Part shown: positions 1 to 45,982 of the stretch, in pieces
How positions within the stretch are numbered: position 1 is the first letter of the stretch
How the letters are laid out: each line of letters opens with the position of its first letter
UHGV virus genome: UHGV-0170246
DNA length: 45,982 nucleotides
Reading direction: 5' to 3' (one strand)
From: a virus
Translations under genes and position numbers: made by a program
The notes under the pieces: model-generated
Database searches by the model: none
Seen by the model: the letters and a program-made list of their open reading frames with translations, nothing else
What the model was told of the DNA's origin: nothing

Positions 1-38
1 TGGTTTTTCTGTAATGCGCCAGAAGCCTTGTTTATCGT

Positions 39-64
39 TTCCTGCAAACCGAGGTTTTTGCGAA
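39..64. other. gix/cix-like crossover site for a serine DNA invertase (TTCCTGCAAACCGAGGTTTTTGCGAA)
   Basis: Read from sequence; about 22/26 identical to the Mu gix site as I recall it; sits ~65 bp upstream of the invertase gene; nt 1-55 are the exact reverse complement of nt 45928-45982. Confidence 0.7.
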
Positions 65-128
65 TTGCCTCTGTGTCGTCTGAACGATATTTTTTCCCGC
101 TTTTAGCAACAATCGTGGTTTAGAAAGT

Positions 129-683
129 ATGCAATATGGTTATGCGAGGGTGTCAACTTTTGACCAGAATTTGGAATTACAACTGGAGGCGCTCAGGAGT
201 TCAGGATGTGACCGGATTTTTGAAGATAAAATATCCGGTGCTAAATCAAAACGACCAGGACTTGATAAGCTACTGAAGGTGTTACGACCGGGCGATACGG
301 TTATTGTCTGGAAGCTGGACCGAATGGGGCGTTCTCTGATTCATCTTGTTGATTTACTTAACCATTTTTTATCAAACGACATTGAGTTTATTTCGATTAC
401 GGAAGGGATAAAAATTAGCACTTCAATTGGCCGCTTTGCCTACACGATGCTGAGTGCAGTCGCAGAGATGGAGCGGGAAAATATGATTGAAAGAACGCGT
501 GCAGGATTGGCGGTGGCAAGGGCTAACGGCAGGATAGGAGGACGCCGCTCAAAGCTGGCACCAGAGCAATGGGAACAGATCGGAAGGCTTATTGCGAATG
601 GTGTTTCACGTAAGCGGATAGCGATTATCTTCGATGTTACCTTATCCACGCTTTACCGCAGGTTTCCGGCTGGGAATCATTGA
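129..683 (+). CDS. Serine recombinase, DNA invertase of the Gin/Cin/Pin/Hin family
   Basis: 184 aa; N-terminal YARVST..Q motif with catalytic Ser, GRIGGR and C-terminal HTH; close to phage Mu Gin from recalled sequence. Confidence 0.9.
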   Translation: MQYGYARVSTFDQNLELQLEALRSSGCDRIFEDKISGAKSKRPGLDKLLKVLRPGDTVIVWKLDRMGRSLIHLVDLLNHFLSNDIEFISITEGIKISTSIGRFAYTMLSAVAEMERENMIERTRAGLAVARANGRIGGRRSKLAPEQWEQIGRLIANGVSRKRIAIIFDVTLSTLYRRFPAGNH

Positions 684-805
684 CTGGAGTTAGGCCAGTA
701 GTATGATGCTCGCAAAACGAGATCCAATTTAGATCCTTTTACTGGTGGATTATCGTTCGATCAGTGAGAGACTTCGTGCATGACCGAAAGTGTTGTGGTA
801 GAGTT

Positions 806-834
806 CTCTTAAAACCACGTAAAGTGGTTATAAT
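806..834 (+). promoter_or_regulatory. Candidate repA promoter: perfect -10 TATAAT (829-834) overlapped by a repressor-type operator palindrome
   Basis: TATAAT read directly; -35 is weak; the palindrome at 813-829 abuts and overlaps the -10. Confidence 0.4.
813..829. promoter_or_regulatory. Operator-like palindrome AACCAC-N5-GTGGTT (AACCACGTAAAGTGGTT)
   Basis: Perfect 6-5-6 inverted repeat; same half-sites as the palindromes in the cI/cro-like intergenic region (10533-10652) and at 9781-9797. Confidence 0.55.
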
Positions 835-870
835 TGTGGGTGTCTGGTTGAAAAGTGACCAGATATGGAA

Positions 871-953
871 ACAAAAAGCCCGCAGATAAATCTGCGGGCT
901 TCTTGCGACATCCACGGAAAGGAAAACCAACAACTAACCATGGGCGCCTCGAC
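871..953 (-). ncRNA. Candidate CopA-like antisense RNA of the repA leader
   Basis: Minus-strand promoter (rc of 983-988 gives TTGCGT -35, 16-nt spacer, rc of 961-966 gives a perfect TATAAT -10) followed by a 9-bp GC-rich hairpin (877-900) and a U-run on the minus strand; geometry matches IncFII copA/copT, but coordinates are inferred. Confidence 0.4.
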
Positions 954-998
954 TACTCCCATTATACGTTGGTTTTCCGTGGACGCAAGAGCGAACAT

Positions 999-1847
999 AT
1001 GGATAGACCAATGCCGTCTCTACGTTCAGCTTACGTTTGTAATTTGTCGCCGGAGTTCCAGCCTCCAAAGCACCATACGCACAAGCTGCCGCTGGTGTTA
1101 TCTGATGCTTTACAGCGCATTAATGGTCGTGATCTTACGTGTGAGGTTGCGTTCTACGTTAATCAACCGTCAGAGCGGAAACGCCGGATAAACGAGCATC
1201 GTCGTCGGGCGATTAATGCTGTGATTGCTGCGATTTTGCACCATGTAAACATCATTTCTAAGCGGGTTCTGGCCAGTGCTGAGGCGTTGGCTGATTTTTG
1301 CGGCCTGTCTACCGTATCCGAAGCTGGGAACAAGTCTATAACGCGCTGTACAAGGGCGTTGTCGCAACTGAAAGAGTTAGGTTTTATTGATTATGAACGT
1401 CGCTGGGATCGGGTGAATAAACAGTATTGGCCAGCGAAAATCGAGATTCGTGATCAACTGCTGGAAACAGTTGGTATTACTGAACAAGCATGGAGACGTG
1501 CGGTTAGCCAGAAACTTAATTACTTCAATGCGAAGAATAGCGAACGGCTTAAAAAAGCGATAACGGAGGCTGATTATAAGCGTATTGTTATTCAGGAGCA
1601 GATGGAGAATGTATGGCGTCAGAGGAAGACGGCCAGAGAGATAAAGGCAAAACAGAAAGCAGCGGAGAGAGCTGCGCGTCTTGTTCAGGAAAAGGGAGAG
1701 GCCGAACTTCGTCATCAAATCACTAGAGAGGTTAGCCAGGAATTTGCTGATGGCATGTATCCTGGTGCTGACCTTGCATATTTACGCTCCCTCGTTGAGC
1801 AGCGTTATAACAGGCTAAGAAAGACCTGGAAATCACTCCAACATTAA
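999..1847 (+). CDS. repA: Plasmid replication initiator, IncFII RepA1-like
   Basis: In-frame ATG inside ORF 855-1847 gives 282 aa, close to RepA1 length; motif GLSTVSEAGNKSITRCTRALSQLKELGFIDY resembles the R100 RepA1 region as recalled. The GTG at 855 is probably an ORF-finder extension. Confidence 0.7.
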   Translation: MDRPMPSLRSAYVCNLSPEFQPPKHHTHKLPLVLSDALQRINGRDLTCEVAFYVNQPSERKRRINEHRRRAINAVIAAILHHVNIISKRVLASAEALADFCGLSTVSEAGNKSITRCTRALSQLKELGFIDYERRWDRVNKQYWPAKIEIRDQLLETVGITEQAWRRAVSQKLNYFNAKNSERLKKAITEADYKRIVIQEQMENVWRQRKTAREIKAKQKAAERAARLVQEKGEAELRHQITREVSQEFADGMYPGADLAYLRSLVEQRYNRLRKTWKSLQH

Positions 1848-1859
1848 CCCACCTGAATG

Positions 1860-2300
1860 ATGAATCCGGTTTTACCGGAGGATTATCTACGTCGCAATAA
1901 AATATCTGTTCAAAAAACAATCTAAATTAATTTTCTCTAAACCTGAACACAGCAAAAATATCGCCTTTACAGGTATCGGATAATAAAGTTATCCACAGTT
2001 TTGATATGTATATGCAAATGGTTTTTTATAATAGATGCACTAAACAAATAAATGCAAAATTACTTTCTTTTATTAAAACTTTCTTTATTTAACTTACGCA
2101 GGCTTTGCCTGTGAATATGTTCGCCCTTGCAGCGAGCTAAAGCTCGCGCCGGTTCGAGTCGCTACGCTCAAATATACCTCCTCCGGCACTTGCCGGAGGC
2201 ATGGAGCAGCCTGATCATCCTTTTCGAAACGGCGCGTTTCGAACTATACAAAATCAATTTATATAAGGCCGAAATAAGGCCTACGGCCGGGCTTTGCAGG
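1860..2300. other. Candidate replication origin (oriR-like): consensus DnaA box TTATCCACA at 1989-1997, AT-rich tract and several perfect palindromes
   Basis: DnaA box read directly; AT-rich 1920-2100; palindromes GCGAGCTAAAGCTCGC (~2132-2147) and TTCGAAACGGCGCGTTTCGAA (~2224-2244); position just downstream of repA as in IncFII replicons. Confidence 0.5.
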
Positions 2301-2490
2301 AGGAAGGGGCGAGCCTTATCAATAAACGTCGATAAATACGCACACAGTAGCCATCAGAACGCGATAAAACGTAAGAAACATCGTTTCCTATTAGACATAG
2401 AAAACTTGTCTTATACGCAATGTAGTAAATTTCTATTGCCACATAGGAAAAGATTTCCTACCATCGTAGATATAATAAATGGAGATGGTT

Positions 2491-2778
2491 ATGGATAAAG
2501 ATACTGTTTTAAAAATGTTGAATCCGGCTTGTTTAAAAAAAGCGGATGAATGGGAATCTCCTACATGTGGAGAAGTTCGGGCAGTCATTGGCCTGACCGG
2601 AATGAGCGGATCGCAGTTGGCCAAAAAACTTGGCTTAAAAGATAGTCGCAATGTTCGCAACTGGCAGATGTTAAAGGAGTCCACATCCAGATCCAGCATT
2701 CCGTATGCAGCCTGGGCGCTGCTGTGTTACTTCGCTGGGTTAGGGTTAATCTTCATTGATAACAAAACAGATGTTTGA
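2491..2778 (+). CDS. Hypothetical protein, possible HTH DNA-binding protein
   Basis: ORF 2479-2778; GGAG RBS 6 nt before ATG 2491; HTH-like segment GSQLAKKLGLKDSRNVRNWQ. Confidence 0.4.
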   Translation: MDKDTVLKMLNPACLKKADEWESPTCGEVRAVIGLTGMSGSQLAKKLGLKDSRNVRNWQMLKESTSRSSIPYAAWALLCYFAGLGLIFIDNKTDV

Positions 2779-2801
2779 AACATGCAAATATGAGGTTTGT
2801 T

Positions 2802-3065
2802 ATGGAACTTGTACGCAAAACACGCAAAGAGTTCTTGGACCTGTATCGCATGGGAGCTTTCACTTGTGTTGTGGCTACCCAGGACGAAGTGACAAAAAGC
2901 TGGCGGCTTTTTGCTCTCAATAAAAAAGGGATTGCCGTTTTCATTGAAAAAGCCCGTGGTGGTATCCGCGAATGGGCGGGATTGAATTATGTGGCTGATT
3001 TTTGCGCAGCTATGGGGATTCGTCGCTGGGAAGTCCATATGCCAGGAGTAAAGTCACAAAAATAG
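2802..3065 (+). CDS. Hypothetical protein
   Basis: ORF 2775-3065; GAGG RBS before ATG 2802; directly follows the HTH-like gene, so a possible two-gene module. Confidence 0.35.
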   Translation: MELVRKTRKEFLDLYRMGAFTCVVATQDEVTKSWRLFALNKKGIAVFIEKARGGIREWAGLNYVADFCAAMGIRRWEVHMPGVKSQK

Positions 3066-3303
3066 GGCTTTCGCGTCGAAAATGAGGCGAAACTGAAAAC
3101 GAGATTTCATTAACAAATAAGCAACATAAAAAACGGTGGAAAACGCCCAGGAAAACATGATCTTTTGAGCGGATTTTTTAGATCCGACAATGAACGGTGA
3201 TCCGGTGGTGCCGATAACGTCCATTATGTTAAATAGCCCCGTTTTTCTTGAAATTATAACCCACAGGTTATATAGTTAGTGATATAAACTACAGGTTATA
3301 GGA

Positions 3304-3657
3304 TTGAGCATGTGGACGGTACTTTTTAGCCAGCGATTTGACGACTGGCTAAATGAGCAAGAAGACGCTCTTCAGGAAAAGGTTTTGGCTGATTTGAAAA
3401 AGCTACAGGTTTACGGACCTGAGTTACCCAGGCCATATGCCGATACCGTAAAAGGTTCTCGGTACAAAAATATGAAAGAGCTTCGCGTTCAGTTTTCTGG
3501 CCGTCCGATAAGAGCCTTTTATGCGTTCGATCCGATTCGCCGGGCCATCGTTCTTTGTGCAGGAGACAAAAGTAACGATAAACGGTTTTATGAAAAACTG
3601 GTGCGTATAGCTGAGGATGAGTTTGCAGCACATCTGAACACACTGGAGAGCAAGTAA
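3304..3657 (+). CDS. RelE/ParE-superfamily toxin, HigB-like (phage Gp49-like)
   Basis: 117 aa; toxin precedes an HTH antitoxin with TAATGA stop/start overlap at 3655-3660; family assignment from recalled pattern. Confidence 0.6.
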   Translation: MSMWTVLFSQRFDDWLNEQEDALQEKVLADLKKLQVYGPELPRPYADTVKGSRYKNMKELRVQFSGRPIRAFYAFDPIRRAIVLCAGDKSNDKRFYEKLVRIAEDEFAAHLNTLESK

Positions 3658-3956
3658 TGAGAACATTAGATGAGGTGATTGCCAGCCGTTCACCTGAAAG
3701 CCAGGCGCGAATTAAAGAAATGGCAGATGAGATGATTCTTGAGGTCGGCTTGCAGATGATGCGTGAAGAACTCCAGTTATCACAAAAACAGGTTGCTGAG
3801 GCGATGGGTATAAGCCAGCCAGCAGTAACAAAGCTGGAGCAGCGCGGAAATGATTTAAAGCTGGCGACATTAAAGCGTTACGTTGAAGCTATGGGAGGCA
3901 AATTAAGCCTGGATGTTGAGCTTCCCACAGGAAAACGAATAGCGTTTAACATCTGA
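3657..3956 (+). CDS. HTH XRE-family antitoxin, HigA-like
   Basis: 99 aa; HTH segment LSQKQVAEAMGISQPAVTKLE; translationally coupled to the upstream toxin. Confidence 0.6.
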   Translation: MRTLDEVIASRSPESQARIKEMADEMILEVGLQMMREELQLSQKQVAEAMGISQPAVTKLEQRGNDLKLATLKRYVEAMGGKLSLDVELPTGKRIAFNI

Positions 3957-3971
3957 TCAGAACGAATGATA

Positions 3972-3997
3972 AGCCCCTGTTGCAAAGGGGCTTTTTT
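3972..3997 (+). terminator. Rho-independent terminator
   Basis: 7-bp stem AGCCCCT/AGGGGCT with a 7-nt loop followed by TTTTTT. Confidence 0.65.
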
Positions 3998-4003
3998 GTG
4001 CTC

Positions 4004-4119
4004 ATAGAATTATATAATTATATATTTATATAAAAAATGCTTTACAGGTGGGAAAAAATTTCCTAAGGTTATAACCGAAACCGAGCGATACCCGCCCTGG
4101 TTAAACCGGAGATAACCCG
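4004..4119 (+). repeat. Conserved promoter/leader cassette, copy A (AT-rich repeat, TTTACA -35 at 4041-4046, ~70-nt leader, GGAG RBS)
   Basis: Near-identical to 13072-13190 and 20695-20812; ends at the ATG of the downstream gene. Confidence 0.7.
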
Positions 4120-4500
4120 ATGAGCATGATTAAAATCCGCAAAAATGCTTTCCTTAAAATTCAAACTATCCTGGCTGGTTCTGTTGGCGTGATTTGCCGT
4201 TCTTCTTCAAGCCGCATCGATGACGGCTACGATGATGAGTACCGTGTGTCCTCGTGCGATGAGGCTTTAACCTGGCTGAAGGAGAATCAGGAACGTGCCC
4301 AGGTATATCTGGAAACAGAGAACGGCAATCAGATGCTGCGTATTAGCGGTCGTTATGGATTTGAAACTACATTCATGGCCTATTTTAATCAGGCTTACTT
4401 TGACAAGGAGCTGGCCTGGTACACTGATCGCATGAGCAAAAGCGAGCCAGCCCCGATTACACCGCCGAACAATAAACCATTTTTATTCCTCGTTAAGTAA
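4120..4500 (+). CDS. Hypothetical protein, first gene after cassette A
   Basis: 126-aa ORF with GGAG RBS inside the conserved leader. Confidence 0.5.
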   Translation: MSMIKIRKNAFLKIQTILAGSVGVICRSSSSRIDDGYDDEYRVSSCDEALTWLKENQERAQVYLETENGNQMLRISGRYGFETTFMAYFNQAYFDKELAWYTDRMSKSEPAPITPPNNKPFLFLVK

Positions 4501-4506
4501 ACACAA

Positions 4507-4533
4507 TGCGCAAAGTGTCATTTTGACACTTTG
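4507..4533. promoter_or_regulatory. Perfect 27-bp palindrome CGCAAAGTGTCA-TTT-TGACACTTTGCG
   Basis: Read directly; upstream of the HTH gene at 4564; a partial copy (AAAGTGTCATTTTGA) is at 13021-13035. Confidence 0.45.
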
Positions 4534-4563
4534 CGAGTGTTAATATTGTGCGAGGAGGATGCT

Positions 4564-4836
4564 ATGACGGGTTATGAATTGAAATTATGGCGTCGTGGGA
4601 TGAACTGGACGCAGGAGCGAGCCGCCGAAGAATTTGGGATATCGTTGGCTACATATAAGCGATATGAGAAGGGGGAGCCGCCGAGGGTCATTGAGATGGC
4701 CATTCGCGTTCTGTCGTTTGACGATATGGTTAAGGATCTTTCACACCTTGATAAAGATGCGATTCTGTTAAGGCTGCAAACCCTTGTATGGGAAAAGGTT
4801 AAAGTGTCGTCAGAATTGGAACAAGGGATCAAATGA
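4564..4836 (+). CDS. HTH XRE-family transcriptional regulator
   Basis: Internal ATG of ORF 4531-4836 preceded by GAGGAGG; HTH segment WTQERAAEEFGISLATYKRYE. Confidence 0.5.
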   Translation: MTGYELKLWRRGMNWTQERAAEEFGISLATYKRYEKGEPPRVIEMAIRVLSFDDMVKDLSHLDKDAILLRLQTLVWEKVKVSSELEQGIK

Positions 4837-4884
4837 TCCTTTACGGATCGTTTTATGGTGGTGTAATGTAAGCGCCAGAAAGAC

Positions 4885-4910
4885 AAAAACCGCCTTGCCG
4901 GGCGGTTTTC
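4885..4910 (+). terminator. Possible rho-independent terminator
   Basis: Hairpin CCGCC-ttgccg-GGCGG extended by A-T pairs, then TTTT. Confidence 0.35.
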
Positions 4911-5607
4911 AGTCTGAAATTTAAATCTTGCTTGGTAGGCTGGATTTAAAAAGACACCTCTTGATTGGGGCGGCTTTCTTGCGTCTAAAGATAATCAAAT
5001 CTTTTTGCGCCTGCAACCCCTTTTTTACTGGTGCCTGTTTCAGACTCACGCTCGCGTCGTTGTCTTTGCCACTTCGTTGGGTTCGGTGTTTTTGGGCGGA
5101 GTGGCGCGCGGGTATGCGTACAAGGGGAAAGTGTGCTGACGCAAGCTAGGAACAGCGATCTAAACTAAGTCGAGTCTGAGAAAGGCAGGAGTGCGACAAC
5201 TCGCCTGTGCTCAATGAGCAGAAGAAGGTATATCAGACGACCAATGGCATGATTGTGGGCCACAGGGCGCACACGGCGGCGAAGCATTGGAAACGATGTG
5301 GAGCTATCTGGTGGCATGAGTTCCGGTACTCGATCTCGAGCTTTTTTTGATGCTTTTGAGAAGGGGCCGGAACTCCGGTAAAGGGCACCCTGTATGGGGG
5401 GAGGGGGGGTTGTGTCTGAAGGGTGGCTATCGGTTATGGTGGAATTATGATGCGTAGAAAAGCGAGTTTGCTGCAAGCTATTGGGTCCATTATTTCTTTG
5501 TTTCCGGCAGTTGATCATTTTCGTCATATGGCGACACGTTCGAGTATGGGCTTGGCGCGTGACGCTGACGCTATTCGAAAGGATTTTCAGAAAGTCTCTG
5601 GTGTTGA

Positions 5608-5641
5608 TAAGAGAGAAAAGAGTAAGGGGCCGTAGCCCCTT
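5608..5641 (-). terminator. Rho-independent terminator for the antirepressor gene
   Basis: Hairpin AGGGGC-cgta-GCCCCT just downstream of the stop at 5646; minus strand has a U-rich run after the hairpin. Confidence 0.5.
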
Positions 5642-5645
5642 GTAG

Positions 5646-6791
5646 TTATGGTCTGCTTTTCTGTGCCAGCTTATCAGCACATGTTTTTATCAGATCCTGT
5701 AGTGTCCTGGCTGGCAGGTTTGCATCCAGTACGCTGAGTATGCTGTTGTGTTCTGCTTGGTCGACTACTTTGCCTGTCGGTGGTAGTAGCTTGAGCTGAG
5801 GATTCAGGTTTTCGTCAAAGCTGATAAGTGCTCTGGCGTTTCTGAGCAGATCAAGAAGTAAGGCTGATATCACATTTTCCTGAGTCATTGCTGGCAGACT
5901 TAGCGCCGCTTTGGTTTTCCCTGTTGCCTTGTCAAACTCCTTGATTAGTTCCTTCCTGTAGTTCGGTTCCGTTAATAGCCGATTATGCTCTGTTGCCGCG
6001 CGGATAATCGTTTTTTCCTGGTATAGTCGTTTAGCCAGATCACGCTCGTACTGTGTTTTTAACACGCTGCTGATAGCGTTAAAGGCTTCAATGTAGGCCA
6101 GCTTGATATCTTTCACGCTTGGACCGTCGATGCTCTCCATGAGCAAGGTAAATCCGTCTTTTGTCATGCGATAGATTGTTATTTCGCGGTCGCTTCCTTC
6201 CAGCGGTCGTTGCTCTTTAAAGAAGTGACGCGCCGCAGCTGTGCGAGGAATGCGTAACGCATCGATGGCCATAACGATGGAATTGTTTGTGGTGCTGAAT
6301 GCCTGGGCAACATCGGCTGAGGTTGTGAGTGGCTCGTTGTTGCACACCTTAATGTAATACATTGGTTTAGCGTTGAGCGTATCGACAACCTCACGAGCAT
6401 TGTTTGGTGAGACGGTTACGGTCGCGGCCGTTTGCGCGTTCTGGTTGAAGTAGCAGTCTTCCAGCCGTTCGAATACATCCCACGCCTGATCGGTTTCGAG
6501 CATTTTAGCGTGACGTGCAGCCCCGCGTTCTGTCCAGAGGATGAGGGAGCGGACTTTAGGTGAAACTGGATTTTGAGAGTAGTTTAAAGCTACCCGCAAT
6601 TCTTTAAGGTCATTACCAACAACTTTGAAAAAGTGTTTCCCTTCAACGAAACGTGCTTTGTTCTCATGATGATTCTGGCGAATACGCACCGGCTCAGTGC
6701 CGTAAAGCTGTGCTAGTAACTCGGTAGTAATGACAGGGATTTGGTTATGCAGGATAGGCTGTAGGGTGTTAACGGTCGGAAGCGTTTTCAT
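5646..6791 (-). CDS. Antirepressor-like protein (ORF6N-type N-terminus, Rha-like central region)
   Basis: 381 aa; N-terminal pattern PVITTELLAQLYGTEPVRIRQNHHENKARFVEGKHFFK and internal TTSADVAQAF segment typical of phage Ant/Rha-type regulators (recalled domain patterns). Confidence 0.55.
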   Translation of the reverse strand: MKTLPTVNTLQPILHNQIPVITTELLAQLYGTEPVRIRQNHHENKARFVEGKHFFKVVGNDLKELRVALNYSQNPVSPKVRSLILWTERGAARHAKMLETDQAWDVFERLEDCYFNQNAQTAATVTVSPNNAREVVDTLNAKPMYYIKVCNNEPLTTSADVAQAFSTTNNSIVMAIDALRIPRTAAARHFFKEQRPLEGSDREITIYRMTKDGFTLLMESIDGPSVKDIKLAYIEAFNAISSVLKTQYERDLAKRLYQEKTIIRAATEHNRLLTEPNYRKELIKEFDKATGKTKAALSLPAMTQENVISALLLDLLRNARALISFDENLNPQLKLLPPTGKVVDQAEHNSILSVLDANLPARTLQDLIKTCADKLAQKSRP

Positions 6792-6979
6792 TTTGCACCT
6801 CCCATAACTACTTTGGTTACGAGGGAGATTTTTGCGTCAGAAACAGCGTTATCGTTGCTGGCGATGCGCATAGCTTCGCGCTCGATGATTTCAGCCAGGC
6901 GGAATTTATCGGCGTATGAGGCTTTCTTGAGAAGGATCTTTACGAGGTTGACGTAATAGTCATGGGGTAAGTTTGTCAT
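6788..6979 (-). CDS. Small hypothetical protein, first gene of the antirepressor operon
   Basis: 63-aa ORF; its stop overlaps the antirepressor start (ATGA). Confidence 0.35.
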   Translation of the reverse strand: MTNLPHDYYVNLVKILLKKASYADKFRLAEIIEREAMRIASNDNAVSDAKISLVTKVVMGGAK

Positions 6980-7394
6980 GGTGATAGTTCCCTTAAAGGT
7001 TAAGGATACTCACCACCGTCTGGTTCCAATCATTGGGTGGTGAGACGTACAGGGTTGGAACTACCGGTCACCATGGAATCCGGCGAGTCTTACGACTCCC
7101 CCGCACGCCCCACCATAATTTGGGTGTAGCAGTGCTTTACGCATAAAAAAACCGCTAACGCGGTATGCGCCATGATGATTATCGGGGTTCCAATCCCGAC
7201 CGTAGATTTTGCTACGGCTCGGAAAGTGTCCACCAATGGCGCATTTATGTCAATACAGAGGGATTTTAACAGAGACAACCACATAGCGTGGGTTTATTGG
7301 TAGGCAGAAACAAAAAAACCGCCCTATTGAGGACGGTTCTTTCGTGCTGATCGGATTCGCGGTCCTTTCAGCATAACGTCGTTGTACTAATACA

Positions 7395-7414
7395 ACCACG
7401 CAAGCACAAACAGC
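7395..7414. repeat. Direct repeat copy 1 (ACCACGCAAGCACAAACAGC)
   Basis: 19/20 identical to 7645-7664, about 250 bp downstream, in an ORF-poor region. Confidence 0.6.
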
Positions 7415-7644
7415 AACTACATTCTTACCCAACTGAGGTGAATAGTCCACTATTCATATAAAAAAATTTAGCTCATTAGCTCATGCAAAATGAAGGTTTT
7501 TAACTTATTTACGTGTAATCTCATGTAATAAAAGCGTTTTTTATTCCTTCATTATGAAGGGTATGACGTGTAATATGGCTTGGGGCCTTTCCGCCGATTC
7601 GCACCCGGGCACTGACTTTCAGGAAAGGATTATCCACTTGCCGT

Positions 7645-7664
7645 ACCACGCAGGCACAAACAGC
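7645..7664. repeat. Direct repeat copy 2 (ACCACGCAGGCACAAACAGC)
   Basis: See copy 1. Confidence 0.6.
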
Positions 7665-7728
7665 GTGCTTGCTCTCGCGTCATTTTCGTCGGTGGGGATG
7701 CCGTGAAACGGCCTGTAAGGGCCACACA

Positions 7729-7851
7729 ATGAAAAAATACTACATGTGTATTTTTATCGTTGTTACTGGAGCTTTGTTTACGCCACATGGGGAGGGTTGG
7801 AAGATTACTGATAACGCTCTGAATGTGACGATAAACATTAGCAGCAAGTAG
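7729..7851 (+). CDS. Possible small hydrophobic peptide (40 aa)
   Basis: In-frame ATG of ORF 7669-7851; one predicted transmembrane stretch (YYMCIFIVVTGALF); followed at once by a strong terminator; no recognisable family. Confidence 0.2.
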   Translation: MKKYYMCIFIVVTGALFTPHGEGWKITDNALNVTINISSK

Positions 7852-7856
7852 CGATT

Positions 7857-7880
7857 AGGCCCCTTCGGGGGCCTTTTTTA
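7857..7880 (+). terminator. Rho-independent terminator
   Basis: 7-bp stem AGGCCCC/GGGGCCT with TTCG tetraloop followed by TTTTTT. Confidence 0.75.
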
Positions 7881-8028
7881 CTGCAACCTGCATTTGATAG
7901 CTGTTTACCATTGCAGTAGCTTATATACCGTAAGAGCCACAAGATGTGGTTACGATTTCAATACGGGGTTGATATGAAAAAGCGGTATGACGAATTTGAT
8001 GGTTTCTAAGAGACGTTGACCTCTAATG

Positions 8029-8055
8029 AGGCGGGTTGGTTGCCCGCCTTTTTTA
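8029..8055 (+). terminator. Rho-independent terminator
   Basis: Stem GGCGGG/CCCGCC with a 7-nt loop followed by TTTTTT; second plus-strand terminator ~170 bp after the first. Confidence 0.7.
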
Positions 8056-8064
8056 TGGCTACAT

Positions 8065-8247
8065 TTAAACGCTGGAACGCATTAAACCTTTCAGAACTGC
8101 TTCACGTACCCATTCTGGCCTGGTTGATAGCAAGGCAAATAAACGCCCAGCTTTGAGTCGCTTGAGGTCTATTAGACGAGTTTTTAGTAACCGTGTATAT
8201 TGTTGTTCGGACATAACAAATTCCCCTTGTTGTGTCGCGACGGCCAA
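8065..8247 (-). CDS. Hypothetical small protein, distal gene of the partition operon
   Basis: 60-aa ORF directly downstream of the parG-like gene on the same strand. Confidence 0.3.
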   Translation of the reverse strand: MAVATQQGEFVMSEQQYTRLLKTRLIDLKRLKAGRLFALLSTRPEWVREAVLKGLMRSSV

Positions 8248-8276
8248 CAGTTGGCGCTGGAGGCCGTCACCTTCTC

Positions 8277-8525
8277 TTACTTCTGGTTGTATTGAGCCTT
8301 GAGTAACTCAAAAGATTTTGTCAGCACTTCTTTCAATGACATATCCATTGAACTGGCGAACGTTTTGTACTCGCGTTTAAATTCAGGGTCGACGTTAAAC
8401 GCCATTTGTGCCCCACCTGATTTGGTTCTGGTTGGCGTTTCAGTCGGGTCGAAAACCTGCGGTTGTTCGATCGATGGCGGTACGCCTTTGCTGTTCTTCT
8501 TTGGTGGTTTTGATGGTGCGGCCAT
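8277..8525 (-). CDS. ParG-like ribbon-helix-helix centromere-binding protein
   Basis: 82 aa, immediately downstream of parA; unstructured basic N-terminal tail and C-terminal RHH-like segment (FNVDPEFKREYKTFASSMDMSLKEVL). Confidence 0.6.
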   Translation of the reverse strand: MAAPSKPPKKNSKGVPPSIEQPQVFDPTETPTRTKSGGAQMAFNVDPEFKREYKTFASSMDMSLKEVLTKSFELLKAQYNQK

Positions 8526-8537
8526 GTGTATCCCCTC

Positions 8538-8570
8538 TTATATAAATCTATAAAACTATAATTATATATT
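8538..8570. repeat. AT-rich motif locus (TATAAATCTATAAAACTATAATTATATATT) downstream of parG
   Basis: Member of the dispersed TATAATTATATA(AAT) motif family. Confidence 0.55.
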
Positions 8571-9237
8571 ACGCGGCAGTAGTCAGAGCCTCAAGCTGGT
8601 TGATAATCCCCTGAATAACGTCGTCTGCCTTTTTGCGTGGCGCAACGTATGAGCATTCAATGAGGCTTAAGCCCTTATCCTGAGCTTTGCTCAGAGCTGG
8701 CTTGTGGGGAATGTACTTATCGACAACAAAGTATGGCGTATTAGCCAGGTACTCTTGGGCTTCAATATAGTCAGCTTCATTTTCAGCCGCGCCGGAAAAC
8801 ACCATGCAAATTTTCTTGATTGGCACACCCTTTTTAACGATGCCGTGAGCAGTGTTAACGGTGGTTTCCAGGTCATCGGTAGAGAATCGGGTTGGCAAAA
8901 TAACCATATCCAGAAATTCAGATAGCTTCGGTACTGATTCAGATGCGTAGGCACCGCCATCAACGATAACCAGGTCGTATACTTCTGATTCGATGATTTT
9001 CTGGACTTGTGATGGTGTGCCGCACGGCTGCGCCGCGATTGCTGGTTCGATATTGTTGGCCATTCTGCGTTGTACCCAACGCGTTACCGTTCCGTTAAGC
9101 ACATCCATATCGATCAGGCATACATTCCAGCCAGCCTTTGCATAAGCAACTGCTAAAGCACGGGCAATTGTTGATTTGGTTACGCCGCCTTTTCCGTTGA
9201 AAATACCTACAGAGATAGTCATTTGTCGAGACTCCAT
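8569..9237 (-). CDS. parA: ParA-family partition ATPase (small type Ib ParA/ParF-like)
   Basis: 222 aa; deviant Walker A GKGGVTKST near the N-terminus; followed by a small RHH protein gene. Confidence 0.8.
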   Translation of the reverse strand: MESRQMTISVGIFNGKGGVTKSTIARALAVAYAKAGWNVCLIDMDVLNGTVTRWVQRRMANNIEPAIAAQPCGTPSQVQKIIESEVYDLVIVDGGAYASESVPKLSEFLDMVILPTRFSTDDLETTVNTAHGIVKKGVPIKKICMVFSGAAENEADYIEAQEYLANTPYFVVDKYIPHKPALSKAQDKGLSLIECSYVAPRKKADDVIQGIINQLEALTTAA

Positions 9238-9246
9238 GTGTTTGGT

Positions 9247-9350
9247 TATATAATTCTATAAATCTATATTTATAGAACGAGGTAAGCATAACCAACTTTT
9301 TGGCGGATGGAAAGTGTTTTATATAATTATATAAATCTATAATCATATAA
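9247..9350. repeat. Two AT-rich motif blocks upstream of parA (candidate par promoter/centromere)
   Basis: TATATAATTCTATAAATCTATATTTATAGA and TTATATAATTATATAAATCTATAATCATATAA read directly. Confidence 0.55.
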
Positions 9351-9372
9351 GCGGGCGTTAGCCCGCTTGCAG

Positions 9373-9747
9373 TCAGAGGTCAGCTATCGTTGATATCAGT
9401 TGATTTGCTAGCTGTCGCTGTTTACGTGAGAGGGTTAGAGCAGCTTCTGAGCGGTCGCTAAGAGGGGTGTTTTCATCAAGAATCATGAGGCATACAGAAA
9501 TAATAGCCCTGTTATATGCCATCAATGGCTGGCACAGCTTCGATACCGCTGGCACATCGTATTGCAAGGCCGTTTTGAGGCAGACTTTTTGTTCTGATGC
9601 CAGATGAAGGATAGATTCTATCCAGTCGATATCTTTCTCATTATCAATGATTTGGCATAACATACACTCAATCGCTATGTTCAACGCTTGGATTTCGATT
9701 CCAGCAGTGATCAGAGTTTCATTTTTATTGGCTGTATGTAATTCCAT
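9373..9747 (-). CDS. Hypothetical protein downstream of the repressor gene
   Basis: 124-aa ORF, same strand as the repressor; an operator-type palindrome lies between the two genes. Confidence 0.45.
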   Translation of the reverse strand: MELHTANKNETLITAGIEIQALNIAIECMLCQIIDNEKDIDWIESILHLASEQKVCLKTALQYDVPAVSKLCQPLMAYNRAIISVCLMILDENTPLSDRSEAALTLSRKQRQLANQLISTIADL

Positions 9748-9780
9748 GCGTAGCCTCTTTTATACTTTTACATGTTGTCA

Positions 9781-9797
9781 AAACCACATAATGTGGT
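9781..9797. promoter_or_regulatory. Operator-like palindrome AACCACATAATGTGGTT
   Basis: Perfect 6-5-6 inverted repeat, same half-sites as 813-829. Confidence 0.55.
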
Positions 9798-9839
9798 TTT
9801 TTTGAGCGTAGAAATGCACGGCTTTCGCCGTGCTGTGTA

Positions 9840-10496
9840 TCATAACCAGTTGACAACACTAACTACGCGGCCAAGAACTTTATAACGCTTAAATTCCTCG
9901 TTATTCAGATGCTTAGTGTTCATTTCAGCATCCCTTTCGGTTGACAGCATAACAGCATTGTCACCCGGTATGACTCTACAGTGCCTCAAAACAACCAGGC
10001 CATTTCTGTCTTCAAGGGCATAGATCCCCTCATGAATCTCTGTATCGTCTGTATTAATCAGGACTTGGGAGCCAGGGGATATTGTTGGTGACATTAACTC
10101 ATCGTTGCTCTGGAGAACTGACAGAGACGATGGGTTGATGTTCTTGCTTCGTAGAATCTCCTGTTCTATCGCCAGCACTGGCTTTTCTCCGGCGTGCGAT
10201 GCTATGTCATTTTTTATAGCTACAAGCCCAGGAATAACAGGAGCGTTAGTATTCTGGGGTGGGAACGGGTTATCTGTTAAGCACGCGATATAAGGCGCTG
10301 ATGCTTTCAGGGCGTGCGCGATTTTCTTGATGGCAGGTATCGATGGTTGTCTTAATCCGGCCTCATAGTTCTGCAAGGTGCTTAAGCCTATTCCAGTGAC
10401 TTGCTGGAGATCTCCGGCAGTCATGCCGGATTGTTTCCGTAGAGTCTGAATGCGCAGACCTATTTCTTTCTTGATGTTCTCGTCGTTGCTTTTCAT
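9840..10496 (-). CDS. CI-like phage repressor (N-terminal HTH, C-terminal LexA/S24-like domain)
   Basis: 218 aa; HTH TAGDLQQVTGIGLSTLQNYEAG; C-terminal region has the overall S24 pattern but the GxSM catalytic motif is not obvious on hand alignment. Confidence 0.75.
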   Translation of the reverse strand: MKSNDENIKKEIGLRIQTLRKQSGMTAGDLQQVTGIGLSTLQNYEAGLRQPSIPAIKKIAHALKASAPYIACLTDNPFPPQNTNAPVIPGLVAIKNDIASHAGEKPVLAIEQEILRSKNINPSSLSVLQSNDELMSPTISPGSQVLINTDDTEIHEGIYALEDRNGLVVLRHCRVIPGDNAVMLSTERDAEMNTKHLNNEEFKRYKVLGRVVSVVNWL

Positions 10497-10532
10497 GTCT
10501 CATCAATCGTGAATGGTGGGTTATTTATACAT

Positions 10533-10652
10533 TACCACATTTAGTGGTTTTCACATGGTAAGACGAGAGGTGGACCACAAATAGAAGGTTATTTTTTGTT
10601 TCGCCCATTGAAAAACTCACGATATGTGGTTTTAATACCACATATCGTGGTT
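10533..10652. promoter_or_regulatory. Immunity-region operator cluster: three palindromes of the ACCAC-N5-GTGGT type
   Basis: TACCACATTTAGTGGTT (10533-10549), ACTCACGATATGTGGTT (10615-10631), TACCACATATCGTGGTT (10636-10652) between the divergent repressor and rightward early genes. Confidence 0.65.
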
Positions 10653-10670
10653 TTAACTGGAGTTCGTTAA

Positions 10671-11165
10671 ATGACCTTTCAGGAGTGGGTTGACGAAAAT
10701 GGAGGCCAAATTGGTGTTGCCAGAAAGTTTGGCTTTACGTCATCACTGATTGGTGCCTGGTATCGCTTCGAGAGATTCCCTCGTGCGGATAACCTGACGC
10801 TGCTGGTGGCGTATTCGGAAGGCCGGATTAACGTCCAGCAATGGGCGGCAGATTTTGCCGAACGTCAGCGCCAGCGTAGCGATGGCACATCGGTTCGGCA
10901 GAACAAGATCAAAGGGAATCTCCCTGTTAACTGCTTATCAAGGCTGAAAGCGGTTTTCTCTGAGCTGGGGATGCCTGCGGAGCGTTGCAATCTACGCGGT
11001 CCGCGATTCATTGCTCGCTGGAAACACTCACACGTAACCGTTTCAGAGGTTCGTGATGCGATTACCGTGCTGGAGCTTAAGAATAAAGATTCCAGCGATA
11101 TCGAGCTGATTCATAAGGAGATTAGCAACGCCCGGCGTTCAGCACTTGGGAGGCTTGAGGAATGA
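10671..11165 (+). CDS. Putative HTH regulator, first gene of the rightward early operon (Cro/CII position)
   Basis: 164 aa; divergent from the repressor across the operator cluster; function is by position only. Confidence 0.35.
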   Translation: MTFQEWVDENGGQIGVARKFGFTSSLIGAWYRFERFPRADNLTLLVAYSEGRINVQQWAADFAERQRQRSDGTSVRQNKIKGNLPVNCLSRLKAVFSELGMPAERCNLRGPRFIARWKHSHVTVSEVRDAITVLELKNKDSSDIELIHKEISNARRSALGRLEE

Positions 11166-11677
11166 TGATTCTGGCCTTCTTTGGTGATAATCACCAGATT
11201 CAATCGCAGGTGGTGCACTACCTTGATCAAACGATTAAAGGATTTGTTATCGATCATATTGATAACGATAGCAAACATCTATCTGTAGATCAGAAAATTG
11301 GACGTGTGCAGCGACTGGTTGCCAGCCGTAACAGACGTGACACCGTAACAGTAGTCACGGGGATAACGGAGGTCATGGAGTACCAGATGTTGCTGCATCG
11401 TGGAGCTGTTTTCTGCGTTCTTCCTGGCATTCTGCCAGCAATTCTTGCTCGTGGTTTTGTCCCTATTGATGAGTCGTTTTTATATGTAACCCCAAGCCGT
11501 TCCCTTCTGGATACGGAGGCGAAGCGTCGCATTTATATGATGCCGGACGAGGCATTTTCTGAATGTTACCGCCGTGAAATGAGGTTGGGTAAACGAGAAG
11601 TGTCTGTTGTTCGTGATGGCAGGTTTTTAAGAAGCCGCACGGTGAAAAGCACCAGAAATGACGGGGGCCATCAATGA
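11162..11677 (+). CDS. Hypothetical protein
   Basis: 171-aa ORF; ATGA overlap with the upstream gene. Confidence 0.45.
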   Translation: MMILAFFGDNHQIQSQVVHYLDQTIKGFVIDHIDNDSKHLSVDQKIGRVQRLVASRNRRDTVTVVTGITEVMEYQMLLHRGAVFCVLPGILPAILARGFVPIDESFLYVTPSRSLLDTEAKRRIYMMPDEAFSECYRREMRLGKREVSVVRDGRFLRSRTVKSTRNDGGHQ

Positions 11678-11907
11678 GTAGTTATGTTCGCGGTGCTGCG
11701 ATGCATTGCCAGAATCCCCAATTCTGGCGCTTTCTGACCAGTAAAACAGGGAAGAACGTTTCAAACAGTTCTGAGGCCTCTGTGATTCTGCGTGAGTTTT
11801 GCGGGATCTCATCCCGTAAAGAGCTGGCAAAGAACTACGCGGCCAGAAGCATGTATGTCCAGTTAATCAACGAGTTCAACCTCTTTATCAATGGTAAGGG
11901 GCGCTGA
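11674..11907 (+). CDS. Hypothetical protein
   Basis: 77-aa ORF in an operon of overlapping reading frames. Confidence 0.35.
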   Translation: MSSYVRGAAMHCQNPQFWRFLTSKTGKNVSNSSEASVILREFCGISSRKELAKNYAARSMYVQLINEFNLFINGKGR

Positions 11908-12311
11908 TGAACGGACGTACACCAACGAAGAAAGAGAAACTTTATATACAAGCGGTGCTCACTCACGTGGGTTGCATAGCTTGCATTATTGATGGCCGTG
12001 AAATTGAGAATCCAGAGCTGTGGACGGAGCTACATCACGATCCTGATTACGGCAGCGTTGATGAGAATTGCCACTTTCATAGCTTTGGATTGTGCGCACC
12101 ACATCATCGCGGTGTTGTGCCTGGTGGTGGGCGCGTGCCTCCGCATATCGCCGTTCGTCACCCTCCCCTGAGTAATTGTGCTCGCTTTGTTGAGCGTTAT
12201 GGCACCGATGAATTTTTGTGTGCGCAGACGTGGGAGCTGTTGCCGCAGTCAGTTAAAGACGAAATTGGGTTTGATCTTAGTCTTGGTGAAGTACCAGGGG
12301 ATACCAAATGA
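11907..12311 (+). CDS. Putative HNH-type nuclease, Ref-like
   Basis: 134 aa; Cys/His-rich with paired HH motifs (ELHHDPDYG, CAPHHRG) and GCIACI; resemblance to the P1 Ref/DUF968 family is a recalled pattern. Confidence 0.35.
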   Translation: MNGRTPTKKEKLYIQAVLTHVGCIACIIDGREIENPELWTELHHDPDYGSVDENCHFHSFGLCAPHHRGVVPGGGRVPPHIAVRHPPLSNCARFVERYGTDEFLCAQTWELLPQSVKDEIGFDLSLGEVPGDTK

Positions 12312-12640
12312 GATATACCGGCTTTCGCAAACCAGCGACCAGGAAAAGCAAATACGGCAATAAAAAAACGGTTGTCGATGATATCGCTTTTGATAGCAAA
12401 AAAGAGGCTGATTACTACTGCGAACTGAAGTTACTGAGAAAAGCTGGCCGCGTTGTGACGTTTCTTATGCAGGTGCCTTTTCATCTGCCTGGTGGTGTCG
12501 TTTATAAACTTGATTTCATGGTGTTTTATGACGATGGGACGATTGATTGTGTCGACACTAAAGGTGTGCGAACAGACGTCTACATCATGAAGAAAAAGCA
12601 GGTAGAGGCGCTTTATCCCGTCACGATACGGGAGATCTGA
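12308..12640 (+). CDS. DUF1064-like phage protein
   Basis: 110 aa; N-terminal RKSKYGNKKT..DDIAFDSKKEADYY pattern recalled as characteristic of DUF1064. Confidence 0.45.
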   Translation: MRYTGFRKPATRKSKYGNKKTVVDDIAFDSKKEADYYCELKLLRKAGRVVTFLMQVPFHLPGGVVYKLDFMVFYDDGTIDCVDTKGVRTDVYIMKKKQVEALYPVTIREI

Positions 12641-12643
12641 ACA

Positions 12644-13021
12644 GTGAGACGCGATCTGGATAGCTTGTTTGAGCTATGGGCGCTGTGGGTGCGCAATGGC
12701 TGCAACGCCCGTAGCGGTTTCGCGTCGATGTTAGAAATGATGATGGTTACGCGTTGCCAGTTTACCGGAGGGGGCGGCGCACCAAATGACTCACTGGAAA
12801 CCAGTATCGAGGGAGCTGTGACGGCCCTCACGGTAGTTGATGAGACTGCGGCGCTGGTTGTCCGAATTGAATACGGGGCGTGGGAGATTCGGGGCCTCGA
12901 CATAAATGCACCGCATATTGATAAAGCCCACGCCCTTTCTCTTAGTCTCAGACAGTATCGCCGGAAGCTGGCAAAAGCCAGGGCGTATGTTGTCGACTAT
13001 TTGAAAAAGCGAAGAGAGTGA
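12644..13021 (+). CDS. Possible Q-like antitermination protein
   Basis: 125 aa; N-terminal LWALWVRNG resembles the WGAW region of one Q family; weak and from memory only. Confidence 0.25.
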   Translation: MRRDLDSLFELWALWVRNGCNARSGFASMLEMMMVTRCQFTGGGGAPNDSLETSIEGAVTALTVVDETAALVVRIEYGAWEIRGLDINAPHIDKAHALSLSLRQYRRKLAKARAYVVDYLKKRRE

Positions 13022-13071
13022 AAGTGTCATTTTGAGCTGTTTTGATGGTGTGTAGACATCGGGAACATCGA

Positions 13072-13190
13072 AAATCTATAAATATATAATTATAGATTTA
13101 TATAAAAAGTGCTTTACAGGTGGGAAAAAATTTCCTAAGGTTATACCCGAAACCGAGCGATACCCGCCCTGGTTAAACCGGAGAAATCTG
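13072..13190 (+). repeat. Conserved promoter/leader cassette, copy B (TTTACA at 13113-13118)
   Basis: Near-identical to cassettes A and C; ends at ATG 13191. Confidence 0.7.
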
Positions 13191-14258
13191 ATGAATAAAC
13201 AAGTAATTATTTCTGACTGGATCAACAACCCTAACAGCCTGTTAAGCACTGATACTGGCTACCTATTACGCCATGTTAATGGTCGTATGGTCAAAAGCGA
13301 TGAGCACGAAACCTTTTTCTTTGTTGAAGACGATGGGCGTATCTATGAGGATGGTTACTCTTATGAAGCCCAAACTGGTTGTATCCCTGCGGAGCTGGTG
13401 GACGTAACAGAAGATCTGCGCAAAGCATGGCTTGAACAGCAGCAGCGCGGAGATGATTACGTAAACACCTATCAGGAACGCCAGAACGCGCGTCTTGCCC
13501 GATATATTGCTCGTGCAGAAAAAGCCAGAAAAGAAGGTGCGGTAGCGCATAAGCGAGCGCATGACCTGTTGGATGTGATCCCGTTAGGCCAGCCGATTTT
13601 AGTTGACCATTATAGCGCGAAAGGCCATCGCCGCCGTTTGTCTAAAGCTGATGCGTTATTCAGAAAAGCGTTTGTTGAATGCGAAAGTAAAGCATCACAC
13701 TACGAGAGCAAAGCCGCAGGTGTTGGTCGTAATGGAATTTCGTCTGATGATCCTGATGCGCTATTTAAGTTGCTTCGTAAGCTGCAAGGCTGCATGAAGT
13801 CACACGTCAAAATGAAGGCAGCAAATAAGGCCATTCGCAAATACAAAAAAGACCAATTACAGCAGCTTTCTGCATTAATCGATCTCAGGTTTACAGAAAG
13901 CGAAGCCAAAGAGTTACTGGCCGGAGATTTCTGTGGGCACATCGGATTCCCTTCATACGCACTGAGCAACAATAAGGCCGAAATCAAACGACTACAGAGC
14001 CGTATTAAGGAGCTTGAATCGGTCAAGTCTGTAACAGGAGCACAGCGCGAAGAATACGACGGCTTTTCTATGGAGATAGATCCAGAGGATAACCGCATCC
14101 TGTTTTATTTCCCTGGCAAACCAGAGGCAAACATTCGTTCGCTGCTTAAATCACGCGCCTTTAAGTGGAGTCCAACCCGTAATGCATGGGTTCGCAAGAT
14201 TACTCCAAACGCCCTGGCTGATGCCCGATATCTGAAAGAATCGCTATTGAAAGCCTGA
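13191..14258 (+). CDS. Hypothetical protein (355 aa), first gene after cassette B
   Basis: Long ORF with GGAG RBS in the conserved leader; family not recognised. Confidence 0.5.
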   Translation: MNKQVIISDWINNPNSLLSTDTGYLLRHVNGRMVKSDEHETFFFVEDDGRIYEDGYSYEAQTGCIPAELVDVTEDLRKAWLEQQQRGDDYVNTYQERQNARLARYIARAEKARKEGAVAHKRAHDLLDVIPLGQPILVDHYSAKGHRRRLSKADALFRKAFVECESKASHYESKAAGVGRNGISSDDPDALFKLLRKLQGCMKSHVKMKAANKAIRKYKKDQLQQLSALIDLRFTESEAKELLAGDFCGHIGFPSYALSNNKAEIKRLQSRIKELESVKSVTGAQREEYDGFSMEIDPEDNRILFYFPGKPEANIRSLLKSRAFKWSPTRNAWVRKITPNALADARYLKESLLKA

Positions 14259-14288
14259 CAGTAAGCCTACGGCGGGATATCTCCCGCC

Positions 14289-14320
14289 GTATATAGAATT
14301 ATATATTTATATAAATGTAT
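14289..14320. repeat. AT-rich motif locus (TATATAGAATTATATATTTATATAAATGTATA)
   Basis: Shares the ATAGAATTATATA core with cassettes A and C. Confidence 0.5.
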
Positions 14321-14335
14321 AAGGACGCCTCGACA

Positions 14336-14617
14336 ATGAAACGCAAAATTATTAACCCCCAAGATGTGATTAATTTCCTGACCGATCACCCATGTTCAAA
14401 AGTGGACGTAATCGCGGAGCACATTGGTGTGTCGCAGAACTCTATGCGTTGCAGACTGAGAAGCATGGTTGCCGAAGGACAGATAACAACCAGGAAAATA
14501 AATGGTTGCCTGTACTACTCCGCTAAACCGGAATTGCCATTTGGCATGAATCCTAACTCCATGTTGTTTAACACCTTATTAGCCAAAGTTAAGCCGTTGA
14601 GAGGGGCTGTGGCATGA
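14336..14617 (+). CDS. Hypothetical protein, possible winged-helix DNA-binding protein
   Basis: Internal ATG of ORF 14315-14617. Confidence 0.35.
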   Translation: MKRKIINPQDVINFLTDHPCSKVDVIAEHIGVSQNSMRCRLRSMVAEGQITTRKINGCLYYSAKPELPFGMNPNSMLFNTLLAKVKPLRGAVA

Positions 14618-14979
14618 GCATCAAAACCCATACCGGAATAATCATTACCAATGATGGTGAGAAAAGAGTGAAGTTGCGCGAAACGCCGACAACCTGGTGT
14701 GTTGGTCCGAAAGAAACATATCGCAAGGAAGATGGCCGTCGTTGTGGGGCACCACTTTCCCGCCGTCGCCTCCTTTTGAGCACGATAAAACCTATCGGGC
14801 AGGTTGAGCAACCAACGACTCCGGTAACGAAGATTTCAGACAAGAGTCTGGCAAACCTGATCGCCGATGCGGACAAGGTGCTGGAGCGGAACACCCCCGT
14901 TGCAGATGAGGAATGGTGGCAGGATTTCCGAGCCGCAATGCTAGAGCTTCAGGAACGTCGTCGGGAGGAGTTGAAGTGA
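14614..14979 (+). CDS. Hypothetical protein
   Basis: 121-aa ORF; ATGA overlap with the upstream gene. Confidence 0.4.
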   Translation: MSIKTHTGIIITNDGEKRVKLRETPTTWCVGPKETYRKEDGRRCGAPLSRRRLLLSTIKPIGQVEQPTTPVTKISDKSLANLIADADKVLERNTPVADEEWWQDFRAAMLELQERRREELK

Positions 14980-15167
14980 GCAAGAAAAATGCCGGATGGG
15001 TCAGGCCAATGAAGGCGAATAAACATCATTATTTTAATGAAGGTGAAGTAACCAGCATTTGCGGCCGTTGGATGTATTTTGGTGATTACCGTGAGCCAGA
15101 CACTTTTGAGAGTCCTGATGATTGCGTGTCTTGTCGCCGGAAATTGAACAAGGTGGCTTCTAAATGA
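14976..15167 (+). CDS. Small Cys-rich hypothetical protein
   Basis: GTG start overlapping the preceding stop; CxxxxC and CxxC pairs (CGRW, CVSC). Confidence 0.3.
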   Translation: MSKKNAGWVRPMKANKHHYFNEGEVTSICGRWMYFGDYREPDTFESPDDCVSCRRKLNKVASK

Positions 15168-15856
15168 AAGAACGTGGTGTTGTTTTTAATGACGATATGG
15201 TTAGGGCCATCCTCGAAGGAAGGAAGACGCAGACTCGCCGACCTGTAAAAAATGTCAGGGCCGATAACTGCCTGGTTATCCGTAAACCGACAAAGAAACG
15301 CAATGGTGTCTATACCCACGTTATGGATGCACCTGAACATGGTTTATGCCCGTTCGGTAACGTTGGTGATCGCATATGGGTCCGTGAGGCGTGGGCGATA
15401 TTAGGCAATGAGGATGGTTGCAGTGTGGACTGGAACGACAACCTTTGTCGTGGCGATGAGAAGAACGCAGCAAGGATTTATCGGGCCAGTTGTGAGCAAA
15501 AGCCGGGTGATTACGGCTTATGGTCGATACCCGATGATGCCGACTGGAAACCTCACACTGTGAATGAAAAGTTTGATGGCGGGTGGCGTCCATCAATTCA
15601 CATGCCGCGCTGGGCTTCGCGTATTTTGCTGGAAATTACCGACGTGCGTGTGGAACGGCTGCATGACATGAGCGAGGCAGATGCTAAAGCGGAAGGCGCA
15701 TCTCCGGCGACGTACAAGATTACACCGCCGGAAGCTGTTTATCGCGTTGGCTTTGGTGATATCTGGCGCGGTATTTACGGGCAAGAGAACTGGCTATCTA
15801 ACCCGTGGGTATGGGTAATTGAGTTTAAACGTATTCAGGGGGCAACCAGTGAGTAA
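15164..15856 (+). CDS. ASCH-like domain protein
   Basis: 230 aa; N-terminal MVRAILEGRKTQTRRP and GDRIWVREAW resemble the ASCH/PUA-like fold pattern (recalled). Confidence 0.4.
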   Translation: MKERGVVFNDDMVRAILEGRKTQTRRPVKNVRADNCLVIRKPTKKRNGVYTHVMDAPEHGLCPFGNVGDRIWVREAWAILGNEDGCSVDWNDNLCRGDEKNAARIYRASCEQKPGDYGLWSIPDDADWKPHTVNEKFDGGWRPSIHMPRWASRILLEITDVRVERLHDMSEADAKAEGASPATYKITPPEAVYRVGFGDIWRGIYGQENWLSNPWVWVIEFKRIQGATSE

Positions 15857-16106
15857 TTCCGCACGGCTACAGCTTGGTTTTTCACCGCTATCAAAAACCA
15901 TCGTGTTGGCCAAAATGCGCGATTTAGGTGACGGAACAAAACGCCGTGTAGGCAATGATCGCGGTCGTGATGTAACCAACGAGGCCGCACAACTCGTTTG
16001 GCATCTTGTCATGGCAGAATGCGGTGAAATCAATTGGGAGCTGGATGATGATTCTCGCATGGTGTTAAGGGCAGAAAAGCAGGGGGCAAACGATGAAAAA
16101 CCGTAA
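15849..16106 (+). CDS. Hypothetical protein
   Basis: ORF 15819-16106; GTG at 15849 preferred because of the AGGGGG RBS; start uncertain. Confidence 0.3.
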   Translation: MSNSARLQLGFSPLSKTIVLAKMRDLGDGTKRRVGNDRGRDVTNEAAQLVWHLVMAECGEINWELDDDSRMVLRAEKQGANDEKP

Positions 16107-16281
16107 AGCAAAGATTCTGTTAGTTCGTAGAAACGCTCCTGGCGTCTGGCAGTGGGTGAGACTCAGCAACCGACGGATGGGGTTGATGAAATATTACGGG
16201 ATGATGGATTGTGGTTTTTGCAAAAAGCCCAGCGCGGCGCAAAACCGCTGGAAAAACCACTTGCGCAATAAAGGAGAGTGA
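16093..16281 (+). CDS. Small hypothetical protein
   Basis: 62-aa ORF with AGGGGG RBS; overlaps the upstream stop. Confidence 0.3.
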   Translation: MKNRKAKILLVRRNAPGVWQWVRLSNRRMGLMKYYGMMDCGFCKKPSAAQNRWKNHLRNKGE

Positions 16282-16282
16282 T

Positions 16283-16648
16283 ATGGCACTGACGAAAAAA
16301 CAACGTGCAGAGCTGCGCATGAAGTTCGGCGGTCGCTGTGCTTATTGTGGCTGTGAACTTGGCGAAAAGTGGCATGCAGACCATGTAAAACCGGTCATTC
16401 GTTTTGCTGGAAATATGCTTCACCAGGAACGTGACGATATATCCAACATGGTTCCGGCATGCCACCCATGCAATCTGCACAAGCATTGCAGCAGCCTGGA
16501 AGATTATCGGCGAATTATCAGTGATGGTCGTCGTGAATTCCTTGCGTCCGGGAAAGGCAAAGCGCTGGTTCGTATGGGATTGGTTGAAATGAAATCTGAC
16601 CCGGTTGTGTTCTGGTTTGAAAAATATCAAGAAGGGGCTACGGCATGA
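16283..16648 (+). CDS. HNH endonuclease
   Basis: AAGGAGAG RBS before ATG 16283; CAYCGC..HADHVKP..CHPCNLHKH is a classic HNH Zn-finger layout. Confidence 0.7.
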   Translation: MALTKKQRAELRMKFGGRCAYCGCELGEKWHADHVKPVIRFAGNMLHQERDDISNMVPACHPCNLHKHCSSLEDYRRIISDGRREFLASGKGKALVRMGLVEMKSDPVVFWFEKYQEGATA

Positions 16649-17157
16649 CCACTATTACCAGAGAACAAGCTCTGAAAATTATTGAGGCAGCCGATGAGGT
16701 TATTAGTGCGCTTGCCGGAACTAACGAGGATGTTCACCTTGGTAGCGATAACATGCTACGTCTGTGGGATGACCTGAATGACCGTTACGCGCCGCCAGAA
16801 GTTGTGCGCGAACTGGCACGGATTGCACTGGCATCGCTGGAAGCGGAGCCTGTAGCGTGGCGATATCGCTACGTGAAAAAAGGCGTTACGGACTCTCAGG
16901 GGGAGCCGTGGGTTGGTGACTGGAAATATGTACCGACAAAAGAGGATTGCAACGACAGGCCGAACTATGAAATTCAGGCGTTATTCACGGCCCAGCCTGT
17001 GCCACTGACACCAGAAGGATTGATTAAAGCAGTGCGTTTCTATGAACAGGTAAAGCGTGAGAATCCGCCAGTCGAAACCGGAGCATGGAAAGACGCTGTT
17101 GATTGGGTACTCAAAGAGGCTTGCCAGGCTGTAAACATTGGTACCAAAGGAGATTGA
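16645..17157 (+). CDS. Hypothetical protein sharing an IALASLEAEPVAW motif with the next gene
   Basis: 170-aa ORF; ATGA overlap with the HNH gene. Confidence 0.45.
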   Translation: MTTITREQALKIIEAADEVISALAGTNEDVHLGSDNMLRLWDDLNDRYAPPEVVRELARIALASLEAEPVAWRYRYVKKGVTDSQGEPWVGDWKYVPTKEDCNDRPNYEIQALFTAQPVPLTPEGLIKAVRFYEQVKRENPPVETGAWKDAVDWVLKEACQAVNIGTKGD

Positions 17158-17158
17158 T

Positions 17159-17566
17159 ATGAGCACTTTTACCGACAAAGAAATGATTAAAGAAATCAAA
17201 GAGCGCATAGGCAGCCTGGACGTGAGAGACAATATTGAGCGCCGTGCTTATGAAATTGCTCTGGCATCGCTGGAAGCAGAGCCGGTAGCGTGGGAATGCG
17301 GTGAAAACATAATCCTGTTTAACCCTGACACAGTTGAAGCATACGCAAAACGTGCGGAAATATCACCTAAACCTCTATTCTCCGCGCCGCCAACGGCGGT
17401 AGTGCCGGATGATGGGCGCGAAAAGTTCGAAGCACTTGTCAGGTTTCATGCGGGTGATAAAAACCATGAAACATTATTGCTTCGTGCCAACGAAGGGATG
17501 AATTACCAAGACCCGAATGTTGATCTGGCGTGGATATTCTGGAAGTCCAGTCGTGAACATATATAA
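17159..17566 (+). CDS. Hypothetical protein, motif paralogue of the upstream gene
   Basis: AAGGAG RBS before ATG 17159; contains IALASLEAEPVAW. Confidence 0.45.
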   Translation: MSTFTDKEMIKEIKERIGSLDVRDNIERRAYEIALASLEAEPVAWECGENIILFNPDTVEAYAKRAEISPKPLFSAPPTAVVPDDGREKFEALVRFHAGDKNHETLLLRANEGMNYQDPNVDLAWIFWKSSREHI

Positions 17567-17908
17567 GCTGTAGTGAGAAGCCATGCGCTTACGAGCAGTA
17601 TTCAGATATTCAGAGCGGGTAATGAAGCACATACAACCGAAAACATGGCAGAAACTGGACTTTATGGGAGTTAAGTTGGAGAAGATTACTCAACTTAAGC
17701 AGTGGCATATTGGCGAATATTATGGAAGTCCTGGTCGGGATGTTCGTTTGGTAAAAAGTTGAGTATTGTTTTTTTATTGATCAATTAACCACAGAGTGAA
17801 GGTTTTTTTATGGGAAAGCCTTGTTTTAGGTGGTAACTGGGTGTAGTGTTTCATTTAACGTAGTAAAACTGCGTTAAGCGATTACCGCGTAATTTGTTGC
17901 TTTATGAA

Positions 17909-17939
17909 GCCCTGCCTTTTTCGGCGGGGCTTTTTTTTT
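17909..17939 (+). terminator. Rho-independent terminator just upstream of the lysis cassette
   Basis: 8-bp stem GCCCTGCC/GGCGGGGC (one G-U pair) followed by nine T. Confidence 0.7.
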
Positions 17940-17952
17940 AACGAGGATTTCA

Positions 17953-18348
17953 ATGTCAGCAGAACCAATTTCCGGTACGGCCGTTGCTGCTGGTGGCCTG
18001 ATGGGTGCCAGCGTTTTTGGTATTGCAACTGGTATTGATTACGGCGTTGTATTCGGGGCATTTGCTGGCGCTGTTTTCTATGTTGCTACAGCGGTGAATA
18101 TTAGCCGTCTCAAGCTGATTGGCTATTTCTTTACATCGTTCATTGTTGGAGTGATTGGAGCGCCGTTAGTTGGCTCATTTCTTGCCAAATGGACCAGCTA
18201 CAACGATCGTCCTCTGGATGCGCTTGGTGCGGTTATTGTGGCTGCATTGACCATTAAAATCCTCACGTTCGTAAACAGCCAGGATCTCGGTAGCATCTTT
18301 GGAATGCTTTCTCGCTTACGTGGAGGGGGTTCAAATGGTAAGCAGTGA
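17953..18348 (+). CDS. Putative holin
   Basis: 131 aa with several hydrophobic Gly/Ala-rich transmembrane segments; first gene of the lysis cluster. Confidence 0.55.
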   Translation: MSAEPISGTAVAAGGLMGASVFGIATGIDYGVVFGAFAGAVFYVATAVNISRLKLIGYFFTSFIVGVIGAPLVGSFLAKWTSYNDRPLDALGAVIVAALTIKILTFVNSQDLGSIFGMLSRLRGGGSNGKQ

Positions 18349-18631
18349 CCCGTCAGCACTGATTAATGCGGTGCTTTGCACAGTAATAGTAATGGCGCTG
18401 ATGCTTTATCGACGGAAAGACTCCAGGCATCGTCCATTTGTTTCCTTTCTGGCTTATATCTACGTCATTGTATACGCCAATGTTCCCTTCCGTTATGTGT
18501 TCGGTCTTTATCAAGAATCCCACTGGCTGGTGGTTATTGGAAATCTGATTATCTGCATCGTTGTTCTGTATTTCAGGGGCAATCTGGCGCGGATAGTTGA
18601 CGCATTAGGGTTTAATCATGACCAAAGATGA
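18335..18631 (+). CDS. Putative membrane protein (second holin or antiholin candidate)
   Basis: Internal ATG of ORF 18299-18631; two or three hydrophobic segments. Confidence 0.4.
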   Translation: MVSSDPSALINAVLCTVIVMALMLYRRKDSRHRPFVSFLAYIYVIVYANVPFRYVFGLYQESHWLVVIGNLIICIVVLYFRGNLARIVDALGFNHDQR

Positions 18632-19160
18632 GATTTTTAACAGCGTTCTTGGAAAAGAGGGCGGCTATGTGGATCACCCTGACGACAAGGGAGGCCCAAC
18701 AAAGTGGGGCATTACTCAGAACACTGCCCGTGCTCATGGATACCGTGGCGATATGCGCGATTTAACTCGCGAACAGGCTCTGGAAATCCTTGAGGCTGAT
18801 TACTGGTACGGCCCACGTTTTGACCAGATAGCAACTCTGTCGCCGGATATTGCCGCAGAACTGTGCGACACGGGCGTCAACATGGGGCCAACAGTGGCGT
18901 CAAAAATGCTTCAACGCTGGCTGAATGTGTTCAACCTGCGTGGGAAGCTGTATCCCGATTTGGATGCAGACGGACGAATCGGTCCACGTACCATTAATGC
19001 GCTGCGTGCTTATCTTGGGAATCGGGGAAAAGACGGCGAACGGGTGATGCTGACGTCGCTGAACTGTACGCAGGGCGAACGCTATCTGGAGTTGGCGGAG
19101 AAGCGCGAGGCTAATGAGTCGTTTGTCTACGGCTGGATGAAAGAGCGAGTGGTGGTATGA
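18618..19160 (+). CDS. Endolysin (GH108-like N-terminal domain with C-terminal peptidoglycan-binding domain)
   Basis: 180 aa; EGGYVDHPDDKGGPTKWGIT motif characteristic of GH108 lysozymes (recalled). Confidence 0.8.
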   Translation: MTKDEIFNSVLGKEGGYVDHPDDKGGPTKWGITQNTARAHGYRGDMRDLTREQALEILEADYWYGPRFDQIATLSPDIAAELCDTGVNMGPTVASKMLQRWLNVFNLRGKLYPDLDADGRIGPRTINALRAYLGNRGKDGERVMLTSLNCTQGERYLELAEKREANESFVYGWMKERVVV

Positions 19161-19435
19161 CTGGTTTGAAGGCCGTTTTGTCATTTATTGGCACAATTAT
19201 ATTGGTTGCATTTGGCGCGTTTGGTTTTGGTCGTATGAAGGGGCGAGAAAAGGCCGAAGATGAAGCTGAAAAGCAGCGCATTAATGAGAATGCAGCCGCC
19301 GTAAAAGCCACTGCGGAGCGGCGTATAGAAGTGACAAAAGAGGTGGGGAATGTACAGCAGAGTGTTAACCATATGGCTGATGACGATGTTGATCGCGAGC
19401 TGCGGGAGTCGTGGAAGCGTCCCGGTGGTGGTTGA
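19157..19435 (+). CDS. Putative i-spanin (Rz-like)
   Basis: 92 aa; N-terminal transmembrane segment then charged coiled region; follows the endolysin with ATGA overlap. Confidence 0.5.
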   Translation: MTGLKAVLSFIGTIILVAFGAFGFGRMKGREKAEDEAEKQRINENAAAVKATAERRIEVTKEVGNVQQSVNHMADDDVDRELRESWKRPGGG

Positions 19436-19559
19436 TACCGCCTGTGATTGGGTAAAGCCCATCTACCTGACTGATCACGACATCGATGTTATGGACCGAC
19501 AGACAAAGAAAGATATTCTGGCTCATAACAGGGCATGGGAAATCAACTGTCCAAAGTAA
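19350..19559 (+). CDS. Putative o-spanin lipoprotein (Rz1-like), overlapping the i-spanin gene in another frame
   Basis: 69 aa; signal peptide with lipobox LIASC. Confidence 0.5.
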   Translation: MYSRVLTIWLMTMLIASCGSRGSVPVVVDTACDWVKPIYLTDHDIDVMDRQTKKDILAHNRAWEINCPK

Positions 19560-19594
19560 TATATATTTCTATAATTATATAAATATATAGTTAC
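19558..19594. repeat. AT-rich motif locus (ATATATTTCTATAATTATATAAATATATAG)
   Basis: Contains the CTATAATTATATAAAT core shared with the par-flanking repeats. Confidence 0.5.
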
Positions 19595-19728
19595 AACATT
19601 CTATGCGCTTTTCTCATGGGCGCACGCATCAACCATGTTTGTCTGATATGCCGCCGCGCCCAAAAATCCTGAATTTATTGGCTGGGATTTTCGTGCGCGG
19701 CGCCACACCAGACAAACAAATCAAATAT

Positions 19729-19804
19729 GGCCCCTTAGCTCAGTGGTTAGAGCAGGCGACTCATAATCGCACGGTCATCGGTTCAAATCCGGTAGGGGCC
19801 ACCA
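19729..19804 (+). tRNA. tRNA with anticodon CAU (Met, or Ile2 if lysidine-modified)
   Basis: Hand-folded cloverleaf: 7-bp acceptor stem GGCCCCT/AGGGGCC, D arm, anticodon loop CTCATAA, T arm GGTTCAAATCC, encoded CCA; strongly resembles E. coli ileX as I recall it. Confidence 0.85.
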
Positions 19805-20111
19805 ATTCACTCTCACACATAAAGATAAGCGCGGTGGAGTTACTTCTTCGTGCTCATCTTTATGCGTGCCTGGTGCGCATTTCGGGCGAACGTGGGGCTA
19901 AGTTACAGGCAGGGCCTGTTATCCGCAAAGGGGTAAAAGCTGGAGCGGCACGGAACTGTAGCCGTGTTACCAAAACAGCGTTGTCGGGCGATATCCGGCA
20001 CACAACAGGCAAGGGCATTAATCAGTCTGGTTAGTGCCCTTTTCGTTGTGTTTGCTGTAGAGCTGGCCAGCGTTATGACTGCCGGAGATAAGCGCCGGAG
20101 GCACAATTAAC

Positions 20112-20699
20112 ATGGAGGCAATTGCATTGTTTAATCTGATTTATGCAGATCCCCCCTGGGAATACAAAGACAAGTGTAAGGATGGGAATCGTGGAGCTGG
20201 TTTTAAGTATCCAACGATGAAAGCTGAGGAGATTGCTCGTATTCCTGTCTGGCAGCTTGCTAATCCTGAATCGTGTTTGTTGGCCATGTGGTGGGTTCCG
20301 ACTCAGCCAGAAGAAGCGTTGCTGGTGGTTAAAGCATGGGGATTCAGGCTGATGACCATGAAGGGCTTCACATGGAACAAATGTGGTAGCCGACAACCAG
20401 ATAAGCTGGTGATGGGGATGGGGCATATGACTCGTGCAAACAGTGAAGATTGCTTGTTTGCGGTAAAAGGCAAACTGCCGACCCGTCTTGATGCGGGGAT
20501 CATTCAGTCGTTTACATCGCCTCGTCTGGAGCATTCTCGGAAGCCTGATGTGGTCCGTGACAAGCTGGTAAAGCTGTTAGGTGATGTTCCTCGTATTGAG
20601 CTGTTTGCTCGCGGTGATTTACCTGATGGCTGGCATGGCTGGGGCAACCAGTGCAATGGAGGTATCCAGTTGCATGATGCTCTCTGGCAAGTGGCATAG
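20112..20699 (+). CDS. MT-A70 family N6-adenine DNA methyltransferase
   Basis: 195 aa; DPPW catalytic motif (YADPPWEY) near the N-terminus. Confidence 0.8.
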   Translation: MEAIALFNLIYADPPWEYKDKCKDGNRGAGFKYPTMKAEEIARIPVWQLANPESCLLAMWWVPTQPEEALLVVKAWGFRLMTMKGFTWNKCGSRQPDKLVMGMGHMTRANSEDCLFAVKGKLPTRLDAGIIQSFTSPRLEHSRKPDVVRDKLVKLLGDVPRIELFARGDLPDGWHGWGNQCNGGIQLHDALWQVA

Positions 20700-20812
20700 A
20701 ATTATATAATTATAGATTTATATAAAAAGTGCTTTACAGGTGGGAAAAAAATTTCCTAAGGTTATACCCGAAACCGAGCGATACCCGCCCTGGTTAAACC
20801 GGAGATAACCCG
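20695..20812 (+). repeat. Conserved promoter/leader cassette, copy C (TTTACA at 20733-20738)
   Basis: Near-identical to cassettes A and B; ends at ATG 20813. Confidence 0.7.
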
Positions 20813-21082
20813 ATGAAAGTACAAGACCGTGAAGTAGTAAAAAACCTCCTGCAATACCTGACCTCAAAAAACCTGACGGGCAGCGTTGAGTTCCGTGAAG
20901 CGTTAAAACATTTCAACGTCACTACGGTTTATCGTTGGGAAAACGAACATTCTGAAAGACCGTATGTGGTGGATGTTTTTGCGCCTGATATTGAGTGCGG
21001 TTTTGAGCGTCATTCGTTCAAGGAGAAACATTCCGCTGATGTTTTTTGTGAGGTTGTATGTGCGGCAGGAGATGATGAGTGA
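20813..21082 (+). CDS. Hypothetical protein, first gene after cassette C
   Basis: 89-aa ORF with GGAG RBS in the conserved leader. Confidence 0.45.
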   Translation: MKVQDREVVKNLLQYLTSKNLTGSVEFREALKHFNVTTVYRWENEHSERPYVVDVFAPDIECGFERHSFKEKHSADVFCEVVCAAGDDE

Positions 21083-21279
21083 TGCGTATTTCCTTCAAAC
21101 GTGCGACTGAGCAGCAACGCAAAGAGTTCCTGGCTGATGATGTAGCGGCCGTTTATGACCTCATGAAAGAGGTTGTGGAATCAGGGAACTACACGGCGGC
21201 AAAGATGCTTAAACTGCAATTCTTGCTGGGCGACCTGAAATACAAATCCGAAGTTGTCGCCGGACGACGCGAGCATTAA
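21079..21279 (+). CDS. Hypothetical protein
   Basis: 66-aa ORF with ATGA overlap; followed by a terminator. Confidence 0.4.
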   Translation: MMRISFKRATEQQRKEFLADDVAAVYDLMKEVVESGNYTAAKMLKLQFLLGDLKYKSEVVAGRREH

Positions 21280-21302
21280 ACCGTAACGATAACGAACAAC
21301 GA

Positions 21303-21329
21303 GCCTCGGCAATTGCCGGGGCTTTTTTA
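21303..21329 (+). terminator. Rho-independent terminator
   Basis: Hairpin around the CCGGCAATTGCCGG palindrome followed by TTTTTT. Confidence 0.65.
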
Positions 21330-21353
21330 CATCCAGACAAAGGAGAACATGGG

Positions 21354-21809
21354 ATGCCTTCGACAAGCACCAAAAAAGAAATGGCGATTAGTGATGTGCT
21401 TTACGCGCTTTCGATTATGTGTGACGGAGCAATGATGAGGATGAAAGTCCTCCATGAAGCATACGGAAAAAGTCACGACGAGGCAGCCAAAGAGTGCCTG
21501 AATGAGATTGTGGACTTCATTGATAGCCATCGGTCGCTGATAGCTCTCGATAACCAGCCTCAAGCCGAAGAATGCCAGAAGCGCGAGTATAAAACGATAT
21601 ATGGGAATAAGTTCTCCTGTCTAAGCGAGTTGGCTGCAAAGGTGGCCGACATTCTGGAGAACAACGGCGGTCGAATGCGTCAGGTTAGCTATCAGTCTGA
21701 ATATGAAGCTCTAATCATGTTAGTTGATCAGTTAGTTGATACCGGAGCTTTACAGCTCAACTGCGTAAGGCTATCTGGTCATCCGATAAAAATGAATGGA
21801 AGGATATAA
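21354..21809 (+). CDS. Hypothetical protein
   Basis: 151-aa ORF. Confidence 0.45.
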   Translation: MPSTSTKKEMAISDVLYALSIMCDGAMMRMKVLHEAYGKSHDEAAKECLNEIVDFIDSHRSLIALDNQPQAEECQKREYKTIYGNKFSCLSELAAKVADILENNGGRMRQVSYQSEYEALIMLVDQLVDTGALQLNCVRLSGHPIKMNGRI

Positions 21810-21811
21810 CC

Positions 21812-22018
21812 GTGGACTTGCCGAGTGATTTGTTCTGGTTTCCGCTTCCAATAAGAGATTTGTTGGTATTTCTGGCTGGGGCTTACGTCTGGAGAAAAGC
21901 GAAAGACACCTCGTTATCTTTGAGGTTTGTCTTAGCTATATCGGTAGGAACCGCGCTGGGGACGGCGTATCTCTTGACATTACTGGAGATATTCATTGAA
22001 GAATGGATAGTTTCATGA
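21812..22018 (+). CDS. Small membrane protein
   Basis: 68-aa ORF with two hydrophobic stretches. Confidence 0.35.
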   Translation: MDLPSDLFWFPLPIRDLLVFLAGAYVWRKAKDTSLSLRFVLAISVGTALGTAYLLTLLEIFIEEWIVS

Positions 22019-22167
22019 ATGGTGTTGGCATTTTTCTGATGGTTGTGGCCGTGTGTTTTTGTATCTCGCTGGTGGTTATCGCTGGTGTCCTGTGGCGCAT
22101 CTTAGTGGCGCAGAGAGCTTTTCGGCGTAAGCGGGAGCAATTGCGCCTTGATTTCTATCGAAAGTAA
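22015..22167 (+). CDS. Small membrane peptide (50 aa; not in the supplied ORF track)
   Basis: Hand-translated as MNGVGIFLMVVAVCFCISLVVIAGVLWRILVAQRAFRRKREQLRLDFYRK; ATGA overlap with the upstream gene; stop TAA at 22165-22167. Confidence 0.3.
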   Translation: MNGVGIFLMVVAVCFCISLVVIAGVLWRILVAQRAFRRKREQLRLDFYRK

Positions 22168-22216
22168 CTCTTACAGCCTCGCGGTGTCGCGGGGCTTTTT
22201 ATTTTCAGGTGATGTT

Positions 22217-22627
22217 ATGGAAAAGAAAGAAGATAAACCGATTGCCATTGGTGCAGAGTCTGTTCCGTTTAAGTTTGAATTATCCCAACTGGTAACAATG
22301 CGTATCAGTGACGAATGGGGAGAAGTTCAAGCCCGTGCTCAGTATGCAAATGGCGAAAACCAGTATCTGATTCACTATCAGGCGGCTGATGGCCGTGCTA
22401 CCACAGAGTGGTTCGGTGAGTCGATGCTGATTGCGATGGAGGATAAACGTCATCCTGGCTGCCCTGTTTTTGCCTGTATTGATTTGCCAGAAGGCGCGGT
22501 ACTTGAAGACGACGAAGAAGAATGCTCATCTGATGGCGAACTTGTCATTACCGGAATCGTTGATGGTAAGCCGGAATACTCTCGTATTGAGGTAAATAAC
22601 GGCTGCCTCCGTTTGATCCCTGCGTAA
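22217..22627 (+). CDS. Hypothetical acidic protein
   Basis: Internal ATG of ORF 22148-22627 preceded by AGGTGA. Confidence 0.4.
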   Translation: MEKKEDKPIAIGAESVPFKFELSQLVTMRISDEWGEVQARAQYANGENQYLIHYQAADGRATTEWFGESMLIAMEDKRHPGCPVFACIDLPEGAVLEDDEEECSSDGELVITGIVDGKPEYSRIEVNNGCLRLIPA

Positions 22628-22861
22628 CGCATTACAGCAGCTCTTGTGCCTATCAGGGGCTGCGATAATGCGCAAACCAAAGCTGCCTCATTAACTCCAG
22701 CTCGCTGTGGAGTTAATGCTGGTGGCTTTTTTATTACTGGAAGGTGGGCGACCGCCGTCAGTTGCGACCTGACGACAGTCATTCATACCCACAGGGTGCC
22801 GTGGATACAAACCGAGGCCCACTTGCTTGCACAAGCGAGGGGATTTTAGCGGATAAACGGC

Positions 22862-23533
22862 ATGACAAAACATCTTAATGTGGTTTCTTTACCACTTTCT
22901 GTGTTGATTGGTTATGAAAAGAACGCTCGCACACACTCCGTGGAGCAGGTAGATCAGATTGTTGCCAGCATACAGGAGTACGGATGGACTAATCCGATCC
23001 TGATAGACGAGAACAACGTTGTAATTGCTGGTCATGGTCGAATTGTTGCGGCCACTCAGTTGGGGATGGATGACGTTCCCTGCATTGTTCTGGAAGGGCT
23101 AACGGAGAATCAGAAGAAGGCATATCGTCTGGCCGACAACCGTATTCCGCTGAATGCTGGTTGGGATGAAGAGTTGTTAAGCGCGGAACTTGCAGATCTT
23201 GCGGCCGATGATTTTGCTCTGGACTCAATTGGTTTTACTCAGCGCGAACTGGATAACTTATTGAGTGCGGCGGTCTACGATGACACAGAGGGTATGGATA
23301 TCCCATTTGAGAAGGATGAGGCCAAATCAGGCGTAAAAGTTCAGTACCTGTCATTTGGAGGTCATAAAATCCCAGCAACGGATGGGAAGCGGATCGTTTT
23401 GACTGCGCGGTATCTCGTTATGTTGATGATAATGGCAGCTATATCGGATTTGTATCCGCATTGCTGGCTGGGGAGGTGTGCTGATGCTTCATCTCAATTA
23501 CGACATAACGCACCTACGCGGCGCGGAATATAA
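22862..23533 (+). CDS. ParB-like nuclease domain protein (paralogue 1)
   Basis: 223 aa; ParB/Srx motif AGHGR; about 55% identical by eye to the protein at 26151-26741 over the N-terminal ~130 aa. Confidence 0.7.
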   Translation: MTKHLNVVSLPLSVLIGYEKNARTHSVEQVDQIVASIQEYGWTNPILIDENNVVIAGHGRIVAATQLGMDDVPCIVLEGLTENQKKAYRLADNRIPLNAGWDEELLSAELADLAADDFALDSIGFTQRELDNLLSAAVYDDTEGMDIPFEKDEAKSGVKVQYLSFGGHKIPATDGKRIVLTARYLVMLMIMAAISDLYPHCWLGRCADASSQLRHNAPTRRGI

Positions 23534-24857
23534 CCCGCGTTTTATCGGTGAGGATGATCTTGCGAGGCTGGCGGAAAGCGTCAGGGAGCTGGGGCTTGTG
23601 AAGCCATTGATAGTGCGCGGCGATTTGCTGGTGGCGGGACACCAAAGGACGAAGGCGCTACGTAAGTTGGGAATAACGCGTGCTGCGGTGTATGTGTTGC
23701 CCTGTGAAACGACGGTATACGACGAAGTACGGTTTAACCAACTGCATAACGGAACGGATTTTGACAGCGGAGATGAGCGTTGCAGGGTGTCAGGTCTGGA
23801 AGATAAGCATGGTTTTGTTCAGGTATCGGCAAGCCAGATCTCAGGCAATATGCGCGCGAAAATGGCATATGTTCGAAAGAACATAGCGGAACTGGTTATC
23901 AAGTATGGGCCGTGGGGTGGTTGTGTTGCTACTCAGTCTGGTGAGGTTATTCACTGTGCTCAGTATGCATTAGCAGCGAAGATGACGCGCACACCGCTAA
24001 CGGTGTTTGTGATCCCTGATGTTGAGAAGGAAAAATACCAAAGTTATCTGAATAAAACTTATGGTGTATTTGAGTATTCTCACCTGGAGAAAACAACATA
24101 CATCCAGACGTATGCGCAGCTTATGCGGTTGCGTAATGGTGGCAGCCTGAAATCAAACCTGTATGAGTCGTTGATCCTCCCGATCATTGCCAAGACGCCA
24201 AGAGGAATTGATTTTGGTTCGGGGCAGGGAGACTACGCGCGAATGCTCAGGGCAAAGGGATATAACCTGCATGATCTAGAGCTTTTCCGCCGTAAGGGCG
24301 CTGGAAACACTCTGGATAGGACTGCAACAAACCGGATGATTGATACGCTGGTGGACGACTTAAAAACGCGAGGGCGTTACGACTACGTGATTTGCGATAG
24401 CGTTTTGAACTCGGTCGATAGTGTCGAGGCTGAATGGTCCGTTCTAACGGTTCTGAAAGGCCTGTGTAAAGCTGGTGGGTCAATATTCTTTTCTGGTCGT
24501 AGCCGTGGAGAGCTGGAAACAGTCCTGAAGCAAACACAAGCGGCGAGTTCCAAAAGCCGGCTTTATTTTATTGATCATAACGGTTTTACCGCGTTGTACC
24601 GGAAGGGGCACTGGTTTTACCAGAAGTTTCACTCTGATGATGAAGTGAAGCAGTTGTGTCGTGTACATGGTTTCAGGATTAAGCGGTCAATATTCAACTG
24701 TAAGAGCTGGTATTTGCACGTCATTAACGATGATTCCCTTAGTTGGGCGAGTCTGGAGAAAGCTGTTCGTTTTGAGTTTGAGTTGCCGTTGCCTGGTGGT
24801 TCAACAATCGGACGATCTGATGATGTGCTGGCGGCTTTCCGGCCGTTGATTAAGTAG
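23484..24857 (+). CDS. ParB-like N-terminal domain fused to a class I SAM-dependent methyltransferase-like domain
   Basis: GGGAGG RBS before ATG 23484; N-terminus LLVAGHQRTKALRKLG is ParB-like; C-terminal region has motif I IDFGSGQG, acidic post-I, hhhhD (YDYVICD) and GG motif; no DPPY-type motif seen. Confidence 0.55.
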   Translation: MLHLNYDITHLRGAEYNPRFIGEDDLARLAESVRELGLVKPLIVRGDLLVAGHQRTKALRKLGITRAAVYVLPCETTVYDEVRFNQLHNGTDFDSGDERCRVSGLEDKHGFVQVSASQISGNMRAKMAYVRKNIAELVIKYGPWGGCVATQSGEVIHCAQYALAAKMTRTPLTVFVIPDVEKEKYQSYLNKTYGVFEYSHLEKTTYIQTYAQLMRLRNGGSLKSNLYESLILPIIAKTPRGIDFGSGQGDYARMLRAKGYNLHDLELFRRKGAGNTLDRTATNRMIDTLVDDLKTRGRYDYVICDSVLNSVDSVEAEWSVLTVLKGLCKAGGSIFFSGRSRGELETVLKQTQAASSKSRLYFIDHNGFTALYRKGHWFYQKFHSDDEVKQLCRVHGFRIKRSIFNCKSWYLHVINDDSLSWASLEKAVRFEFELPLPGGSTIGRSDDVLAAFRPLIK

Positions 24858-24873
24858 TCTGTAGGAGGCGCTG

Positions 24874-25593
24874 GTGGCTGACAGAATTGAGATAAAGATT
24901 GATTTTTCTTCTCAGGATATTCAACGACAACTCCAGCGCCTTGAAGAACGCGAATTGCCGTTCGCAATGGCGCTTGCGGCAACCAGAACGGCAAAGGCTT
25001 CTCAGGCTGCGATTAAGAATGAAATTAATCGGGTATTTGACAGGCCCACGCCGTGGATTCAGAACTCTACTTACGTTTTGGCCGCAAAGAAGAGTGATCC
25101 TACAGCCATTGTGTATGCTCGTGAATGGGGAGGAACGCCAGCCCCTGTAACGTTGACTCCGCAAATCGAAGGTGGCCAACGACAGTACAAACGCTCAGAA
25201 GGGGCGCTAAGGGCTGGTGGATATTTGCCTAACGGCTGGCAGCTTGCTCCTGGTCCCGGCGCAAAGCTGGACAAATACGGGAATATTTCGCGGGGGCAAT
25301 TACAGCAGGTCTTATCTGGCCTAAGAGTTCAGCGAGATGTGCATCAAAATCGCCGTCAGGGCAAGCCTACGGAGTTTTTTGTTGTTCGACCTGGTACAAG
25401 TAACCCGCTTCAACCAGGCGTCTGGCAGCGCGTTGGGCGGCGTCCTACGTTGATCCTTACGTTTATCCAGCAACCTAACTATTCGCAGCGTCTTGATTGG
25501 CATGGCGTGGCGCTGCGTGCTGGTGAGGATGCGTTTGCTGATGAAGTCACAAAGGCTATTGATGACATTCTTTCTAAGACCTTCTCTCGTTAA
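24874..25593 (+). CDS. Hypothetical protein (239 aa) between ParB-domain genes
   Basis: GTG start with AGGAGG RBS; family not recognised. Confidence 0.45.
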   Translation: MADRIEIKIDFSSQDIQRQLQRLEERELPFAMALAATRTAKASQAAIKNEINRVFDRPTPWIQNSTYVLAAKKSDPTAIVYAREWGGTPAPVTLTPQIEGGQRQYKRSEGALRAGGYLPNGWQLAPGPGAKLDKYGNISRGQLQQVLSGLRVQRDVHQNRRQGKPTEFFVVRPGTSNPLQPGVWQRVGRRPTLILTFIQQPNYSQRLDWHGVALRAGEDAFADEVTKAIDDILSKTFSR

Positions 25594-25599
25594 TCATCG

Positions 25600-26150
25600 T
25601 GTGGTTGATGGTGTTGTTATGCAGAGTGTATTCACTGTGTTCTGTAGTGTCGCTCGCTGGCTGTCTGTGGGGGAGCACGAGCATCGTTTCATCGTCCGGC
25701 AGAATTGGGTCCTTCTGGCCAAAAGCGTTGGATGCGGGTCATTCGAACCCCGATGTTCGGCTAGCTAAACGTGAAAAAAGTTAGGTTAAAAGTTTCGGTA
25801 AAAGAAATTTACTCATCTCATTGAAAAACATCGGGAAAACGTGATTTTTTGCTGTGCTTGTGATGGTGAAAAGAAAGTAGAGAATTTTCTTTTAGATCAT
25901 CAAGATACGCGCAGATCTTTAACCAATGTAAGGCTGTTTTGATAAAAATCGTTATAAATCATGCAAATACATCCAATCTTTTAACCAAAACACCATATCA
26001 AGATCCTTTTTACTTATAAAAACTTAATAAAATCAGATGATTATTCTGGTTTGTGTGATTTTTTATGAGTAAAAAGATCGTCATTTTTCTCTTTTAGTAT
26101 CAATAAGTTAAACAGTTTTCTTTAACCTGTTGTGTTATGGCGGTTAAAAA
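25600..26150. promoter_or_regulatory. ORF-free AT-rich intergenic region with three copies of (A)TCTTTAACC; candidate late promoter and/or packaging (cos/pac) region
   Basis: Repeats at about 25916-25930, 25973-25990 and 26113-26125; lies upstream of the ParB-like and terminase genes. Confidence 0.3.
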
Positions 26151-26741
26151 ATGGCTCTAAAAATCGAATATTTACCAGTCGGTAAGCTGCTCAGATACGC
26201 CAAAAATTCACGGACTCATTCAGATGAGCAAGTTGAACAGTTGGTGAACAGTATCCGTGAGTTCGGTTTCACTAATCCTGTGCTGATCGATGAAAAGAAT
26301 GAACTGATTGCGGGGCATGGGCGGCTTGCAGCAGCCGAAATTCTGGAAATGGATAAAGTTCCAGCGATTCGGTTGAGTAACCTTTCTGAAAAACAGAAGA
26401 AGGCTTACAGGATTGCAGATAACAAGCTGGCCTTAAATGCTGGCTGGGATATGCAGCTTCTGGCCGAAGAAGTCAAAGCGTTAATGGATGATGATTTTGA
26501 TATTGATCTGCTTGGGTTTAATGATGCAGAGCTTGACGAAATGTTAAGCGATGAACAGCCGCAGGAAGAAGACGATAATTCTTCCCCTGTTGTTCAAATT
26601 AAGTACCTGGCTATTGATAAAGAACGTATTCCCGCGACGGATATGGAAATTGCATTGTTGCTGGATGTTTATCGTCAGTACCACGACGCGCATGAAACGC
26701 ATGAGGGATTTGTTCAGTATCTTGCTAATGGTTGCAAGTAA
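26151..26741 (+). CDS. ParB-like nuclease domain protein (paralogue 2)
   Basis: 196 aa; AGHGR motif; paralogue of 22862-23533. Confidence 0.7.
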   Translation: MALKIEYLPVGKLLRYAKNSRTHSDEQVEQLVNSIREFGFTNPVLIDEKNELIAGHGRLAAAEILEMDKVPAIRLSNLSEKQKKAYRIADNKLALNAGWDMQLLAEEVKALMDDDFDIDLLGFNDAELDEMLSDEQPQEEDDNSSPVVQIKYLAIDKERIPATDMEIALLLDVYRQYHDAHETHEGFVQYLANGCK

Positions 26742-27292
26742 TGGCCATCGTCAGTAAGTCAGAGTTTGCCCGCCGAAAAGGTATTTCTCCGGCAATGGTT
26801 ACGAAGCTCTGTCGTTCCGGTCGCATTCCAGTGCTGAAAAGCGGCAAGCTGGATTTTGATAAAGCTAGTGCGGCTTATGAAGCGAGCCGACAGGTTGGTC
26901 GTGAGGTATCTGCTGAAAATGGAAAAAGAGGGCATGGGATATCTTCGGAACAACCAGAGTTACCCGCTGATGATGCCGGATTAGCTGGTGGTACTTCCGG
27001 TGTTGCGGTGCAATTCAACAAGGCTAAGACCGCAGAAAAAATTTATCAGGCAAAGCTGAAACGCCTTGAATTTGAAGAAAAGGAAGGCTCTCTCATCGCT
27101 AAAGATGCGGTCAGGGATGATGCATTTCTGGCAGCTAATGAATTGCGTAGCCGCTTATTTAGTATTGCTCCAAGAGCAGCTCCCCGTTGTGAAGGCAAAA
27201 CAGCCAGGGAGATCGAACGCATTATTGAAGACGAGATTAATTTTGCGCTTCAGGCGCTCCAGGAATCCCGATTTATTAAGCAGGAAGAATAA
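26741..27292 (+). CDS. Terminase small subunit (Nu1-like)
   Basis: ATG overlapping the upstream stop (TAATG); N-terminal HTH-like SKSEFARRKGISPAMVTK; immediately precedes the large subunit. Confidence 0.6.
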   Translation: MAIVSKSEFARRKGISPAMVTKLCRSGRIPVLKSGKLDFDKASAAYEASRQVGREVSAENGKRGHGISSEQPELPADDAGLAGGTSGVAVQFNKAKTAEKIYQAKLKRLEFEEKEGSLIAKDAVRDDAFLAANELRSRLFSIAPRAAPRCEGKTAREIERIIEDEINFALQALQESRFIKQEE

Positions 27293-27297
27293 ACCTC

Positions 27298-29154
27298 ATG
27301 GGCGAAACAGTATGGAGCACCGCTTTTTTCCGTGCGCTTCGCCCTAAATCACGGCTAACTGTTTCCGAATGGGCTGATAAGTATCGTCATGTAGCGCCGG
27401 GAACGTCTCCAGAGCCAGGGCCGTGGCGTACAAGCCGAGTGCCATATTTGCGTGAACCAATGGATGTTATTGGTGACGCTGATACAGAAACAGTAGTGAT
27501 GCAATGTAGCTCGCAAATTGGTAAATCCGAATTACAGCTAAATGTTATGGGTTACTTTGCAGATCAGGAGCCATCTCCTCAGTTGATGATTTATCCAACG
27601 GTAGAGGCGGCTGAGGCTTTTTCAAAAGAGCGTATTGATCCGACGTTCAAATATTCCCCTGGTTTGAAACACAAGCTGCATGAAGGGAAAGAGGGGCGCG
27701 GTGCAGCCAAAAAGTCCAGCACGACTATACGTATGAAGCATTACGCTGGTGGATATATAGCACTTGTTGGTGCTAATTCCCCAGCAGGTCTTGCATCCAG
27801 GCCAATTCGAATACTGTTAGCTGATGAGATTGATCGTTACGGTGTGACGCAGGAGGGCGACCCACTAAAACTAGGTATTCAGCGTACTACCAACTTTCAT
27901 AATCGTAAGAAAGTTTTTGTTTCTACTCCTGTTTTGGAGGAAACGAGCAAAATCCACAAGTGGTTTAAGCTCTCCGATCAGCGTTACTACCATGTTCCTT
28001 GCCCATGTTGTGGCACCATGCAGGTGATGAAATGGTCGCAAGTCAGATGGGATAAGAGCGATTCAGGTGAGGCGTTACCGGAAACGGCCAGATATGAGTG
28101 CTGTGAGTGCGGCGGGATTATGCGCGGATCTGGTAAACCAGACGTTGATTGGTTGGCGAAGGGGGTATGGATAGCTGAACATACTGGAATTAAAGGTATT
28201 GTTGGTTTTCATATTAACAGTCTTTACTCCCCGTGGGTTGCATTGTCAGAGCTGGTTGAAGAGTTTACGGAAGCAACCAGAAACCGCGATAAAAATGGAT
28301 TAATGGAGTTTATTAACCTTAAGCTGGGTGAGCCATGGAAAGAGGATGCTAAAGACGATATCGATCCTGAATACTTGTTGCAACGCAGAATAAGGTTTGA
28401 AGAGTTTTTACCAGATGATGTTTTATTGTTAAGTGCTGGTGTTGACGTACAGGACACGTATTTAGTTTGTGAATTGGTCGGTTGGGGAAAAGGTAAGGAG
28501 TCATGGGGGATAGAATATAAAATATTCCCAGGTGATCCCGCACAAGATGTTGTCTGGAAACAACTTGATGAATACTTACTCCGTAGCTGGTCATTCCGTG
28601 ACGGTAGAAAATTACAGATTTCTTCCGTTTGTATTGACTCTGGTGGGCATTTTACGACAGAGGTATATCGCTTTACTAAGCCGAGAGAATCAAGGCGAAT
28701 ATACTCTATCAGGGGGCGTGGTGGGGTAGGTTTACCATTTATAGGAAAGCCAAGTAATAATAACCGTGTGGGTGCTATGTTGTTTAATTTGGGGGTTGAT
28801 GATGGTAAAGGGACCATCATGGCAAGAATTAAACTACATGATCCTGGTCCTGGTTATATGCATTTCCCATTAGATTCTGACAGAGGATATGATACCGAAT
28901 ACTTTAAAGGATTATTATCAGAGAAAAAAATATTTGAATATAAAAATGGGCAGACAAAAGAAAAGTGGGTGAAAGTCTACGAGCGTAACGAGCCTCTTGA
29001 TTGCCGTAACTATGCAACTGCCGCGATGGAAATTCTGAACCCTAATTTTAACTGGCTTGCCGAACAGGAAATGCGAGGTAATGTGTATGTGCAGAACTCG
29101 TCAGGTATACGTAGAAGACGCCGTAGAGTTATAAGTAAAGGCGTAACCATATAG
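27298..29154 (+). CDS. Terminase large subunit (lambda GpA family)
   Basis: 618 aa; N-terminal GpA-like pattern with P-loop CSSQIGKSE. Confidence 0.85.
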   Translation: MGETVWSTAFFRALRPKSRLTVSEWADKYRHVAPGTSPEPGPWRTSRVPYLREPMDVIGDADTETVVMQCSSQIGKSELQLNVMGYFADQEPSPQLMIYPTVEAAEAFSKERIDPTFKYSPGLKHKLHEGKEGRGAAKKSSTTIRMKHYAGGYIALVGANSPAGLASRPIRILLADEIDRYGVTQEGDPLKLGIQRTTNFHNRKKVFVSTPVLEETSKIHKWFKLSDQRYYHVPCPCCGTMQVMKWSQVRWDKSDSGEALPETARYECCECGGIMRGSGKPDVDWLAKGVWIAEHTGIKGIVGFHINSLYSPWVALSELVEEFTEATRNRDKNGLMEFINLKLGEPWKEDAKDDIDPEYLLQRRIRFEEFLPDDVLLLSAGVDVQDTYLVCELVGWGKGKESWGIEYKIFPGDPAQDVVWKQLDEYLLRSWSFRDGRKLQISSVCIDSGGHFTTEVYRFTKPRESRRIYSIRGRGGVGLPFIGKPSNNNRVGAMLFNLGVDDGKGTIMARIKLHDPGPGYMHFPLDSDRGYDTEYFKGLLSEKKIFEYKNGQTKEKWVKVYERNEPLDCRNYATAAMEILNPNFNWLAEQEMRGNVYVQNSSGIRRRRRRVISKGVTI

Positions 29155-29165
29155 AGGAAATATAA

Positions 29166-29405
29166 ATGAACAATGAAGCATTTTCTCTGACTGAAGCCAG
29201 AGAGATGTTATCTGTCTGGCGGGAAGCATATCGCGCTATTGCTATTGGCGGTCAGTCATATAAATTTGGTACGCGGCAGTTAACTCGTGCGGATTTATCA
29301 GAAGTCAGAAAAGAGATGGATTACTGGCGTAATGAAGTAGAAAGATTATCAGCAGGTATACGCCGAGGCCCACGAATTAAACGAGTGGTGATAAGAGATT
29401 TATGA
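29166..29405 (+). CDS. Head-tail joining protein (lambda gpW-like)
   Basis: 79 aa between terminase and portal, as in lambda. Confidence 0.5.
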   Translation: MNNEAFSLTEAREMLSVWREAYRAIAIGGQSYKFGTRQLTRADLSEVRKEMDYWRNEVERLSAGIRRGPRIKRVVIRDL

Positions 29406-30976
29406 ATATTCTTGATCGAGTTATTGCGCCGTTTTCACCTCAGAGGGCATTAAATCGAGCTTTGGCAAGAAAACGGTTAGAAGCACTTGAAGGTATTAAT
29501 AACCTTGGATATTCACGTCATGGTGCAAGCACTCATAAAAAATCATTAAGGGGTTGGTTTAGTAAAGCTGGTTCTCCTGATGATGATATTGTTAAAAATA
29601 TAGATAAATTGCGTGAGCGTTCTCGTGATCTCTTCATGGGAAACCCGCTATCGGTTGGCGCAATAAAAACTATCAGGACAAACGTTGTTGGTTCCGGTTT
29701 AAAACTAAATGCGAACATTGATGCCGATTTCTTGGGGATGACGCAGGAAGAAGCGCGAGCATGGGAAAAGCATGTTGAGCGTGAGTTTAGATTATGGGCT
29801 GATTCTCCAAATTGTGATGCATCAAGAATGTGTACTTTTGGACAATTGCAATCATTGGTCCAAATATCTGCGTTAACATCTGGCGATATATTTGCTGCGC
29901 TACCAGTTATTAAGCGTAAGGGTGTTATATATGATTTGTGCGTCTATTTAATTGAAGGTGATCGTGTTTGCAATCCAGAGGATCGTTTTATACCAAATCT
30001 TTACGGTGGCGTAGAGGTTGGTGAATTTAGCGAGCCTGTGGCGTACTGGGTTGCAAAACATCACCCAGCCGGGACTTCTGGTTTTGTAACCCGCAAGTGG
30101 GAACGTATTCCCGCATATGGGAGTAAAACAGGAAGAAGAAATATTCTGCATGTCATGCAGGATTTTGAAAGGCCTGGGCAACGCCGTGGCGTTCCTGTCC
30201 TTGCTCCTGTAATTGAAGCATTGAAGCAGTTAGGACGATACACCGATGCTGAATTGGTTGCTGCGGTTGTGTCAGGGATGTTTACTGTCTTTATTAAAAC
30301 AGACGCTCCTGATGGACCAGTCGGTGAATCGGGTATCCCTCAGTACGAGCAGATCGATAACCATGATGATAACACCCAAGAAATGGGGAATGGCTCCATA
30401 GTAAGTTTGGGTGAAGGTGAGTCGATAGATACAGCAAATCCCGGGCGACCAAATACGGCATTTGATGGTTTTGTTGTCGCCATATGCCGTCAAATTGGGG
30501 CTGCTTTAGAACTCCCTTACGAACTCTTGGTAAAGCATTTTACAGCAAGTTATAGCGCTAGCAGGGCCGCATTACTTGAAGCCTGGAAAATGTTCCGTAT
30601 GCGACGTGACTGGATGGTTCAGTCATTTTGCCAACCGATCTATGAGGAATGGTTGGCCGAAGCCGTTGCAAAAGGCCGTGTTATTGCCCCTGGTTTTTTT
30701 TATGGTCCTGAATATCGCGCTGCATGGAGCGGCGCCCAATGGTATGGCCCATCACAAGGCCAATTAGATCCCCTTAAAGAAGTTAAAGCTGCAAAACTGC
30801 GTGTTGAGGAAACATTCTCTACCCGTGAAAAGGAAGCGGCTGAAATGTCAGGTCTTAACTGGGAAGAAACCGCACAAATCTGTGGCAGAGAAGAGAATGC
30901 TCGCCGTGAGTTGGGGCTTATTACACCTCCTGTTTCTGAGGTAAATGAACAAAATATGGAGACTGATGATGCCTAA
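29402..30976 (+). CDS. Portal protein (lambda gpB family)
   Basis: 524 aa; position and length; ATGA overlap with the upstream gene. Confidence 0.8.
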   Translation: MNILDRVIAPFSPQRALNRALARKRLEALEGINNLGYSRHGASTHKKSLRGWFSKAGSPDDDIVKNIDKLRERSRDLFMGNPLSVGAIKTIRTNVVGSGLKLNANIDADFLGMTQEEARAWEKHVEREFRLWADSPNCDASRMCTFGQLQSLVQISALTSGDIFAALPVIKRKGVIYDLCVYLIEGDRVCNPEDRFIPNLYGGVEVGEFSEPVAYWVAKHHPAGTSGFVTRKWERIPAYGSKTGRRNILHVMQDFERPGQRRGVPVLAPVIEALKQLGRYTDAELVAAVVSGMFTVFIKTDAPDGPVGESGIPQYEQIDNHDDNTQEMGNGSIVSLGEGESIDTANPGRPNTAFDGFVVAICRQIGAALELPYELLVKHFTASYSASRAALLEAWKMFRMRRDWMVQSFCQPIYEEWLAEAVAKGRVIAPGFFYGPEYRAAWSGAQWYGPSQGQLDPLKEVKAAKLRVEETFSTREKEAAEMSGLNWEETAQICGREENARRELGLITPPVSEVNEQNMETDDA

Positions 30977-32033
30977 TTGGTGGGAAATAAAAAATAGCAC
31001 GGGTGAAGATGACTCTCCGGCTGAACTTTTAATTTACGGGTATATTGGTGAATTTGATGAGGTTTCTTCTTCTGACATAGTTAATAAATTAAAGGATATT
31101 TCATCAAATACTATCAACGTAAAAATTAATAGTTATGGTGGGTCTGTTTTTACTGCTCAAGCTATTCTTTCATCATTAAAGCGTCATAAGGCGAATATTA
31201 CGATTTATATCGACGGGATTGCTGCATCGGCTGCAACTATTATTGCAATGGCGGGTGATAAAATTATTATCCCATCTAATGCTATGATGATGATCCATAA
31301 TCCGTGGACATTTGCTGCTGGCGATGCGGATGAATTGCGTGATATTGCTGAGATGATGGATAAGATACGCAATAGTATTTTATCTGTATATAAGGAGAAA
31401 ACAGGGCTTTCTGAGGATAAATTAATTGAACTAATGGATCAGGAAACATGGCTAAATGCAGAAGAGGCTGTAGAGCTTGGATTTGCTGACGAAGTTGAAA
31501 AACCAATGCGCTTATCCGCTTCTATAAAGGAAGGGATGCTTTCGCTTAATGGAATAACTTTTGAAGCATCAAGGTTTTCAAAATTACCTGATTCACTCGC
31601 AAAGTTGCCGCAAAATAAAAATGAGTTATCTACTGAATCAAATGAACAAAATGAGGACGATATTGTGACTCTTGATGAATTAAAAAATAAATATCCAGAA
31701 TTATACAATCAGGTTTTTAATGCTGGTAAAGACGAGGGCGTTAAATCAGAACGCGAGCGCATTGAAACAATCGAGAATAGCGTGATTCCTGGTCATGACG
31801 ACCTGGTTAAGAATGCAAAATTCAAAACAGGAGTTTCTGCGGCTGAACTTGCTTTGGAAATTATGAATGCAGAGCGAGCGCGTAACAAAAACTTTCTTAA
31901 TCAACGGCAAGAAGACGCAAGTGAGGTGAATGATTCAGTTGATGTTAATCAACCAGAAAACAACGGCAACAAACAGGCTGAAGCAGTAAAAAATGTTATT
32001 GGGTCAGTATTTAAAAACCGCGATAAAAATTAA
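30966..32033 (+). CDS. Prohead protease, ClpP/S49-like, with C-terminal scaffold-like acidic region
   Basis: ClpP-like core (IDGIAASAATIIAMAGDK, MMMIHNPW) then a Glu/Asn-rich helical tail; start 30966 or 30969. Confidence 0.8.
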   Translation: MMPNWWEIKNSTGEDDSPAELLIYGYIGEFDEVSSSDIVNKLKDISSNTINVKINSYGGSVFTAQAILSSLKRHKANITIYIDGIAASAATIIAMAGDKIIIPSNAMMMIHNPWTFAAGDADELRDIAEMMDKIRNSILSVYKEKTGLSEDKLIELMDQETWLNAEEAVELGFADEVEKPMRLSASIKEGMLSLNGITFEASRFSKLPDSLAKLPQNKNELSTESNEQNEDDIVTLDELKNKYPELYNQVFNAGKDEGVKSERERIETIENSVIPGHDDLVKNAKFKTGVSAAELALEIMNAERARNKNFLNQRQEDASEVNDSVDVNQPENNGNKQAEAVKNVIGSVFKNRDKN

Positions 32034-32042
32034 GGTGAGTTT

Positions 32043-32426
32043 ATGCGAGAGTCTTTTTCATTTGAACCAGATAATCTGATTATTTCTGGTGGTATGCCAG
32101 CAATTCCAACAAGTATTAAACTTGCCAGCGGTAAAGTAAAACGGGGTGAGTTACTTGCTTTTGTCAGTATTGATCAGACAACAAATGTTGTCACTGTGGC
32201 GCCAATAAATCTCTCTGGTGAAGGGGAGGCAAAAGAACCGTATTGTATCGCTCAACACAATATTGATGCGACTGATTCAGCGCAAGTCGGAACAGCATGG
32301 CTGACCGGAATGTTCAATGCACATGCGGTTATCCTTCCTGAATCAGCAAAAGTTGCCGATGTATATCTGGCTTGCCGGAAGGTTGGAATATTCCTTAATA
32401 CCGCACAACAAAATCCATCTGCATAA
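32043..32426 (+). CDS. Head decoration protein (lambda gpD-like)
   Basis: 127 aa between protease and major capsid gene. Confidence 0.5.
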   Translation: MRESFSFEPDNLIISGGMPAIPTSIKLASGKVKRGELLAFVSIDQTTNVVTVAPINLSGEGEAKEPYCIAQHNIDATDSAQVGTAWLTGMFNAHAVILPESAKVADVYLACRKVGIFLNTAQQNPSA

Positions 32427-32446
32427 TATAAAGAGGTCGTATTTTT

Positions 32447-33490
32447 ATGCCGAATATTGATATTTTTGAACGACGTACAATGCTTGAGCCTGTTATTCAG
32501 AATTTCAAGGCTCGTCGTTTTCTTCTTCGTACCTTTTTCCCTGGTGTTCAGACCTTTAATACAAAGAAAGTTGATCTGGATTTTGTTCGCGGTGGCCGTA
32601 CTATGGCTCCGTTTGTTGGTAAAGGTTTTGGCTCAAAAACCGTTGAGCGACGCGGCTTTGTAACGAGAACTCTGGAGCCACCACTTGTTGCACCTGATTT
32701 GGTAACAACAGCCGAGCTGCTTTTAAACAGGCTTCCGGGTGAGAATATTTACAACGCAAAATCGCCAGCAGAACGAGCCGCCGAGCAATTAGGTAAAGAT
32801 TTGCTTGAGCTTGATGAAATGGTTAACCGCCGTGAAGAATGGATGTGTGCACAGGTCTTGTTTACGGGACAGGTTGATATTGTTGGTGAAGGAGTAGATG
32901 ACACAGTTTATTTTTGGCCTGAAGAGGAAGGTGATAAACCATACCTTGAACTGACAGGTGATGATTTATGGAGTGCCGCAAAATCAGATCCGTTGGTCAA
33001 TATCCGCAACTGGAAGCGCCGGGTATCACTAACATCAGGTTTTACACCTCGTACTGCTGTAATGGGTGCAAAAGTTGTTGATGCATTCGTTAAAAATGAA
33101 GCAGTAACTAAATATCTTGATAATCGTCGAAAAGAGTTTGGGTATATTAAGCCAGAGGACTTAGAAGAAGGAGTTACTCATTATGGTAATATTGAGGGGC
33201 TCGATTTTTATGGTTACGACGAACTTATTCTTAGTGATAAAACAGGAAAACCAGAACCATTAGTGCCGGAGGATAAGATTCTCCTTGGCTCTCCGGGGCG
33301 GGGAACTATGTTGTATGGTGCTGTAGAGCTTGTAGATGAAGCTGAAAAGACTCTGACGATTGTTGAGTCACCACGAGTTCCAGATACTTGGGTATCTCGT
33401 AAGCCGGGAGGTCGTTATGTTGCCATGAAGTCGTCTCCACTGCCTAATCCTGGCGTGGCTGACGCCTATCTGGTGGCTAAGGTGGTTTAA
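32447..33490 (+). CDS. Major capsid protein (lambda gpE family)
   Basis: 347 aa; N-terminal pattern resembles lambda gpE (recalled); position after the decoration gene. Confidence 0.8.
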   Translation: MPNIDIFERRTMLEPVIQNFKARRFLLRTFFPGVQTFNTKKVDLDFVRGGRTMAPFVGKGFGSKTVERRGFVTRTLEPPLVAPDLVTTAELLLNRLPGENIYNAKSPAERAAEQLGKDLLELDEMVNRREEWMCAQVLFTGQVDIVGEGVDDTVYFWPEEEGDKPYLELTGDDLWSAAKSDPLVNIRNWKRRVSLTSGFTPRTAVMGAKVVDAFVKNEAVTKYLDNRRKEFGYIKPEDLEEGVTHYGNIEGLDFYGYDELILSDKTGKPEPLVPEDKILLGSPGRGTMLYGAVELVDEAEKTLTIVESPRVPDTWVSRKPGGRYVAMKSSPLPNPGVADAYLVAKVV

Positions 33491-33883
33491 ATGGCCAGAC
33501 TGGTTAAAAACATCGATACGATAAGCCACGGCTCGCTAAAAGCGGGCCGTTTGCTTAATGGGCTAATGGATAACTCCAGAATTGCCGAACTGATTGCGTC
33601 AGGACATGCTATTGCCACCGAAGAGGATGGTGATTTGGCATCGGCTGGGGGCTATGATGCTGCTAAGTTAGCTTTTGAGCACGGATACGCATCTGCTGTT
33701 AATGATGCTGTGGACGCGGGGTTGATTACGCGAACGGAGGCGGGTAGCTGTGTATTCGAGGTTGAGTTTGAGGATGATGGCGGCAATGAGGAAATGGTTG
33801 CTGATGATTCATCTGAATCTGTAGCTACTTCTGATACCAGTAATGCGAAAAAATCAACGCAAAAAAAAGGTAATAAGAAGTAA
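33491..33883 (+). CDS. Hypothetical acidic head-associated protein (lambda FI position)
   Basis: 130 aa; by size and position only. Confidence 0.3.
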   Translation: MARLVKNIDTISHGSLKAGRLLNGLMDNSRIAELIASGHAIATEEDGDLASAGGYDAAKLAFEHGYASAVNDAVDAGLITRTEAGSCVFEVEFEDDGGNEEMVADDSSESVATSDTSNAKKSTQKKGNKK

Positions 33884-34227
33884 TGAACTCCTTCAAAGAG
33901 GTTATAGCGCAAGATATTTCTGCAATATTCCTCAATGAAAAAGAGTTTGCCGATACATATAACATAGACGGCAAGGATATCCTTGCCGTTATTGATACAG
34001 ACCTTATTCATGAGCGTAATAAACGCTCATATGCTGAGTTTGCAGAGGGAATAAATCAGGGACAAATAATATTATTTGTTTCAAGAAAAGATTTTCCTGT
34101 TATCCCTGTCAAAGACCAGTCAATGAAAATCAACGGTAAAAATTATATTGTTGATGAAGTATCAGATAATGTTGGTGTATTGGAAATAACTCTCACTGTT
34201 AATACTAACAGAGGAATGCCGATTTGA
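33883..34227 (+). CDS. Putative head-tail connector (lambda FII-like)
   Basis: 114 aa; by size and position, weak pattern similarity. Confidence 0.35.
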   Translation: MNSFKEVIAQDISAIFLNEKEFADTYNIDGKDILAVIDTDLIHERNKRSYAEFAEGINQGQIILFVSRKDFPVIPVKDQSMKINGKNYIVDEVSDNVGVLEITLTVNTNRGMPI

Positions 34228-34709
34228 TTAATCTTTTGATAGATGCAATAAAAAATCGGTTGGAACATGAGGTTTTCCATGATTTATTAGTGCAGGGGCC
34301 TCCTTATGATGAAACAGACAGCGATATTAAATTGTTTGTTCCAACAATATTTAAAGGGTACTTGCCTCCTAAATCACAACCATCTCCAGATAAACCGCCA
34401 GAATTTCCTCATGTGATTATCAGACCCACGGAAGGAGGAATGCAGCCTGAAACGGATGAAGTTAAGGTTAAGTTTCTTCTAGGTGGTTTTTGTGAGGACC
34501 ATACTGGATATGAATGGGTAATGGCTCTTCTTGAAAGGATGATGTTTCATTTTCAGGAGAAGCCTTTACTTGAAGAGAAATTTCTCTTTCAGGGTGATAT
34601 CAGATGGCGAATGTTTGATGATCAACCATATCCATATTGGATAACGGAAGCAACTGGAACGTGGCTAGTATTAAAGCCTCAGAATATTCAGTCTCAGGAG
34701 TTTATCTAA
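34224..34709 (+). CDS. Hypothetical protein, likely neck/tail completion
   Basis: 161 aa between head and sheath genes. Confidence 0.3.
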   Translation: MINLLIDAIKNRLEHEVFHDLLVQGPPYDETDSDIKLFVPTIFKGYLPPKSQPSPDKPPEFPHVIIRPTEGGMQPETDEVKVKFLLGGFCEDHTGYEWVMALLERMMFHFQEKPLLEEKFLFQGDIRWRMFDDQPYPYWITEATGTWLVLKPQNIQSQEFI

Positions 34710-35000
34710 ATGGCTAATAAGAAAAGTAGTAAAGAAGATATAGAAAAGAAGGAAGATGTTGCTCAAACATTTGTATATATAGGACCAACAATCCCTCAAC
34801 TCTCAATTTTGAAGCATAAACTATTTAAGAATGGTTTATCTCCAGAGTGTGAAAAATTAATATCACATATTCCTGGTGCAAAGTGTTTGTTTGTGGCAAC
34901 CAGTGATTTTGCAGATGCAGAAAAAAGACTTTCTGATAAAACCAGTGTCGAGTATGTAATGTACTCTAGAGTTTCTTCTTCTATCATGGAGATTAAATAA
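34710..35000 (+). CDS. Hypothetical protein
   Basis: 96-aa ORF directly upstream of the sheath gene. Confidence 0.3.
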   Translation: MANKKSSKEDIEKKEDVAQTFVYIGPTIPQLSILKHKLFKNGLSPECEKLISHIPGAKCLFVATSDFADAEKRLSDKTSVEYVMYSRVSSSIMEIK

Positions 35001-36463
35001 TGGGATATCGCCACGGTATTTATATATCTGAGCTGGCTACATCTATAACTCCTCCAGTACAAGTTAGTGCTGGGTTGATTGTCGCATTTGGTACAGCTCC
35101 TGTTAATCAGTTAGAAGATCCAGCCTCAGCGGTAAATAAACCTATCATTGCTTATACATACGCAGAGGCCGTATCTAAAATAGGATATAGCACAAACTTC
35201 GAGAAATATACTTTAAGCGAAGTAATTAAAGTCGCATTTGGAATATATGGTGTTGCGCCAGTTGTATTTATTAATGTGCTTGATCCAGCAAAGCATAAGA
35301 AAGACGTAACTGATGAGGTAGTAAAACTTTCTGGCGGGAAAGGTACGCTCTCTAACGATGGTGTCTTATATAAATCTGTTGTTGTGAAAAAAGCAGATGG
35401 TGATTCGGCAGGATTAACGGTTGATACCGATTATGTGCTGGCGCTGGATGATAATGGCTATACGGTCATTACCGCTATTAGCGGAGGAAAAATTACCGAA
35501 AAAGATGCTACTCTTAAGGTTAGTTATACGCATCTTGATCCCGGTGCCGTAACTAAAAATGACATTATCGGTGGTGTGGATTCCAACACTAAAGCCAATA
35601 CAGGGCTTGAGTTACTGTCTGATGTGTATCCCCGCTTCAAGTTGGTTCCTGGACAAGTGATTGCGCCTGGATTTAGTTCTGATAGTGAAGTTGGTCAGCT
35701 AATGGCGGCTAAAGCCGCGTTGATTAGTGAATTGTTCAAAGCAGAAGCCATAACTGATGCACCGACCGATAAATCTACTATCAGTGATTACTCGGCTGTT
35801 CCTGAATGGAAACAGAACAATAATCACATGGCCGCTAACCAGACAGTGTGCTGGCCGATGGTGAAACTTGGTGACAATATTTACCATCACTCAACCCATT
35901 TAGCGGCCGCAACATGCTTGCTGGATAGTCAGTATGGTGATATTCCATCACGTTCTCCGTCAAATATAAAACTACAGATGGACGGTGCTGTACGTAAAGA
36001 TGGCAGTGAAGTATGGCTTAACATTAGCCAGGCAAACTACTTAAATGGACAGGGGATTGTAACAAGCCTTAATTTTGATGGTTGGAAATCATGGGGAAAT
36101 CGTAATGCTATTTATCCAACATCTACAGACCCCAAAGACGCATTTCGTGTTTGCCGACGTATGTTTAACTGGGTGGGTAATACGTTAATTCTTTCGCATT
36201 GGTCAAAAATAGACAATCCTGCAAACCGTCGATTAATTGAATCGATTGTTACAAGTGCGAATATTTGGCTTAACGGCCTCACAGGTAATCAGGATATTGC
36301 AGGTGGTGTTGTTACCTTTGATCAGTCTGAAAACACGATTACGTCATTGATGGACGGGATTGTTAAATTCCATGTAAAAATGACACCATTCTCACCTGCC
36401 AGAGATATAGAGTTCGTCATGGAATATAATCCTGATTATCTGCTGAACTTGTTTTCTGAATAA
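35000..36463 (+). CDS. Contractile tail sheath protein
   Basis: 487 aa; N-terminal GIYISELATSITPPVQVSAGLIVAFGTAPVN pattern typical of myovirus sheath proteins. Confidence 0.8.
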   Translation: MGYRHGIYISELATSITPPVQVSAGLIVAFGTAPVNQLEDPASAVNKPIIAYTYAEAVSKIGYSTNFEKYTLSEVIKVAFGIYGVAPVVFINVLDPAKHKKDVTDEVVKLSGGKGTLSNDGVLYKSVVVKKADGDSAGLTVDTDYVLALDDNGYTVITAISGGKITEKDATLKVSYTHLDPGAVTKNDIIGGVDSNTKANTGLELLSDVYPRFKLVPGQVIAPGFSSDSEVGQLMAAKAALISELFKAEAITDAPTDKSTISDYSAVPEWKQNNNHMAANQTVCWPMVKLGDNIYHHSTHLAAATCLLDSQYGDIPSRSPSNIKLQMDGAVRKDGSEVWLNISQANYLNGQGIVTSLNFDGWKSWGNRNAIYPTSTDPKDAFRVCRRMFNWVGNTLILSHWSKIDNPANRRLIESIVTSANIWLNGLTGNQDIAGGVVTFDQSENTITSLMDGIVKFHVKMTPFSPARDIEFVMEYNPDYLLNLFSE

Positions 36464-36479
36464 ATAATAGGAGGTTGCT

Positions 36480-37001
36480 TTGAGCAATCAAATTCCTGAG
36501 AGACTTATTAACTTTACAGTATACGGTGAGGGAAACCGTATTATCGGTGTTGCTGACGCAAAGCTGCCATCAATTGAGATGATGACAGAAACTGTTAGTG
36601 GTGCAGGTATCGCTGGAGAGCTTGAGAGCGGAACGCTGGGGCATTTCAAACCAATGACTGTCTCTCTTAAATGGCGAACTCTGACCTCTGCTGGTACAAA
36701 ATTATTTCTATCCTCATCGCATCAGGTAGATTTTCGCGGTAGCCAGCAGGTTTATGATGCAGGAACAGGAAAATATAAAACGGTTCCTATTCGGGCTTCA
36801 ATGAAGCTAAACCCTAAAAAACTGGATTTAGGTTCGCTACAGGTGGCAAAGGCTACTGATTCAGAGAATGAATTTGAAGTTCTCTATATCAAATTATTTA
36901 TTGATGGAAAAGAAGTCTTGGAAATTGATAAGTTGAACTTTATTTGTATCTTTGATGGTGAAGATATATTAAAAAGCGTTCGTGATGATTTAGGTTTATA
37001 A
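36480..37001 (+). CDS. Tail tube protein (P2 FII-like)
   Basis: 173 aa; TTG start 7 nt after AGGAGG; N-terminal NFTVYGEG pattern. Confidence 0.7.
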   Translation: MSNQIPERLINFTVYGEGNRIIGVADAKLPSIEMMTETVSGAGIAGELESGTLGHFKPMTVSLKWRTLTSAGTKLFLSSSHQVDFRGSQQVYDAGTGKYKTVPIRASMKLNPKKLDLGSLQVAKATDSENEFEVLYIKLFIDGKEVLEIDKLNFICIFDGEDILKSVRDDLGL

Positions 37002-37010
37002 GGTGACAAA

Positions 37011-37292
37011 ATGGAAACCGTTAAATTAAGTAAAGAATATCGTTTTGAAGACTTTGAGCCGGTGACTGAACTCAACCTTGATTTAGACAACCTAAAAGGC
37101 AGTGATATTTTAGAGGTATCGGACTTACTGCAATCTCAAGGGCATGTTTCAGTTCAAACATCACTTGATAATAAAGTCCATGCAGCCTTGGCTGCTCGCT
37201 GTATTGGCCGTCCAATAGAGTATCTGAATGGATTGCCAGCGAAAGACTTTATTAAAGTTTGTCAAAAGGTACAGAATTTTTTGCTCTCGTAG
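37011..37292 (+). CDS. Tail assembly chaperone (P2 gpE-like), frame-0 product
   Basis: 93 aa between tube and tape-measure genes; ends just after a slippery heptamer. Confidence 0.6.
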   Translation: METVKLSKEYRFEDFEPVTELNLDLDNLKGSDILEVSDLLQSQGHVSVQTSLDNKVHAALAARCIGRPIEYLNGLPAKDFIKVCQKVQNFLLS

Positions 37293-37441
37293 GTTTTGAT
37301 GAGCAAAAACCTATTGATAAGCAAATAATGAGGGCCGCGAGTTCTCTATCTCAATCATCTCAATCAACACCTATATCCTACTGGCTTTCGCTTCGGTTGA
37401 GGCGAATCGTCGCATGGATTGATGTGTTTAATGAGGATTAA
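37259..37441 (+). CDS. Frameshift extension of the tail chaperone (E'-like), made only as a fusion with 37011-37283
   Basis: -1 frame relative to the chaperone; continues 52 codons past the slip site. Confidence 0.5.
   Translation: MSKGTEFFALVGFDEQKPIDKQIMRAASSLSQSSQSTPISYWLSLRLRRIVAWIDVFNED
37277..37283 (+). other. Candidate -1 programmed ribosomal frameshift site, slippery heptamer T-TTT-TTG
   Basis: In frame 0 the heptamer is aaT TTT TTG; the overlapping ORF 37259-37441 is in the -1 frame. Confidence 0.6.
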
Positions 37442-37446
37442 TACTA

Positions 37447-40239
37447 ATGGCCAGCAATAAGAACTTTAAGCTGGCTTTTGAAATTGGCGGCAAAGTTGCC
37501 GCCTCTCTCCCCAAAAGTTTTACTACAGCTAATCAGGCTGTTGCTAAATTAAATGCCGAGCTTGCTGGATTAACGAAAGAACATGGGGAAATTCAAAAGC
37601 TACAATCTGTAAAAGTAAAGGTTGGACAGACTGCCCTCGAATATCATAAAGCTGCCGCTCGCGTTGAAGAGTTACAGAAGCAAATAAAAAACACGGCCAA
37701 TCCAACCAGAGCGATGCTTCGTGACTTTGAGAAGGCAAAAACACATTCATCAAATTTACGAGCATCACTACGTTCTCAGCGTGAAGAACTGGCCGCTTTA
37801 AAGTCTGCGTATCAGGGAGCTGATACATCTGCCAGAGCTTTGGCCTCAAGAGAGAAAGAGCTTAAAGCAAGCATTGATCGTAATCGTGAGGCTCAGGCCC
37901 GTAGCGTTGAGCAGGTTAACCGCTACAGAACGGCTTTGGCTTTAGCCAGAGCAAATGTTCAGCAAGTGAAAAAACAGCAGGAGGAACTTAACCGGGCATT
38001 AGAAAAACAACGTATTGATAAAATTAACAGTTATAAAAATGCGTTGGCTGAAGCACGGAAAAATGTTCTTGCAGTAAAACGTGCTCAGGAGGAGTTAAAC
38101 CGCGCGTTGGAAAGGCAGCGTGAATTGAAGCGAGAGCATCTTGGTGAGGCAAAGAGTCAACTTGTAAGGTCAGGATTACAAACTGGTGCTGTAGCGGCTG
38201 GTGCATTTGCTGCTGCTAACAATGCAGCAAATTTCAATCGTGAAAACAAAATGATTGGTCTTACGGCAGATATGAAGCCGGAAGAAGTTCAGGCGATGGG
38301 GCAGGCGATGCTTGTTACCGGAACGGCCACCAACCAGTTTGCATCTGATATTCAGGCCGCTCAGGGTTTTCTCGTCGCTGCTGGGCAGGATTATAAAGAG
38401 GCTCAGGCGAATCTACTAACTATTGGGCGAACAGCTACAGCTACTGGCTCTGATATCCTCGATGTCTCGAAAGCATCATTTACATTAAGTGACTCATTGA
38501 AGATTGATCCATCTCAAATGAAGTCTGCAATGGGGATTCTGGTTCAGGCAGGGAAAGAGGGAAACTTTGAATTTAAAGATATGGCCAAAAATCTTCCTGT
38601 GCTTGGTGCTCAGTTCCAGGCATTAAAAATGGGAGGTAAAGAAGCCGCCGCGACGATGGGGGCAGCTTTGCAGATAGCTCGCAAAGGTGCTGCAACTTCG
38701 GATGAGGCTGCTAATAATATGAACAACTTTTTGGCAAAAATACTTTCCCCTGAAACACTAAAAAAAGCAAAGAAAAATTTCGGTGTAGATTTATATAAAA
38801 TTGTCACAACAGCGCAGAAAAAAGGGAAGAATCCATTCGAAGCTGCAATGCATTCTGTCATGAAAATGACTAAGAACGGAGATCAGAAGTTACTTGGTGA
38901 ACTATTTGGCGATATGCAGGTTCAGAACTTTGTTCGTCCGATGATTCAAAACTGGAAGGAATACCAGAGAATCAAAGCAACATCTCTTGGAGCTGGAAGT
39001 GCTGTTATTGACCGCGATTTTGCCAACATAACGAAAGATAATGCGGAGCGATTGAAACAATTACGTATTCAGGCTAGCAATGCATCATTAAGTTTTGGTC
39101 AGGCCTTGCAACCTGCTTTGAATGCCGCGCTTAGTGTTTTGGTTCCGCTGATTACAAAAATTAGTGAATTTGTAGCTAACAACCCCAATTTTGTGTCTCA
39201 GATAGTGATGGCGGCAGGTGCGTTTCTAACCATGAAAAGTGTGGTTATAGCGTGTAGGGTAGCTATGCTGGCTTTATCTGTAGCGACAAAGCTAACACCC
39301 TTCGGGTGGATTCAGATGGCTATATCTGCGCTGGTTGCCGCAGGAATATTGCTCTATCAGAACTGGGATAAGATCAGAGATTATGCTGTCAGAGTTTGGC
39401 CTTCTGTTAAGGAATATACAGTTAAATCGTTTGAGACTATAAAAAACTTTATCTTAAACTTTGATCTCAATGGATGGATTATATCTATATTTGGTAAAGC
39501 ATGGGATTATCTTTCCAACATAAACTGGAGTTCGGCAGGAGTAAGAATTTACAGTACATTAATTAGTGCTTTTAAATGGATGTCTCCGCTTCCGTTCTTA
39601 ATTAAAGCATTTAAACTTACAACAAATTACCTTTCTGGCATTAACTGGAGCGAAACAGGAAAGAAAATCATAGATACACTGGTATCTGTTTTTATGCGTT
39701 TTTCGCCAGTTGGACTCTTTATAAGAGCATTCCAATCTGTAACGGCTTATTTATCTGGAATAAACTGGAGTGAGTCAGGTGCAAAAATAATTGAGACGTT
39801 AATCATTGGGATAAAATCAAAAGCAAATGCTTTAATTAATGAAGTGAAAGGCGTTTTTTCTTCTGTACGTGAGTATTTACCGTTCTCTGACGCGAAAAAA
39901 GGTCCATTCTCACAGCTAACAAAGTCAGGTGGTGCAATAATGACTACTCTGGCATCAGGTGTTAGCAGGAATAACAGCTTACAGAATGCAATAGCAACCA
40001 AGTTCGGGCAATCAAATTTATCACCTCACGGGATATCTGCCGCCGGGACTTCTGGACCTCGCCAGAACGTTAATGCTGTGACTGGTGGAATAACCTATTC
40101 ACCTGTAATCAATCTTCCGGCTGGTTCACCAAAGGAAACTGAGGCGGCAGCTAAAAGAGCATTAGATGCGGGATATTCTGATTTTGAGAAGAAATTGAGT
40201 GCTCATATGTTCCAACAACGGAGATTAAGTTTTGGATGA
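37447..40239 (+). CDS. Tail tape measure protein
   Basis: 930 aa; coiled-coil N-terminal region, central hydrophobic segments, W-containing repeats (GINWSE x3). Confidence 0.85.
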   Translation: MASNKNFKLAFEIGGKVAASLPKSFTTANQAVAKLNAELAGLTKEHGEIQKLQSVKVKVGQTALEYHKAAARVEELQKQIKNTANPTRAMLRDFEKAKTHSSNLRASLRSQREELAALKSAYQGADTSARALASREKELKASIDRNREAQARSVEQVNRYRTALALARANVQQVKKQQEELNRALEKQRIDKINSYKNALAEARKNVLAVKRAQEELNRALERQRELKREHLGEAKSQLVRSGLQTGAVAAGAFAAANNAANFNRENKMIGLTADMKPEEVQAMGQAMLVTGTATNQFASDIQAAQGFLVAAGQDYKEAQANLLTIGRTATATGSDILDVSKASFTLSDSLKIDPSQMKSAMGILVQAGKEGNFEFKDMAKNLPVLGAQFQALKMGGKEAAATMGAALQIARKGAATSDEAANNMNNFLAKILSPETLKKAKKNFGVDLYKIVTTAQKKGKNPFEAAMHSVMKMTKNGDQKLLGELFGDMQVQNFVRPMIQNWKEYQRIKATSLGAGSAVIDRDFANITKDNAERLKQLRIQASNASLSFGQALQPALNAALSVLVPLITKISEFVANNPNFVSQIVMAAGAFLTMKSVVIACRVAMLALSVATKLTPFGWIQMAISALVAAGILLYQNWDKIRDYAVRVWPSVKEYTVKSFETIKNFILNFDLNGWIISIFGKAWDYLSNINWSSAGVRIYSTLISAFKWMSPLPFLIKAFKLTTNYLSGINWSETGKKIIDTLVSVFMRFSPVGLFIRAFQSVTAYLSGINWSESGAKIIETLIIGIKSKANALINEVKGVFSSVREYLPFSDAKKGPFSQLTKSGGAIMTTLASGVSRNNSLQNAIATKFGQSNLSPHGISAAGTSGPRQNVNAVTGGITYSPVINLPAGSPKETEAAAKRALDAGYSDFEKKLSAHMFQQRRLSFG

Positions 40240-40450
40240 TTATAGAACGGTTCAAGGGGACTCATGGGATAGTATCGCGTTAAAGTTGTATGGTAATGAG
40301 TACCTGTCTTATCTTCTTATTGATGCTAATACTGAGCACCGCTTTACGGTGCTTTTTTCTGCGGGAATTATTCTTAAAGTTCCTGATGCTCCGGTTATGC
40401 CAATATCAGTAAACAATTTGCCTCCGTGGAGACGCAATAGTGTTACGTAA
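40232..40450 (+). CDS. Tail protein X-like (LysM-like)
   Basis: 72 aa; LysM-like N-terminus; position after the tape measure gene. Confidence 0.5.
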   Translation: MDDYRTVQGDSWDSIALKLYGNEYLSYLLIDANTEHRFTVLFSAGIILKVPDAPVMPISVNNLPPWRRNSVT

Positions 40451-41441
40451 AACGCTTTTTGATGTTATATATCAGAATGTAAATATTACCGCTCATATGT
40501 CACCTGATGTTTTGTCAATGTCTTATACAGATAATGAAGATGGTCAGGTCGATGATATTTCTATTATATTAAAAAATGATGATGGGAAATGGTCTGGAGA
40601 CTGGACACCTAAAAAGGGTGATTTTATTGATTTGAGCTTTAAGCCTATAAATCAAATCGTCCTTGAGTGCGGGAAATTCCAGGTAGATGGCATAACTTGC
40701 TCTGGACCACCTTCTGTTGTTGAGGTGACTGCTGTTTCTGTTCCTGTTTCATCAGGCATTAGACGTGATTTAAAAAGTAATGCATGGGAAAAAACAACTC
40801 TTAAAGATATAGCAACCTCTATAGCTAAATTAGCTAACCTTGAACTGTTGTTTCTTATTGATGGTGATAGTAATCCATATTATGCGCGTGAAGATCAAAT
40901 GGAGGAAAGCGATTTAAAATTTCTCCATCGACTATGCCAGGATGAAGGGTTGTCGTTAAAGGTCACTGATAGCCAATTAATAATATTTGCTCAAGAGATG
41001 TTTGAGCAAAAAGATCCTATCGCTACGCTTACGTTAGGTATTGATGAGATAATCAGATATAGCTTTAGCACACAATCTACAGATTTGTATAAAAGTTGCA
41101 CGTGCAAATATCGCGTACCTAAAAAAAGAAAGTCGCTTTCGTATACTTGGGTAGATCCATCCGTAGAAGAAGGGTCGAATCTTAAGATAAGAAAACTGGT
41201 AGCTAATTTAGATGAAGCAAAACGTAAGGCAAAGGCTGCTTTGCGGCTTAAAAATAGATATCAAAATACAGGATCTTTAGTATTGGTTGGAGACACCAGA
41301 TTGGTAGCTGGTGTAACTATAAATCTGGACGGATTCGGTTCATTTTCTGGAAAATATCTTATATCGAAAGCTGTGCATTCAATTGGGGCTAGTGGTTATA
41401 CCACCTCGATTGATGTCCGAAGAGTAATTAATGGGTATTAA
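40440..41441 (+). CDS. Tail protein, P2 gpD-like (late control D / baseplate hub)
   Basis: 333 aa; position between X-like and V-like genes. Confidence 0.55.
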   Translation: MLRKTLFDVIYQNVNITAHMSPDVLSMSYTDNEDGQVDDISIILKNDDGKWSGDWTPKKGDFIDLSFKPINQIVLECGKFQVDGITCSGPPSVVEVTAVSVPVSSGIRRDLKSNAWEKTTLKDIATSIAKLANLELLFLIDGDSNPYYAREDQMEESDLKFLHRLCQDEGLSLKVTDSQLIIFAQEMFEQKDPIATLTLGIDEIIRYSFSTQSTDLYKSCTCKYRVPKKRKSLSYTWVDPSVEEGSNLKIRKLVANLDEAKRKAKAALRLKNRYQNTGSLVLVGDTRLVAGVTINLDGFGSFSGKYLISKAVHSIGASGYTTSIDVRRVINGY

Positions 41442-41443
41442 TT

Positions 41444-42064
41444 ATGAATGATTTAGAAACATTATTACGTCAGACTATAAGAGTTGGCGTTGTTTCTGAT
41501 ATTGATGATGGTGATGTTACAGCAAGAGTTACTTTCGATGATCAGGATAACGTCACTTCGGCAAAGTTATCAGTTATTGTGAAAAATACGGATAAGAATG
41601 CTGATTACTGGATGCCAGATATTGGTGAGCAAGTTTTGTGTATCTTTCATCCCGCAGGGCCGCAACAAGGTTTTATTCTTGGTAGTTTTTATGATGAAAC
41701 ACAGAAGCCGCCATCTAATACTGTTAATAAACGCGTCATTAGATTTAATAACGGAACTCGTATTGAGGTAGACAGAGAATCTAATTTACTCCTTGTTGAT
41801 GCTGTCGGAGATGTAACCGTTAAGGCTACAGGAACCGTAACTATTGATGCTCCAGAAACCATCATTACCGGAAATGCTACAGTTGAAGGATTACTAACCT
41901 TCAAAGGTGGAATGAAAGGATCTTCTGCTGGAGGTGTTGCAGCTACAATTTCTGGGGATGTTAAGGTTGTTGGTGGTGATATAGATGTTGATGGGATTAA
42001 ATCTAAAGGCCACCATCACACGGCTCAGGGGGAATACGCTCCGACAACGGAGGCTCAGGCATGA
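41444..42064 (+). CDS. Baseplate assembly protein V-like (spike)
   Basis: 206 aa; N-terminal OB-fold-like region and Gly/Val-rich beta C-terminus. Confidence 0.6.
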   Translation: MNDLETLLRQTIRVGVVSDIDDGDVTARVTFDDQDNVTSAKLSVIVKNTDKNADYWMPDIGEQVLCIFHPAGPQQGFILGSFYDETQKPPSNTVNKRVIRFNNGTRIEVDRESNLLLVDAVGDVTVKATGTVTIDAPETIITGNATVEGLLTFKGGMKGSSAGGVAATISGDVKVVGGDIDVDGIKSKGHHHTAQGEYAPTTEAQA

Positions 42065-42528
42065 TTGTGGGTATGCTTGGTACAATGCCTTTTGTTGCCT
42101 CATCAATAGTGGTGAATACGTTCAACAATTTTAAAAGGACGTCAAAGCGTCGTGTAGCGCGCCATGATGTTATTGGGCTTAAACCTGTTCTGGAGGATAT
42201 AGGTCCAGATCTGGATGAAGTTAGTTTTAATATGCGGTTGGATACAACACTTGGCATTGTTCCATTGGCTGCGCTTTCATTACTTAGGACAATGCAATCA
42301 ATTCAGGAAGTAAATCCTGTTGTAATTGGTATTCAGTATTTTGGTAATTTTATAATTACAGATATAGAGGAATCATGGACTTATTTCGGTCCAACTGGGA
42401 ATCCACGAGTGATTATCGTCGGCATTAAATTACAGGAAGTCGGACAGACCTCTCTGAAAGAAGCATTAGTTGATATTGCTGGCAATATAGAGTCAAAAAC
42501 TAGAAGTGCGTTAGGTAAATTATTATGA
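42061..42528 (+). CDS. Hypothetical baseplate-associated protein
   Basis: 155 aa between V-like and W-like genes. Confidence 0.35.
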   Translation: MIVGMLGTMPFVASSIVVNTFNNFKRTSKRRVARHDVIGLKPVLEDIGPDLDEVSFNMRLDTTLGIVPLAALSLLRTMQSIQEVNPVVIGIQYFGNFIITDIEESWTYFGPTGNPRVIIVGIKLQEVGQTSLKEALVDIAGNIESKTRSALGKLL

Positions 42529-42845
42529 ATAATACGTTTACCATATCATCACCTTCTTACTCGATTGATTGGTCACCCAAAACAGTTGTAGAAGAAGTTT
42601 TGCAAAATGTCTCTACTATTATTAATACTCAGATTGGCACTGTACCATATGCCAGAAAATTAGGAGTTAATTCAAGTCTTGTTGATAGCCCTAGCCCAAT
42701 TTTTATTGCTACAGCAACACGAGAAATAATTCAAAAAATTAGTGAGTTTGAGCCTAGAGCGATTATCCATTCTGTTACTTTTGAAAGAACGGACGTTTCT
42801 GATGGTTTTATTAGGCCAAAACTTGTGATAGGAGTTAGAGAATGA
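42525..42845 (+). CDS. Baseplate wedge protein, GPW/gp25-like
   Basis: 106 aa; EEVLQNVSTIINTQIGTVPYARKLG fits the gp25/GPW pattern. Confidence 0.65.
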   Translation: MNNTFTISSPSYSIDWSPKTVVEEVLQNVSTIINTQIGTVPYARKLGVNSSLVDSPSPIFIATATREIIQKISEFEPRAIIHSVTFERTDVSDGFIRPKLVIGVRE

Positions 42846-43966
42846 CGTTGCCGCGCGGTGGTTTGCCAGATATTACTTTCGCAGATTCTAACCCGACTGA
42901 TATAACAACTCGTTCAATCAGGGCTTTTGAGAGTATAACAGGTGAAACATTAGCACCTGCTGATCCACGTAGATTATTCATCTTGTCATTGTGTGAGATT
43001 ATTATACAGCAAAGAAAAGCTATCGATTTTTCTGCAAAACAAAACCTTCTTACATATGGTGGGGGTGAATATCTCGACCATATAGGCTATCTGACGGATA
43101 CGCCTAGGCTGGAAGCTCAATCTGCCTTGACTACATTTGAGTTTAATCTGTCAACAAAATTATCGGGGATATATACAATACCTGCTGGCACTCAAATTTC
43201 AACTGGAAATAGTGTTATTTTCCAAACAGATGTTTTGTTGGAAATACCAGCTGGGAAAACAGTTGGTACAGTCTCAGGATATGCTGTTATACCTGGCTTA
43301 TCGGGGAATGGATTTTTACCTGGGCAAATAAACGAGTTGGTGACTCCGTTGCCGTATGTTTCCAGCGTAAGGAATCTAACAACATCTAATTCTGGTGCTG
43401 ATACAGAGTCAGATGATAATTATGCTGAAAGAATAAAACTGTCGCCGGAAAAACTGTCTACAGCAGGGCCGGAGGATTCTTATAAATATTGGACAAGAAC
43501 AGCCAATCAGAATATAAAAGATGTGAATGTATATACACCATCGCCCGGAACTGTAGAAATCCGTTCTTTGTTAGAGAACGGGGATATACCTTCTGATGAA
43601 CTATTAGAGCAGATAAATAGCGTTCTCTCTGCAACTAATATTCGACCATTCACAGATAAAGTTCTTGTTAAGAAACCAGAGAGCATTGAATACGATATAA
43701 TAATTAAATACTGGATTAACTCATCGGACAAAAACAGAACAACGTTAATTCAAAGTGAGGTTGAGAAAGCTCTTGATGAGTATAAACAATGGCAACGTTC
43801 GGTTATGGGAAGAGATATAAATCCAGATGAAATTATTCAACGTTTAAAAAATGCCGGGGCTAAAAGATTAGAAATATCAAGTCCTGTATTTACTGTAGTT
43901 GGAGAGACGCAGGTCGCCAGAGAGAGAAATATAAATTGCCAGTATGCGGGGTTAGAGGATGGCTGA
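42842..43966 (+). CDS. Baseplate protein J-like
   Basis: 374 aa; position and size match P2 gpJ. Confidence 0.7.
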   Translation: MTLPRGGLPDITFADSNPTDITTRSIRAFESITGETLAPADPRRLFILSLCEIIIQQRKAIDFSAKQNLLTYGGGEYLDHIGYLTDTPRLEAQSALTTFEFNLSTKLSGIYTIPAGTQISTGNSVIFQTDVLLEIPAGKTVGTVSGYAVIPGLSGNGFLPGQINELVTPLPYVSSVRNLTTSNSGADTESDDNYAERIKLSPEKLSTAGPEDSYKYWTRTANQNIKDVNVYTPSPGTVEIRSLLENGDIPSDELLEQINSVLSATNIRPFTDKVLVKKPESIEYDIIIKYWINSSDKNRTTLIQSEVEKALDEYKQWQRSVMGRDINPDEIIQRLKNAGAKRLEISSPVFTVVGETQVARERNINCQYAGLEDG

Positions 43967-44540
43967 TATCTTTAATGTTAGCTTGTTGGATGTTTTACCT
44001 CCTAACTTAGCTAGAGATCCCAACGTGATAGCTATGTCGAAAGCTATTGATGATGAACTACAAGCAATTAACAATTTAATATATAAGACAGAAATATATA
44101 GCGTTGTTGATAACCTGGACTCAGTTGTTCTCGATCATTTAGCTTGGCAATGGAATGCTGATACATGGAGGGATAGTTGGCCTGTATCGTTAAAGCGTTC
44201 TGTTTTTAAATCAATAATACGAACAAAGCGAATAAAGGGTACAAGGGCAGCGGTTGACGATGTAGTAAATAGCTTGGGTGGAGAGGTAAACATAACAGAA
44301 TGGTTTGAAACATCACCACCTGGCGAACCATATACAGCCTCAATTGTTGCTTCGATTAACTCTTTTGATGGTGCCGTTCCTTCGAAAGAGATGTTGGAAG
44401 ATACGTTAAGAAGTATCAAGAGCGCAAAGTCGGCAAGAACATTATTTACATTTTCGCAAGCAGCCAATGTTTCTGGTGGTGTCGGTATTGTTGGTGCTTG
44501 TCAGCCTGTGTCTTATGTACGATTAATTGGCGAGTGCTAA
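43959..44540 (+). CDS. Tail protein I-like
   Basis: 193 aa; follows the J-like gene with overlap. Confidence 0.65.
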   Translation: MADIFNVSLLDVLPPNLARDPNVIAMSKAIDDELQAINNLIYKTEIYSVVDNLDSVVLDHLAWQWNADTWRDSWPVSLKRSVFKSIIRTKRIKGTRAAVDDVVNSLGGEVNITEWFETSPPGEPYTASIVASINSFDGAVPSKEMLEDTLRSIKSAKSARTLFTFSQAANVSGGVGIVGACQPVSYVRLIGEC

Positions 44541-44570
44541 TTCGCAATTTGTTAATTCAAGGAATTAAGC

Positions 44571-45982
44571 GTGAGTAAATTATTATTTACGATGACTGAC
44601 GCCGGGCGTCAGGAGCTGGTTAATGCCAACAAAACAGGAACAAATAAAGTTGAGATTGTTTCTGTTGGTTTAGGTAGTAGATATTATGTCACGTCAACTT
44701 CACAAACAAATATAACAAACGAAATAAAACGACTTACCACAATAGGTGGCAAAGTTGTTTCCCCTGATACAATTCATGTAACAGCGAAGGATGATAGTAA
44801 AGATGAGTATGTTGTCCATACAATAGGATTGTATACGAATAAGGGTACGTTGTTTGCTGTATACTCACAAGAACAAGCAATAATAAATAAAGCATCATCT
44901 ACTATCGCTTTAATATCAAGTGATATAGCAATTAAAACTCTTGATACTAAAAATATTACATTTGGTGATATTGAGTTTATTAATCCTCCCGCGACCGAAA
45001 CTGTTGTTGGGGTGGCAAGATTTGCTAATGAACAAGAAATTGATGCAGGTACAGATGATTCCCTTGCTGTTTCAGCAAAACGGCTTAAGCAAGCCATTGT
45101 GAAACATGAGCAATCACGTAATCATCCTGATGCAACTTTAACCTCAAAAGGCTTTGTTCAACTTAGCAGCGCCACCAATAGCGCGTCTGAAACGCTTGCT
45201 GCGACGCCTAAGGCTGTTAAGGCAGCATATGACCTGGCTAATGCTAAATACACCGCACAGGACGCTACCACAGCGCGAAAAGGGATTGTTCAGCTCAGTA
45301 GTGCCACCAACAGCACGTCTGAAACGCTGGCAGCAACACCAAAGGCTGTTAAGGCAGCGTATGATCTTGCGGCCGGAAAGGCTCCGTCCAATCACACGCA
45401 TTCGTGGGAGCAGATAACAAATGTGCCTGTAGCTTCACTGACTGTAAGGGGAATAACTCAGCTCAGTAGTGCCACCAACAGCACGTCTGAAACACTGGCC
45501 GCGACATCGAAAGCTGTAAAGGTGGTAATGGATGAAACGAACAAGAAAGCGCCCCTGAACAGTCCGGCGCTGACCGGAACACCAACAACACCAACTGCGC
45601 CAAAAGGTACTAACAATACTCAGATCGCAAGCACGGCTTATGTTATGGCTGCGATTGCCGCCCTTGTAGATTCGTCACCTGACGCACTGAATACGCTGAA
45701 CGAGTTAGCGGCGGCGCTGGGAAACGACCCGAATTTTGCGACCACCATGACTAACGCGCTTGCGGGTAAGCAACCGAAAGATGCCACCCTGACGGCGCTG
45801 GCCGGGCTTGCTACTGCGGCAGACAGGTTTCCGTATTTTACGGGGAATGATGTCGCCAGCCTGGCAACTCTGACAAAAGTCGGGCGGGATATTCTTGCGA
45901 AATCGACCGTTGCCGCCGTTATCGAATACCTCGGTTTGCAGGAAACGATAAACAAGGCTTCTGGCGCATTACAGAAAAACCA
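44571..45982 (+). CDS. Tail fibre protein (P2 gpH / Mu S-like constant part), 3'-truncated by the window edge
   Basis: GTG start; open frame to the window end, absent from the ORF track because there is no stop; three tandem fibre repeats; reading frame runs through the gix-like site at 45919-45944. Confidence 0.8.
   Translation, partial: MSKLLFTMTDAGRQELVNANKTGTNKVEIVSVGLGSRYYVTSTSQTNITNEIKRLTTIGGKVVSPDTIHVTAKDDSKDEYVVHTIGLYTNKGTLFAVYSQEQAIINKASSTIALISSDIAIKTLDTKNITFGDIEFINPPATETVVGVARFANEQEIDAGTDDSLAVSAKRLKQAIVKHEQSRNHPDATLTSKGFVQLSSATNSASETLAATPKAVKAAYDLANAKYTAQDATTARKGIVQLSSATNSTSETLAATPKAVKAAYDLAAGKAPSNHTHSWEQITNVPVASLTVRGITQLSSATNSTSETLAATSKAVKVVMDETNKKAPLNSPALTGTPTTPTAPKGTNNTQIASTAYVMAAIAALVDSSPDALNTLNELAAALGNDPNFATTMTNALAGKQPKDATLTALAGLATAADRFPYFTGNDVASLATLTKVGRDILAKSTVAAVIEYLGLQETINKASGALQKN
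45150..45535 (+). repeat. Three tandem ~90-bp coding repeats inside the tail fibre gene (GxVQLSSATNSxSETLAATPKAVKAAYDLA)
   Basis: Read directly at ~45150-45242, 45280-45372 and 45446-45535. Confidence 0.8.
45919..45944. other. gix/cix-like crossover site (TTATCGAATACCTCGGTTTGCAGGAA), inverted partner of 39-64
   Basis: About 23/26 identical to the Mu gix site as recalled; lies inside the tail fibre reading frame. Confidence 0.7.

Follow-up and report, generated by a model that had tools for sequence, protein, structure and literature searches.

The closest described counterparts of the site reported here are the cos sites of bacteriophages lambda and N15. Termination of packaging needs cosQ, a highly conserved sequence of 7 bp (PMC4669245) contained in the final 57 bp of lambda (PMC4669245, PMC4856287), and the CG immediately left of the nick is highly conserved according to Feiss et al. 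(PMC4669245). Two-fold symmetry extends over 10 of the 16 bp of lambda cosN, and site R3 is located at bp 50–65 in lambda and at bp 48–60 in N15 (PMC9026076). The cosB segment of lambda is 120 bp in length and holds three sites in the arrangement R3-I1-R2-R1. N15 is maintained as a plasmid prophage and has a lambda-type cos, with cosQ at −30, a critical small terminase (TerS) site near +48 and, about 200 bp away, the same site inverted (distal rR2). Headful systems, such as those using the pac sites of SPP1 and P1, cut DNA imprecisely or in series and generate terminal redundancy.

The DNA stretch analysed in this work, referred to throughout as the window, is UHGV-0170246 (45,982 nt) and belongs to a ~48-kb phage-plasmid of Escherichia coli. 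We conclude that a non-coding interval of this element (25594–26150, + strand, 557 bp by the ORF list and the sequence) is very probably its lambda-type cos DNA-packaging site, consisting of cosQ, cosN and a long cosB at which the small terminase would dock. A 1-kb stretch around this gap was found, at 97–99 % identity, in 72 of the 5,426 complete E. coli genomes searched; all but one of the 73 matches are located on plasmids of about 47–50 kb, among them a plasmid of the reference strain E. coli ATCC 25922. Relatives of the phage-plasmid also occur in Salmonella, Yersinia and Klebsiella, and three 49-kb phages that plate on Yersinia pestis (vB_YpM_39, vB_YpM_41 and vB_YpM_44) match the window at 97–98 % identity. 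The ‘pseudolysogenic’ Yersinia phage HQ103 was rejected as a relative, being an unrelated 32-kb peduovirus, as were the phage-plasmids of ETEC (PMC8085198), which are of the P1 and SSU5 types. Cos was annotated in none of the public records examined, and no literature was found on vB_YpM_39/41/44, on the Vibrio phage R20L or on the cos of the E. coli element.

In the annotated ATCC 25922 relative, genes for RepA, ParA, a toxin-antitoxin system and immunity come first, followed on a single strand by the lysis genes, a few small genes, two genes with ParB_N domains, a 239-aa gene and the gap, which is the largest between the lysis genes and the tail genes. On the 3′ side of the gap lie a third ParB_N gene, the small and large terminase genes, a lambda-type set of portal, protease and capsid genes, and the genes of a contractile tail. 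The portal, the W-like adaptor and the protease of the element are likewise lambda-type, and the genes between about 10.7 kb and 44.5 kb are all co-directional. In window coordinates, the last gene of the right genome arm (24874–25593) is directly upstream of the gap. The first gene after cos (26151–26741, + strand) encodes a 196-aa protein with a ParB/Srx N-terminal domain (Pfam ParB_N, E=4e-8; phrog_620), the homologues of which were all at least 98 % identical among the matches listed. This gene is followed on the same strand by those for TerS (26741–27292; phrog_57, E=7e-42), which is the proposed binder of the repeats described below, and for a large terminase (TerL) of the lambda gpA family (27298–29154; Pfam GpA_ATPase, 7e-76, and GpA_nuclease, 1e-84) with 28 % identity to lambda gpA (E=1e-62).

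The gap itself had been recognized in an earlier note as a stretch free of ORFs ahead of the packaging genes, and this observation is correct: the upstream gene stops at 25593 and the ParB-like gene begins at 26151. Two small ORFs are present within it (25599–25784 and 25841–25942) and neither is conserved. The interval is considered non-coding because the indels of 16, 4 and 16 nt that Salmonella relatives carry over these ORFs are not multiples of three; the site of the DNA ends falls within the first of them. No Rfam or tRNA (ARAGORN) matches were obtained in the gap, and a tRNA-like appearance of the conserved block GGGTCATTCGAACCCCGA was dismissed, as ARAGORN and Rfam give nothing there. 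The description of the interval as AT-rich applies to its right ~400 bp (25750–26150, 30 % GC), the 400 bp with the least GC anywhere in the window (mean 44.7 %), and not to its left 156 bp (25594–25749, 53 % GC). The cut site and the cosQ-like word are situated in this GC-rich left part, away from the AT tracts and repeats.

DNA ends were read from the records of the phages with 97–98 % identity to the window, of which the Yersinia records are flagged as circular, and from those of other relatives. The records of vB_YpM_39 and vB_YpM_41 start with GGTCATTCGAAC followed by CCCGATG (window position 25737) and end in GGATGCG (25736), while the record of vB_YpM_44 starts with CCCGATG (25749) and ends in GGATGCG followed by GGTCATTCGAAC. 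Two assemblies thus carry the 12-mer (25737–25748, + strand) on the left and a third carries it on the right, which indicates a 12-nt cohesive end and is not explained by arbitrary linearization of a circle. With two flanking base pairs per side, cosN occupies 25735–25750, and the nicks would lie between 25736 and 25737 on the top strand and between 25748 and 25749 on the bottom strand. Genome ends elsewhere would have spoken against the cos/pac site suggested in the earlier note; in the relatives' records they map inside the interval, at these two positions. The columns of cosN are 94 % invariant among five E. coli/Salmonella lineages, and by hand count 8 of its 16 bp show two-fold symmetry (GGnTC....GAnCC), against a chance expectation of 4 of 16.

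Similar ends were observed in Vibrio phages. The linear record of R20L ends in GGGTCCTTCTGG-N18-GCG and starts with GGTGCTCGCGAC followed by CCCGCG; the XM1 record carries GGTGCTCGCGAC, the homologue of the 12-mer of the window, at either end, plus one extra A; and X29 has 11 of the 12 bases at the right end of its record. Drop-offs in read coverage have been reported at the genome ends of X29, which was explicitly contrasted with a permuted phage (PMC5690320). A 12-mer at both ends with an additional A, as in XM1, is what fill-in and A-tailing of a 5′ overhang during library preparation would give, and the overhang may be a 5′ extension. Two Logan metagenome contigs from a relative with a 41 % identical TerS start exactly at the position equivalent to +1. 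Assembly breaks were dropped as evidence for ends, as many 24-kb isolate contigs run unbroken through cos and the one isolate contig that ends nearby does so inexactly, 13 nt left of the nick. In an IMG/VR search with a 16-mer, 8 of 36 matches were discarded as chance matches with flanks lacking similarity. The fixed ends within the interval, together with those of X29 (PMC5690320), uphold the cos half of the earlier ‘cos/pac’ proposal, while the pac half is not supported, given fixed ends, unit-length genomes and a GpA-type terminase.

The heptamer GGGTCCT occurs once in the 46-kb window, with either strand counted, at 25707–25713 (+ strand), corresponding to −30 to −24 from the left nick. 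The same heptamer lies at bp 48,473–48,479 of lambda, where it is reportedly cosQ (Wieczorek & Feiss 2001). It is at an identical offset in lambda, N15 and the Vibrio phages R20L and XM1, is 1 nt further upstream in X29 and is 100 % invariant in the five lineages. In an ungapped alignment anchored at the nick, lambda reads GGGTCCTTTCCGGTGATCCGACAGGTTACG to the left and GGGCGGCGACCT to the right, and the window reads GGGTCCTTCTGGCCAAAAGCGTTGGATGCG and GGTCATTCGAAC, respectively; CG is present just left of the nick in the window, and only 3 of the 12 bases of GGTCATTCGAAC are shared with the lambda cohesive end. The spacer between cosN and the first repeat (25749–25783, + strand), a counterpart of lambda I2, contains an A6 tract and GGCTAG at +23 to +28, within which CTA at +25 to +27 is invariant in all nine aligned cos regions, lambda and N15 included.

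The three repeated words that the earlier note had seen in the AT-rich part belong to a set of at least six sites with the pattern GGT(T/G)AAA(A)G, of which they are the three in reverse orientation. As a triple repeat they hold in part: two are exact copies of TCTTTAACC (25916 and 26119), but the third is TCTTTTAACC, with an extra T (25977). With +1 set at 25737, the array opens with three forward sites on the + strand: F1, GGTTAAAAG, at +48 (25784–25792), which is 100 % invariant; F2, GGTAAAAG, at +61 (25797–25804); and F3, GGTGAAAAG, at +129 (25865–25873). Three sites on the − strand follow, given here as they read on the + strand: R1, CTTTAACC, at +181 (25917–25924), R2, CTTTTAACC, at +242 (25978–25986), and R3, again CTTTAACC, at +384 (26120–26127), these being copies 1, 2 and 3 of the earlier note, respectively. 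F1 and F2 occupy the place of R3 in lambda and in N15, and R3 of the window is located about 24–31 nt before the start codon of the ParB-like gene.

Two IHF-consensus sites are interspersed with the reverse sites. Site 1, AATCAGATGATTA, is at +295 (26031–26043, + strand), and the IHF consensus WATCARNNNNTTR is kept at +295/296 in five lineages, with variation in its NNNN spacer. Site 2, TATCAATAAGTTA, at +362 (26098–26110, + strand), is a perfect match 8 nt upstream of R3 and is present in four lineages. Two such sites in 402 bp compare with 0.094 under the null (P=0.004), suggesting that IHF may bind at both. Some lineages have a third site at +160, between the forward and reverse sets, which is degenerate in the window. 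The first site is flanked by the arms of an imperfect 32-nt palindrome (26006–26076, 78 % complementary) with weaker copies of the word, CTTTTTAC (26006–26013) and GTAAAAAG (26069–26076). The ends of these arms are 75–85 % conserved, the corresponding pair in Salmonella relatives being CTTTTACCC and GGGTAAAAAG, and the bracketing of an IHF-like site by such a palindrome recalls the R3-I1-R2 arrangement of lambda.

Judged from the window alone, the repeat would be a weak claim. Words like TCTTTAACC, with at most one mismatch, number 16 window-wide against 12.5±3.4 expected, which is not above chance; an unbiased test of 8-mers in the spacer of the window gave 6 against 3.9±0.8, a marginal result with 9 of 300 shuffles as high (Markov null); and enrichment by the same test was not significant in lineages L046 and L019. 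Of the 29 regex matches in the window, the array accounts for 6, packed into 0.9 % of the length, but with a pattern chosen post hoc for which the P value is not trusted. Comparative data rescue the claim and indicate that the words are real. In the five E. coli/Salmonella lineages, 75 % of the columns at the six sites are invariant, compared with 35 % in the remainder of +69 to +414 once the IHF-like sites are excluded. Three lineages with TerS proteins 55–57 % identical (L050, L052 and L020) keep cosN, with cosQ intact in L050 and L020 and present as a 5/7 variant in L052. In these lineages GTTAAC replaces the word at +49, at +62 (the place of F2), +129/130 (F3), +181/182 (R1) and +242–245 (R2), and at +314–319 and +378/386. 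The array positions take up 7 of 7, 8 of 9 and 6 of 6 of the GTTAAC hexamers in the L050, L052 and L020 loci, respectively (4.3–6.6 kb of sequence). By their flanks, the first three copies are in one orientation and the remainder in the other, and the last copy is equally close upstream of the start of the ParB-like gene. Positions that are kept while the word co-varies are typical of sites for a protein that evolves along with them. The repeats are probably better explained as cosB-type sites at which terminase would dock.

Overall, this locus shares with lambda cos a 12-nt cohesive end, GGGTCCT 30 nt upstream of the left nick, the CG, the CTA at +25 to +27, a first repeat that coincides with the R3 position (about +48), IHF-consensus sites interspersed with repeats of both orientations, a GpA-family TerL gene just downstream and packaging toward the terminase genes. 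It differs in that cosB extends over about 340 bp with 6–8 sites, rather than 120 bp with three, and in that three forward sites are followed by three reverse sites, unlike the order in lambda. In addition, cosB is separated from terS by a ParB-like gene, TerS falls outside Pfam Nu1, the tail is contractile and the element lives as a plasmid. The site appears to work like lambda cos, yet it falls outside the ‘lambda-like phages’ as narrowly defined by Feiss et al. 2015 (PMC4669245). N15, with which the plasmid prophage, the position of cosQ, the TerS site at about +48 and the distant inverted copy are shared, differs in having near-lambda cohesive ends, one essential site, terS from bp 89 and a linear plasmid with a telomerase.

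The same module was found in the Vibrio phages X29, phi 2, XM1 and R20L (proposed ‘Weiviridae’, PMC11432961), consisting of the cosQ word GGGTCCT and a 12-nt end followed by CCCG. Also shared are TCTAGCT at +23, repeats from +50, then genes for a ParB-like protein, TerS and TerL (63–66 % identical), and linear records that end at the homologous site. Their repeats are five direct copies of GTTAACA(C/G)TT, which begin at +50 in R20L and XM1 and at the corresponding place in X29. The Vibrio phages differ in their cohesive end, GGTGCTCGCGAC, in the confinement of the five direct repeats to about 90 bp with the reverse set absent, and in a ParB-like gene that comes after a spacer of 152 bp; they are not known as plasmids. 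Their cos was neither annotated nor discussed in the papers on them that were examined.

The proposed mechanism builds on elements that are directly supported, namely the end positions (in relatives), the cosQ word and its distance from the nick, the family of the terminase and a repeat array that is conserved and co-varies. From its homology to lambda, TerL, which is GpA-type, would be expected to nick concatemers at the two cosN positions given above, leaving the 12-nt ends GGTCATTCGAAC, and GGGTCCT 30 nt upstream would act as cosQ, at which packaging of the previous genome is terminated. A long cosB would be formed by the AT-rich 400 bp, in which 6–8 copies of GGT(T)AAA(A)G are interspersed with two IHF-consensus sites; the three forward copies are close to the cut and the three reverse copies distal. 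On this cosB the winged-helix N-terminal domain of TerS may dock and bend or loop the DNA. The docked TerS would position the large subunit on cosN and could then remain on the cosB end and start translocation toward the terminase genes.

An AlphaFold2 (AF2) model of TerS has an N-terminal winged-helix domain (pLDDT about 85). The fold matches found by Foldseek are MerR-type winged helices, namely BldC, Xis and the gpNu1 DNA-binding domain 1J9I, at E>0.3, which is not significant; for 1J9I the probability is 0.97 with an rmsd of 2.2 Å over 54 columns and E=0.77. No Pfam Phage_Nu1 match was obtained for TerS, BLASTP against Nu1 gave E=0.41 and an hhalign comparison of TerS and Nu1 was weak (probability 10 %, E=0.003). 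In the segment aligned with the recognition helix of Nu1, lineages with the word GGTTAAAAG have SPAMVTKL and those with GTTAACAAA have SRAA(I/V)TKL; the Vibrio sequence is SHVWV(K/S)KL, and that of lineage L053 is TVHWCGEL. Binding of the repeats by TerS would fit this correlation between helix and word, which tracks phylogeny and so is neither independent nor decisive.

ParB-family proteins classically bind repeat arrays, and the ParB-like protein might take the place of TerS on the repeats, which would then be a parS-like platform for its loading or nucleation, with cosN and cosQ still forming the cut site. The long array occurs only where the ParB-like gene comes after it, the final repeat is always just upstream of the start codon of this gene, and the order cos, ParB-like, terS, terL is kept from E. 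coli to Vibrio (X29, XM1 and R20L). Moreover, in L053, the one relative without the gene, terS is just 83 nt from cos, with two repeats of a different kind in between. The retention of any repeats in L053 can equally be held against the idea, as can the 196-aa protein itself, for which Pfam gives a ParB_N domain alone and no recognizable helix-turn-helix. The first sites fall exactly at the TerS-binding place of lambda and N15, and the winged helix of TerS resembles the DNA-binding domain of gpNu1, so that we consider binding by the ParB-like protein unlikely. More doubtful again is the fuller proposal that the ParB/Srx protein is a third dedicated packaging component, which loads on the GGT(T)AAA(A)G array as ParB does on parS and helps to cut, hold or protect the cosB end. 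If this were true, the long cosB would be a ParB-type loading platform fused to cos, and the cos, ParB-like, TerS and TerL module would be common to enterobacterial phage-plasmids and Vibrio phages.

The readings of the region as a promoter, a replication origin or a pac site lack support. The AT-rich part could also, or instead, be a late promoter or operator of the operon of parB-like, terS, terL and head genes, with the repeats as sites for an activator or autoregulator. It is the lowest-GC stretch of the element, an IHF-consensus site and a repeat stand just before the first gene with a conserved spacing of 8 nt, and promoters that depend on an activator often have no −35 element and may escape a consensus scan. 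Nevertheless, the late promoter proposed in the earlier note found no support: there are no sigma-70-like sites in 25300–26400 against 1.9 expected, the region has no P2-type (Ogr) activator site TGT-N12-ACA, and the word is not clustered upstream of any other late operon. The first repeats, 370 bp away from the gene, coincide with the position of R3. A scan of 25300–26400 found no terminator, and apart from one weak minus-strand match none precedes the region; strong terminators on the same strand are located further upstream, at 17906, 21301 and 22175, and no Q-like antiterminator was recognized upstream of the lysis genes. As the flanking genes are co-directional, read-through from upstream across cos would suffice, as in lambda, and such transcription without a local promoter appears to be the simplest reading. 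A promoter or operator in this part is therefore of low probability.

The anatomy of the region also resembles that of iteron origins, with iterons in two orientations, an AT-rich unwinding region, IHF-consensus sites and four GATC in 402 bp, several of which abut repeats. A lytic or plasmid replication origin is nevertheless very improbable here, as RepA is encoded 24 kb away, next to the window's single perfect DnaA box (TTATCCACA, 1989–1997), no DnaA box occurs in 25749–26150 even with one mismatch, the association with GATC is absent in the GTTAAC lineages and virion ends map here. Overlap of some boxes with GATC in the E. coli/Salmonella lineages is also a feature of P1 pac, and several spaced protein-binding boxes flanking or beside the cut are common to this site and the pac sites of SPP1 and P1, which differ from it in that the ends here are fixed. 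That the region is a headful pac site, or that its repeats are chance products of AT-rich sequence as the window-wide count of TCTTTAACC-like words at chance level would allow, is extremely improbable given three Yersinia and three Vibrio phage records with fixed ends and unit-length genomes, a GpA-type TerL, and a word whose positions are conserved while it co-varies across lineages.

This probable lambda-type cos is a new member of a well-known kind, and what is noteworthy is the deep conservation of cosQ, the array of 6–8 sites with specificity variants and the ParB-like gene between cosB and terS. The cosQ heptamer and its 30-nt offset have outlasted divergence of TerL to 28 % identity, while the cohesive end has been free to change, which places a constraint on models of termination in lambda. 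The exchange of the word (GGTTAAAAG, GTTAACAAA or GTTAACAST) and a few residues of the TerS helix at fixed sites represents natural specificity swaps that are directly testable. A packaging site is now assigned to an unannotated but widespread family of E. coli phage-plasmids, for which the position of cos is needed to orient genomes, to recognize virion DNA in sequence data and to predict which DNA is transducible.

The cos site is bracketed by three genes for ParB_N-domain proteins (22862-23533, 23478-24857 and 26151-26741), one of which is fused to a methyltransferase domain, and the order cos, ParB-like gene, terS, terL was also found in the Vibrio phages X29, XM1 and R20L. The final gene ahead of cos encodes a 239-aa protein (24874-25593) that belongs to phrog_1924, labelled 'minor tail protein', and gave no match in a Pfam search. 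This gene occupied the same place in all four lineages examined (the window and the relatives L020, L050 and L052), and it still adjoined cos in L020 and L050, which lack the upstream ParB and methyltransferase genes.

R20L and XM1 carry two additional GTTAAC words upstream of cosQ, on the right-end side at roughly -122 to -91 relative to the nick, and X29 has one such word; no counterpart of these words upstream of cosQ was seen in the window. The L052 contig (Logan ERR15948301, around position 1994) has a variant cohesive end, GGTCATTCGTAC, with position 10 changed, and at -30 it reads AGGTACT. Because this matches cosQ at only five of seven positions, cosQ is not absolutely invariant across the wider group. 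The 19.6-kb contig of L057 (Logan SRR1643076) stops 13 nt left of the inferred nick, near cos rather than at it.

Four GATC sites (25895-26079) lie in the AT-rich 402 bp to the right of cosN, three of them (GATCTTTAACC, GATCCTTTTTAC and GTAAAAAGATC) touching copies of the repeat word GGT(T)AAA(A)G, the proposed docking site of the small terminase. The window and its Salmonella relatives both show this association, which the lineages with GTTAAC in place of the repeat word lack. Binding at the repeat words may be influenced by Dam methylation.

Three strong intrinsic-terminator-like hairpins were identified on the coding strand inside the long co-directional late region (17906-17933, 21301-21324 and 22175-22196), the first followed after 20 nt by the holin gene. 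Their presence there suggests that the late region is under antitermination control; no Q-like protein was recognised upstream of the lysis genes. A tRNA with anticodon CAT (19729-19804) has the lysis genes on one side and a gene for an MT-A70 methyltransferase on the other; ARAGORN called it as Met, but it is labelled tRNA-Ile in the annotation of the ATCC 25922 plasmid, a relative in an E. coli reference strain.

The window has a single perfect DnaA box (TTATCCACA, 1989-1997), and it lies in the AT-rich stretch beyond RepA (855-1847; region 855-2100), which is probably the plasmid origin. Rfam matches on the minus strand to C4 antisense RNA (7033-7120) and isrK (7145-7218) and on the plus strand to ryfA (7581-7879), together with an adjoining 381-aa ORF (5646-6791, minus), resemble the immI antirepressor control region of the P1/P7 type.

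Follow-up and report, generated by a model that had tools for sequence, protein, structure and literature searches.

The Vibrio phage X29 belongs to the myoviruses; its head measures 64 nm and its tail 142 nm, and its genome has defined ends (PMC5690320). It possesses integrases and no RepA/ParA and is thus integrative rather than plasmidial. The record of the Acinetobacter phage HFM1 describes 11-nt cohesive ends mapped with PhageTerm and structural proteins with proteomic support. In phage lambda, the packaging and head genes are ordered Nu1, A, W, B, C/Nu3, D and E and precede a siphoviral tail, while in phage P2 a V W J I H G operon is followed by FI FII E E' T U D, and X lies far upstream among head and lysis genes. 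Here we analyzed a stretch of 45,982 nucleotides (hereafter, the window) from the virus genome UHGV-0170246, with gene calls based on open reading frames, Pfam and PHROGs profile matches, and BLAST against lambda and P2. Positions 26741–44540 hold the complete set of virion (late) genes of an E. coli phage that has been sequenced before and is maintained as a plasmid. At the protein-family level, its particle genes comprise a lambda-family packaging and head set and a P2-family contractile tail, a combination that is old and common to many phages, so that the finding is ordinary and already known. Our overall reading, to which we assign a probability of roughly 85%, is that the block is the late operon of a temperate myovirus kept as a ~48 kb phage-plasmid, and that head and tail form one long-established, co-inherited module that is AT-shifted as a whole. 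Its established part comprises the gene families, the gene order, the near-identity to deposited phages and plasmids, the synteny with the relatives and the statistics on composition.

The region is 98.6–98.7% identical over 100% of its length to the Escherichia phages vB_EcoM-613R2 and vB_EcoM-473R2 and the Yersinia phages vB_YpM_39, vB_YpM_41 and vB_YpM_44, and up to 99.1% identical to E. coli plasmids of about 47–51 kb (most 47–49 kb). Matching places in E. coli genomes were plasmid records in 94 of 95 cases. These identities to phages and to ~48 kb plasmids show that the window is a phage-plasmid, and the annotation of one such plasmid, p48 (CP023368), includes RepA, ParA, a toxin-antitoxin pair and an XRE repressor. 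The five phages, p48 and the ATCC 25922 plasmid (CP009073) represent the same element, with genes and gene order alike. The protease, decoration and capsid proteins of these elements are 96% identical to those of the window, as opposed to 98–100% elsewhere, and their fibre and early genes are variable; in vB_YpM_39, the early region is covered only to ~62% (megablast) or 90% (blastn).

The features of the block and its flanks are as follows.

25594–26150, plus strand: non-coding cos/late-control region (putative cos function)
26151–26741, plus strand: ParB_N-domain (ParB-like nuclease) gene, first after cos (Pfam ParB_N, E 4e-8; phrog_620, E 1e-74)
26741–27292, plus strand: small terminase TerS, Nu1 family (phrog_57, E 1.4e-41)
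27298–29154, plus strand: large terminase TerL, lambda gpA family (GpA_ATPase, E 7e-76; GpA_nuclease, E 1e-84)
29166–29405, plus strand: head-tail adaptor at the position of lambda W (DUF6148, E 9e-16; phrog_118 'head-tail adaptor')
29402–30976, plus strand: portal, lambda family (Phage_portal_2, E 7e-101; 27% identity to lambda B)
30969–32033, plus strand: head maturation protease, ClpP (S14) type (CLP_protease, E 5e-32, residues 33–177 of 354)
32043–32426, plus strand: head decoration protein, lambda gpD family (phrog_49, E 4e-25)
32447–33490, plus strand: major capsid protein, lambda gpE family (Phage_cap_E, E 2e-53)
33491–35000, plus strand: four neck/connector genes of 130, 114, 161 and 96 aa (phrog_5541, phrog_2551, phrog_2581, phrog_4089)
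35000–36463, plus strand: tail sheath, P2 FI/R-pyocin family (phrog_23, E 9e-96)
36480–37001, plus strand: tail tube, P2 FII family (Phage_tube, E 3.5e-44; 28% identity to P2 FII)
37011–37441, plus strand: tail assembly chaperone pair, short form ending at 37292 (Phage_TAC_7; phrog_3140)
37447–40239, plus strand: tape measure protein, 930 aa (PhageMin_Tail, E 1e-20; phrog_28, E 4e-109)
40232–40450, plus strand: gpX-like small baseplate/hub protein (phrog_46, E 2e-17)
40440–41441, plus strand: gpD-like baseplate hub (Phage_GPD, E 2e-9; phrog_52, E 1e-110; 28% identity to P2 D)
41444–42064, plus strand: gpV-like spike (Phage_base_V, Phage_spike; 26% identity to P2 V over 207 aa)
42061–42528, plus strand: gpU-like tail protein (Phage_P2_GpU, PF06995, E 2e-22; phrog_76)
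42525–42845, plus strand: gpW/gp25-like baseplate wedge (phrog_43, E 4e-20)
42842–43966, plus strand: gpJ-like baseplate wedge (Baseplate_J, E 2e-54; 32% identity to P2 J)
43959–44540, plus strand: gpI-like baseplate protein (Tail_P2_I, E 1e-26; 31% identity to P2 I)
44571–45982, plus strand: tail fibre gene H, cut off by the window end (Phage_fiber_2 repeats, E 1e-58)

All gene classes that a sequence-only reading had named for 26741–44540 were found on the plus strand by open reading frames, Pfam and PHROGs, with one correction of extent: the fibre gene H, which it had placed inside this interval, begins past its end. Its assignment of the packaging and head genes to lambda families was borne out, since TerS, TerL, portal, decoration and capsid proteins share Pfam or PHROG families with lambda. 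TerL and lambda A share 28% identity over 599 aa, and the major capsid protein matches the solved lambda capsid structure 7vi9 (E 4.5e-15). Lambda Nu1 likewise falls in phrog_57 (E 1e-76) and lambda D in phrog_49, although TerS and the decoration protein have no BLAST similarity to their lambda counterparts; TerS has no above-threshold Pfam match, and the HDPD match of the decoration protein falls under the threshold (19.5 vs 29.1 bits). The gene order is that of lambda, as had been claimed, but two of the genes differ in kind. The adaptor gene was rejected as a lambda W because lambda gpW belongs to phrog_75. The protease was likewise rejected as a lambda C type: it has no BLAST match to lambda C, an S49 enzyme (phrog_53) with a nested Nu3. 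The C-terminal extension of the ClpP-type protease may serve as a scaffold.

The four neck genes went unmentioned in the earlier reading and have no Pfam or PDB sequence matches. Profile matches suggest a head closure (Hc1-like) and a tail completion (Tc1-like) protein among them, plus two genes without an assigned role; the phrog_2551 gene also has a weak match to phrog_82 (Hc1). The second, third and fourth genes have homologues at matching positions in X29 and others, and the neck genes of phage Toutatis are annotated as Hc1/Ne1/Tc1.

The sheath, tube, chaperone and tape measure genes follow the head as had been described, with matching families. The sheath shares phrog_23 with P2 FI and matches the pyocin sheath 3j9q (E 5e-15), with no Pfam match at E < 0.01. 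A −1 frameshift at T_TTT_TTG (37277–37283) would extend the chaperone to 37441 (~143 aa); the reading frame of the extension, 37259–37441, is a −1 frame with a match to phrog_30074 (E 2e-37), and the TTTTTTG heptamer is the same in P2 E/E' and X29. The gpX- and gpW/gp25-like proteins fall in the PHROGs of P2 X and W, while their Pfam matches stay under the cut-off (Phage_tail_X, 21.1 vs 22 bits; GPW_gp25). The N-terminal part of the fibre is 70% identical to P2 H at the amino acid level over 295 aa. The tail genes thus run sheath, tube, chaperone, tape measure, X, D, V, U, W, J, I, H. The gene classes X/D/V/W/J/I/H had been reported to follow P2 order; the classes are present, but the order is Mu-like and includes gpU between V and W, which had been missed.

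Upstream of the block, a cohesive-end site probably lies near 25737–25760. The cos/late-control region contains CTTTTAACC-like motifs in both orientations, the junction formed by joining the two X29 genome ends aligns to the window at ~25748/25749, and the vB_YpM_39 record begins at window position 25737. Packaging by cohesive ends, as in lambda, is expected. The ParB-like gene occupies the same position in X29 (59% aa identity) and in the Salmonella, Yersinia and Serratia relatives.

On these gene families, a pathway of particle assembly can be proposed. The Nu1-family TerS and the gpA-family TerL would recognize and cut cos just upstream of the block (~25.74–25.76 kb), and the terminase would pump DNA through the lambda-family portal into a gpE-type procapsid, presumably matured by the ClpP-type protease and stabilized by the gpD-type decoration protein. 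The adaptor, head-closure and tail-completion proteins would then link the filled head to a separately built contractile tail. This tail is predicted to consist of P2-family parts, namely the sheath, the tube, the chaperone pair made by −1 frameshifting at TTTTTTG and the tape measure, with X, D, V and U as hub and spike, W, J and I as wedges, and the fibre, all encoded in Mu-like order. The head-plus-tail block represents an 'X29-type' module found in phages of several bacterial phyla.

The families split cleanly, with a head set like that of lambda and a tail set like that of P2, which speaks for the earlier reading of head and tail as separate modules joined together. Such a recent chimera would have arisen by recombination of a lambdoid head with a P2- or Mu-like tail in this lineage, with a junction between the capsid and sheath genes. 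Mosaicism is general among phage genomes, and patches 90–97% identical to Stx, lambdoid and P1 phages occur in the backbone of this element. However, the identity to lambda is only 24–28% in the head and that to P2 only 26–32% in the tail, and the gene order is not that of P2. The same order of roughly 23 genes, in which X follows the tape measure and U separates V from W, is found in X29 (Vibrio), HFM1 (Acinetobacter), Lily (Paenibacillus), Toutatis (Faecalibacterium), Funu1 (Fusobacterium), EalM-137 and JD-Fnp3, and Lagaffe has a similar gene order; overall, a colinear head-neck-tail block is present in at least 9 distant phages across three phyla, among phages of Gammaproteobacteria, Firmicutes and Fusobacteria. 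The identities of TerL and sheath to those of the window co-vary among 18 lineages (Spearman 0.89, p = 1e-6), and the pairing of head and tail is kept in relatives at intermediate distance, a Salmonella plasmid (LN890526; TerL 88%, sheath 85%) and an Anoxybacillus plasmid (TerL 47.5%, sheath 44.7%). Head and tail genes are also alike in third-position GC (GC3; 0.34 vs 0.31, p = 0.37), and the strongest change point within the virion region lies at 28171, inside TerL and away from the head-tail junction. Such uniformity, together with congruent phylogenies, is what the sequence-only reading had itself named as speaking against a modular origin. We found no sign of a joining of separate head and tail modules in the lineage of the window, and the recent-chimera explanation, which we regard as highly improbable, is close to refuted. 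The shared order, the co-varying identities and the identity of only 24–32% to lambda and P2 indicate that the head-tail pairing is ancient and not a recent join.

The comparison of terminase and sheath phylogenies proposed by that reading gave broad, though not fine, congruence. The head and tail distance matrices are correlated (Mantel r = 0.55, p = 0.03), and both trees recover a clade of the window, X29 and HFM1. However, the neighbour-joining trees have only 1 of 6 internal splits in common, at saturated distances (0.5–0.75), so homologous modules may have been exchanged within the family; inside the gamma clade, the head tree pairs the window with X29, whereas the tail tree pairs X29 with HFM1. 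Roseobacter phages of ~30 kb with a TerL of the window's type gave no sheath match, which means that heads and tails do reassort at greater depth.

The claim that head and tail genes are more AT-rich than the plasmid and early regions held (GC3 ~0.33 vs 0.48). The GC content is 0.470 for 1–26150 and 0.413 for 26151–44540, and GC3 is 0.484 in the early/plasmid genes, 0.340 in the head, 0.319 in the neck and 0.313 in the tail (early vs virion genes, Mann-Whitney p = 8e-11). A single change point in GC fits best at 25760 (|z| = 12.4; maximum of 300 block shuffles, 7.8). Composition thus breaks at the cos region (~25.75 kb) and a second time between gpI and the fibre gene, in which GC is back to 0.46, so any unit acquired would be the whole late block. 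The shift extends over both head and tail and is confined to the Escherichia lineage, whose block is AT-shifted relative to both its backbone and its closest relatives. The most probable reason is that the late region, as a unit, has had a recent history of its own.

Import of the whole block, from cos to gpI and possibly from ~20 kb, into an Escherichia/Salmonella-type backbone from a sister phage equilibrated in a host of ~40% GC is a possible cause, to which we give somewhat less than an even chance. It would account for the GC3 gap and both breaks, and it fits the uniform composition of the Salmonella relative (0.473 vs 0.480) and the span of head-gene GC3, from 0.34 in the window and 0.36 in HFM1 to 0.48 in Salmonella, 0.505 in Yersinia, 0.51 in X29 and 0.53 in Serratia. 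The virion GC3 of the relatives presumably tracks host genome GC. Third positions in the Escherichia lineage also show a directional, net strong-to-weak excess (112 vs 65, p = 5e-4). On the other hand, no donor was found: the nearest outside TerL proteins are 88–89% (Salmonella), then 77% and 73% identical, and the TerL search returned nothing between 89% and 99%. The virion genes are no more diverged from the Salmonella relative than the backbone (78% vs 70% aa identity), the Salmonella lineage has itself shifted towards GC (58 vs 102), which makes up about half of the GC3 gap, and the genes at 20–25.6 kb are also AT-shifted relative to Salmonella, which leaves the boundary unclean.

AT enrichment of the late operon in place, specific to this region and caused by putative selection for silencing of AT-rich late genes by host nucleoid proteins in the plasmid state or putative tuning by the element's own tRNA(CAU), appears unlikely. 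Synonymous sites are indeed the most affected, with GC3 ~0.12 lower than in Salmonella in nearly all virion genes, and ATA accounts for 31% of the Ile codons of the virion module, compared with 20% for both the backbone and the Salmonella module. The tRNA(CAU), annotated by PGAP as tRNA-Ile, occurs only in the Escherichia lineage, but it is equally explicable as a consequence of importing an AT-rich block. Moreover, we know of no mutational mechanism that hits only half of a 48 kb replicon.

Taken together, the co-inherited module that we favor can be set against the known systems. The head genes of the window precede a contractile tail, unlike those of lambda, and differ from the P2 head (gpQ, P, O, N, M, L). 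All twelve tail families of P2 (FI, FII, E/E', T, U, D, X, V, W, J, I, H) are present; sheath, X, W and U share PHROGs with P2, and no homologue of gpR or gpS was detected in the window. The tail genes of the window make up one array and are ordered differently, whereas in P2 they occupy two operons, X excepted. Mu is colinear with the window through sheath, tube, chaperone, tape measure, hub, spike, wedges, fibre and fibre-assembly gene, and both have an invertible segment with a Gin/Hin-type invertase after the latter gene. Sequence similarity to Mu is nevertheless marginal (only gp45 and gp47, E 0.002–0.007): the Mu sheath L belongs to phrog_165, gp43 (N) stands where the window has gpX, and a separate gpU gene is lacking. 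The Wolbachia phage WO, which is more distant, also combines a head of the lambda family (a gpA terminase with 37% identity, a gene at the gpW position, portal, decoration and capsid) with a P2-family contractile tail, but in a P2 arrangement: V-W-J-I directly follows the head, and sheath-tube-G/GT-T-U-X-D forms a separate block on the other strand. X29 differs from the window in a gpZ/Ne1-like neck gene, the lack of a tRNA and a higher structural GC (0.48 vs 0.41). Its virion module, like those of phi 2, Rostov 7 and vB_VpaM_XM1, is colinear with that of the window from the ParB-like gene to gpI, with the same chaperone heptamer, placement of X and U and a similar cos junction, and its TerL and sheath are 63% and 54% identical, respectively.

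The virion region of the window (26741–44540) contains 22 genes, which lie on the plus strand in an array without interruption, as revealed by ORF calling combined with Pfam and PHROG scans.

Genes of the virion region and its immediate flanks (window coordinates)
26151–26741: ParB_N-domain gene, directly before the small terminase gene
26741–27292, plus strand: small terminase (TerS; phrog_57)
27298–29154, plus strand: large terminase (TerL), gpA-type (PF05876 ATPase domain, E ~7e-76; PF20454 endonuclease domain, E 1e-84)
29166–29405, plus strand: small adaptor (DUF6148, phrog_118)
29402–30976, plus strand: portal, lambda-family (PF05136, E 7e-101)
30969–32033, plus strand: protease, ClpP-type (CLP_protease, S14, E 5e-32)
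32043–32426, plus strand: decoration protein (phrog_49)
32447–33490, plus strand: capsid protein, gpE-type (PF03864, E 2e-53)
33491–35000, plus strand: four small neck genes (PHROGs only)
35000–36463, plus strand: sheath (phrog_23)
36480–37001, plus strand: tube, FII-type (PF04985, E 3.5e-44)
37011–37292, plus strand: tail chaperone; a −1 frame extension reaches 37441
37447–40239, plus strand: tape measure, 930 aa (PhageMin_Tail)
40232–44540, plus strand: X, D, V, U, W, J and I (Pfam/PHROG matches for all seven)
from 44571: fibre gene, outside the virion region and incomplete at the window end (45982)

A 198-aa antisense ORF within the TerL gene (28224–28820, minus strand) was rejected as spurious, being of low complexity and closed in the Salmonella, Yersinia, Serratia and X29 orthologues. 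The first gene past the capsid gene (33491–33883) is lineage-specific, and the protease gene, with a GC content of 0.369, ranks among the most AT-rich of the long genes. The protease, decoration and capsid proteins (30969–33490) are 96% identical to those of Yersinia phage vB_YpM_39, compared with 98–100% for the remaining virion proteins, and this divergent patch inside the head module suggests small-scale recombination between close relatives.

The sequence-only reading regarded this region as a mosaic virion, in which a lambda-like packaging and head module is joined to a P2/Mu-like contractile tail. To follow the pairing of head and tail across relatives, we ran TerL and sheath each by tblastn against about 50,700 phage records. 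Both searches returned the same phages with nearly identical ranking, and the identities of TerL and sheath to the window were correlated (Spearman 0.89, p = 1e-6, n = 18 lineages); two plasmids fell on the same trend line.

Identity of TerL and sheath to the window in relatives
Vibrio X29, phi 2, Rostov 7, XM1: TerL 62–65%, sheath 50–54%
Acinetobacter HFM1: TerL 46%, sheath 46%
Exiguobacterium EalM-137: TerL 43%, sheath 44%
Paenibacillus Lily, phiERICV: TerL 42%, sheath 44%
Clostridium Saumur: TerL 42%, sheath 41.5%
Faecalibacterium Toutatis: TerL 45%, sheath 38.5%
Fusobacterium Funu1: TerL 38%, sheath 40%
Salmonella plasmid LN890526: TerL 88%, sheath 85%
Anoxybacillus plasmid: TerL 47.5%, sheath 44.7%

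Homologues of the virion proteins occurred in window order in seven of the nine relatives retrieved (tblastn), in agreement with the relatives' annotations, and X29 matched 21 of the 23 window genes from ParB to gpI. The window contains the complete colinear block typical of X29, Lilyvirus, Toutatisvirus and others, which consists of TerS, gpA-type TerL, the DUF6148 adaptor, portal, ClpP protease, decoration protein, gpE-type capsid protein, neck and the tail genes from sheath to I. Toutatis and its relatives have been assigned to the Virfam class 'Myoviridae type 1, cluster 6' (PMC5883640). The recurrent synteny and the co-varying identities indicate that the pairing is old and conserved and does not result from a recent join between lambda and P2.

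A comparison of terminase and sheath phylogenies, which had been proposed as a check, gave a partial answer. Distance matrices and neighbour-joining trees were prepared for concatenated head (TerL, portal, protease and capsid) and tail (sheath, tube, D and J) proteins. The matrices were correlated (Mantel r = 0.55, p = 0.03), and both trees grouped the window with X29 and HFM1, but only one of six splits was in common and the distances were saturated. Given this saturation, which blurs fine congruence, the conclusions draw on the Mantel test together with synteny and rank correlation. Homologous modules may have been exchanged within the X29-type family, and Roseobacter phages of about 30 kb that carry this TerL gave no sheath match by tblastn, so that reassortment of head and tail does happen at greater depth. 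Taken together, the virion block of this phage-plasmid appears to be one module that has been conserved for a long time, and its head-tail junction does not appear to be a mosaic boundary; the word mosaic holds only loosely, in that the head and tail families are named after different model phages.

The relatives differ from one another in local gene content. A gpZ/Ne1-like neck protein is encoded between Hc1 and Tc1 in X29, HFM1, Lily, Toutatis, Funu1, JD-Fnp3 and WO; its gene is missing in the enterobacterial members, namely the window (33883–34709; compare 9168–9734 of the relative record L006) and its Salmonella and Yersinia relatives, and in these three the 114-aa and 161-aa neck genes overlap or abut. 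A ParD/ParE toxin-antitoxin pair is inserted between the chaperone and tape measure genes of a Yersinia prophage (L020, 21094–21613), and a gene for an 878-aa tailspike-like protein between X and D of Acinetobacter HFM1 (L008, 14771–17407).

Across its entire length, the virion region shows 98.6–98.7% identity to Escherichia phages vB_EcoM-613R2/vB_EcoM-473R2 and Yersinia phages vB_YpM_39/41/44. Of 5426 complete E. coli genomes, 72 (about 1.3%) carry the element, ATCC 25922 among them, and 94 of the 95 places at which the element was found in E. coli genomes are plasmid records, with sizes of about 47–51 kb (mostly 47–49 kb). PLSDB holds 63 plasmids of this kind, all typed as non-mobilizable, among them the 48,488-bp carrier plasmid of ATCC 25922. 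In the RefSeq annotation of p48, an E. coli plasmid of ~48 kb (CP023368) that is 99.1% identical, RepA, ParA, a RelE/HTH toxin-antitoxin pair and an XRE repressor stand next to phage genes. The counterparts in the window are as follows.

Plasmid-type genes of the window (window coordinates)
855–1847: RepA
3304–3956: RelE/HTH toxin-antitoxin pair
8569–9237: ParA
9840–10496: XRE-type repressor

These genes and the plasmid records bear out the mention of a plasmid region in the sequence-only reading, and, as judged from database records and their annotation, the window would represent most of a ~48 kb phage-plasmid. Its identification as a 'pSLy3-type' phage-plasmid was rejected, since pSLy3 is assigned in the literature to the SSU5 supergroup, which comprises siphovirus types of about 85–125 kb. 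An intact ORF6N-Rha fusion of 381 aa, which is antirepressor-like, is encoded at 5646–6791 on the minus strand; the corresponding locus of p48 is broken up, with Rha as a gene of its own and ORF6N as a pseudogene. In the publication found to mention 613R2, its nature as a plasmid prophage is unrecognised, and the literature search found nothing on the combination of a lambda-like head and a P2-like tail or on the vB_YpM_39 records. The ~48 kb myovirus family, widely distributed yet hardly described, falls outside the ten phage-plasmid types handled by tyPPing (PMC12977533), which may interest those working on phage-plasmids.

The base composition of the window changes at the edge of the late region and not at the head-tail junction. 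GC content was 0.470 over 1–26150 versus 0.413 over 26151–44540, and the gene-wise third-position GC (GC3) was 0.484 in early/plasmid genes (n = 42) compared with 0.340, 0.319 and 0.313 in head, neck and tail genes, respectively. Early and virion genes differed significantly (p = 8e-11), as the sequence-only reading had noticed by eye. A difference between head and tail, in contrast, was not detected (p = 0.37), and the best split inside 26741–44540 was located at 28171, in the TerL gene and away from the head-tail boundary. The best change point of the whole window was 25760 (|z| = 12.4; block-shuffle maximum 7.8), which coincides with the probable cos site, and GC content returned to 0.46 in the fibre gene. 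The compositional break is real and sets the entire late region apart from the early/plasmid backbone, with one boundary at the probable cos site and the other at the fibre gene.

The probable cos site lies in a 557-bp AT-rich non-coding region (25594–26150). A CTTTTAACC-like motif occurs there five to six times, in both orientations, and its copies are candidate binding sites for terminase or a late activator. The site was placed with the aid of X29, the genome ends of which have been defined (PMC5690320): its joined right and left ends, aligned by hand, correspond to window position ~25748/9, and the vB_YpM_39 record begins at 25737. When the termini of X29 and HFM1 were compared with the cos region by BLAST, the matches were short only. 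HFM1 has an 11-nt 5' cohesive end, and by analogy with HFM1 and X29 the window phage would be packaged by the cohesive-end (cos) mode. Three ParB_N-domain proteins are encoded in the late region (22862–23533, 23478–24857 and 26151–26741), one of which is fused to a methyltransferase domain, and they may act as nucleases, in packaging or in modification; the position of the ParB_N gene between cos and the small terminase gene is conserved in X29 and the Salmonella, Yersinia and Serratia relatives. A 239-aa gene just 5' of cos (24874–25593), whose position is kept in the Salmonella, Serratia and Yersinia relatives, matched phrog_1924 'minor tail protein' (E 6e-97) and no Pfam family; the label is doubtful because the gene sits outside the virion array.

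The shift toward AT is specific to the Escherichia lineage. The Salmonella phage-plasmid, whose amino acid identity to the window is 78% for the virion module and 70% for the backbone, has a uniform composition (0.473 vs 0.480). The GC3 of head genes is 0.34 in the window, and the corresponding values in relatives are 0.48 (Salmonella), 0.505 (Yersinia prophage), 0.53 (Serratia) and 0.51 (X29). With Yersinia and Serratia serving as outgroups to polarise third-position changes, 112 strong-to-weak and 65 weak-to-strong changes were assigned to the window lineage (p = 5e-4), whereas the trend was reversed in the Salmonella lineage (58 and 102, respectively). In the virion module, 31% of the Ile codons are ATA, as against 20% in both the backbone and the Salmonella module. 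A tRNA gene with the anticodon CAU (19729–19804), which ARAGORN assigned to Met and PGAP, for the identical gene in p48, to Ile, is confined to the Escherichia lineage and missing in the Salmonella relative and X29.

Import of the whole late block from a relative with an AT-rich host is the explanation that we favour, at somewhat less than even odds, over AT enrichment of the late operon in place, which we consider unlikely. No donor emerged: a collection of 5.8 billion proteins had no TerL between 89% and 99% identity, and a search of genome contigs gave just three TerL matches, at 57–58% and from gut MAGs, which did not help. A further-reaching reading, given a probability of roughly 0.3, is that the Escherichia late operon came wholly from a relative whose host had ~40% GC, with tRNA-Ile(CAU) kept or acquired and decoding the ATA-rich late genes, or else was driven toward AT in place, for example so as to be silenced in the plasmid state. 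Either origin, if true, would offer, in one small replicon, a clear example from nature of compositional decoupling at the level of a module, compensated by a tRNA. The unusually AT-rich late operon and the lineage-specific tRNA(CAU) may also be of interest to phage-plasmid workers.

To define the relationship to the model phages, the lambda, P2 and Mu proteins were compared directly with those of the window by BLAST, and both sides were assigned to PHROGs. Identity to the lambda counterparts is 28% for TerL (A), 27% for the portal (B) and 24% for the capsid protein (E), and the capsid protein matched the lambda capsid structure (PDB 7vi9, E 4.5e-15). TerS and lambda Nu1 share the best match phrog_57 (E 1.4e-41 and 1.3e-76, respectively); their relation is remote, because TerS had no Pfam match above the cut-off and no BLAST match to Nu1. 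The decoration protein and lambda D both belong to phrog_49, and the Pfam HDPD match of the former is under the cut-off. Of the lambda-like labels Nu1/A/W/portal/protease/decoration/capsid given earlier, those of these five genes hold and two fail. Lambda W is phrog_75, whereas the DUF6148/phrog_118 gene at its position is a positional analogue only; lambda C (phrog_53) is an S49 protease with a nested Nu3 scaffold, whereas the window protease is an S14 ClpP with no BLAST match to lambda C and a Peptidase_S49 match under the cut-off. The head is accordingly of the lambda family with the adaptor and protease replaced, and BLAST found no match in the window to the P2 head proteins Q, P, O, N, M and L.

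The tail, judged by sequence, belongs to the P2 family, as had been claimed. Identity to the P2 counterparts is 26–32% for tube, D, V, U, J and I and, over its C-terminal 144 aa only, for the sheath; the window sheath, X, W and U fall into PHROGs 23, 46, 43 and 76, respectively, as do FI, X, W and U of P2, and the N-terminal part of the fibre is 70% identical to P2 H. A Pfam sheath match was not found for the window sheath. PDB sequence searches, which matched the sheath to the pyocin sheath only (E 5e-15) and the neck proteins to nothing, found no solved virion structure of the close relative 'XM1'. The frameshifted chaperone is well supported at the sequence level: a slippery heptamer T_TTT_TTG lies at 37277–37283 (0-frame AAT TTT TTG), the −1 frame is open through 37441, and P2 E/E' uses the same TTTTTTG heptamer, which X29 also carries; a −1 frameshift would yield an E/E'-type chaperone pair.

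The sequence-only reading was largely right, and several of its details were mislabelled. These include the P2 gene order: P2 arranges V-W-J-I-H-G and then FI-FII-E-E'-T-U-D in separate operons, with X far upstream, whereas the window has a single array of FI, FII, E, T, X, D, V, U, W, J, I and H, in which gpX follows the tape measure. All members of its X/D/V/W/J/I/H list are present, but gpU between V and W was overlooked and the fibre gene starts past the end given to the region. The element carries little weight as a discovery; the gains are the corrected annotation (Mu-like order, gpU, ClpP protease and non-gpW adaptor), the finding that head and tail do not meet at a mosaic boundary, and the placing of the true compositional boundary at the cos site and the fibre gene. 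The window array is colinear with the tail genes of Mu, and the likeness is in order only: Mu L (sheath) is phrog_165 versus phrog_23 for the window sheath, Mu gp45 and gp47 gave marginal matches, and Mu L, M and N (DNA circularisation protein) gave no BLAST match in the window. A Hin/Gin-type invertase gene lies at the window start (129–683) and the cut-off fibre gene at its end (44571–45982); circular relatives have between these two an invertible fibre/fibre-assembly segment resembling the Mu G segment. Wolbachia phage WO pairs a lambda head with a P2 tail in the true P2 gene arrangement. The element has already been deposited many times in public databases, and the pairing of a head of the lambda family with a contractile tail of the P2 family is an established virion design with a wide distribution.

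Follow-up and report, generated by a model that had tools for sequence, protein, structure and literature searches.

Probable programmed -1 frameshifting in a tail assembly chaperone gene of a phage-plasmid with a contractile tail

We analysed a stretch of viral DNA of 45,982 nucleotides (UHGV-0170246; hereafter the window), in which the gene of a predicted tail assembly chaperone overlaps an ORF in the -1 frame (Table 1). The genes around it form a contractile-tail module, in the order sheath, tube, chaperone and tape measure. The product of the putative sheath gene has no Pfam match at E<=0.01, and its counterpart in phage vB_EcoM-613R2 is annotated as 'tail sheath protein FI'. The tape measure protein is the presumed client of the chaperone pair, and the motif AATGAGGAT at the Shine-Dalgarno sequence of its gene is invariant across the aligned relatives.

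Table 1. Features of the tail module around the putative shift site, with positions in the window
Feature	Position	Strand	Basis and remarks
Tail sheath gene, 487 aa	35000..36463	+	ORF; heads the sheath-tube-chaperone-tape measure block
Tail tube gene, 173 aa	36480..37001	+	Pfam PF04985 Phage_tube, E=3.5e-44, full length; directly 5' of the chaperone gene
Putative Shine-Dalgarno AAGGTGA of the chaperone gene	37000..37006	+	Read from sequence; 4 nt 5' of ATG 37011
Frame-0 tail assembly chaperone gene, 93 aa	37011..37292	+	Counterpart of P2 E and lambda G
Speculative Shine-Dalgarno-like AAGGT	37266..37270	+	6 nt 5' of the heptamer
Slippery heptamer T TTT TTG, putative -1 shift site	37277..37283	+	X XXY YYZ register; sequence, conservation and P2 annotation
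-1 extension (E'-like), 52 codons + TAA	37283..37441	+	Would be read only after the shift; predicted fusion of ~143 aa
Putative Shine-Dalgarno GAGGA of the tape measure gene	37433..37437	+	Within the last codons of the -1 extension
Tape measure gene, 930 aa	37447..40239	+	Pfam PF10145 PhageMin_Tail, 1e-20; counterparts in relatives carry the tape measure annotation
X-like, D-like and V-like baseplate/hub genes	40232-42064		Pfam Phage_tail_X, Phage_GPD and Phage_base_V

The frame-0 ORF of the chaperone gene ends with ...CAG AAT TTT TTG CTC TCG TAG. A sequence-only reading of this DNA had proposed that the frame-0 gene stops three codons after a T TTT TTG heptamer; the sequence bears this out, and the heptamer is in the X XXY YYZ register. 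That reading had also proposed that the -1 frame continues for 52 codons, and we indeed count 52 sense codons from position 37283. The -1 frame, which overlaps the frame-0 gene by 37 nt, has no stop codon from 37256 until the TAA at 37439-37441, and this TAA is separated from the ATG of the tape measure gene by 5 nt. No other frame stays open past the chaperone stop codon, the +1 frame being shut at 37299.

The 93-residue protein matches phrog_3140, 'tail assembly chaperone' (2e-42), and the conceptual fusion lengthens that match to 135 profile positions (128-262). The extension alone matches phrog_30074 (1.2e-33), a family of unknown function. In Pfam, the family PF10109 Phage_TAC_7 ('E, or 41 or 14') matches the 93-residue protein (the E part) with an E-value of 8.2e-5 over positions 1-78/79, at 23.0 bits versus a gathering cutoff of 25 bits. 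The same family is matched by all seven aligned relatives (7/7, best 4.5e-8), and most of the 233 homologs carry a precomputed match to it. PF10109 was the only family found in a Pfam scan of the short and fused products, which returned no lambda-type chaperone family, and no NCBIfam model matches the short protein, the extension or the fused protein. The AlphaFold2 model of the E part has a pLDDT of 94.2. Its best viral structural matches are a 147-residue protein (TM 0.90, 44% identity) and proteins named tail assembly chaperone or tape measure chaperone. A Foldseek search of the PDB with this model yielded nothing (best E=2.3), and a PDB sequence search with the family profile gave matches at chance level only. 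The similarity of the chaperone to YqbN of the Bacillus subtilis skin prophage (PDB 3KLU) and to the HK97 tail assembly chaperone (PDB 2OB9) is modest.

We determined how often such an arrangement is expected by chance. The sequence TTTTTTG is not enriched in the window, with 17 copies versus 21.2 expected at 44.7% GC, and the probability of finding any in-register heptamer within a stretch of eight codons is ~3.7%. The 107 ORFs of at least 80 residues in the window contain 80 in-register heptamers. Only one of these 80, the heptamer of the chaperone gene, both lies within the last 10 codons of its ORF and has a -1 frame that stays open for 90 nt or more beyond the stop codon. Open runs in the -1 frame have a median length of 6 codons in the window, and runs of at least 54 codons are found at 4% of positions. 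The heptamer alone is thus not unusual, and the case for a frameshift rests on comparative evidence.

An in-register slippery heptamer is present two to seven codons 5' of the stop codon in all 13 independent lineages that we checked, as well as in phage P2. These lineages diverge down to ~30% protein identity, and in all of them the -1 frame reaches the tape measure gene or its vicinity. The heptamer has the form T TTT TT(G/C/A) in 12 of them and A AAT TTT in the remaining one. We excluded one further locus (L023), because frame errors of a noisy assembly break both its tube and its chaperone genes.

The closest relatives, at 98-99% nucleotide identity, are the Yersinia phages vB_YpM_39/41/44 and the Escherichia phages vB_EcoM-613R2/473R2, and six near-identical IMG/VR contigs and many Escherichia coli plasmid records are further close relatives (single-protein search of viral contigs). 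A second, intermediate group (70-77% protein identity) stems from Hafnia, Citrobacter, Klebsiella and Salmonella. In each of these relatives, two sense codons separate TTTTTTG from the stop, and the -1 frame remains open until it ends at or overlaps the start of the tape measure gene. When both groups are taken together, every relative from E. coli, Yersinia, Hafnia, Citrobacter and Salmonella has the heptamer and the open -1 frame. The six distant homologs, at 34-47% identity, belong to Vibrio phages X29 and PVP-XSN, Pararheinheimera phage KLER1-1, Faecalibacterium phage Epona, Paenibacillus phage Lily and Acinetobacter phage HFM1. They have T TTT TT(G/C) in register, three to seven codons before the stop, and the -1 frame is the only one that continues toward the tape measure gene. 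The peptide encoded in it is recognisably homologous among these phages (FFxxxG[LF]...TPIxYWLSLPL...). Six more lineages, of metagenomic origin, have the same arrangement.

A metagenomic gut lineage (L026) carries A AAT TTT, itself a canonical slippery heptamer, at the equivalent place and keeps a homologous -1 extension. The replacement of the T-run by this heptamer points to selection on slippage rather than on the T-run. At the protein level, a Phe followed by Leu or Phe is found 1-6 residues from the C-terminus in 115 of 122 database homologs, and F90, encoded by the TTT of the heptamer, is the sole invariant column in an alignment of 117 homologs. Given these residues, the probability that the T-run is kept by synonymous codon choice is ~0.16 per lineage, or ~2e-10 for the 12 lineages if they are independent.

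To characterise the extension as a coding sequence, we calculated dN/dS ratios among close and intermediate relatives for the 144 nt of it that share no base with the frame-0 gene. The -1 frame has ratios of 0.06-0.20 and zero stop codons. In contrast, the other two frames of the same 144 nt have ratios from 0.9 to ~7, mostly above 1, and contain two to seven stop codons. The variable sites are distributed 14/6/29 over the three codon positions of the -1 frame. Judged from these substitutions, the segment is under purifying selection, and in the -1 frame only.

A segment that is translated in the -1 frame could also be a separate small gene with its own start codon, such as ATG 37328 or TTG 37259. 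The sequence-only reading had stated that the -1 frame has neither a start codon nor a ribosome-binding site of its own. The former statement does not hold, since the frame contains four start-like codons (TTG 37259, ATG 37328, TTG 37397 and GTG 37424), of which ATG 37328 is kept among the enterobacterial relatives. The latter does: none of the four is preceded by a credible Shine-Dalgarno sequence. Gene callers have annotated separate small CDSs in PVP-XSN, KLER1-1 and Lily, and phrog_30074 groups such stand-alone calls. However, the positions of start codons in the -1 frame are not conserved across lineages, and these codons are not kept in the distant relatives. The -1 frame of X29 opens just one codon before the heptamer, and the first start-like codon of HFM1 is found 32 codons 3' of the heptamer, past most of the conserved peptide. 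In addition, the peptide conserved across lineages starts directly at the heptamer. Initiation at a start codon of its own thus fails to explain the data, as it accounts neither for the invariant heptamer nor for a peptide (FFxxxG[LF]...) that begins there, and we consider a separate gene very unlikely.

The long product might instead arise by transcriptional slippage, if RNA polymerase added or dropped a U in the run of six T residues. The site is homopolymeric, and a change of one base in the mRNA would have the same outcome for the reading frame, so that the two mechanisms are indistinguishable by sequence in that respect. However, efficient slippage by bacterial RNA polymerase generally needs runs of ~8-9 residues or more, and the T6 run is shorter. 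Moreover, the lineage with A AAT TTT has no long homopolymer, yet it has a canonical heptamer for tandem slippage. The X XXY YYZ register, which matters to ribosomes but not to polymerase, is kept in every lineage. Polymerase slippage therefore appears as improbable as a separate gene.

Lastly, that a homopolymer error or a mutation split a single 143-residue gene, or that the -1 ORF is a chance frame, can practically be dismissed: although homopolymer runs are error-prone, as illustrated by a T5 variant among the homologs (P0019) that reads into the +1 frame and by the frame errors that fill the assembly of L023, T6 followed by G is present in every independent record examined (the genomes of five phages, six viral contigs, one RefSeq plasmid and P2), the arrangement extends to lineages of ~30% identity with Gram-negative and Gram-positive hosts, sequence identity at the locus is 95-100% across 71 complete E. 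coli genomes, none of 233 homologs has the two parts naturally fused in frame, and a chance ORF is ruled out by the purifying selection on the -1 frame.

Taken together, the gene order, the heptamer, its register, the predicted product sizes and the comparative conservation match the frameshift known from tail assembly chaperone genes and support this interpretation. We thus put at roughly 0.93 the probability that ribosomes undergo a programmed -1 frameshift in the chaperone gene of this contractile-tail phage-plasmid. The proposal that it is the conserved chaperone frameshift seen as G/GT in lambda and E/E' in P2, which had been put forward from the sequence alone, gains support from the gene order, the heptamer and register shared with P2, the 13 lineages and the selection on the -1 frame.

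We infer the slip, how efficient it is and what each of the two proteins does along the following lines. The majority of ribosomes would read the frame-0 gene and terminate at its TAG codon to yield the 93-residue chaperone, which corresponds to gpE of P2 and gpG of lambda. A minority would slip back by one base, with the Phe-tRNA in the P-site on UUU (37278-37280) and the Leu-tRNA in the A-site on UUG (37281-37283). Both tRNAs would re-pair with UUU/UUU in a tandem slip on U UUU UUG, in which the Leu-tRNA keeps its first two base pairs. The slipped ribosomes would then read the 52 codons of the -1 frame up to its TAA, giving a fusion of ~143 residues whose first 91 residues are common to both products. 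Under tandem slippage the junction would be ...VQNFL-ALVGFDE..., and a small share of ...NFF-ALV... may arise from slips that precede filling of the A-site. The junction NFF-ALVGFDE suggested by the sequence-only reading is accordingly correct as a plain -1 reading of the DNA but not as the expected main form, for which tandem slippage gives NFL-ALVGFDE. The junction of P2 E+E' is likewise annotated as of the Leu type (GFL-VAELG). The predicted tryptic peptide that spans the junction is VQNFLALVGFDEQKPIDK for the Leu form or VQNFFALVGFDEQKPIDK for the Phe form. If the two proteins act as do those of lambda G/GT and P2 E/E+E', the short one would coat the tape measure protein and the long one would recruit tube subunits through its extension. 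A low and fixed ratio of long to short protein would follow from the efficiency of the slip.

We then looked for elements that might stimulate the slip. The RNA downstream of the heptamer in the window folds no better than shuffled sequences (z = -0.62 for 60 nt and -0.95 for 100 nt), so that slip efficiency is not predictable from it. Downstream structure is also absent from a Hafnia-type relative (z = +0.8), from lineage L024 (z = -1.05) and from P2 (z = 0.0), the last of these in agreement with a published account in which P2 and P2-like phages lack a hairpin (PMC3091744). In contrast, strong hairpins are predicted 8-16 nt past the heptamer in X29, PVP-XSN and KLER1-1 (z = -5.7, -7.9 and -3.2, respectively), and those of the two Vibrio phages, which begin 8 nt past the heptamer, are very stable. 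Any stimulator is thus lineage-specific. Upstream of the heptamer, the GGT of the AAGGT motif is invariant in the close and intermediate relatives, and (A/G)GGTG motifs recur in several distant lineages and in P2. As AAGGT also encodes a conserved Lys-Val pair, this upstream signal is ambiguous, and we gave it no weight. A tentative possibility, to which we attach rather less than even odds, is that the chaperone family forms a natural series in which one slippery site is tuned by differing or absent stimulators and, in the gut lineage with A AAT TTT, has been exchanged for another heptamer. The family is also coupled to an extension (phrog_30074) with no recognisable relation to the GpE domain of P2, even though the tube protein is of the P2 FII type. 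If the ratio of short to long product differs between lineages, the family could show how this ratio is set and how the extension and the tube protein co-evolve.

Comparison with P2 (NC_001895) reveals extensive parallels in organisation. P2 has the same T TTT TTG heptamer in the same Phe-Leu register, preceded by a different codon (GGT TTT TTG versus AAT TTT TTG in the window). In both genomes, which encode a contractile tail, an FII-type tube gene (PF04985) precedes the chaperone gene and the tape measure gene follows it, the heptamer is a few codons short of the stop of a gene of ~91-93 codons, the -1 ORF extends 37 nt back into the upstream gene, and the heptamer is followed by no RNA structure. 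The E and E+E' products of P2, made by a -1 frameshift, have 91 and 142 residues (Christie et al. 2002, as summarised in PMC3091744 and PMC3931495), close to the 93 and 143 residues predicted here. The P2 heptamer, with an annotated -1 site, is found seven codons before the stop codon of E, and in the window the stop is the third codon after the heptamer. Nevertheless, there are differences. The E' ORF of P2 overlaps the start of T, whereas the -1 extension of the window stops short of the tape measure ATG. Finally, the tape measure gene is followed by X-like, D-like and V-like genes in the window, versus U and D in P2.

At the sequence level, the N-terminal parts of P2 E and of the window protein are in or at the edge of PF10109, with 47.8 bits for P2 E versus 23.0 bits. 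P2 E+E' matches PF06528 Phage_P2_GpE at 76.3 bits, whereas the extension of the window belongs to phrog_30074 instead, and PF06528 has no match in this extension or in those of five distant relatives even at E<=10. Direct similarity to P2 E+E' is not significant either, with an E-value of 6.3 by BLASTP and of ~0.03 at a probability of ~1.5% by hhalign of the family profiles, although the hhalign alignment is collinear and places both shift sites in the same column. With no support from BLASTP, PF06528 or hhalign, we rejected homology between the extension and the GpE domain of P2. These searches suggest that the kinship with P2 E/E+E' is functional and positional, that the E part is a remote homolog at most and that the extension belongs to a different sequence family.

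The G/GT genes of lambda represent the conserved tail assembly chaperone frameshift of tailed phages (Levin 1993; Xu, Hendrix and Duda 2004, 2013, 2014; reviewed in PMC5009743). In this class, the long product is made in a low proportion to the short one, and both are required for tail assembly yet do not form part of the virion. For lambda, the short and long products are made at a ratio of ~30:1 (PMC5009743). In lambda and in the window alike, a pair of ORFs that overlap occupies the space between the major tail gene and the tape measure gene. As in lambda, a -1 slip heptamer of the X XXY YYZ type lies near the end of the first ORF, and the second ORF lacks initiation signals of its own. In contrast, lambda has G GGA AAG as its slippery sequence and a non-contractile tail, whereas the window has T TTT TTG in a contractile-tail module. 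Position and mechanism thus make the window an analog of lambda G/GT, without homology in sequence, which the class does not require.

A true homolog is found in Vibrio phage X29 (RefSeq NC_024369), with 45% identity over the E part. The heptamer and its distance to the stop (third codon) are the same, and the -1 extensions are homologous (...TPIPYWMTMPL... in X29, ...TPISYWLSLRL... in the window). RefSeq presents this X29 homolog as a joined CDS, described as a 'lambda gpGT analog'.

We also determined the distribution of the locus. The tail block matches 86 plasmids of the PLSDB collection, nearly all of them non-mobilizable, and the best matches are ~48-49 kb long. Of 5,426 complete E. coli genomes, 71 contain the locus, that of ATCC 25922 among them, and in every case it is found in plasmid records. 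These matches indicate that the window comes from a family of E. coli phage-plasmids of ~48 kb that includes the Yersinia phages vB_YpM_39/41/44.

The frameshift proposed here would be of an ordinary, textbook type of recoding, and it would be new only in being unannotated in this phage-plasmid family. Its main value is for annotation, as a predicted tail assembly protein of ~143 residues is missing from all the GenBank and RefSeq records that we examined of this widespread family of E. coli and Yersinia phage-plasmids. Recognising the frameshift would correct the proteome of these phage-plasmids and provide a clean junction peptide, and it would leave our knowledge of recoding unchanged. In the family records that we examined (five phage genomes and one PGAP-annotated plasmid), annotation of the long product is absent. 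The GenBank phage records and PGAP end the gene at the 93-residue 'phage tail assembly protein', which leaves an apparently intergenic gap of 154 nt. In some of the distant relatives, the extension is annotated as a spurious stand-alone 'hypothetical protein'.

The T-run heptamer found at the end of the window's chaperone gene is not the only form of slippery site at this locus. One gut-metagenome lineage (L026), whose chaperone proteins end in ...NFIYGEG, has A AAT TTT in place of the T-run (positions 1215-1221 of the locus), a canonical slippery heptamer of a different type; the homologous -1 extension is retained and overlaps the start of the tape measure gene. The chaperone gene itself also varies. 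The 199-aa homologue P0024, encoded at 901-1500 of locus L027, is made up of two tandem chaperone domains, as is the homologue P0032. The L027 gene carries T TTT TTC two codons 5' of its stop codon, and its -1 extension is open and reaches into the tape measure gene. Another homologue, the 142-aa Epona-like protein P0019, reads ...VTSF-STARTERRAQ..., which corresponds to the +1 frame of an Epona-type locus. This +1 reading is consistent with a T5 run in place of T6 at the slippery site, which would reflect either natural variation in the length of the homopolymer or a mistake in the assembly.

In every GenBank and RefSeq record examined for the window's family, the -1 extension is devoid of annotation, leaving a gap of 154 nt 3' of the 93-aa gene. 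In the distant phages PVP-XSN, KLER1-1 and Lily, stand-alone hypothetical proteins have been called from parts of the extension, and phrog_30074 appears to be a collection of such calls.

We compared the folding downstream of the heptamer with that of shuffled sequences. In the Vibrio phages X29 and PVP-XSN, a very stable hairpin starts 8 nt 3' of the conserved heptamer (-24.8 kcal/mol, z = -5.7, and -31.9 kcal/mol, z = -7.9, respectively). Their apical stems differ in sequence, but the pairing is kept. The Pararheinheimera phage KLER1-1 also has a hairpin (z = -3.2). The same comparison revealed none 3' of the heptamer in the window, its enterobacterial relatives or P2.

Coordinates of the features identified in the window (no prefix) and in related loci
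Feature	Position	Strand	Basis
Unannotated 154-nt gap	37293-37446; L001, L002 (both family records) 3794-3947; L025 (family record) 2528-2681		Record annotations
Hairpin 3' of heptamer	L003 (X29) 1479-1530; L004 (PVP-XSN) 1464-1515; L005 (KLER1-1) about 1479-1527		Folding
Other in-register heptamers with long -1 frames	45279-45285	+	
	ORF 17389-17634 (reverse-complement coordinates)	-	
C4 antisense RNA	7033-7120	-	Rfam, 84 bits
isrK Hfq-binding RNA	7145-7218	-	Rfam, 70 bits
ryfA RNA	7581-7879	+	Rfam, 135 bits
tRNA-Met (CAT) gene	19729-19804	+	ARAGORN and Rfam

The window is a member of a phage-plasmid family of roughly 48-49 kb, an assignment that rests on positions 30000-45982 and covers the whole window by extension. 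Its tail block has matches in 86 PLSDB plasmid records, nearly all non-mobilizable. The chaperone locus is present in 71 of 5,426 complete Escherichia coli genomes, including ATCC 25922, at 75 places, all of them in plasmid records; no chromosomal copy was found in this set. The Yersinia phages vB_YpM_39/41/44 are isolates of the same element.

At two further in-register heptamers of the window, AAAGGGA and TTTCCCC, the -1 frame also stays open over a long distance (232 and 86 codons). Both heptamers are located in the middle of short ORFs, of 87 and 81 aa, respectively, that are probably spurious and overlap real genes in another frame.

The C4, isrK and ryfA matches all exceed the Rfam gathering score and are grouped within 900 nt, in an arrangement that resembles an antisense immunity region of the P1/P7 type. 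The tRNA-Met gene lies inside a mechanical ORF (19603-20034). Finally, no Pfam family was matched at E<=0.01 by the 487-aa product of the gene at the sheath position (35000-36463, + strand), although it is annotated as tail sheath protein FI in relatives.

Follow-up and report, generated by a model that had tools for sequence, protein, structure and literature searches.

Background

Programmed inversion of tail-fibre genes has been catalogued as a class (PMC9881135). The described systems that come closest to the locus reported here are the G segment of phage Mu with its invertase Gin, the C segment of phages P1 and P7 with Cin, the corresponding region of the P1-like Salmonella phage SJ46 (invertase 'pin'), and the fibre region of Escherichia phage P88 (Xuanwuvirus, P2-like). 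In Mu, the constant part of the fibre gene (Sc) is followed by a recombination site, the variable part with its companion gene (Sv-U), an inverted second pair (U'-Sv'), a second site and the invertase gene, and the segment between the sites is about 3 kb long. The C segment of P1 is 4.2 kb long and has inverted repeats of 0.6 kb. Of the other members of the recombinase family, Hin flips a promoter and not a coding cassette, and Min has six sites and makes multiple inversions.

Here we analyze a stretch of viral DNA of 45,982 nucleotides (UHGV virus genome UHGV-0170246; hereafter the window), which ends within an open tail-fibre gene. We consider it very probable that the window is a phage-plasmid with an invertible fibre-tip (host-range) switch of the Mu G or P1 C type, the invertible segment of which was lost in the assembly. 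The mechanism is that of the textbook Gin and Cin systems, and no long-standing question is opened by it. What differs is the carrier, a phage-plasmid of about 49 kb with an IncFII-type RepA, and the long, repeat-rich constant part of the fibre. In the literature, we found no description of the 48-kb phage-plasmid family or of its inversion; the topics encountered were P1-like and SSU5-like plasmids and other Yersinia phages.

Results and discussion

Comparison with the described systems

The locus shares with the G segment of Mu the gene order and the segment length given above. Its sites agree with those of Mu at 22 to 23 of 26 bases and have the same GA core, the inner repeat sequence of the family is homologous to the ends of Mu G, and a Fis-like pair of sites lies at the same invertase codons. 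However, the constant part of the fibre is about 450 aa long, compared with about 170 aa in Mu, and has three or four copies of the PF03406 repeat. Mu is a transposable phage, whereas the carrier here is maintained as a plasmid prophage and encodes an IncFII-type RepA; the invertase is 54% identical to Gin, and the outer half-sites differ from those of gix.

P1, P7 and SJ46 are, like the carrier described here, phage-plasmids with the same type of switch at the fibre C-terminus, and the invertase region of SJ46 has 89.7% DNA identity to the invertase and right site of the window. However, their replicon and virion genes are unrelated to those of the window, and they are 94-103 kb in size compared with about 49 kb. 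P88 has the layout fibre-U-U'-Sv'-invertase, and between the repeats and the site, the fibre gene has about 92% DNA identity to that of P2-like phages. In contrast to the window, P88 has an integrative P2-type genome, a different fibre N-terminus and an invertase that is 56% identical (54-57% for Gin and P88). The idea that P2-type H genes share this sequence without having a switch was discarded, as P88, the one match examined, has its own invertase and opposed cassettes. Together with what is established on the DNA invertases, matches in Pfam and PDB place Hin/hix, Pin of e14 and Min of p15B in the same recombinase family with the same site logic. Multiple inversion of the Min type was also considered and rejected, since, unlike Min, each relative of the window has exactly two sites.

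Recombination sites at the window ends

The features of the locus are listed in Table 1. The initial annotation, made from the letters alone, had proposed that the fibre frame passes through a gix-like site and leaves the window, and that an invertible segment supplies the C-terminus. The first of these proposals was borne out in both parts: the fibre frame consists of 470 codons, from the GTG to the last base of the window, with zero stops, and the left site lies in this frame, where it encodes (V)IEYLGLQE. Compared with Mu gixR as read from the Mu record, this site has 3 mismatches in 26 bases (23 identical), and a match was obtained in 0 of 100 shuffled versions of the window. The outer half of the site is the same in 17 of 17 related loci. 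The window ends 38 nt beyond the site.

Table 1. Features of the probable fibre switch and of the repeats elsewhere in the window (positions in the 45,982-nt window)
Feature	Position	Strand	Remarks
Segment end, second inverted-repeat arm	1..38	-	Inverted repeat; the silent fibre cassette (Sv') starts here on the minus strand; a partial inverted fibre gene occupies this place in relatives
Right recombination site, TTCCTGCAAACC-GA-GGTTTTTGCGAA	39..64	+	Core GA at 51-52; 22/26 bases match Mu gixR
DNA invertase, small serine recombinase, 184 aa	129..683	+	Pfam Resolvase and HTH_7; Gin family
Candidate recombinational enhancer	151..213	+	Two Fis-consensus sites (151-165 and 199-213), centres 48 bp apart, at the 5' end of the invertase gene
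AT-rich repeats with core TATAATTATATAAATCTATA	about 3994-4033, 8525-8570, 9246-9277, 9318-9355, 13063-13118, 14291-14322, 19560-19608, 20696-20738	both orientations	
Tail-fibre gene	44571..45982	+	Contains the constant part (Sc) as far as the crossover site, then 38 nt of the variable part; still open where the window stops
Family-specific N-terminal region of the fibre	44571..45140	+	Low GC; presumed baseplate attachment
Fibre repeat 1 (PF03406)	45146..45238	+	93 nt; Pfam and repeat search
Fibre repeat 2 (PF03406)	45278..45370	+	93 nt; 83% identical to repeat 1
Fibre repeat 3 (PF03406)	45446..45538	+	93 nt; 66% identical to repeat 1
Conserved motif ALAGKQPKDATLTALAGLATAADRFPYFTG	45756..45845	+	aa 396-425, last stretch of the constant part
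Left recombination site, gix-like, 26 bp, TTATCGAATACCTCGGTTTGCAGGAA = TTATCGAATACC-TC-GGTTTGCAGGAA	45919..45944	+	Core TC at 45931-45932; lies within the fibre reading frame
Start of the invertible segment (38 nt), one inverted-repeat arm	45945..45982	+	Encodes ...TINKASGALQKN; reverse complement of window 1-38

Positions 1-58 of the window are the reverse complement of positions 45925-45982, perfectly so over 55 nt, and this terminal inverted repeat led to a second site in inverted orientation at the other end of the window. In an alignment, the right site falls on Mu gixR, and both occupy the same place ahead of the invertase gene. The two sites of the window have the same inner half and the same GA core, and no shuffle gave a match. 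The window therefore has two inverted, imperfectly palindromic 26-bp sites with an identical 2-bp core (GA/TC). Taken together, the inverted repeat at the ends, the second site and the invertase indicate that a circular contig was broken within the inverted repeats of an invertible segment of about 3 kb. The perfect 55-nt overlap at both ends would be the expected appearance of an edge in an assembly graph with k=55. An assembly would break in this way at any inverted repeat of k bases or more, with or without flipping of the segment in the sequenced culture, and thus the break itself is no proof of activity.

Invertase and candidate enhancer

The invertase gene starts 65 nt downstream of the right site. 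Its product matches the Pfam families Resolvase (E 3.6e-44) and HTH_7 (E 2.9e-13), and the best solved structure is that of Mu Gin (3uj3, E 1.2e-61, residues 2-181 aligned). It has 99 of 184 residues (54%) identical to Gin and 182 of 184 identical to the invertase of the plasmid of Escherichia coli ATCC 25922. The serine at position 9 is present in the motif RVST (YARVSTFDQ), and the protein accordingly shows the features of the small serine recombinases, namely an N-terminal catalytic domain, a serine at about position 9-10 and a C-terminal helix-turn-helix.

The 5' end of the invertase gene contains the only pair of Fis-consensus sites between the right site and the end of the gene (window 65-700). 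The consensus is degenerate, and 2% of shuffles yield a pair; the pair lies at positions homologous to those of the only such pair in Mu gin. Scanning positions 1-1000 of the window for promoters and terminators gave nothing above chance.

A single site would be insufficient to infer an invertible segment. With the remainder of the system present, namely the second inverted site, the Gin-family invertase, the layout of the relatives and the inversion in ATCC 25922 (both described below), the second proposal of the initial annotation, that an invertible segment supplies the fibre C-terminus, is supported as well.

The constant part of the fibre

An AAGGA sequence is found 7 nt upstream of the GTG of the fibre gene; in some RefSeq relatives, the start is placed at the ATG of codon 8 rather than at the GTG. 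The upstream neighbors encode, according to Pfam, a baseplate J protein (42842-43966) and a P2-I-like protein (43959-44540), and from these the reading frame is recognized as the fibre gene of a contractile-tail phage. The gene is 97-98% identical to genes named 'tail fiber protein' in 48-kb E. coli plasmids and in Yersinia phage vB_YpM_39.

The fibre gene is a compositional mosaic. Its GC content is 36% up to position 45140 and 53% downstream. For the first 190 amino acids, DNA matches were obtained only within this phage-plasmid family, and a DNA similarity of 88-92% to the H genes of P2-like phages begins at about nucleotide 45141, coinciding with the GC boundary. The earlier description of the fibre as H-like is therefore correct from about 45141 onward but does not extend to the family-specific first 190 amino acids, where the Pfam match to the N-terminal fibre family PF12571 (19 bits) is below the cut-off of 23.

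The fibre was also said to have three tandem repeats. The three copies were recovered: PF03406 (Phage_fiber_2) matches three stretches (E 1.3e-58, 194.7 bits, compared with a gathering cut-off of 22), and at the DNA level these are copies of 93 nt. However, they are not strictly head to tail. Their spacing is 132 and 168 nt, with linkers of 13 and 25 aa, and because these linkers are unequal in length, Tandem Repeats Finder reported no array at the three repeats. By eye, a fourth, degenerate copy was recognized at 45006-45098. The conserved region quoted in the same annotation, ALAGKQPKDATLTALAGLATAADRFPYFTG, was located in the last stretch of the constant part and is near-identical in the aligned relatives, with a single R/K difference.

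The number of fibre repeats varies within the phage-plasmid family. The fibre of ATCC 25922 (locus L003, 6022-8409) has one more tight PF03406 copy than the window, as a 32-aa insertion.

The segment in complete relatives

The fibre region is 97-98% identical to that of 48-49-kb E. coli plasmids and of Yersinia phages vB_YpM_39, vB_YpM_41 and vB_YpM_44. In the complete relatives, the order is fibre(Sc+Sv)-U-U'-Sv'-invertase-RepA, in which U and U' are assembly proteins and Sv' is an inverted fibre gene without its 5' part. The fibres of these relatives have about 725-816 aa and continue for about 290-340 codons past the site. A single fixed C-terminus just beyond the window, which would have spoken against a switch, is thus absent from them: the fibre runs on, and a second, silent cassette is present.

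The exact invertase protein of the window was found in 820 blocks of public assemblies. We compared 13 loci in which both sites were readable, ten of them chosen because they encode this exact protein. With sites counted within 3 mismatches of a 17-nt core, exactly two sites bound the segment in all 13 loci. The segment measures 2.9-3.1 kb in twelve of them and 6.7 kb in the remaining one, L011. Two opposed cassettes, each composed of a fibre C-terminus and an assembly protein, are present in all 13, including the ten with the identical invertase. The silent cassettes are in frame from LGLQE for 291-338 aa, with the exception of L011 (109 aa). At 85% identity, the 13 plasmids contain about eight types of cassette, and some plasmids have in the 'on' position a type that other plasmids have in the 'off' position. 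In the family, the segment is about 3 kb and the inverted repeat about 83 nt long; the outer half-sites are constant, and a C/T polymorphism of the inner half is found at either side.

Damaged versions also occur in the family. In L011 (CP098182.1), a Tn3-family transposon with a resolvase and a DDE_Tnp_Tn3 transposase (3983-7580) lies within the segment, which it enlarges to 6.7 kb, and splits the silent cassette, cutting it short. In L009 (UFZC01000005.1, 3560-6346), the expressed fibre gene is present as several short open reading frames, and the 'on' cassette ends after 152 aa; this copy is degraded though its invertase is identical.

Exact scans of viral_contigs and genome_contigs gave no match to the window's exact variant of the repeat (...ACGATAAACAAGG...); the best match among complete E. 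coli genomes is 97.1%. Both repeat arms of the window encode ETINKASGALQKN, and thus both of its cassettes start like the 'ASGALQKN' types of L001-L003 and L015-L017.

The junction of the constant part with a Mu S-like cassette was also seen in a chromosomal prophage (NZ_CP025859.1, 101785-102584; 97.5% identity). Such chromosomal prophage genes are annotated as 'prophage tail fiber N-terminal domain-containing protein'. As the same junction occurs in chromosomal prophages, the cassettes are common to plasmid-borne and integrated phages.

Inversion in E. coli ATCC 25922

A member of the family, 48,488 bp long, is present in E. coli ATCC 25922. The first five assemblies of this strain that we compared had one orientation only. 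The junction that an inversion would create was then built in silico and used as a query; it was found with 100% identity over 800 of 800 nt in CP158444 and CP081011 and with 99.3% identity in CP037450, and it was also present in a second copy within CP032086. Thus, CP009073, CP117232, CP149501 and CP101926 have one orientation, and CP158444, CP037450 and CP081011 have the opposite one. The reading of the segment as inactive, which the one-orientation assemblies had suggested, was dropped when the other orientation was then found in these further assemblies of the strain.

Inversion of CP009073 in silico between the core dinucleotides gave a sequence with 0 mismatches over 10,800 nt to CP158444 and to the second copy in CP032086. 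The C/T base of the inner half-site moves with the segment and the outer halves stay fixed, which places the crossover within the approximately 10-bp sequence AAACC-GA-GGT. This mapping agrees with cleavage by Gin at the central dinucleotide (PMC3575834). One cassette of ATCC 25922 is nearly identical to Mu S' (PDB 8ju3, E 4e-195), and the C-terminal 80 or so amino acids of the other match Mu S (PDB 5yvq, E 1e-20).

The record with the second copy, NZ_CP032086.1 (L007 and L019), describes a 'linear' ATCC 25922 plasmid of 94,204 bp with two 48.5-kb copies, whose segments face opposite ways. The record reflects either a genuine dimer or a mixed population that the assembler joined into one sequence.

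The phage-plasmid carrier

The window encodes an IncFII_repA family protein (855-1847; Pfam) downstream of the invertase and contains tail, baseplate and head genes. Its relatives, at 97-99% identity, are closed circular plasmids of 48-49 kb and isolated phages, so that a single circular, extrachromosomal replicon combines a plasmid replication gene with a complete virion module. This module shares 98.5% identity with that of Yersinia phages vB_YpM_39, vB_YpM_41 and vB_YpM_44, which were isolated on Y. pestis EV76-CN, and the family therefore makes infective particles. The window is a nearly complete circular phage-plasmid of about 49 kb with a myovirus virion module and an IncFII-type RepA.

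Several other features were observed on this replicon. A GC-rich hairpin, AAAAAGCCCGCAGATAAATCTGCGGGCT, is located at positions 873-900, at the start of the listed RepA frame, and the RepA proteins of the relatives are annotated from different starts (278 or 325-326 aa); the hairpin may be a countertranscript or leader structure, like those of IncFII replicons. A tRNA-Met (CAT) gene is present at 19729-19804. Matches at the Rfam gathering level were obtained for C4 antisense RNA (7033-7120, minus strand, 84 bits), isrK (7145-7218, minus strand, 70 bits) and ryfA (7581-7879, plus strand, 135 bits). They adjoin a 381-aa open reading frame (5646-6791, minus strand), for which the relatives have ORF6N and pRha domains of the antirepressor type. 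The arrangement resembles a c4/ant immunity region in the style of P1, here in a phage outside the P1-like group. The AT-rich repeats of 20-45 nt with the core TATAATTATATAAATCTATA (Table 1) are scattered through the non-structural half and are possibly operators or phage-specific promoters. Just upstream of an open reading frame that starts at 10671, a palindrome at 10613-10654 consists of two abutting 21-nt arms, AAACTCACGATATGTGGTTTT and AATACCACATATCGTGGTTTT.

Alternative explanations

The break of the contig would also be expected from the repeat alone, and damaged versions of the locus exist in the family (the transposon in L011 and the truncated 'on' cassette in L009). It could thus be argued that the sites and the invertase persist in the window as a relic, whose segment no longer inverts and whose fibre has in effect one fixed C-terminus. 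However, the invertase frame of the window is intact, including Ser9 and the helix-turn-helix, and differs at only two of 184 residues from that of a plasmid seen in both orientations. Both sites are intact as well, with matching cores and with outer halves identical to those of the active relative, and we regard a loss of inversion as improbable. Still less probable is an origin of the terminal repeat in the assembly, from 55 nt that are common to other prophage fibre genes of the same genome. The end of the constant part and the starts of the cassettes do recur, with 93-98% identity, in the fibre genes of many chromosomal prophages, and the final 103 nt of the window have matches in over 1,000 E. 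coli genomes. However, the inverted repeat ends exactly at a second site upstream of the invertase, as it does in every complete relative, and the window together with a segment of about 3 kb amounts to 48-49 kb, the size of the complete relatives.

It is also conceivable that the inversion is real but serves mainly something other than the host range of the virion, such as a surface or exclusion phenotype of the lysogen. The cryptic-prophage invertase PinQ is reported to block T2 adsorption (PMC12529663). Against such a role, the cassettes here supply the end of the fibre in a virion module that is intact and nearly the same as that of infective phages (98.5% identity), and they are homologous to the receptor-binding fibres S and S' of Mu. 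We accordingly regard this explanation as improbable beside a switch of the fibre tip that acts on host range.

A model of the probable fibre switch

For the preferred reading, a phage-plasmid with a fibre-tip switch, we propose the following model. An invertible segment of about 3 kb would sit between the last and the first base of the window. The fixed part of the fibre would extend from 44571 to the core of the left site at 45931, and the variable part would lie within the segment. As judged from the relatives, the segment would be composed of two facing cassettes, Sv+U and Sv'+U', neither of which has a 5' end of its own. By homology to Gin, the invertase would pair the left and right sites, with Fis probably bound to the enhancer in the 5' coding region of the invertase gene, cut both sites at the identical central GA/TC dinucleotide and rotate the strands by 180 degrees. 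The cassette that abuts the fixed part would then be translated together with it as a single fibre, from the late operon upstream, and the other would be silent. In a population of lysogens, virions with one of two receptor-binding tips would be released, as a form of bet-hedging on host range. Dependence of the inversion on Fis is predicted from the homology to Gin, transcription would come only from outside the segment, and the homology of the relatives' cassettes to Mu S and S' suggests that the two tips may bind different receptors.

A more speculative extension has two parts. As the element is maintained as a plasmid, and as the 94-kb record has two copies in opposite orientations, a single cell might hold both. 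A lysogenic cell with both orientations might produce mixed or dual-fibre virions, unlike the one-orientation bursts of Mu. In addition, the cassettes might belong to a large shared pool (about eight types in 13 plasmids, with exchange among Mu-, P2- and P1-like phages) that crosses the genus boundary between E. coli and Yersinia. We consider this extension rather unlikely.

Significance

The interest of the locus is mainly practical. It illustrates that, where a contig stops inside a fibre gene, the other end of the same contig can be used to complete it. In current annotation, the parts of the switch are labelled only 'tail fiber protein', 'partial' and 'recombinase family protein', so that an active switch of the Mu type lies hidden in a widespread family of phage-plasmids, which includes the plasmid of the reference strain ATCC 25922. 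For host prediction, plasmid typing and fibre engineering, it has to be considered that one of two tips is expressed and that a flip can exchange them.
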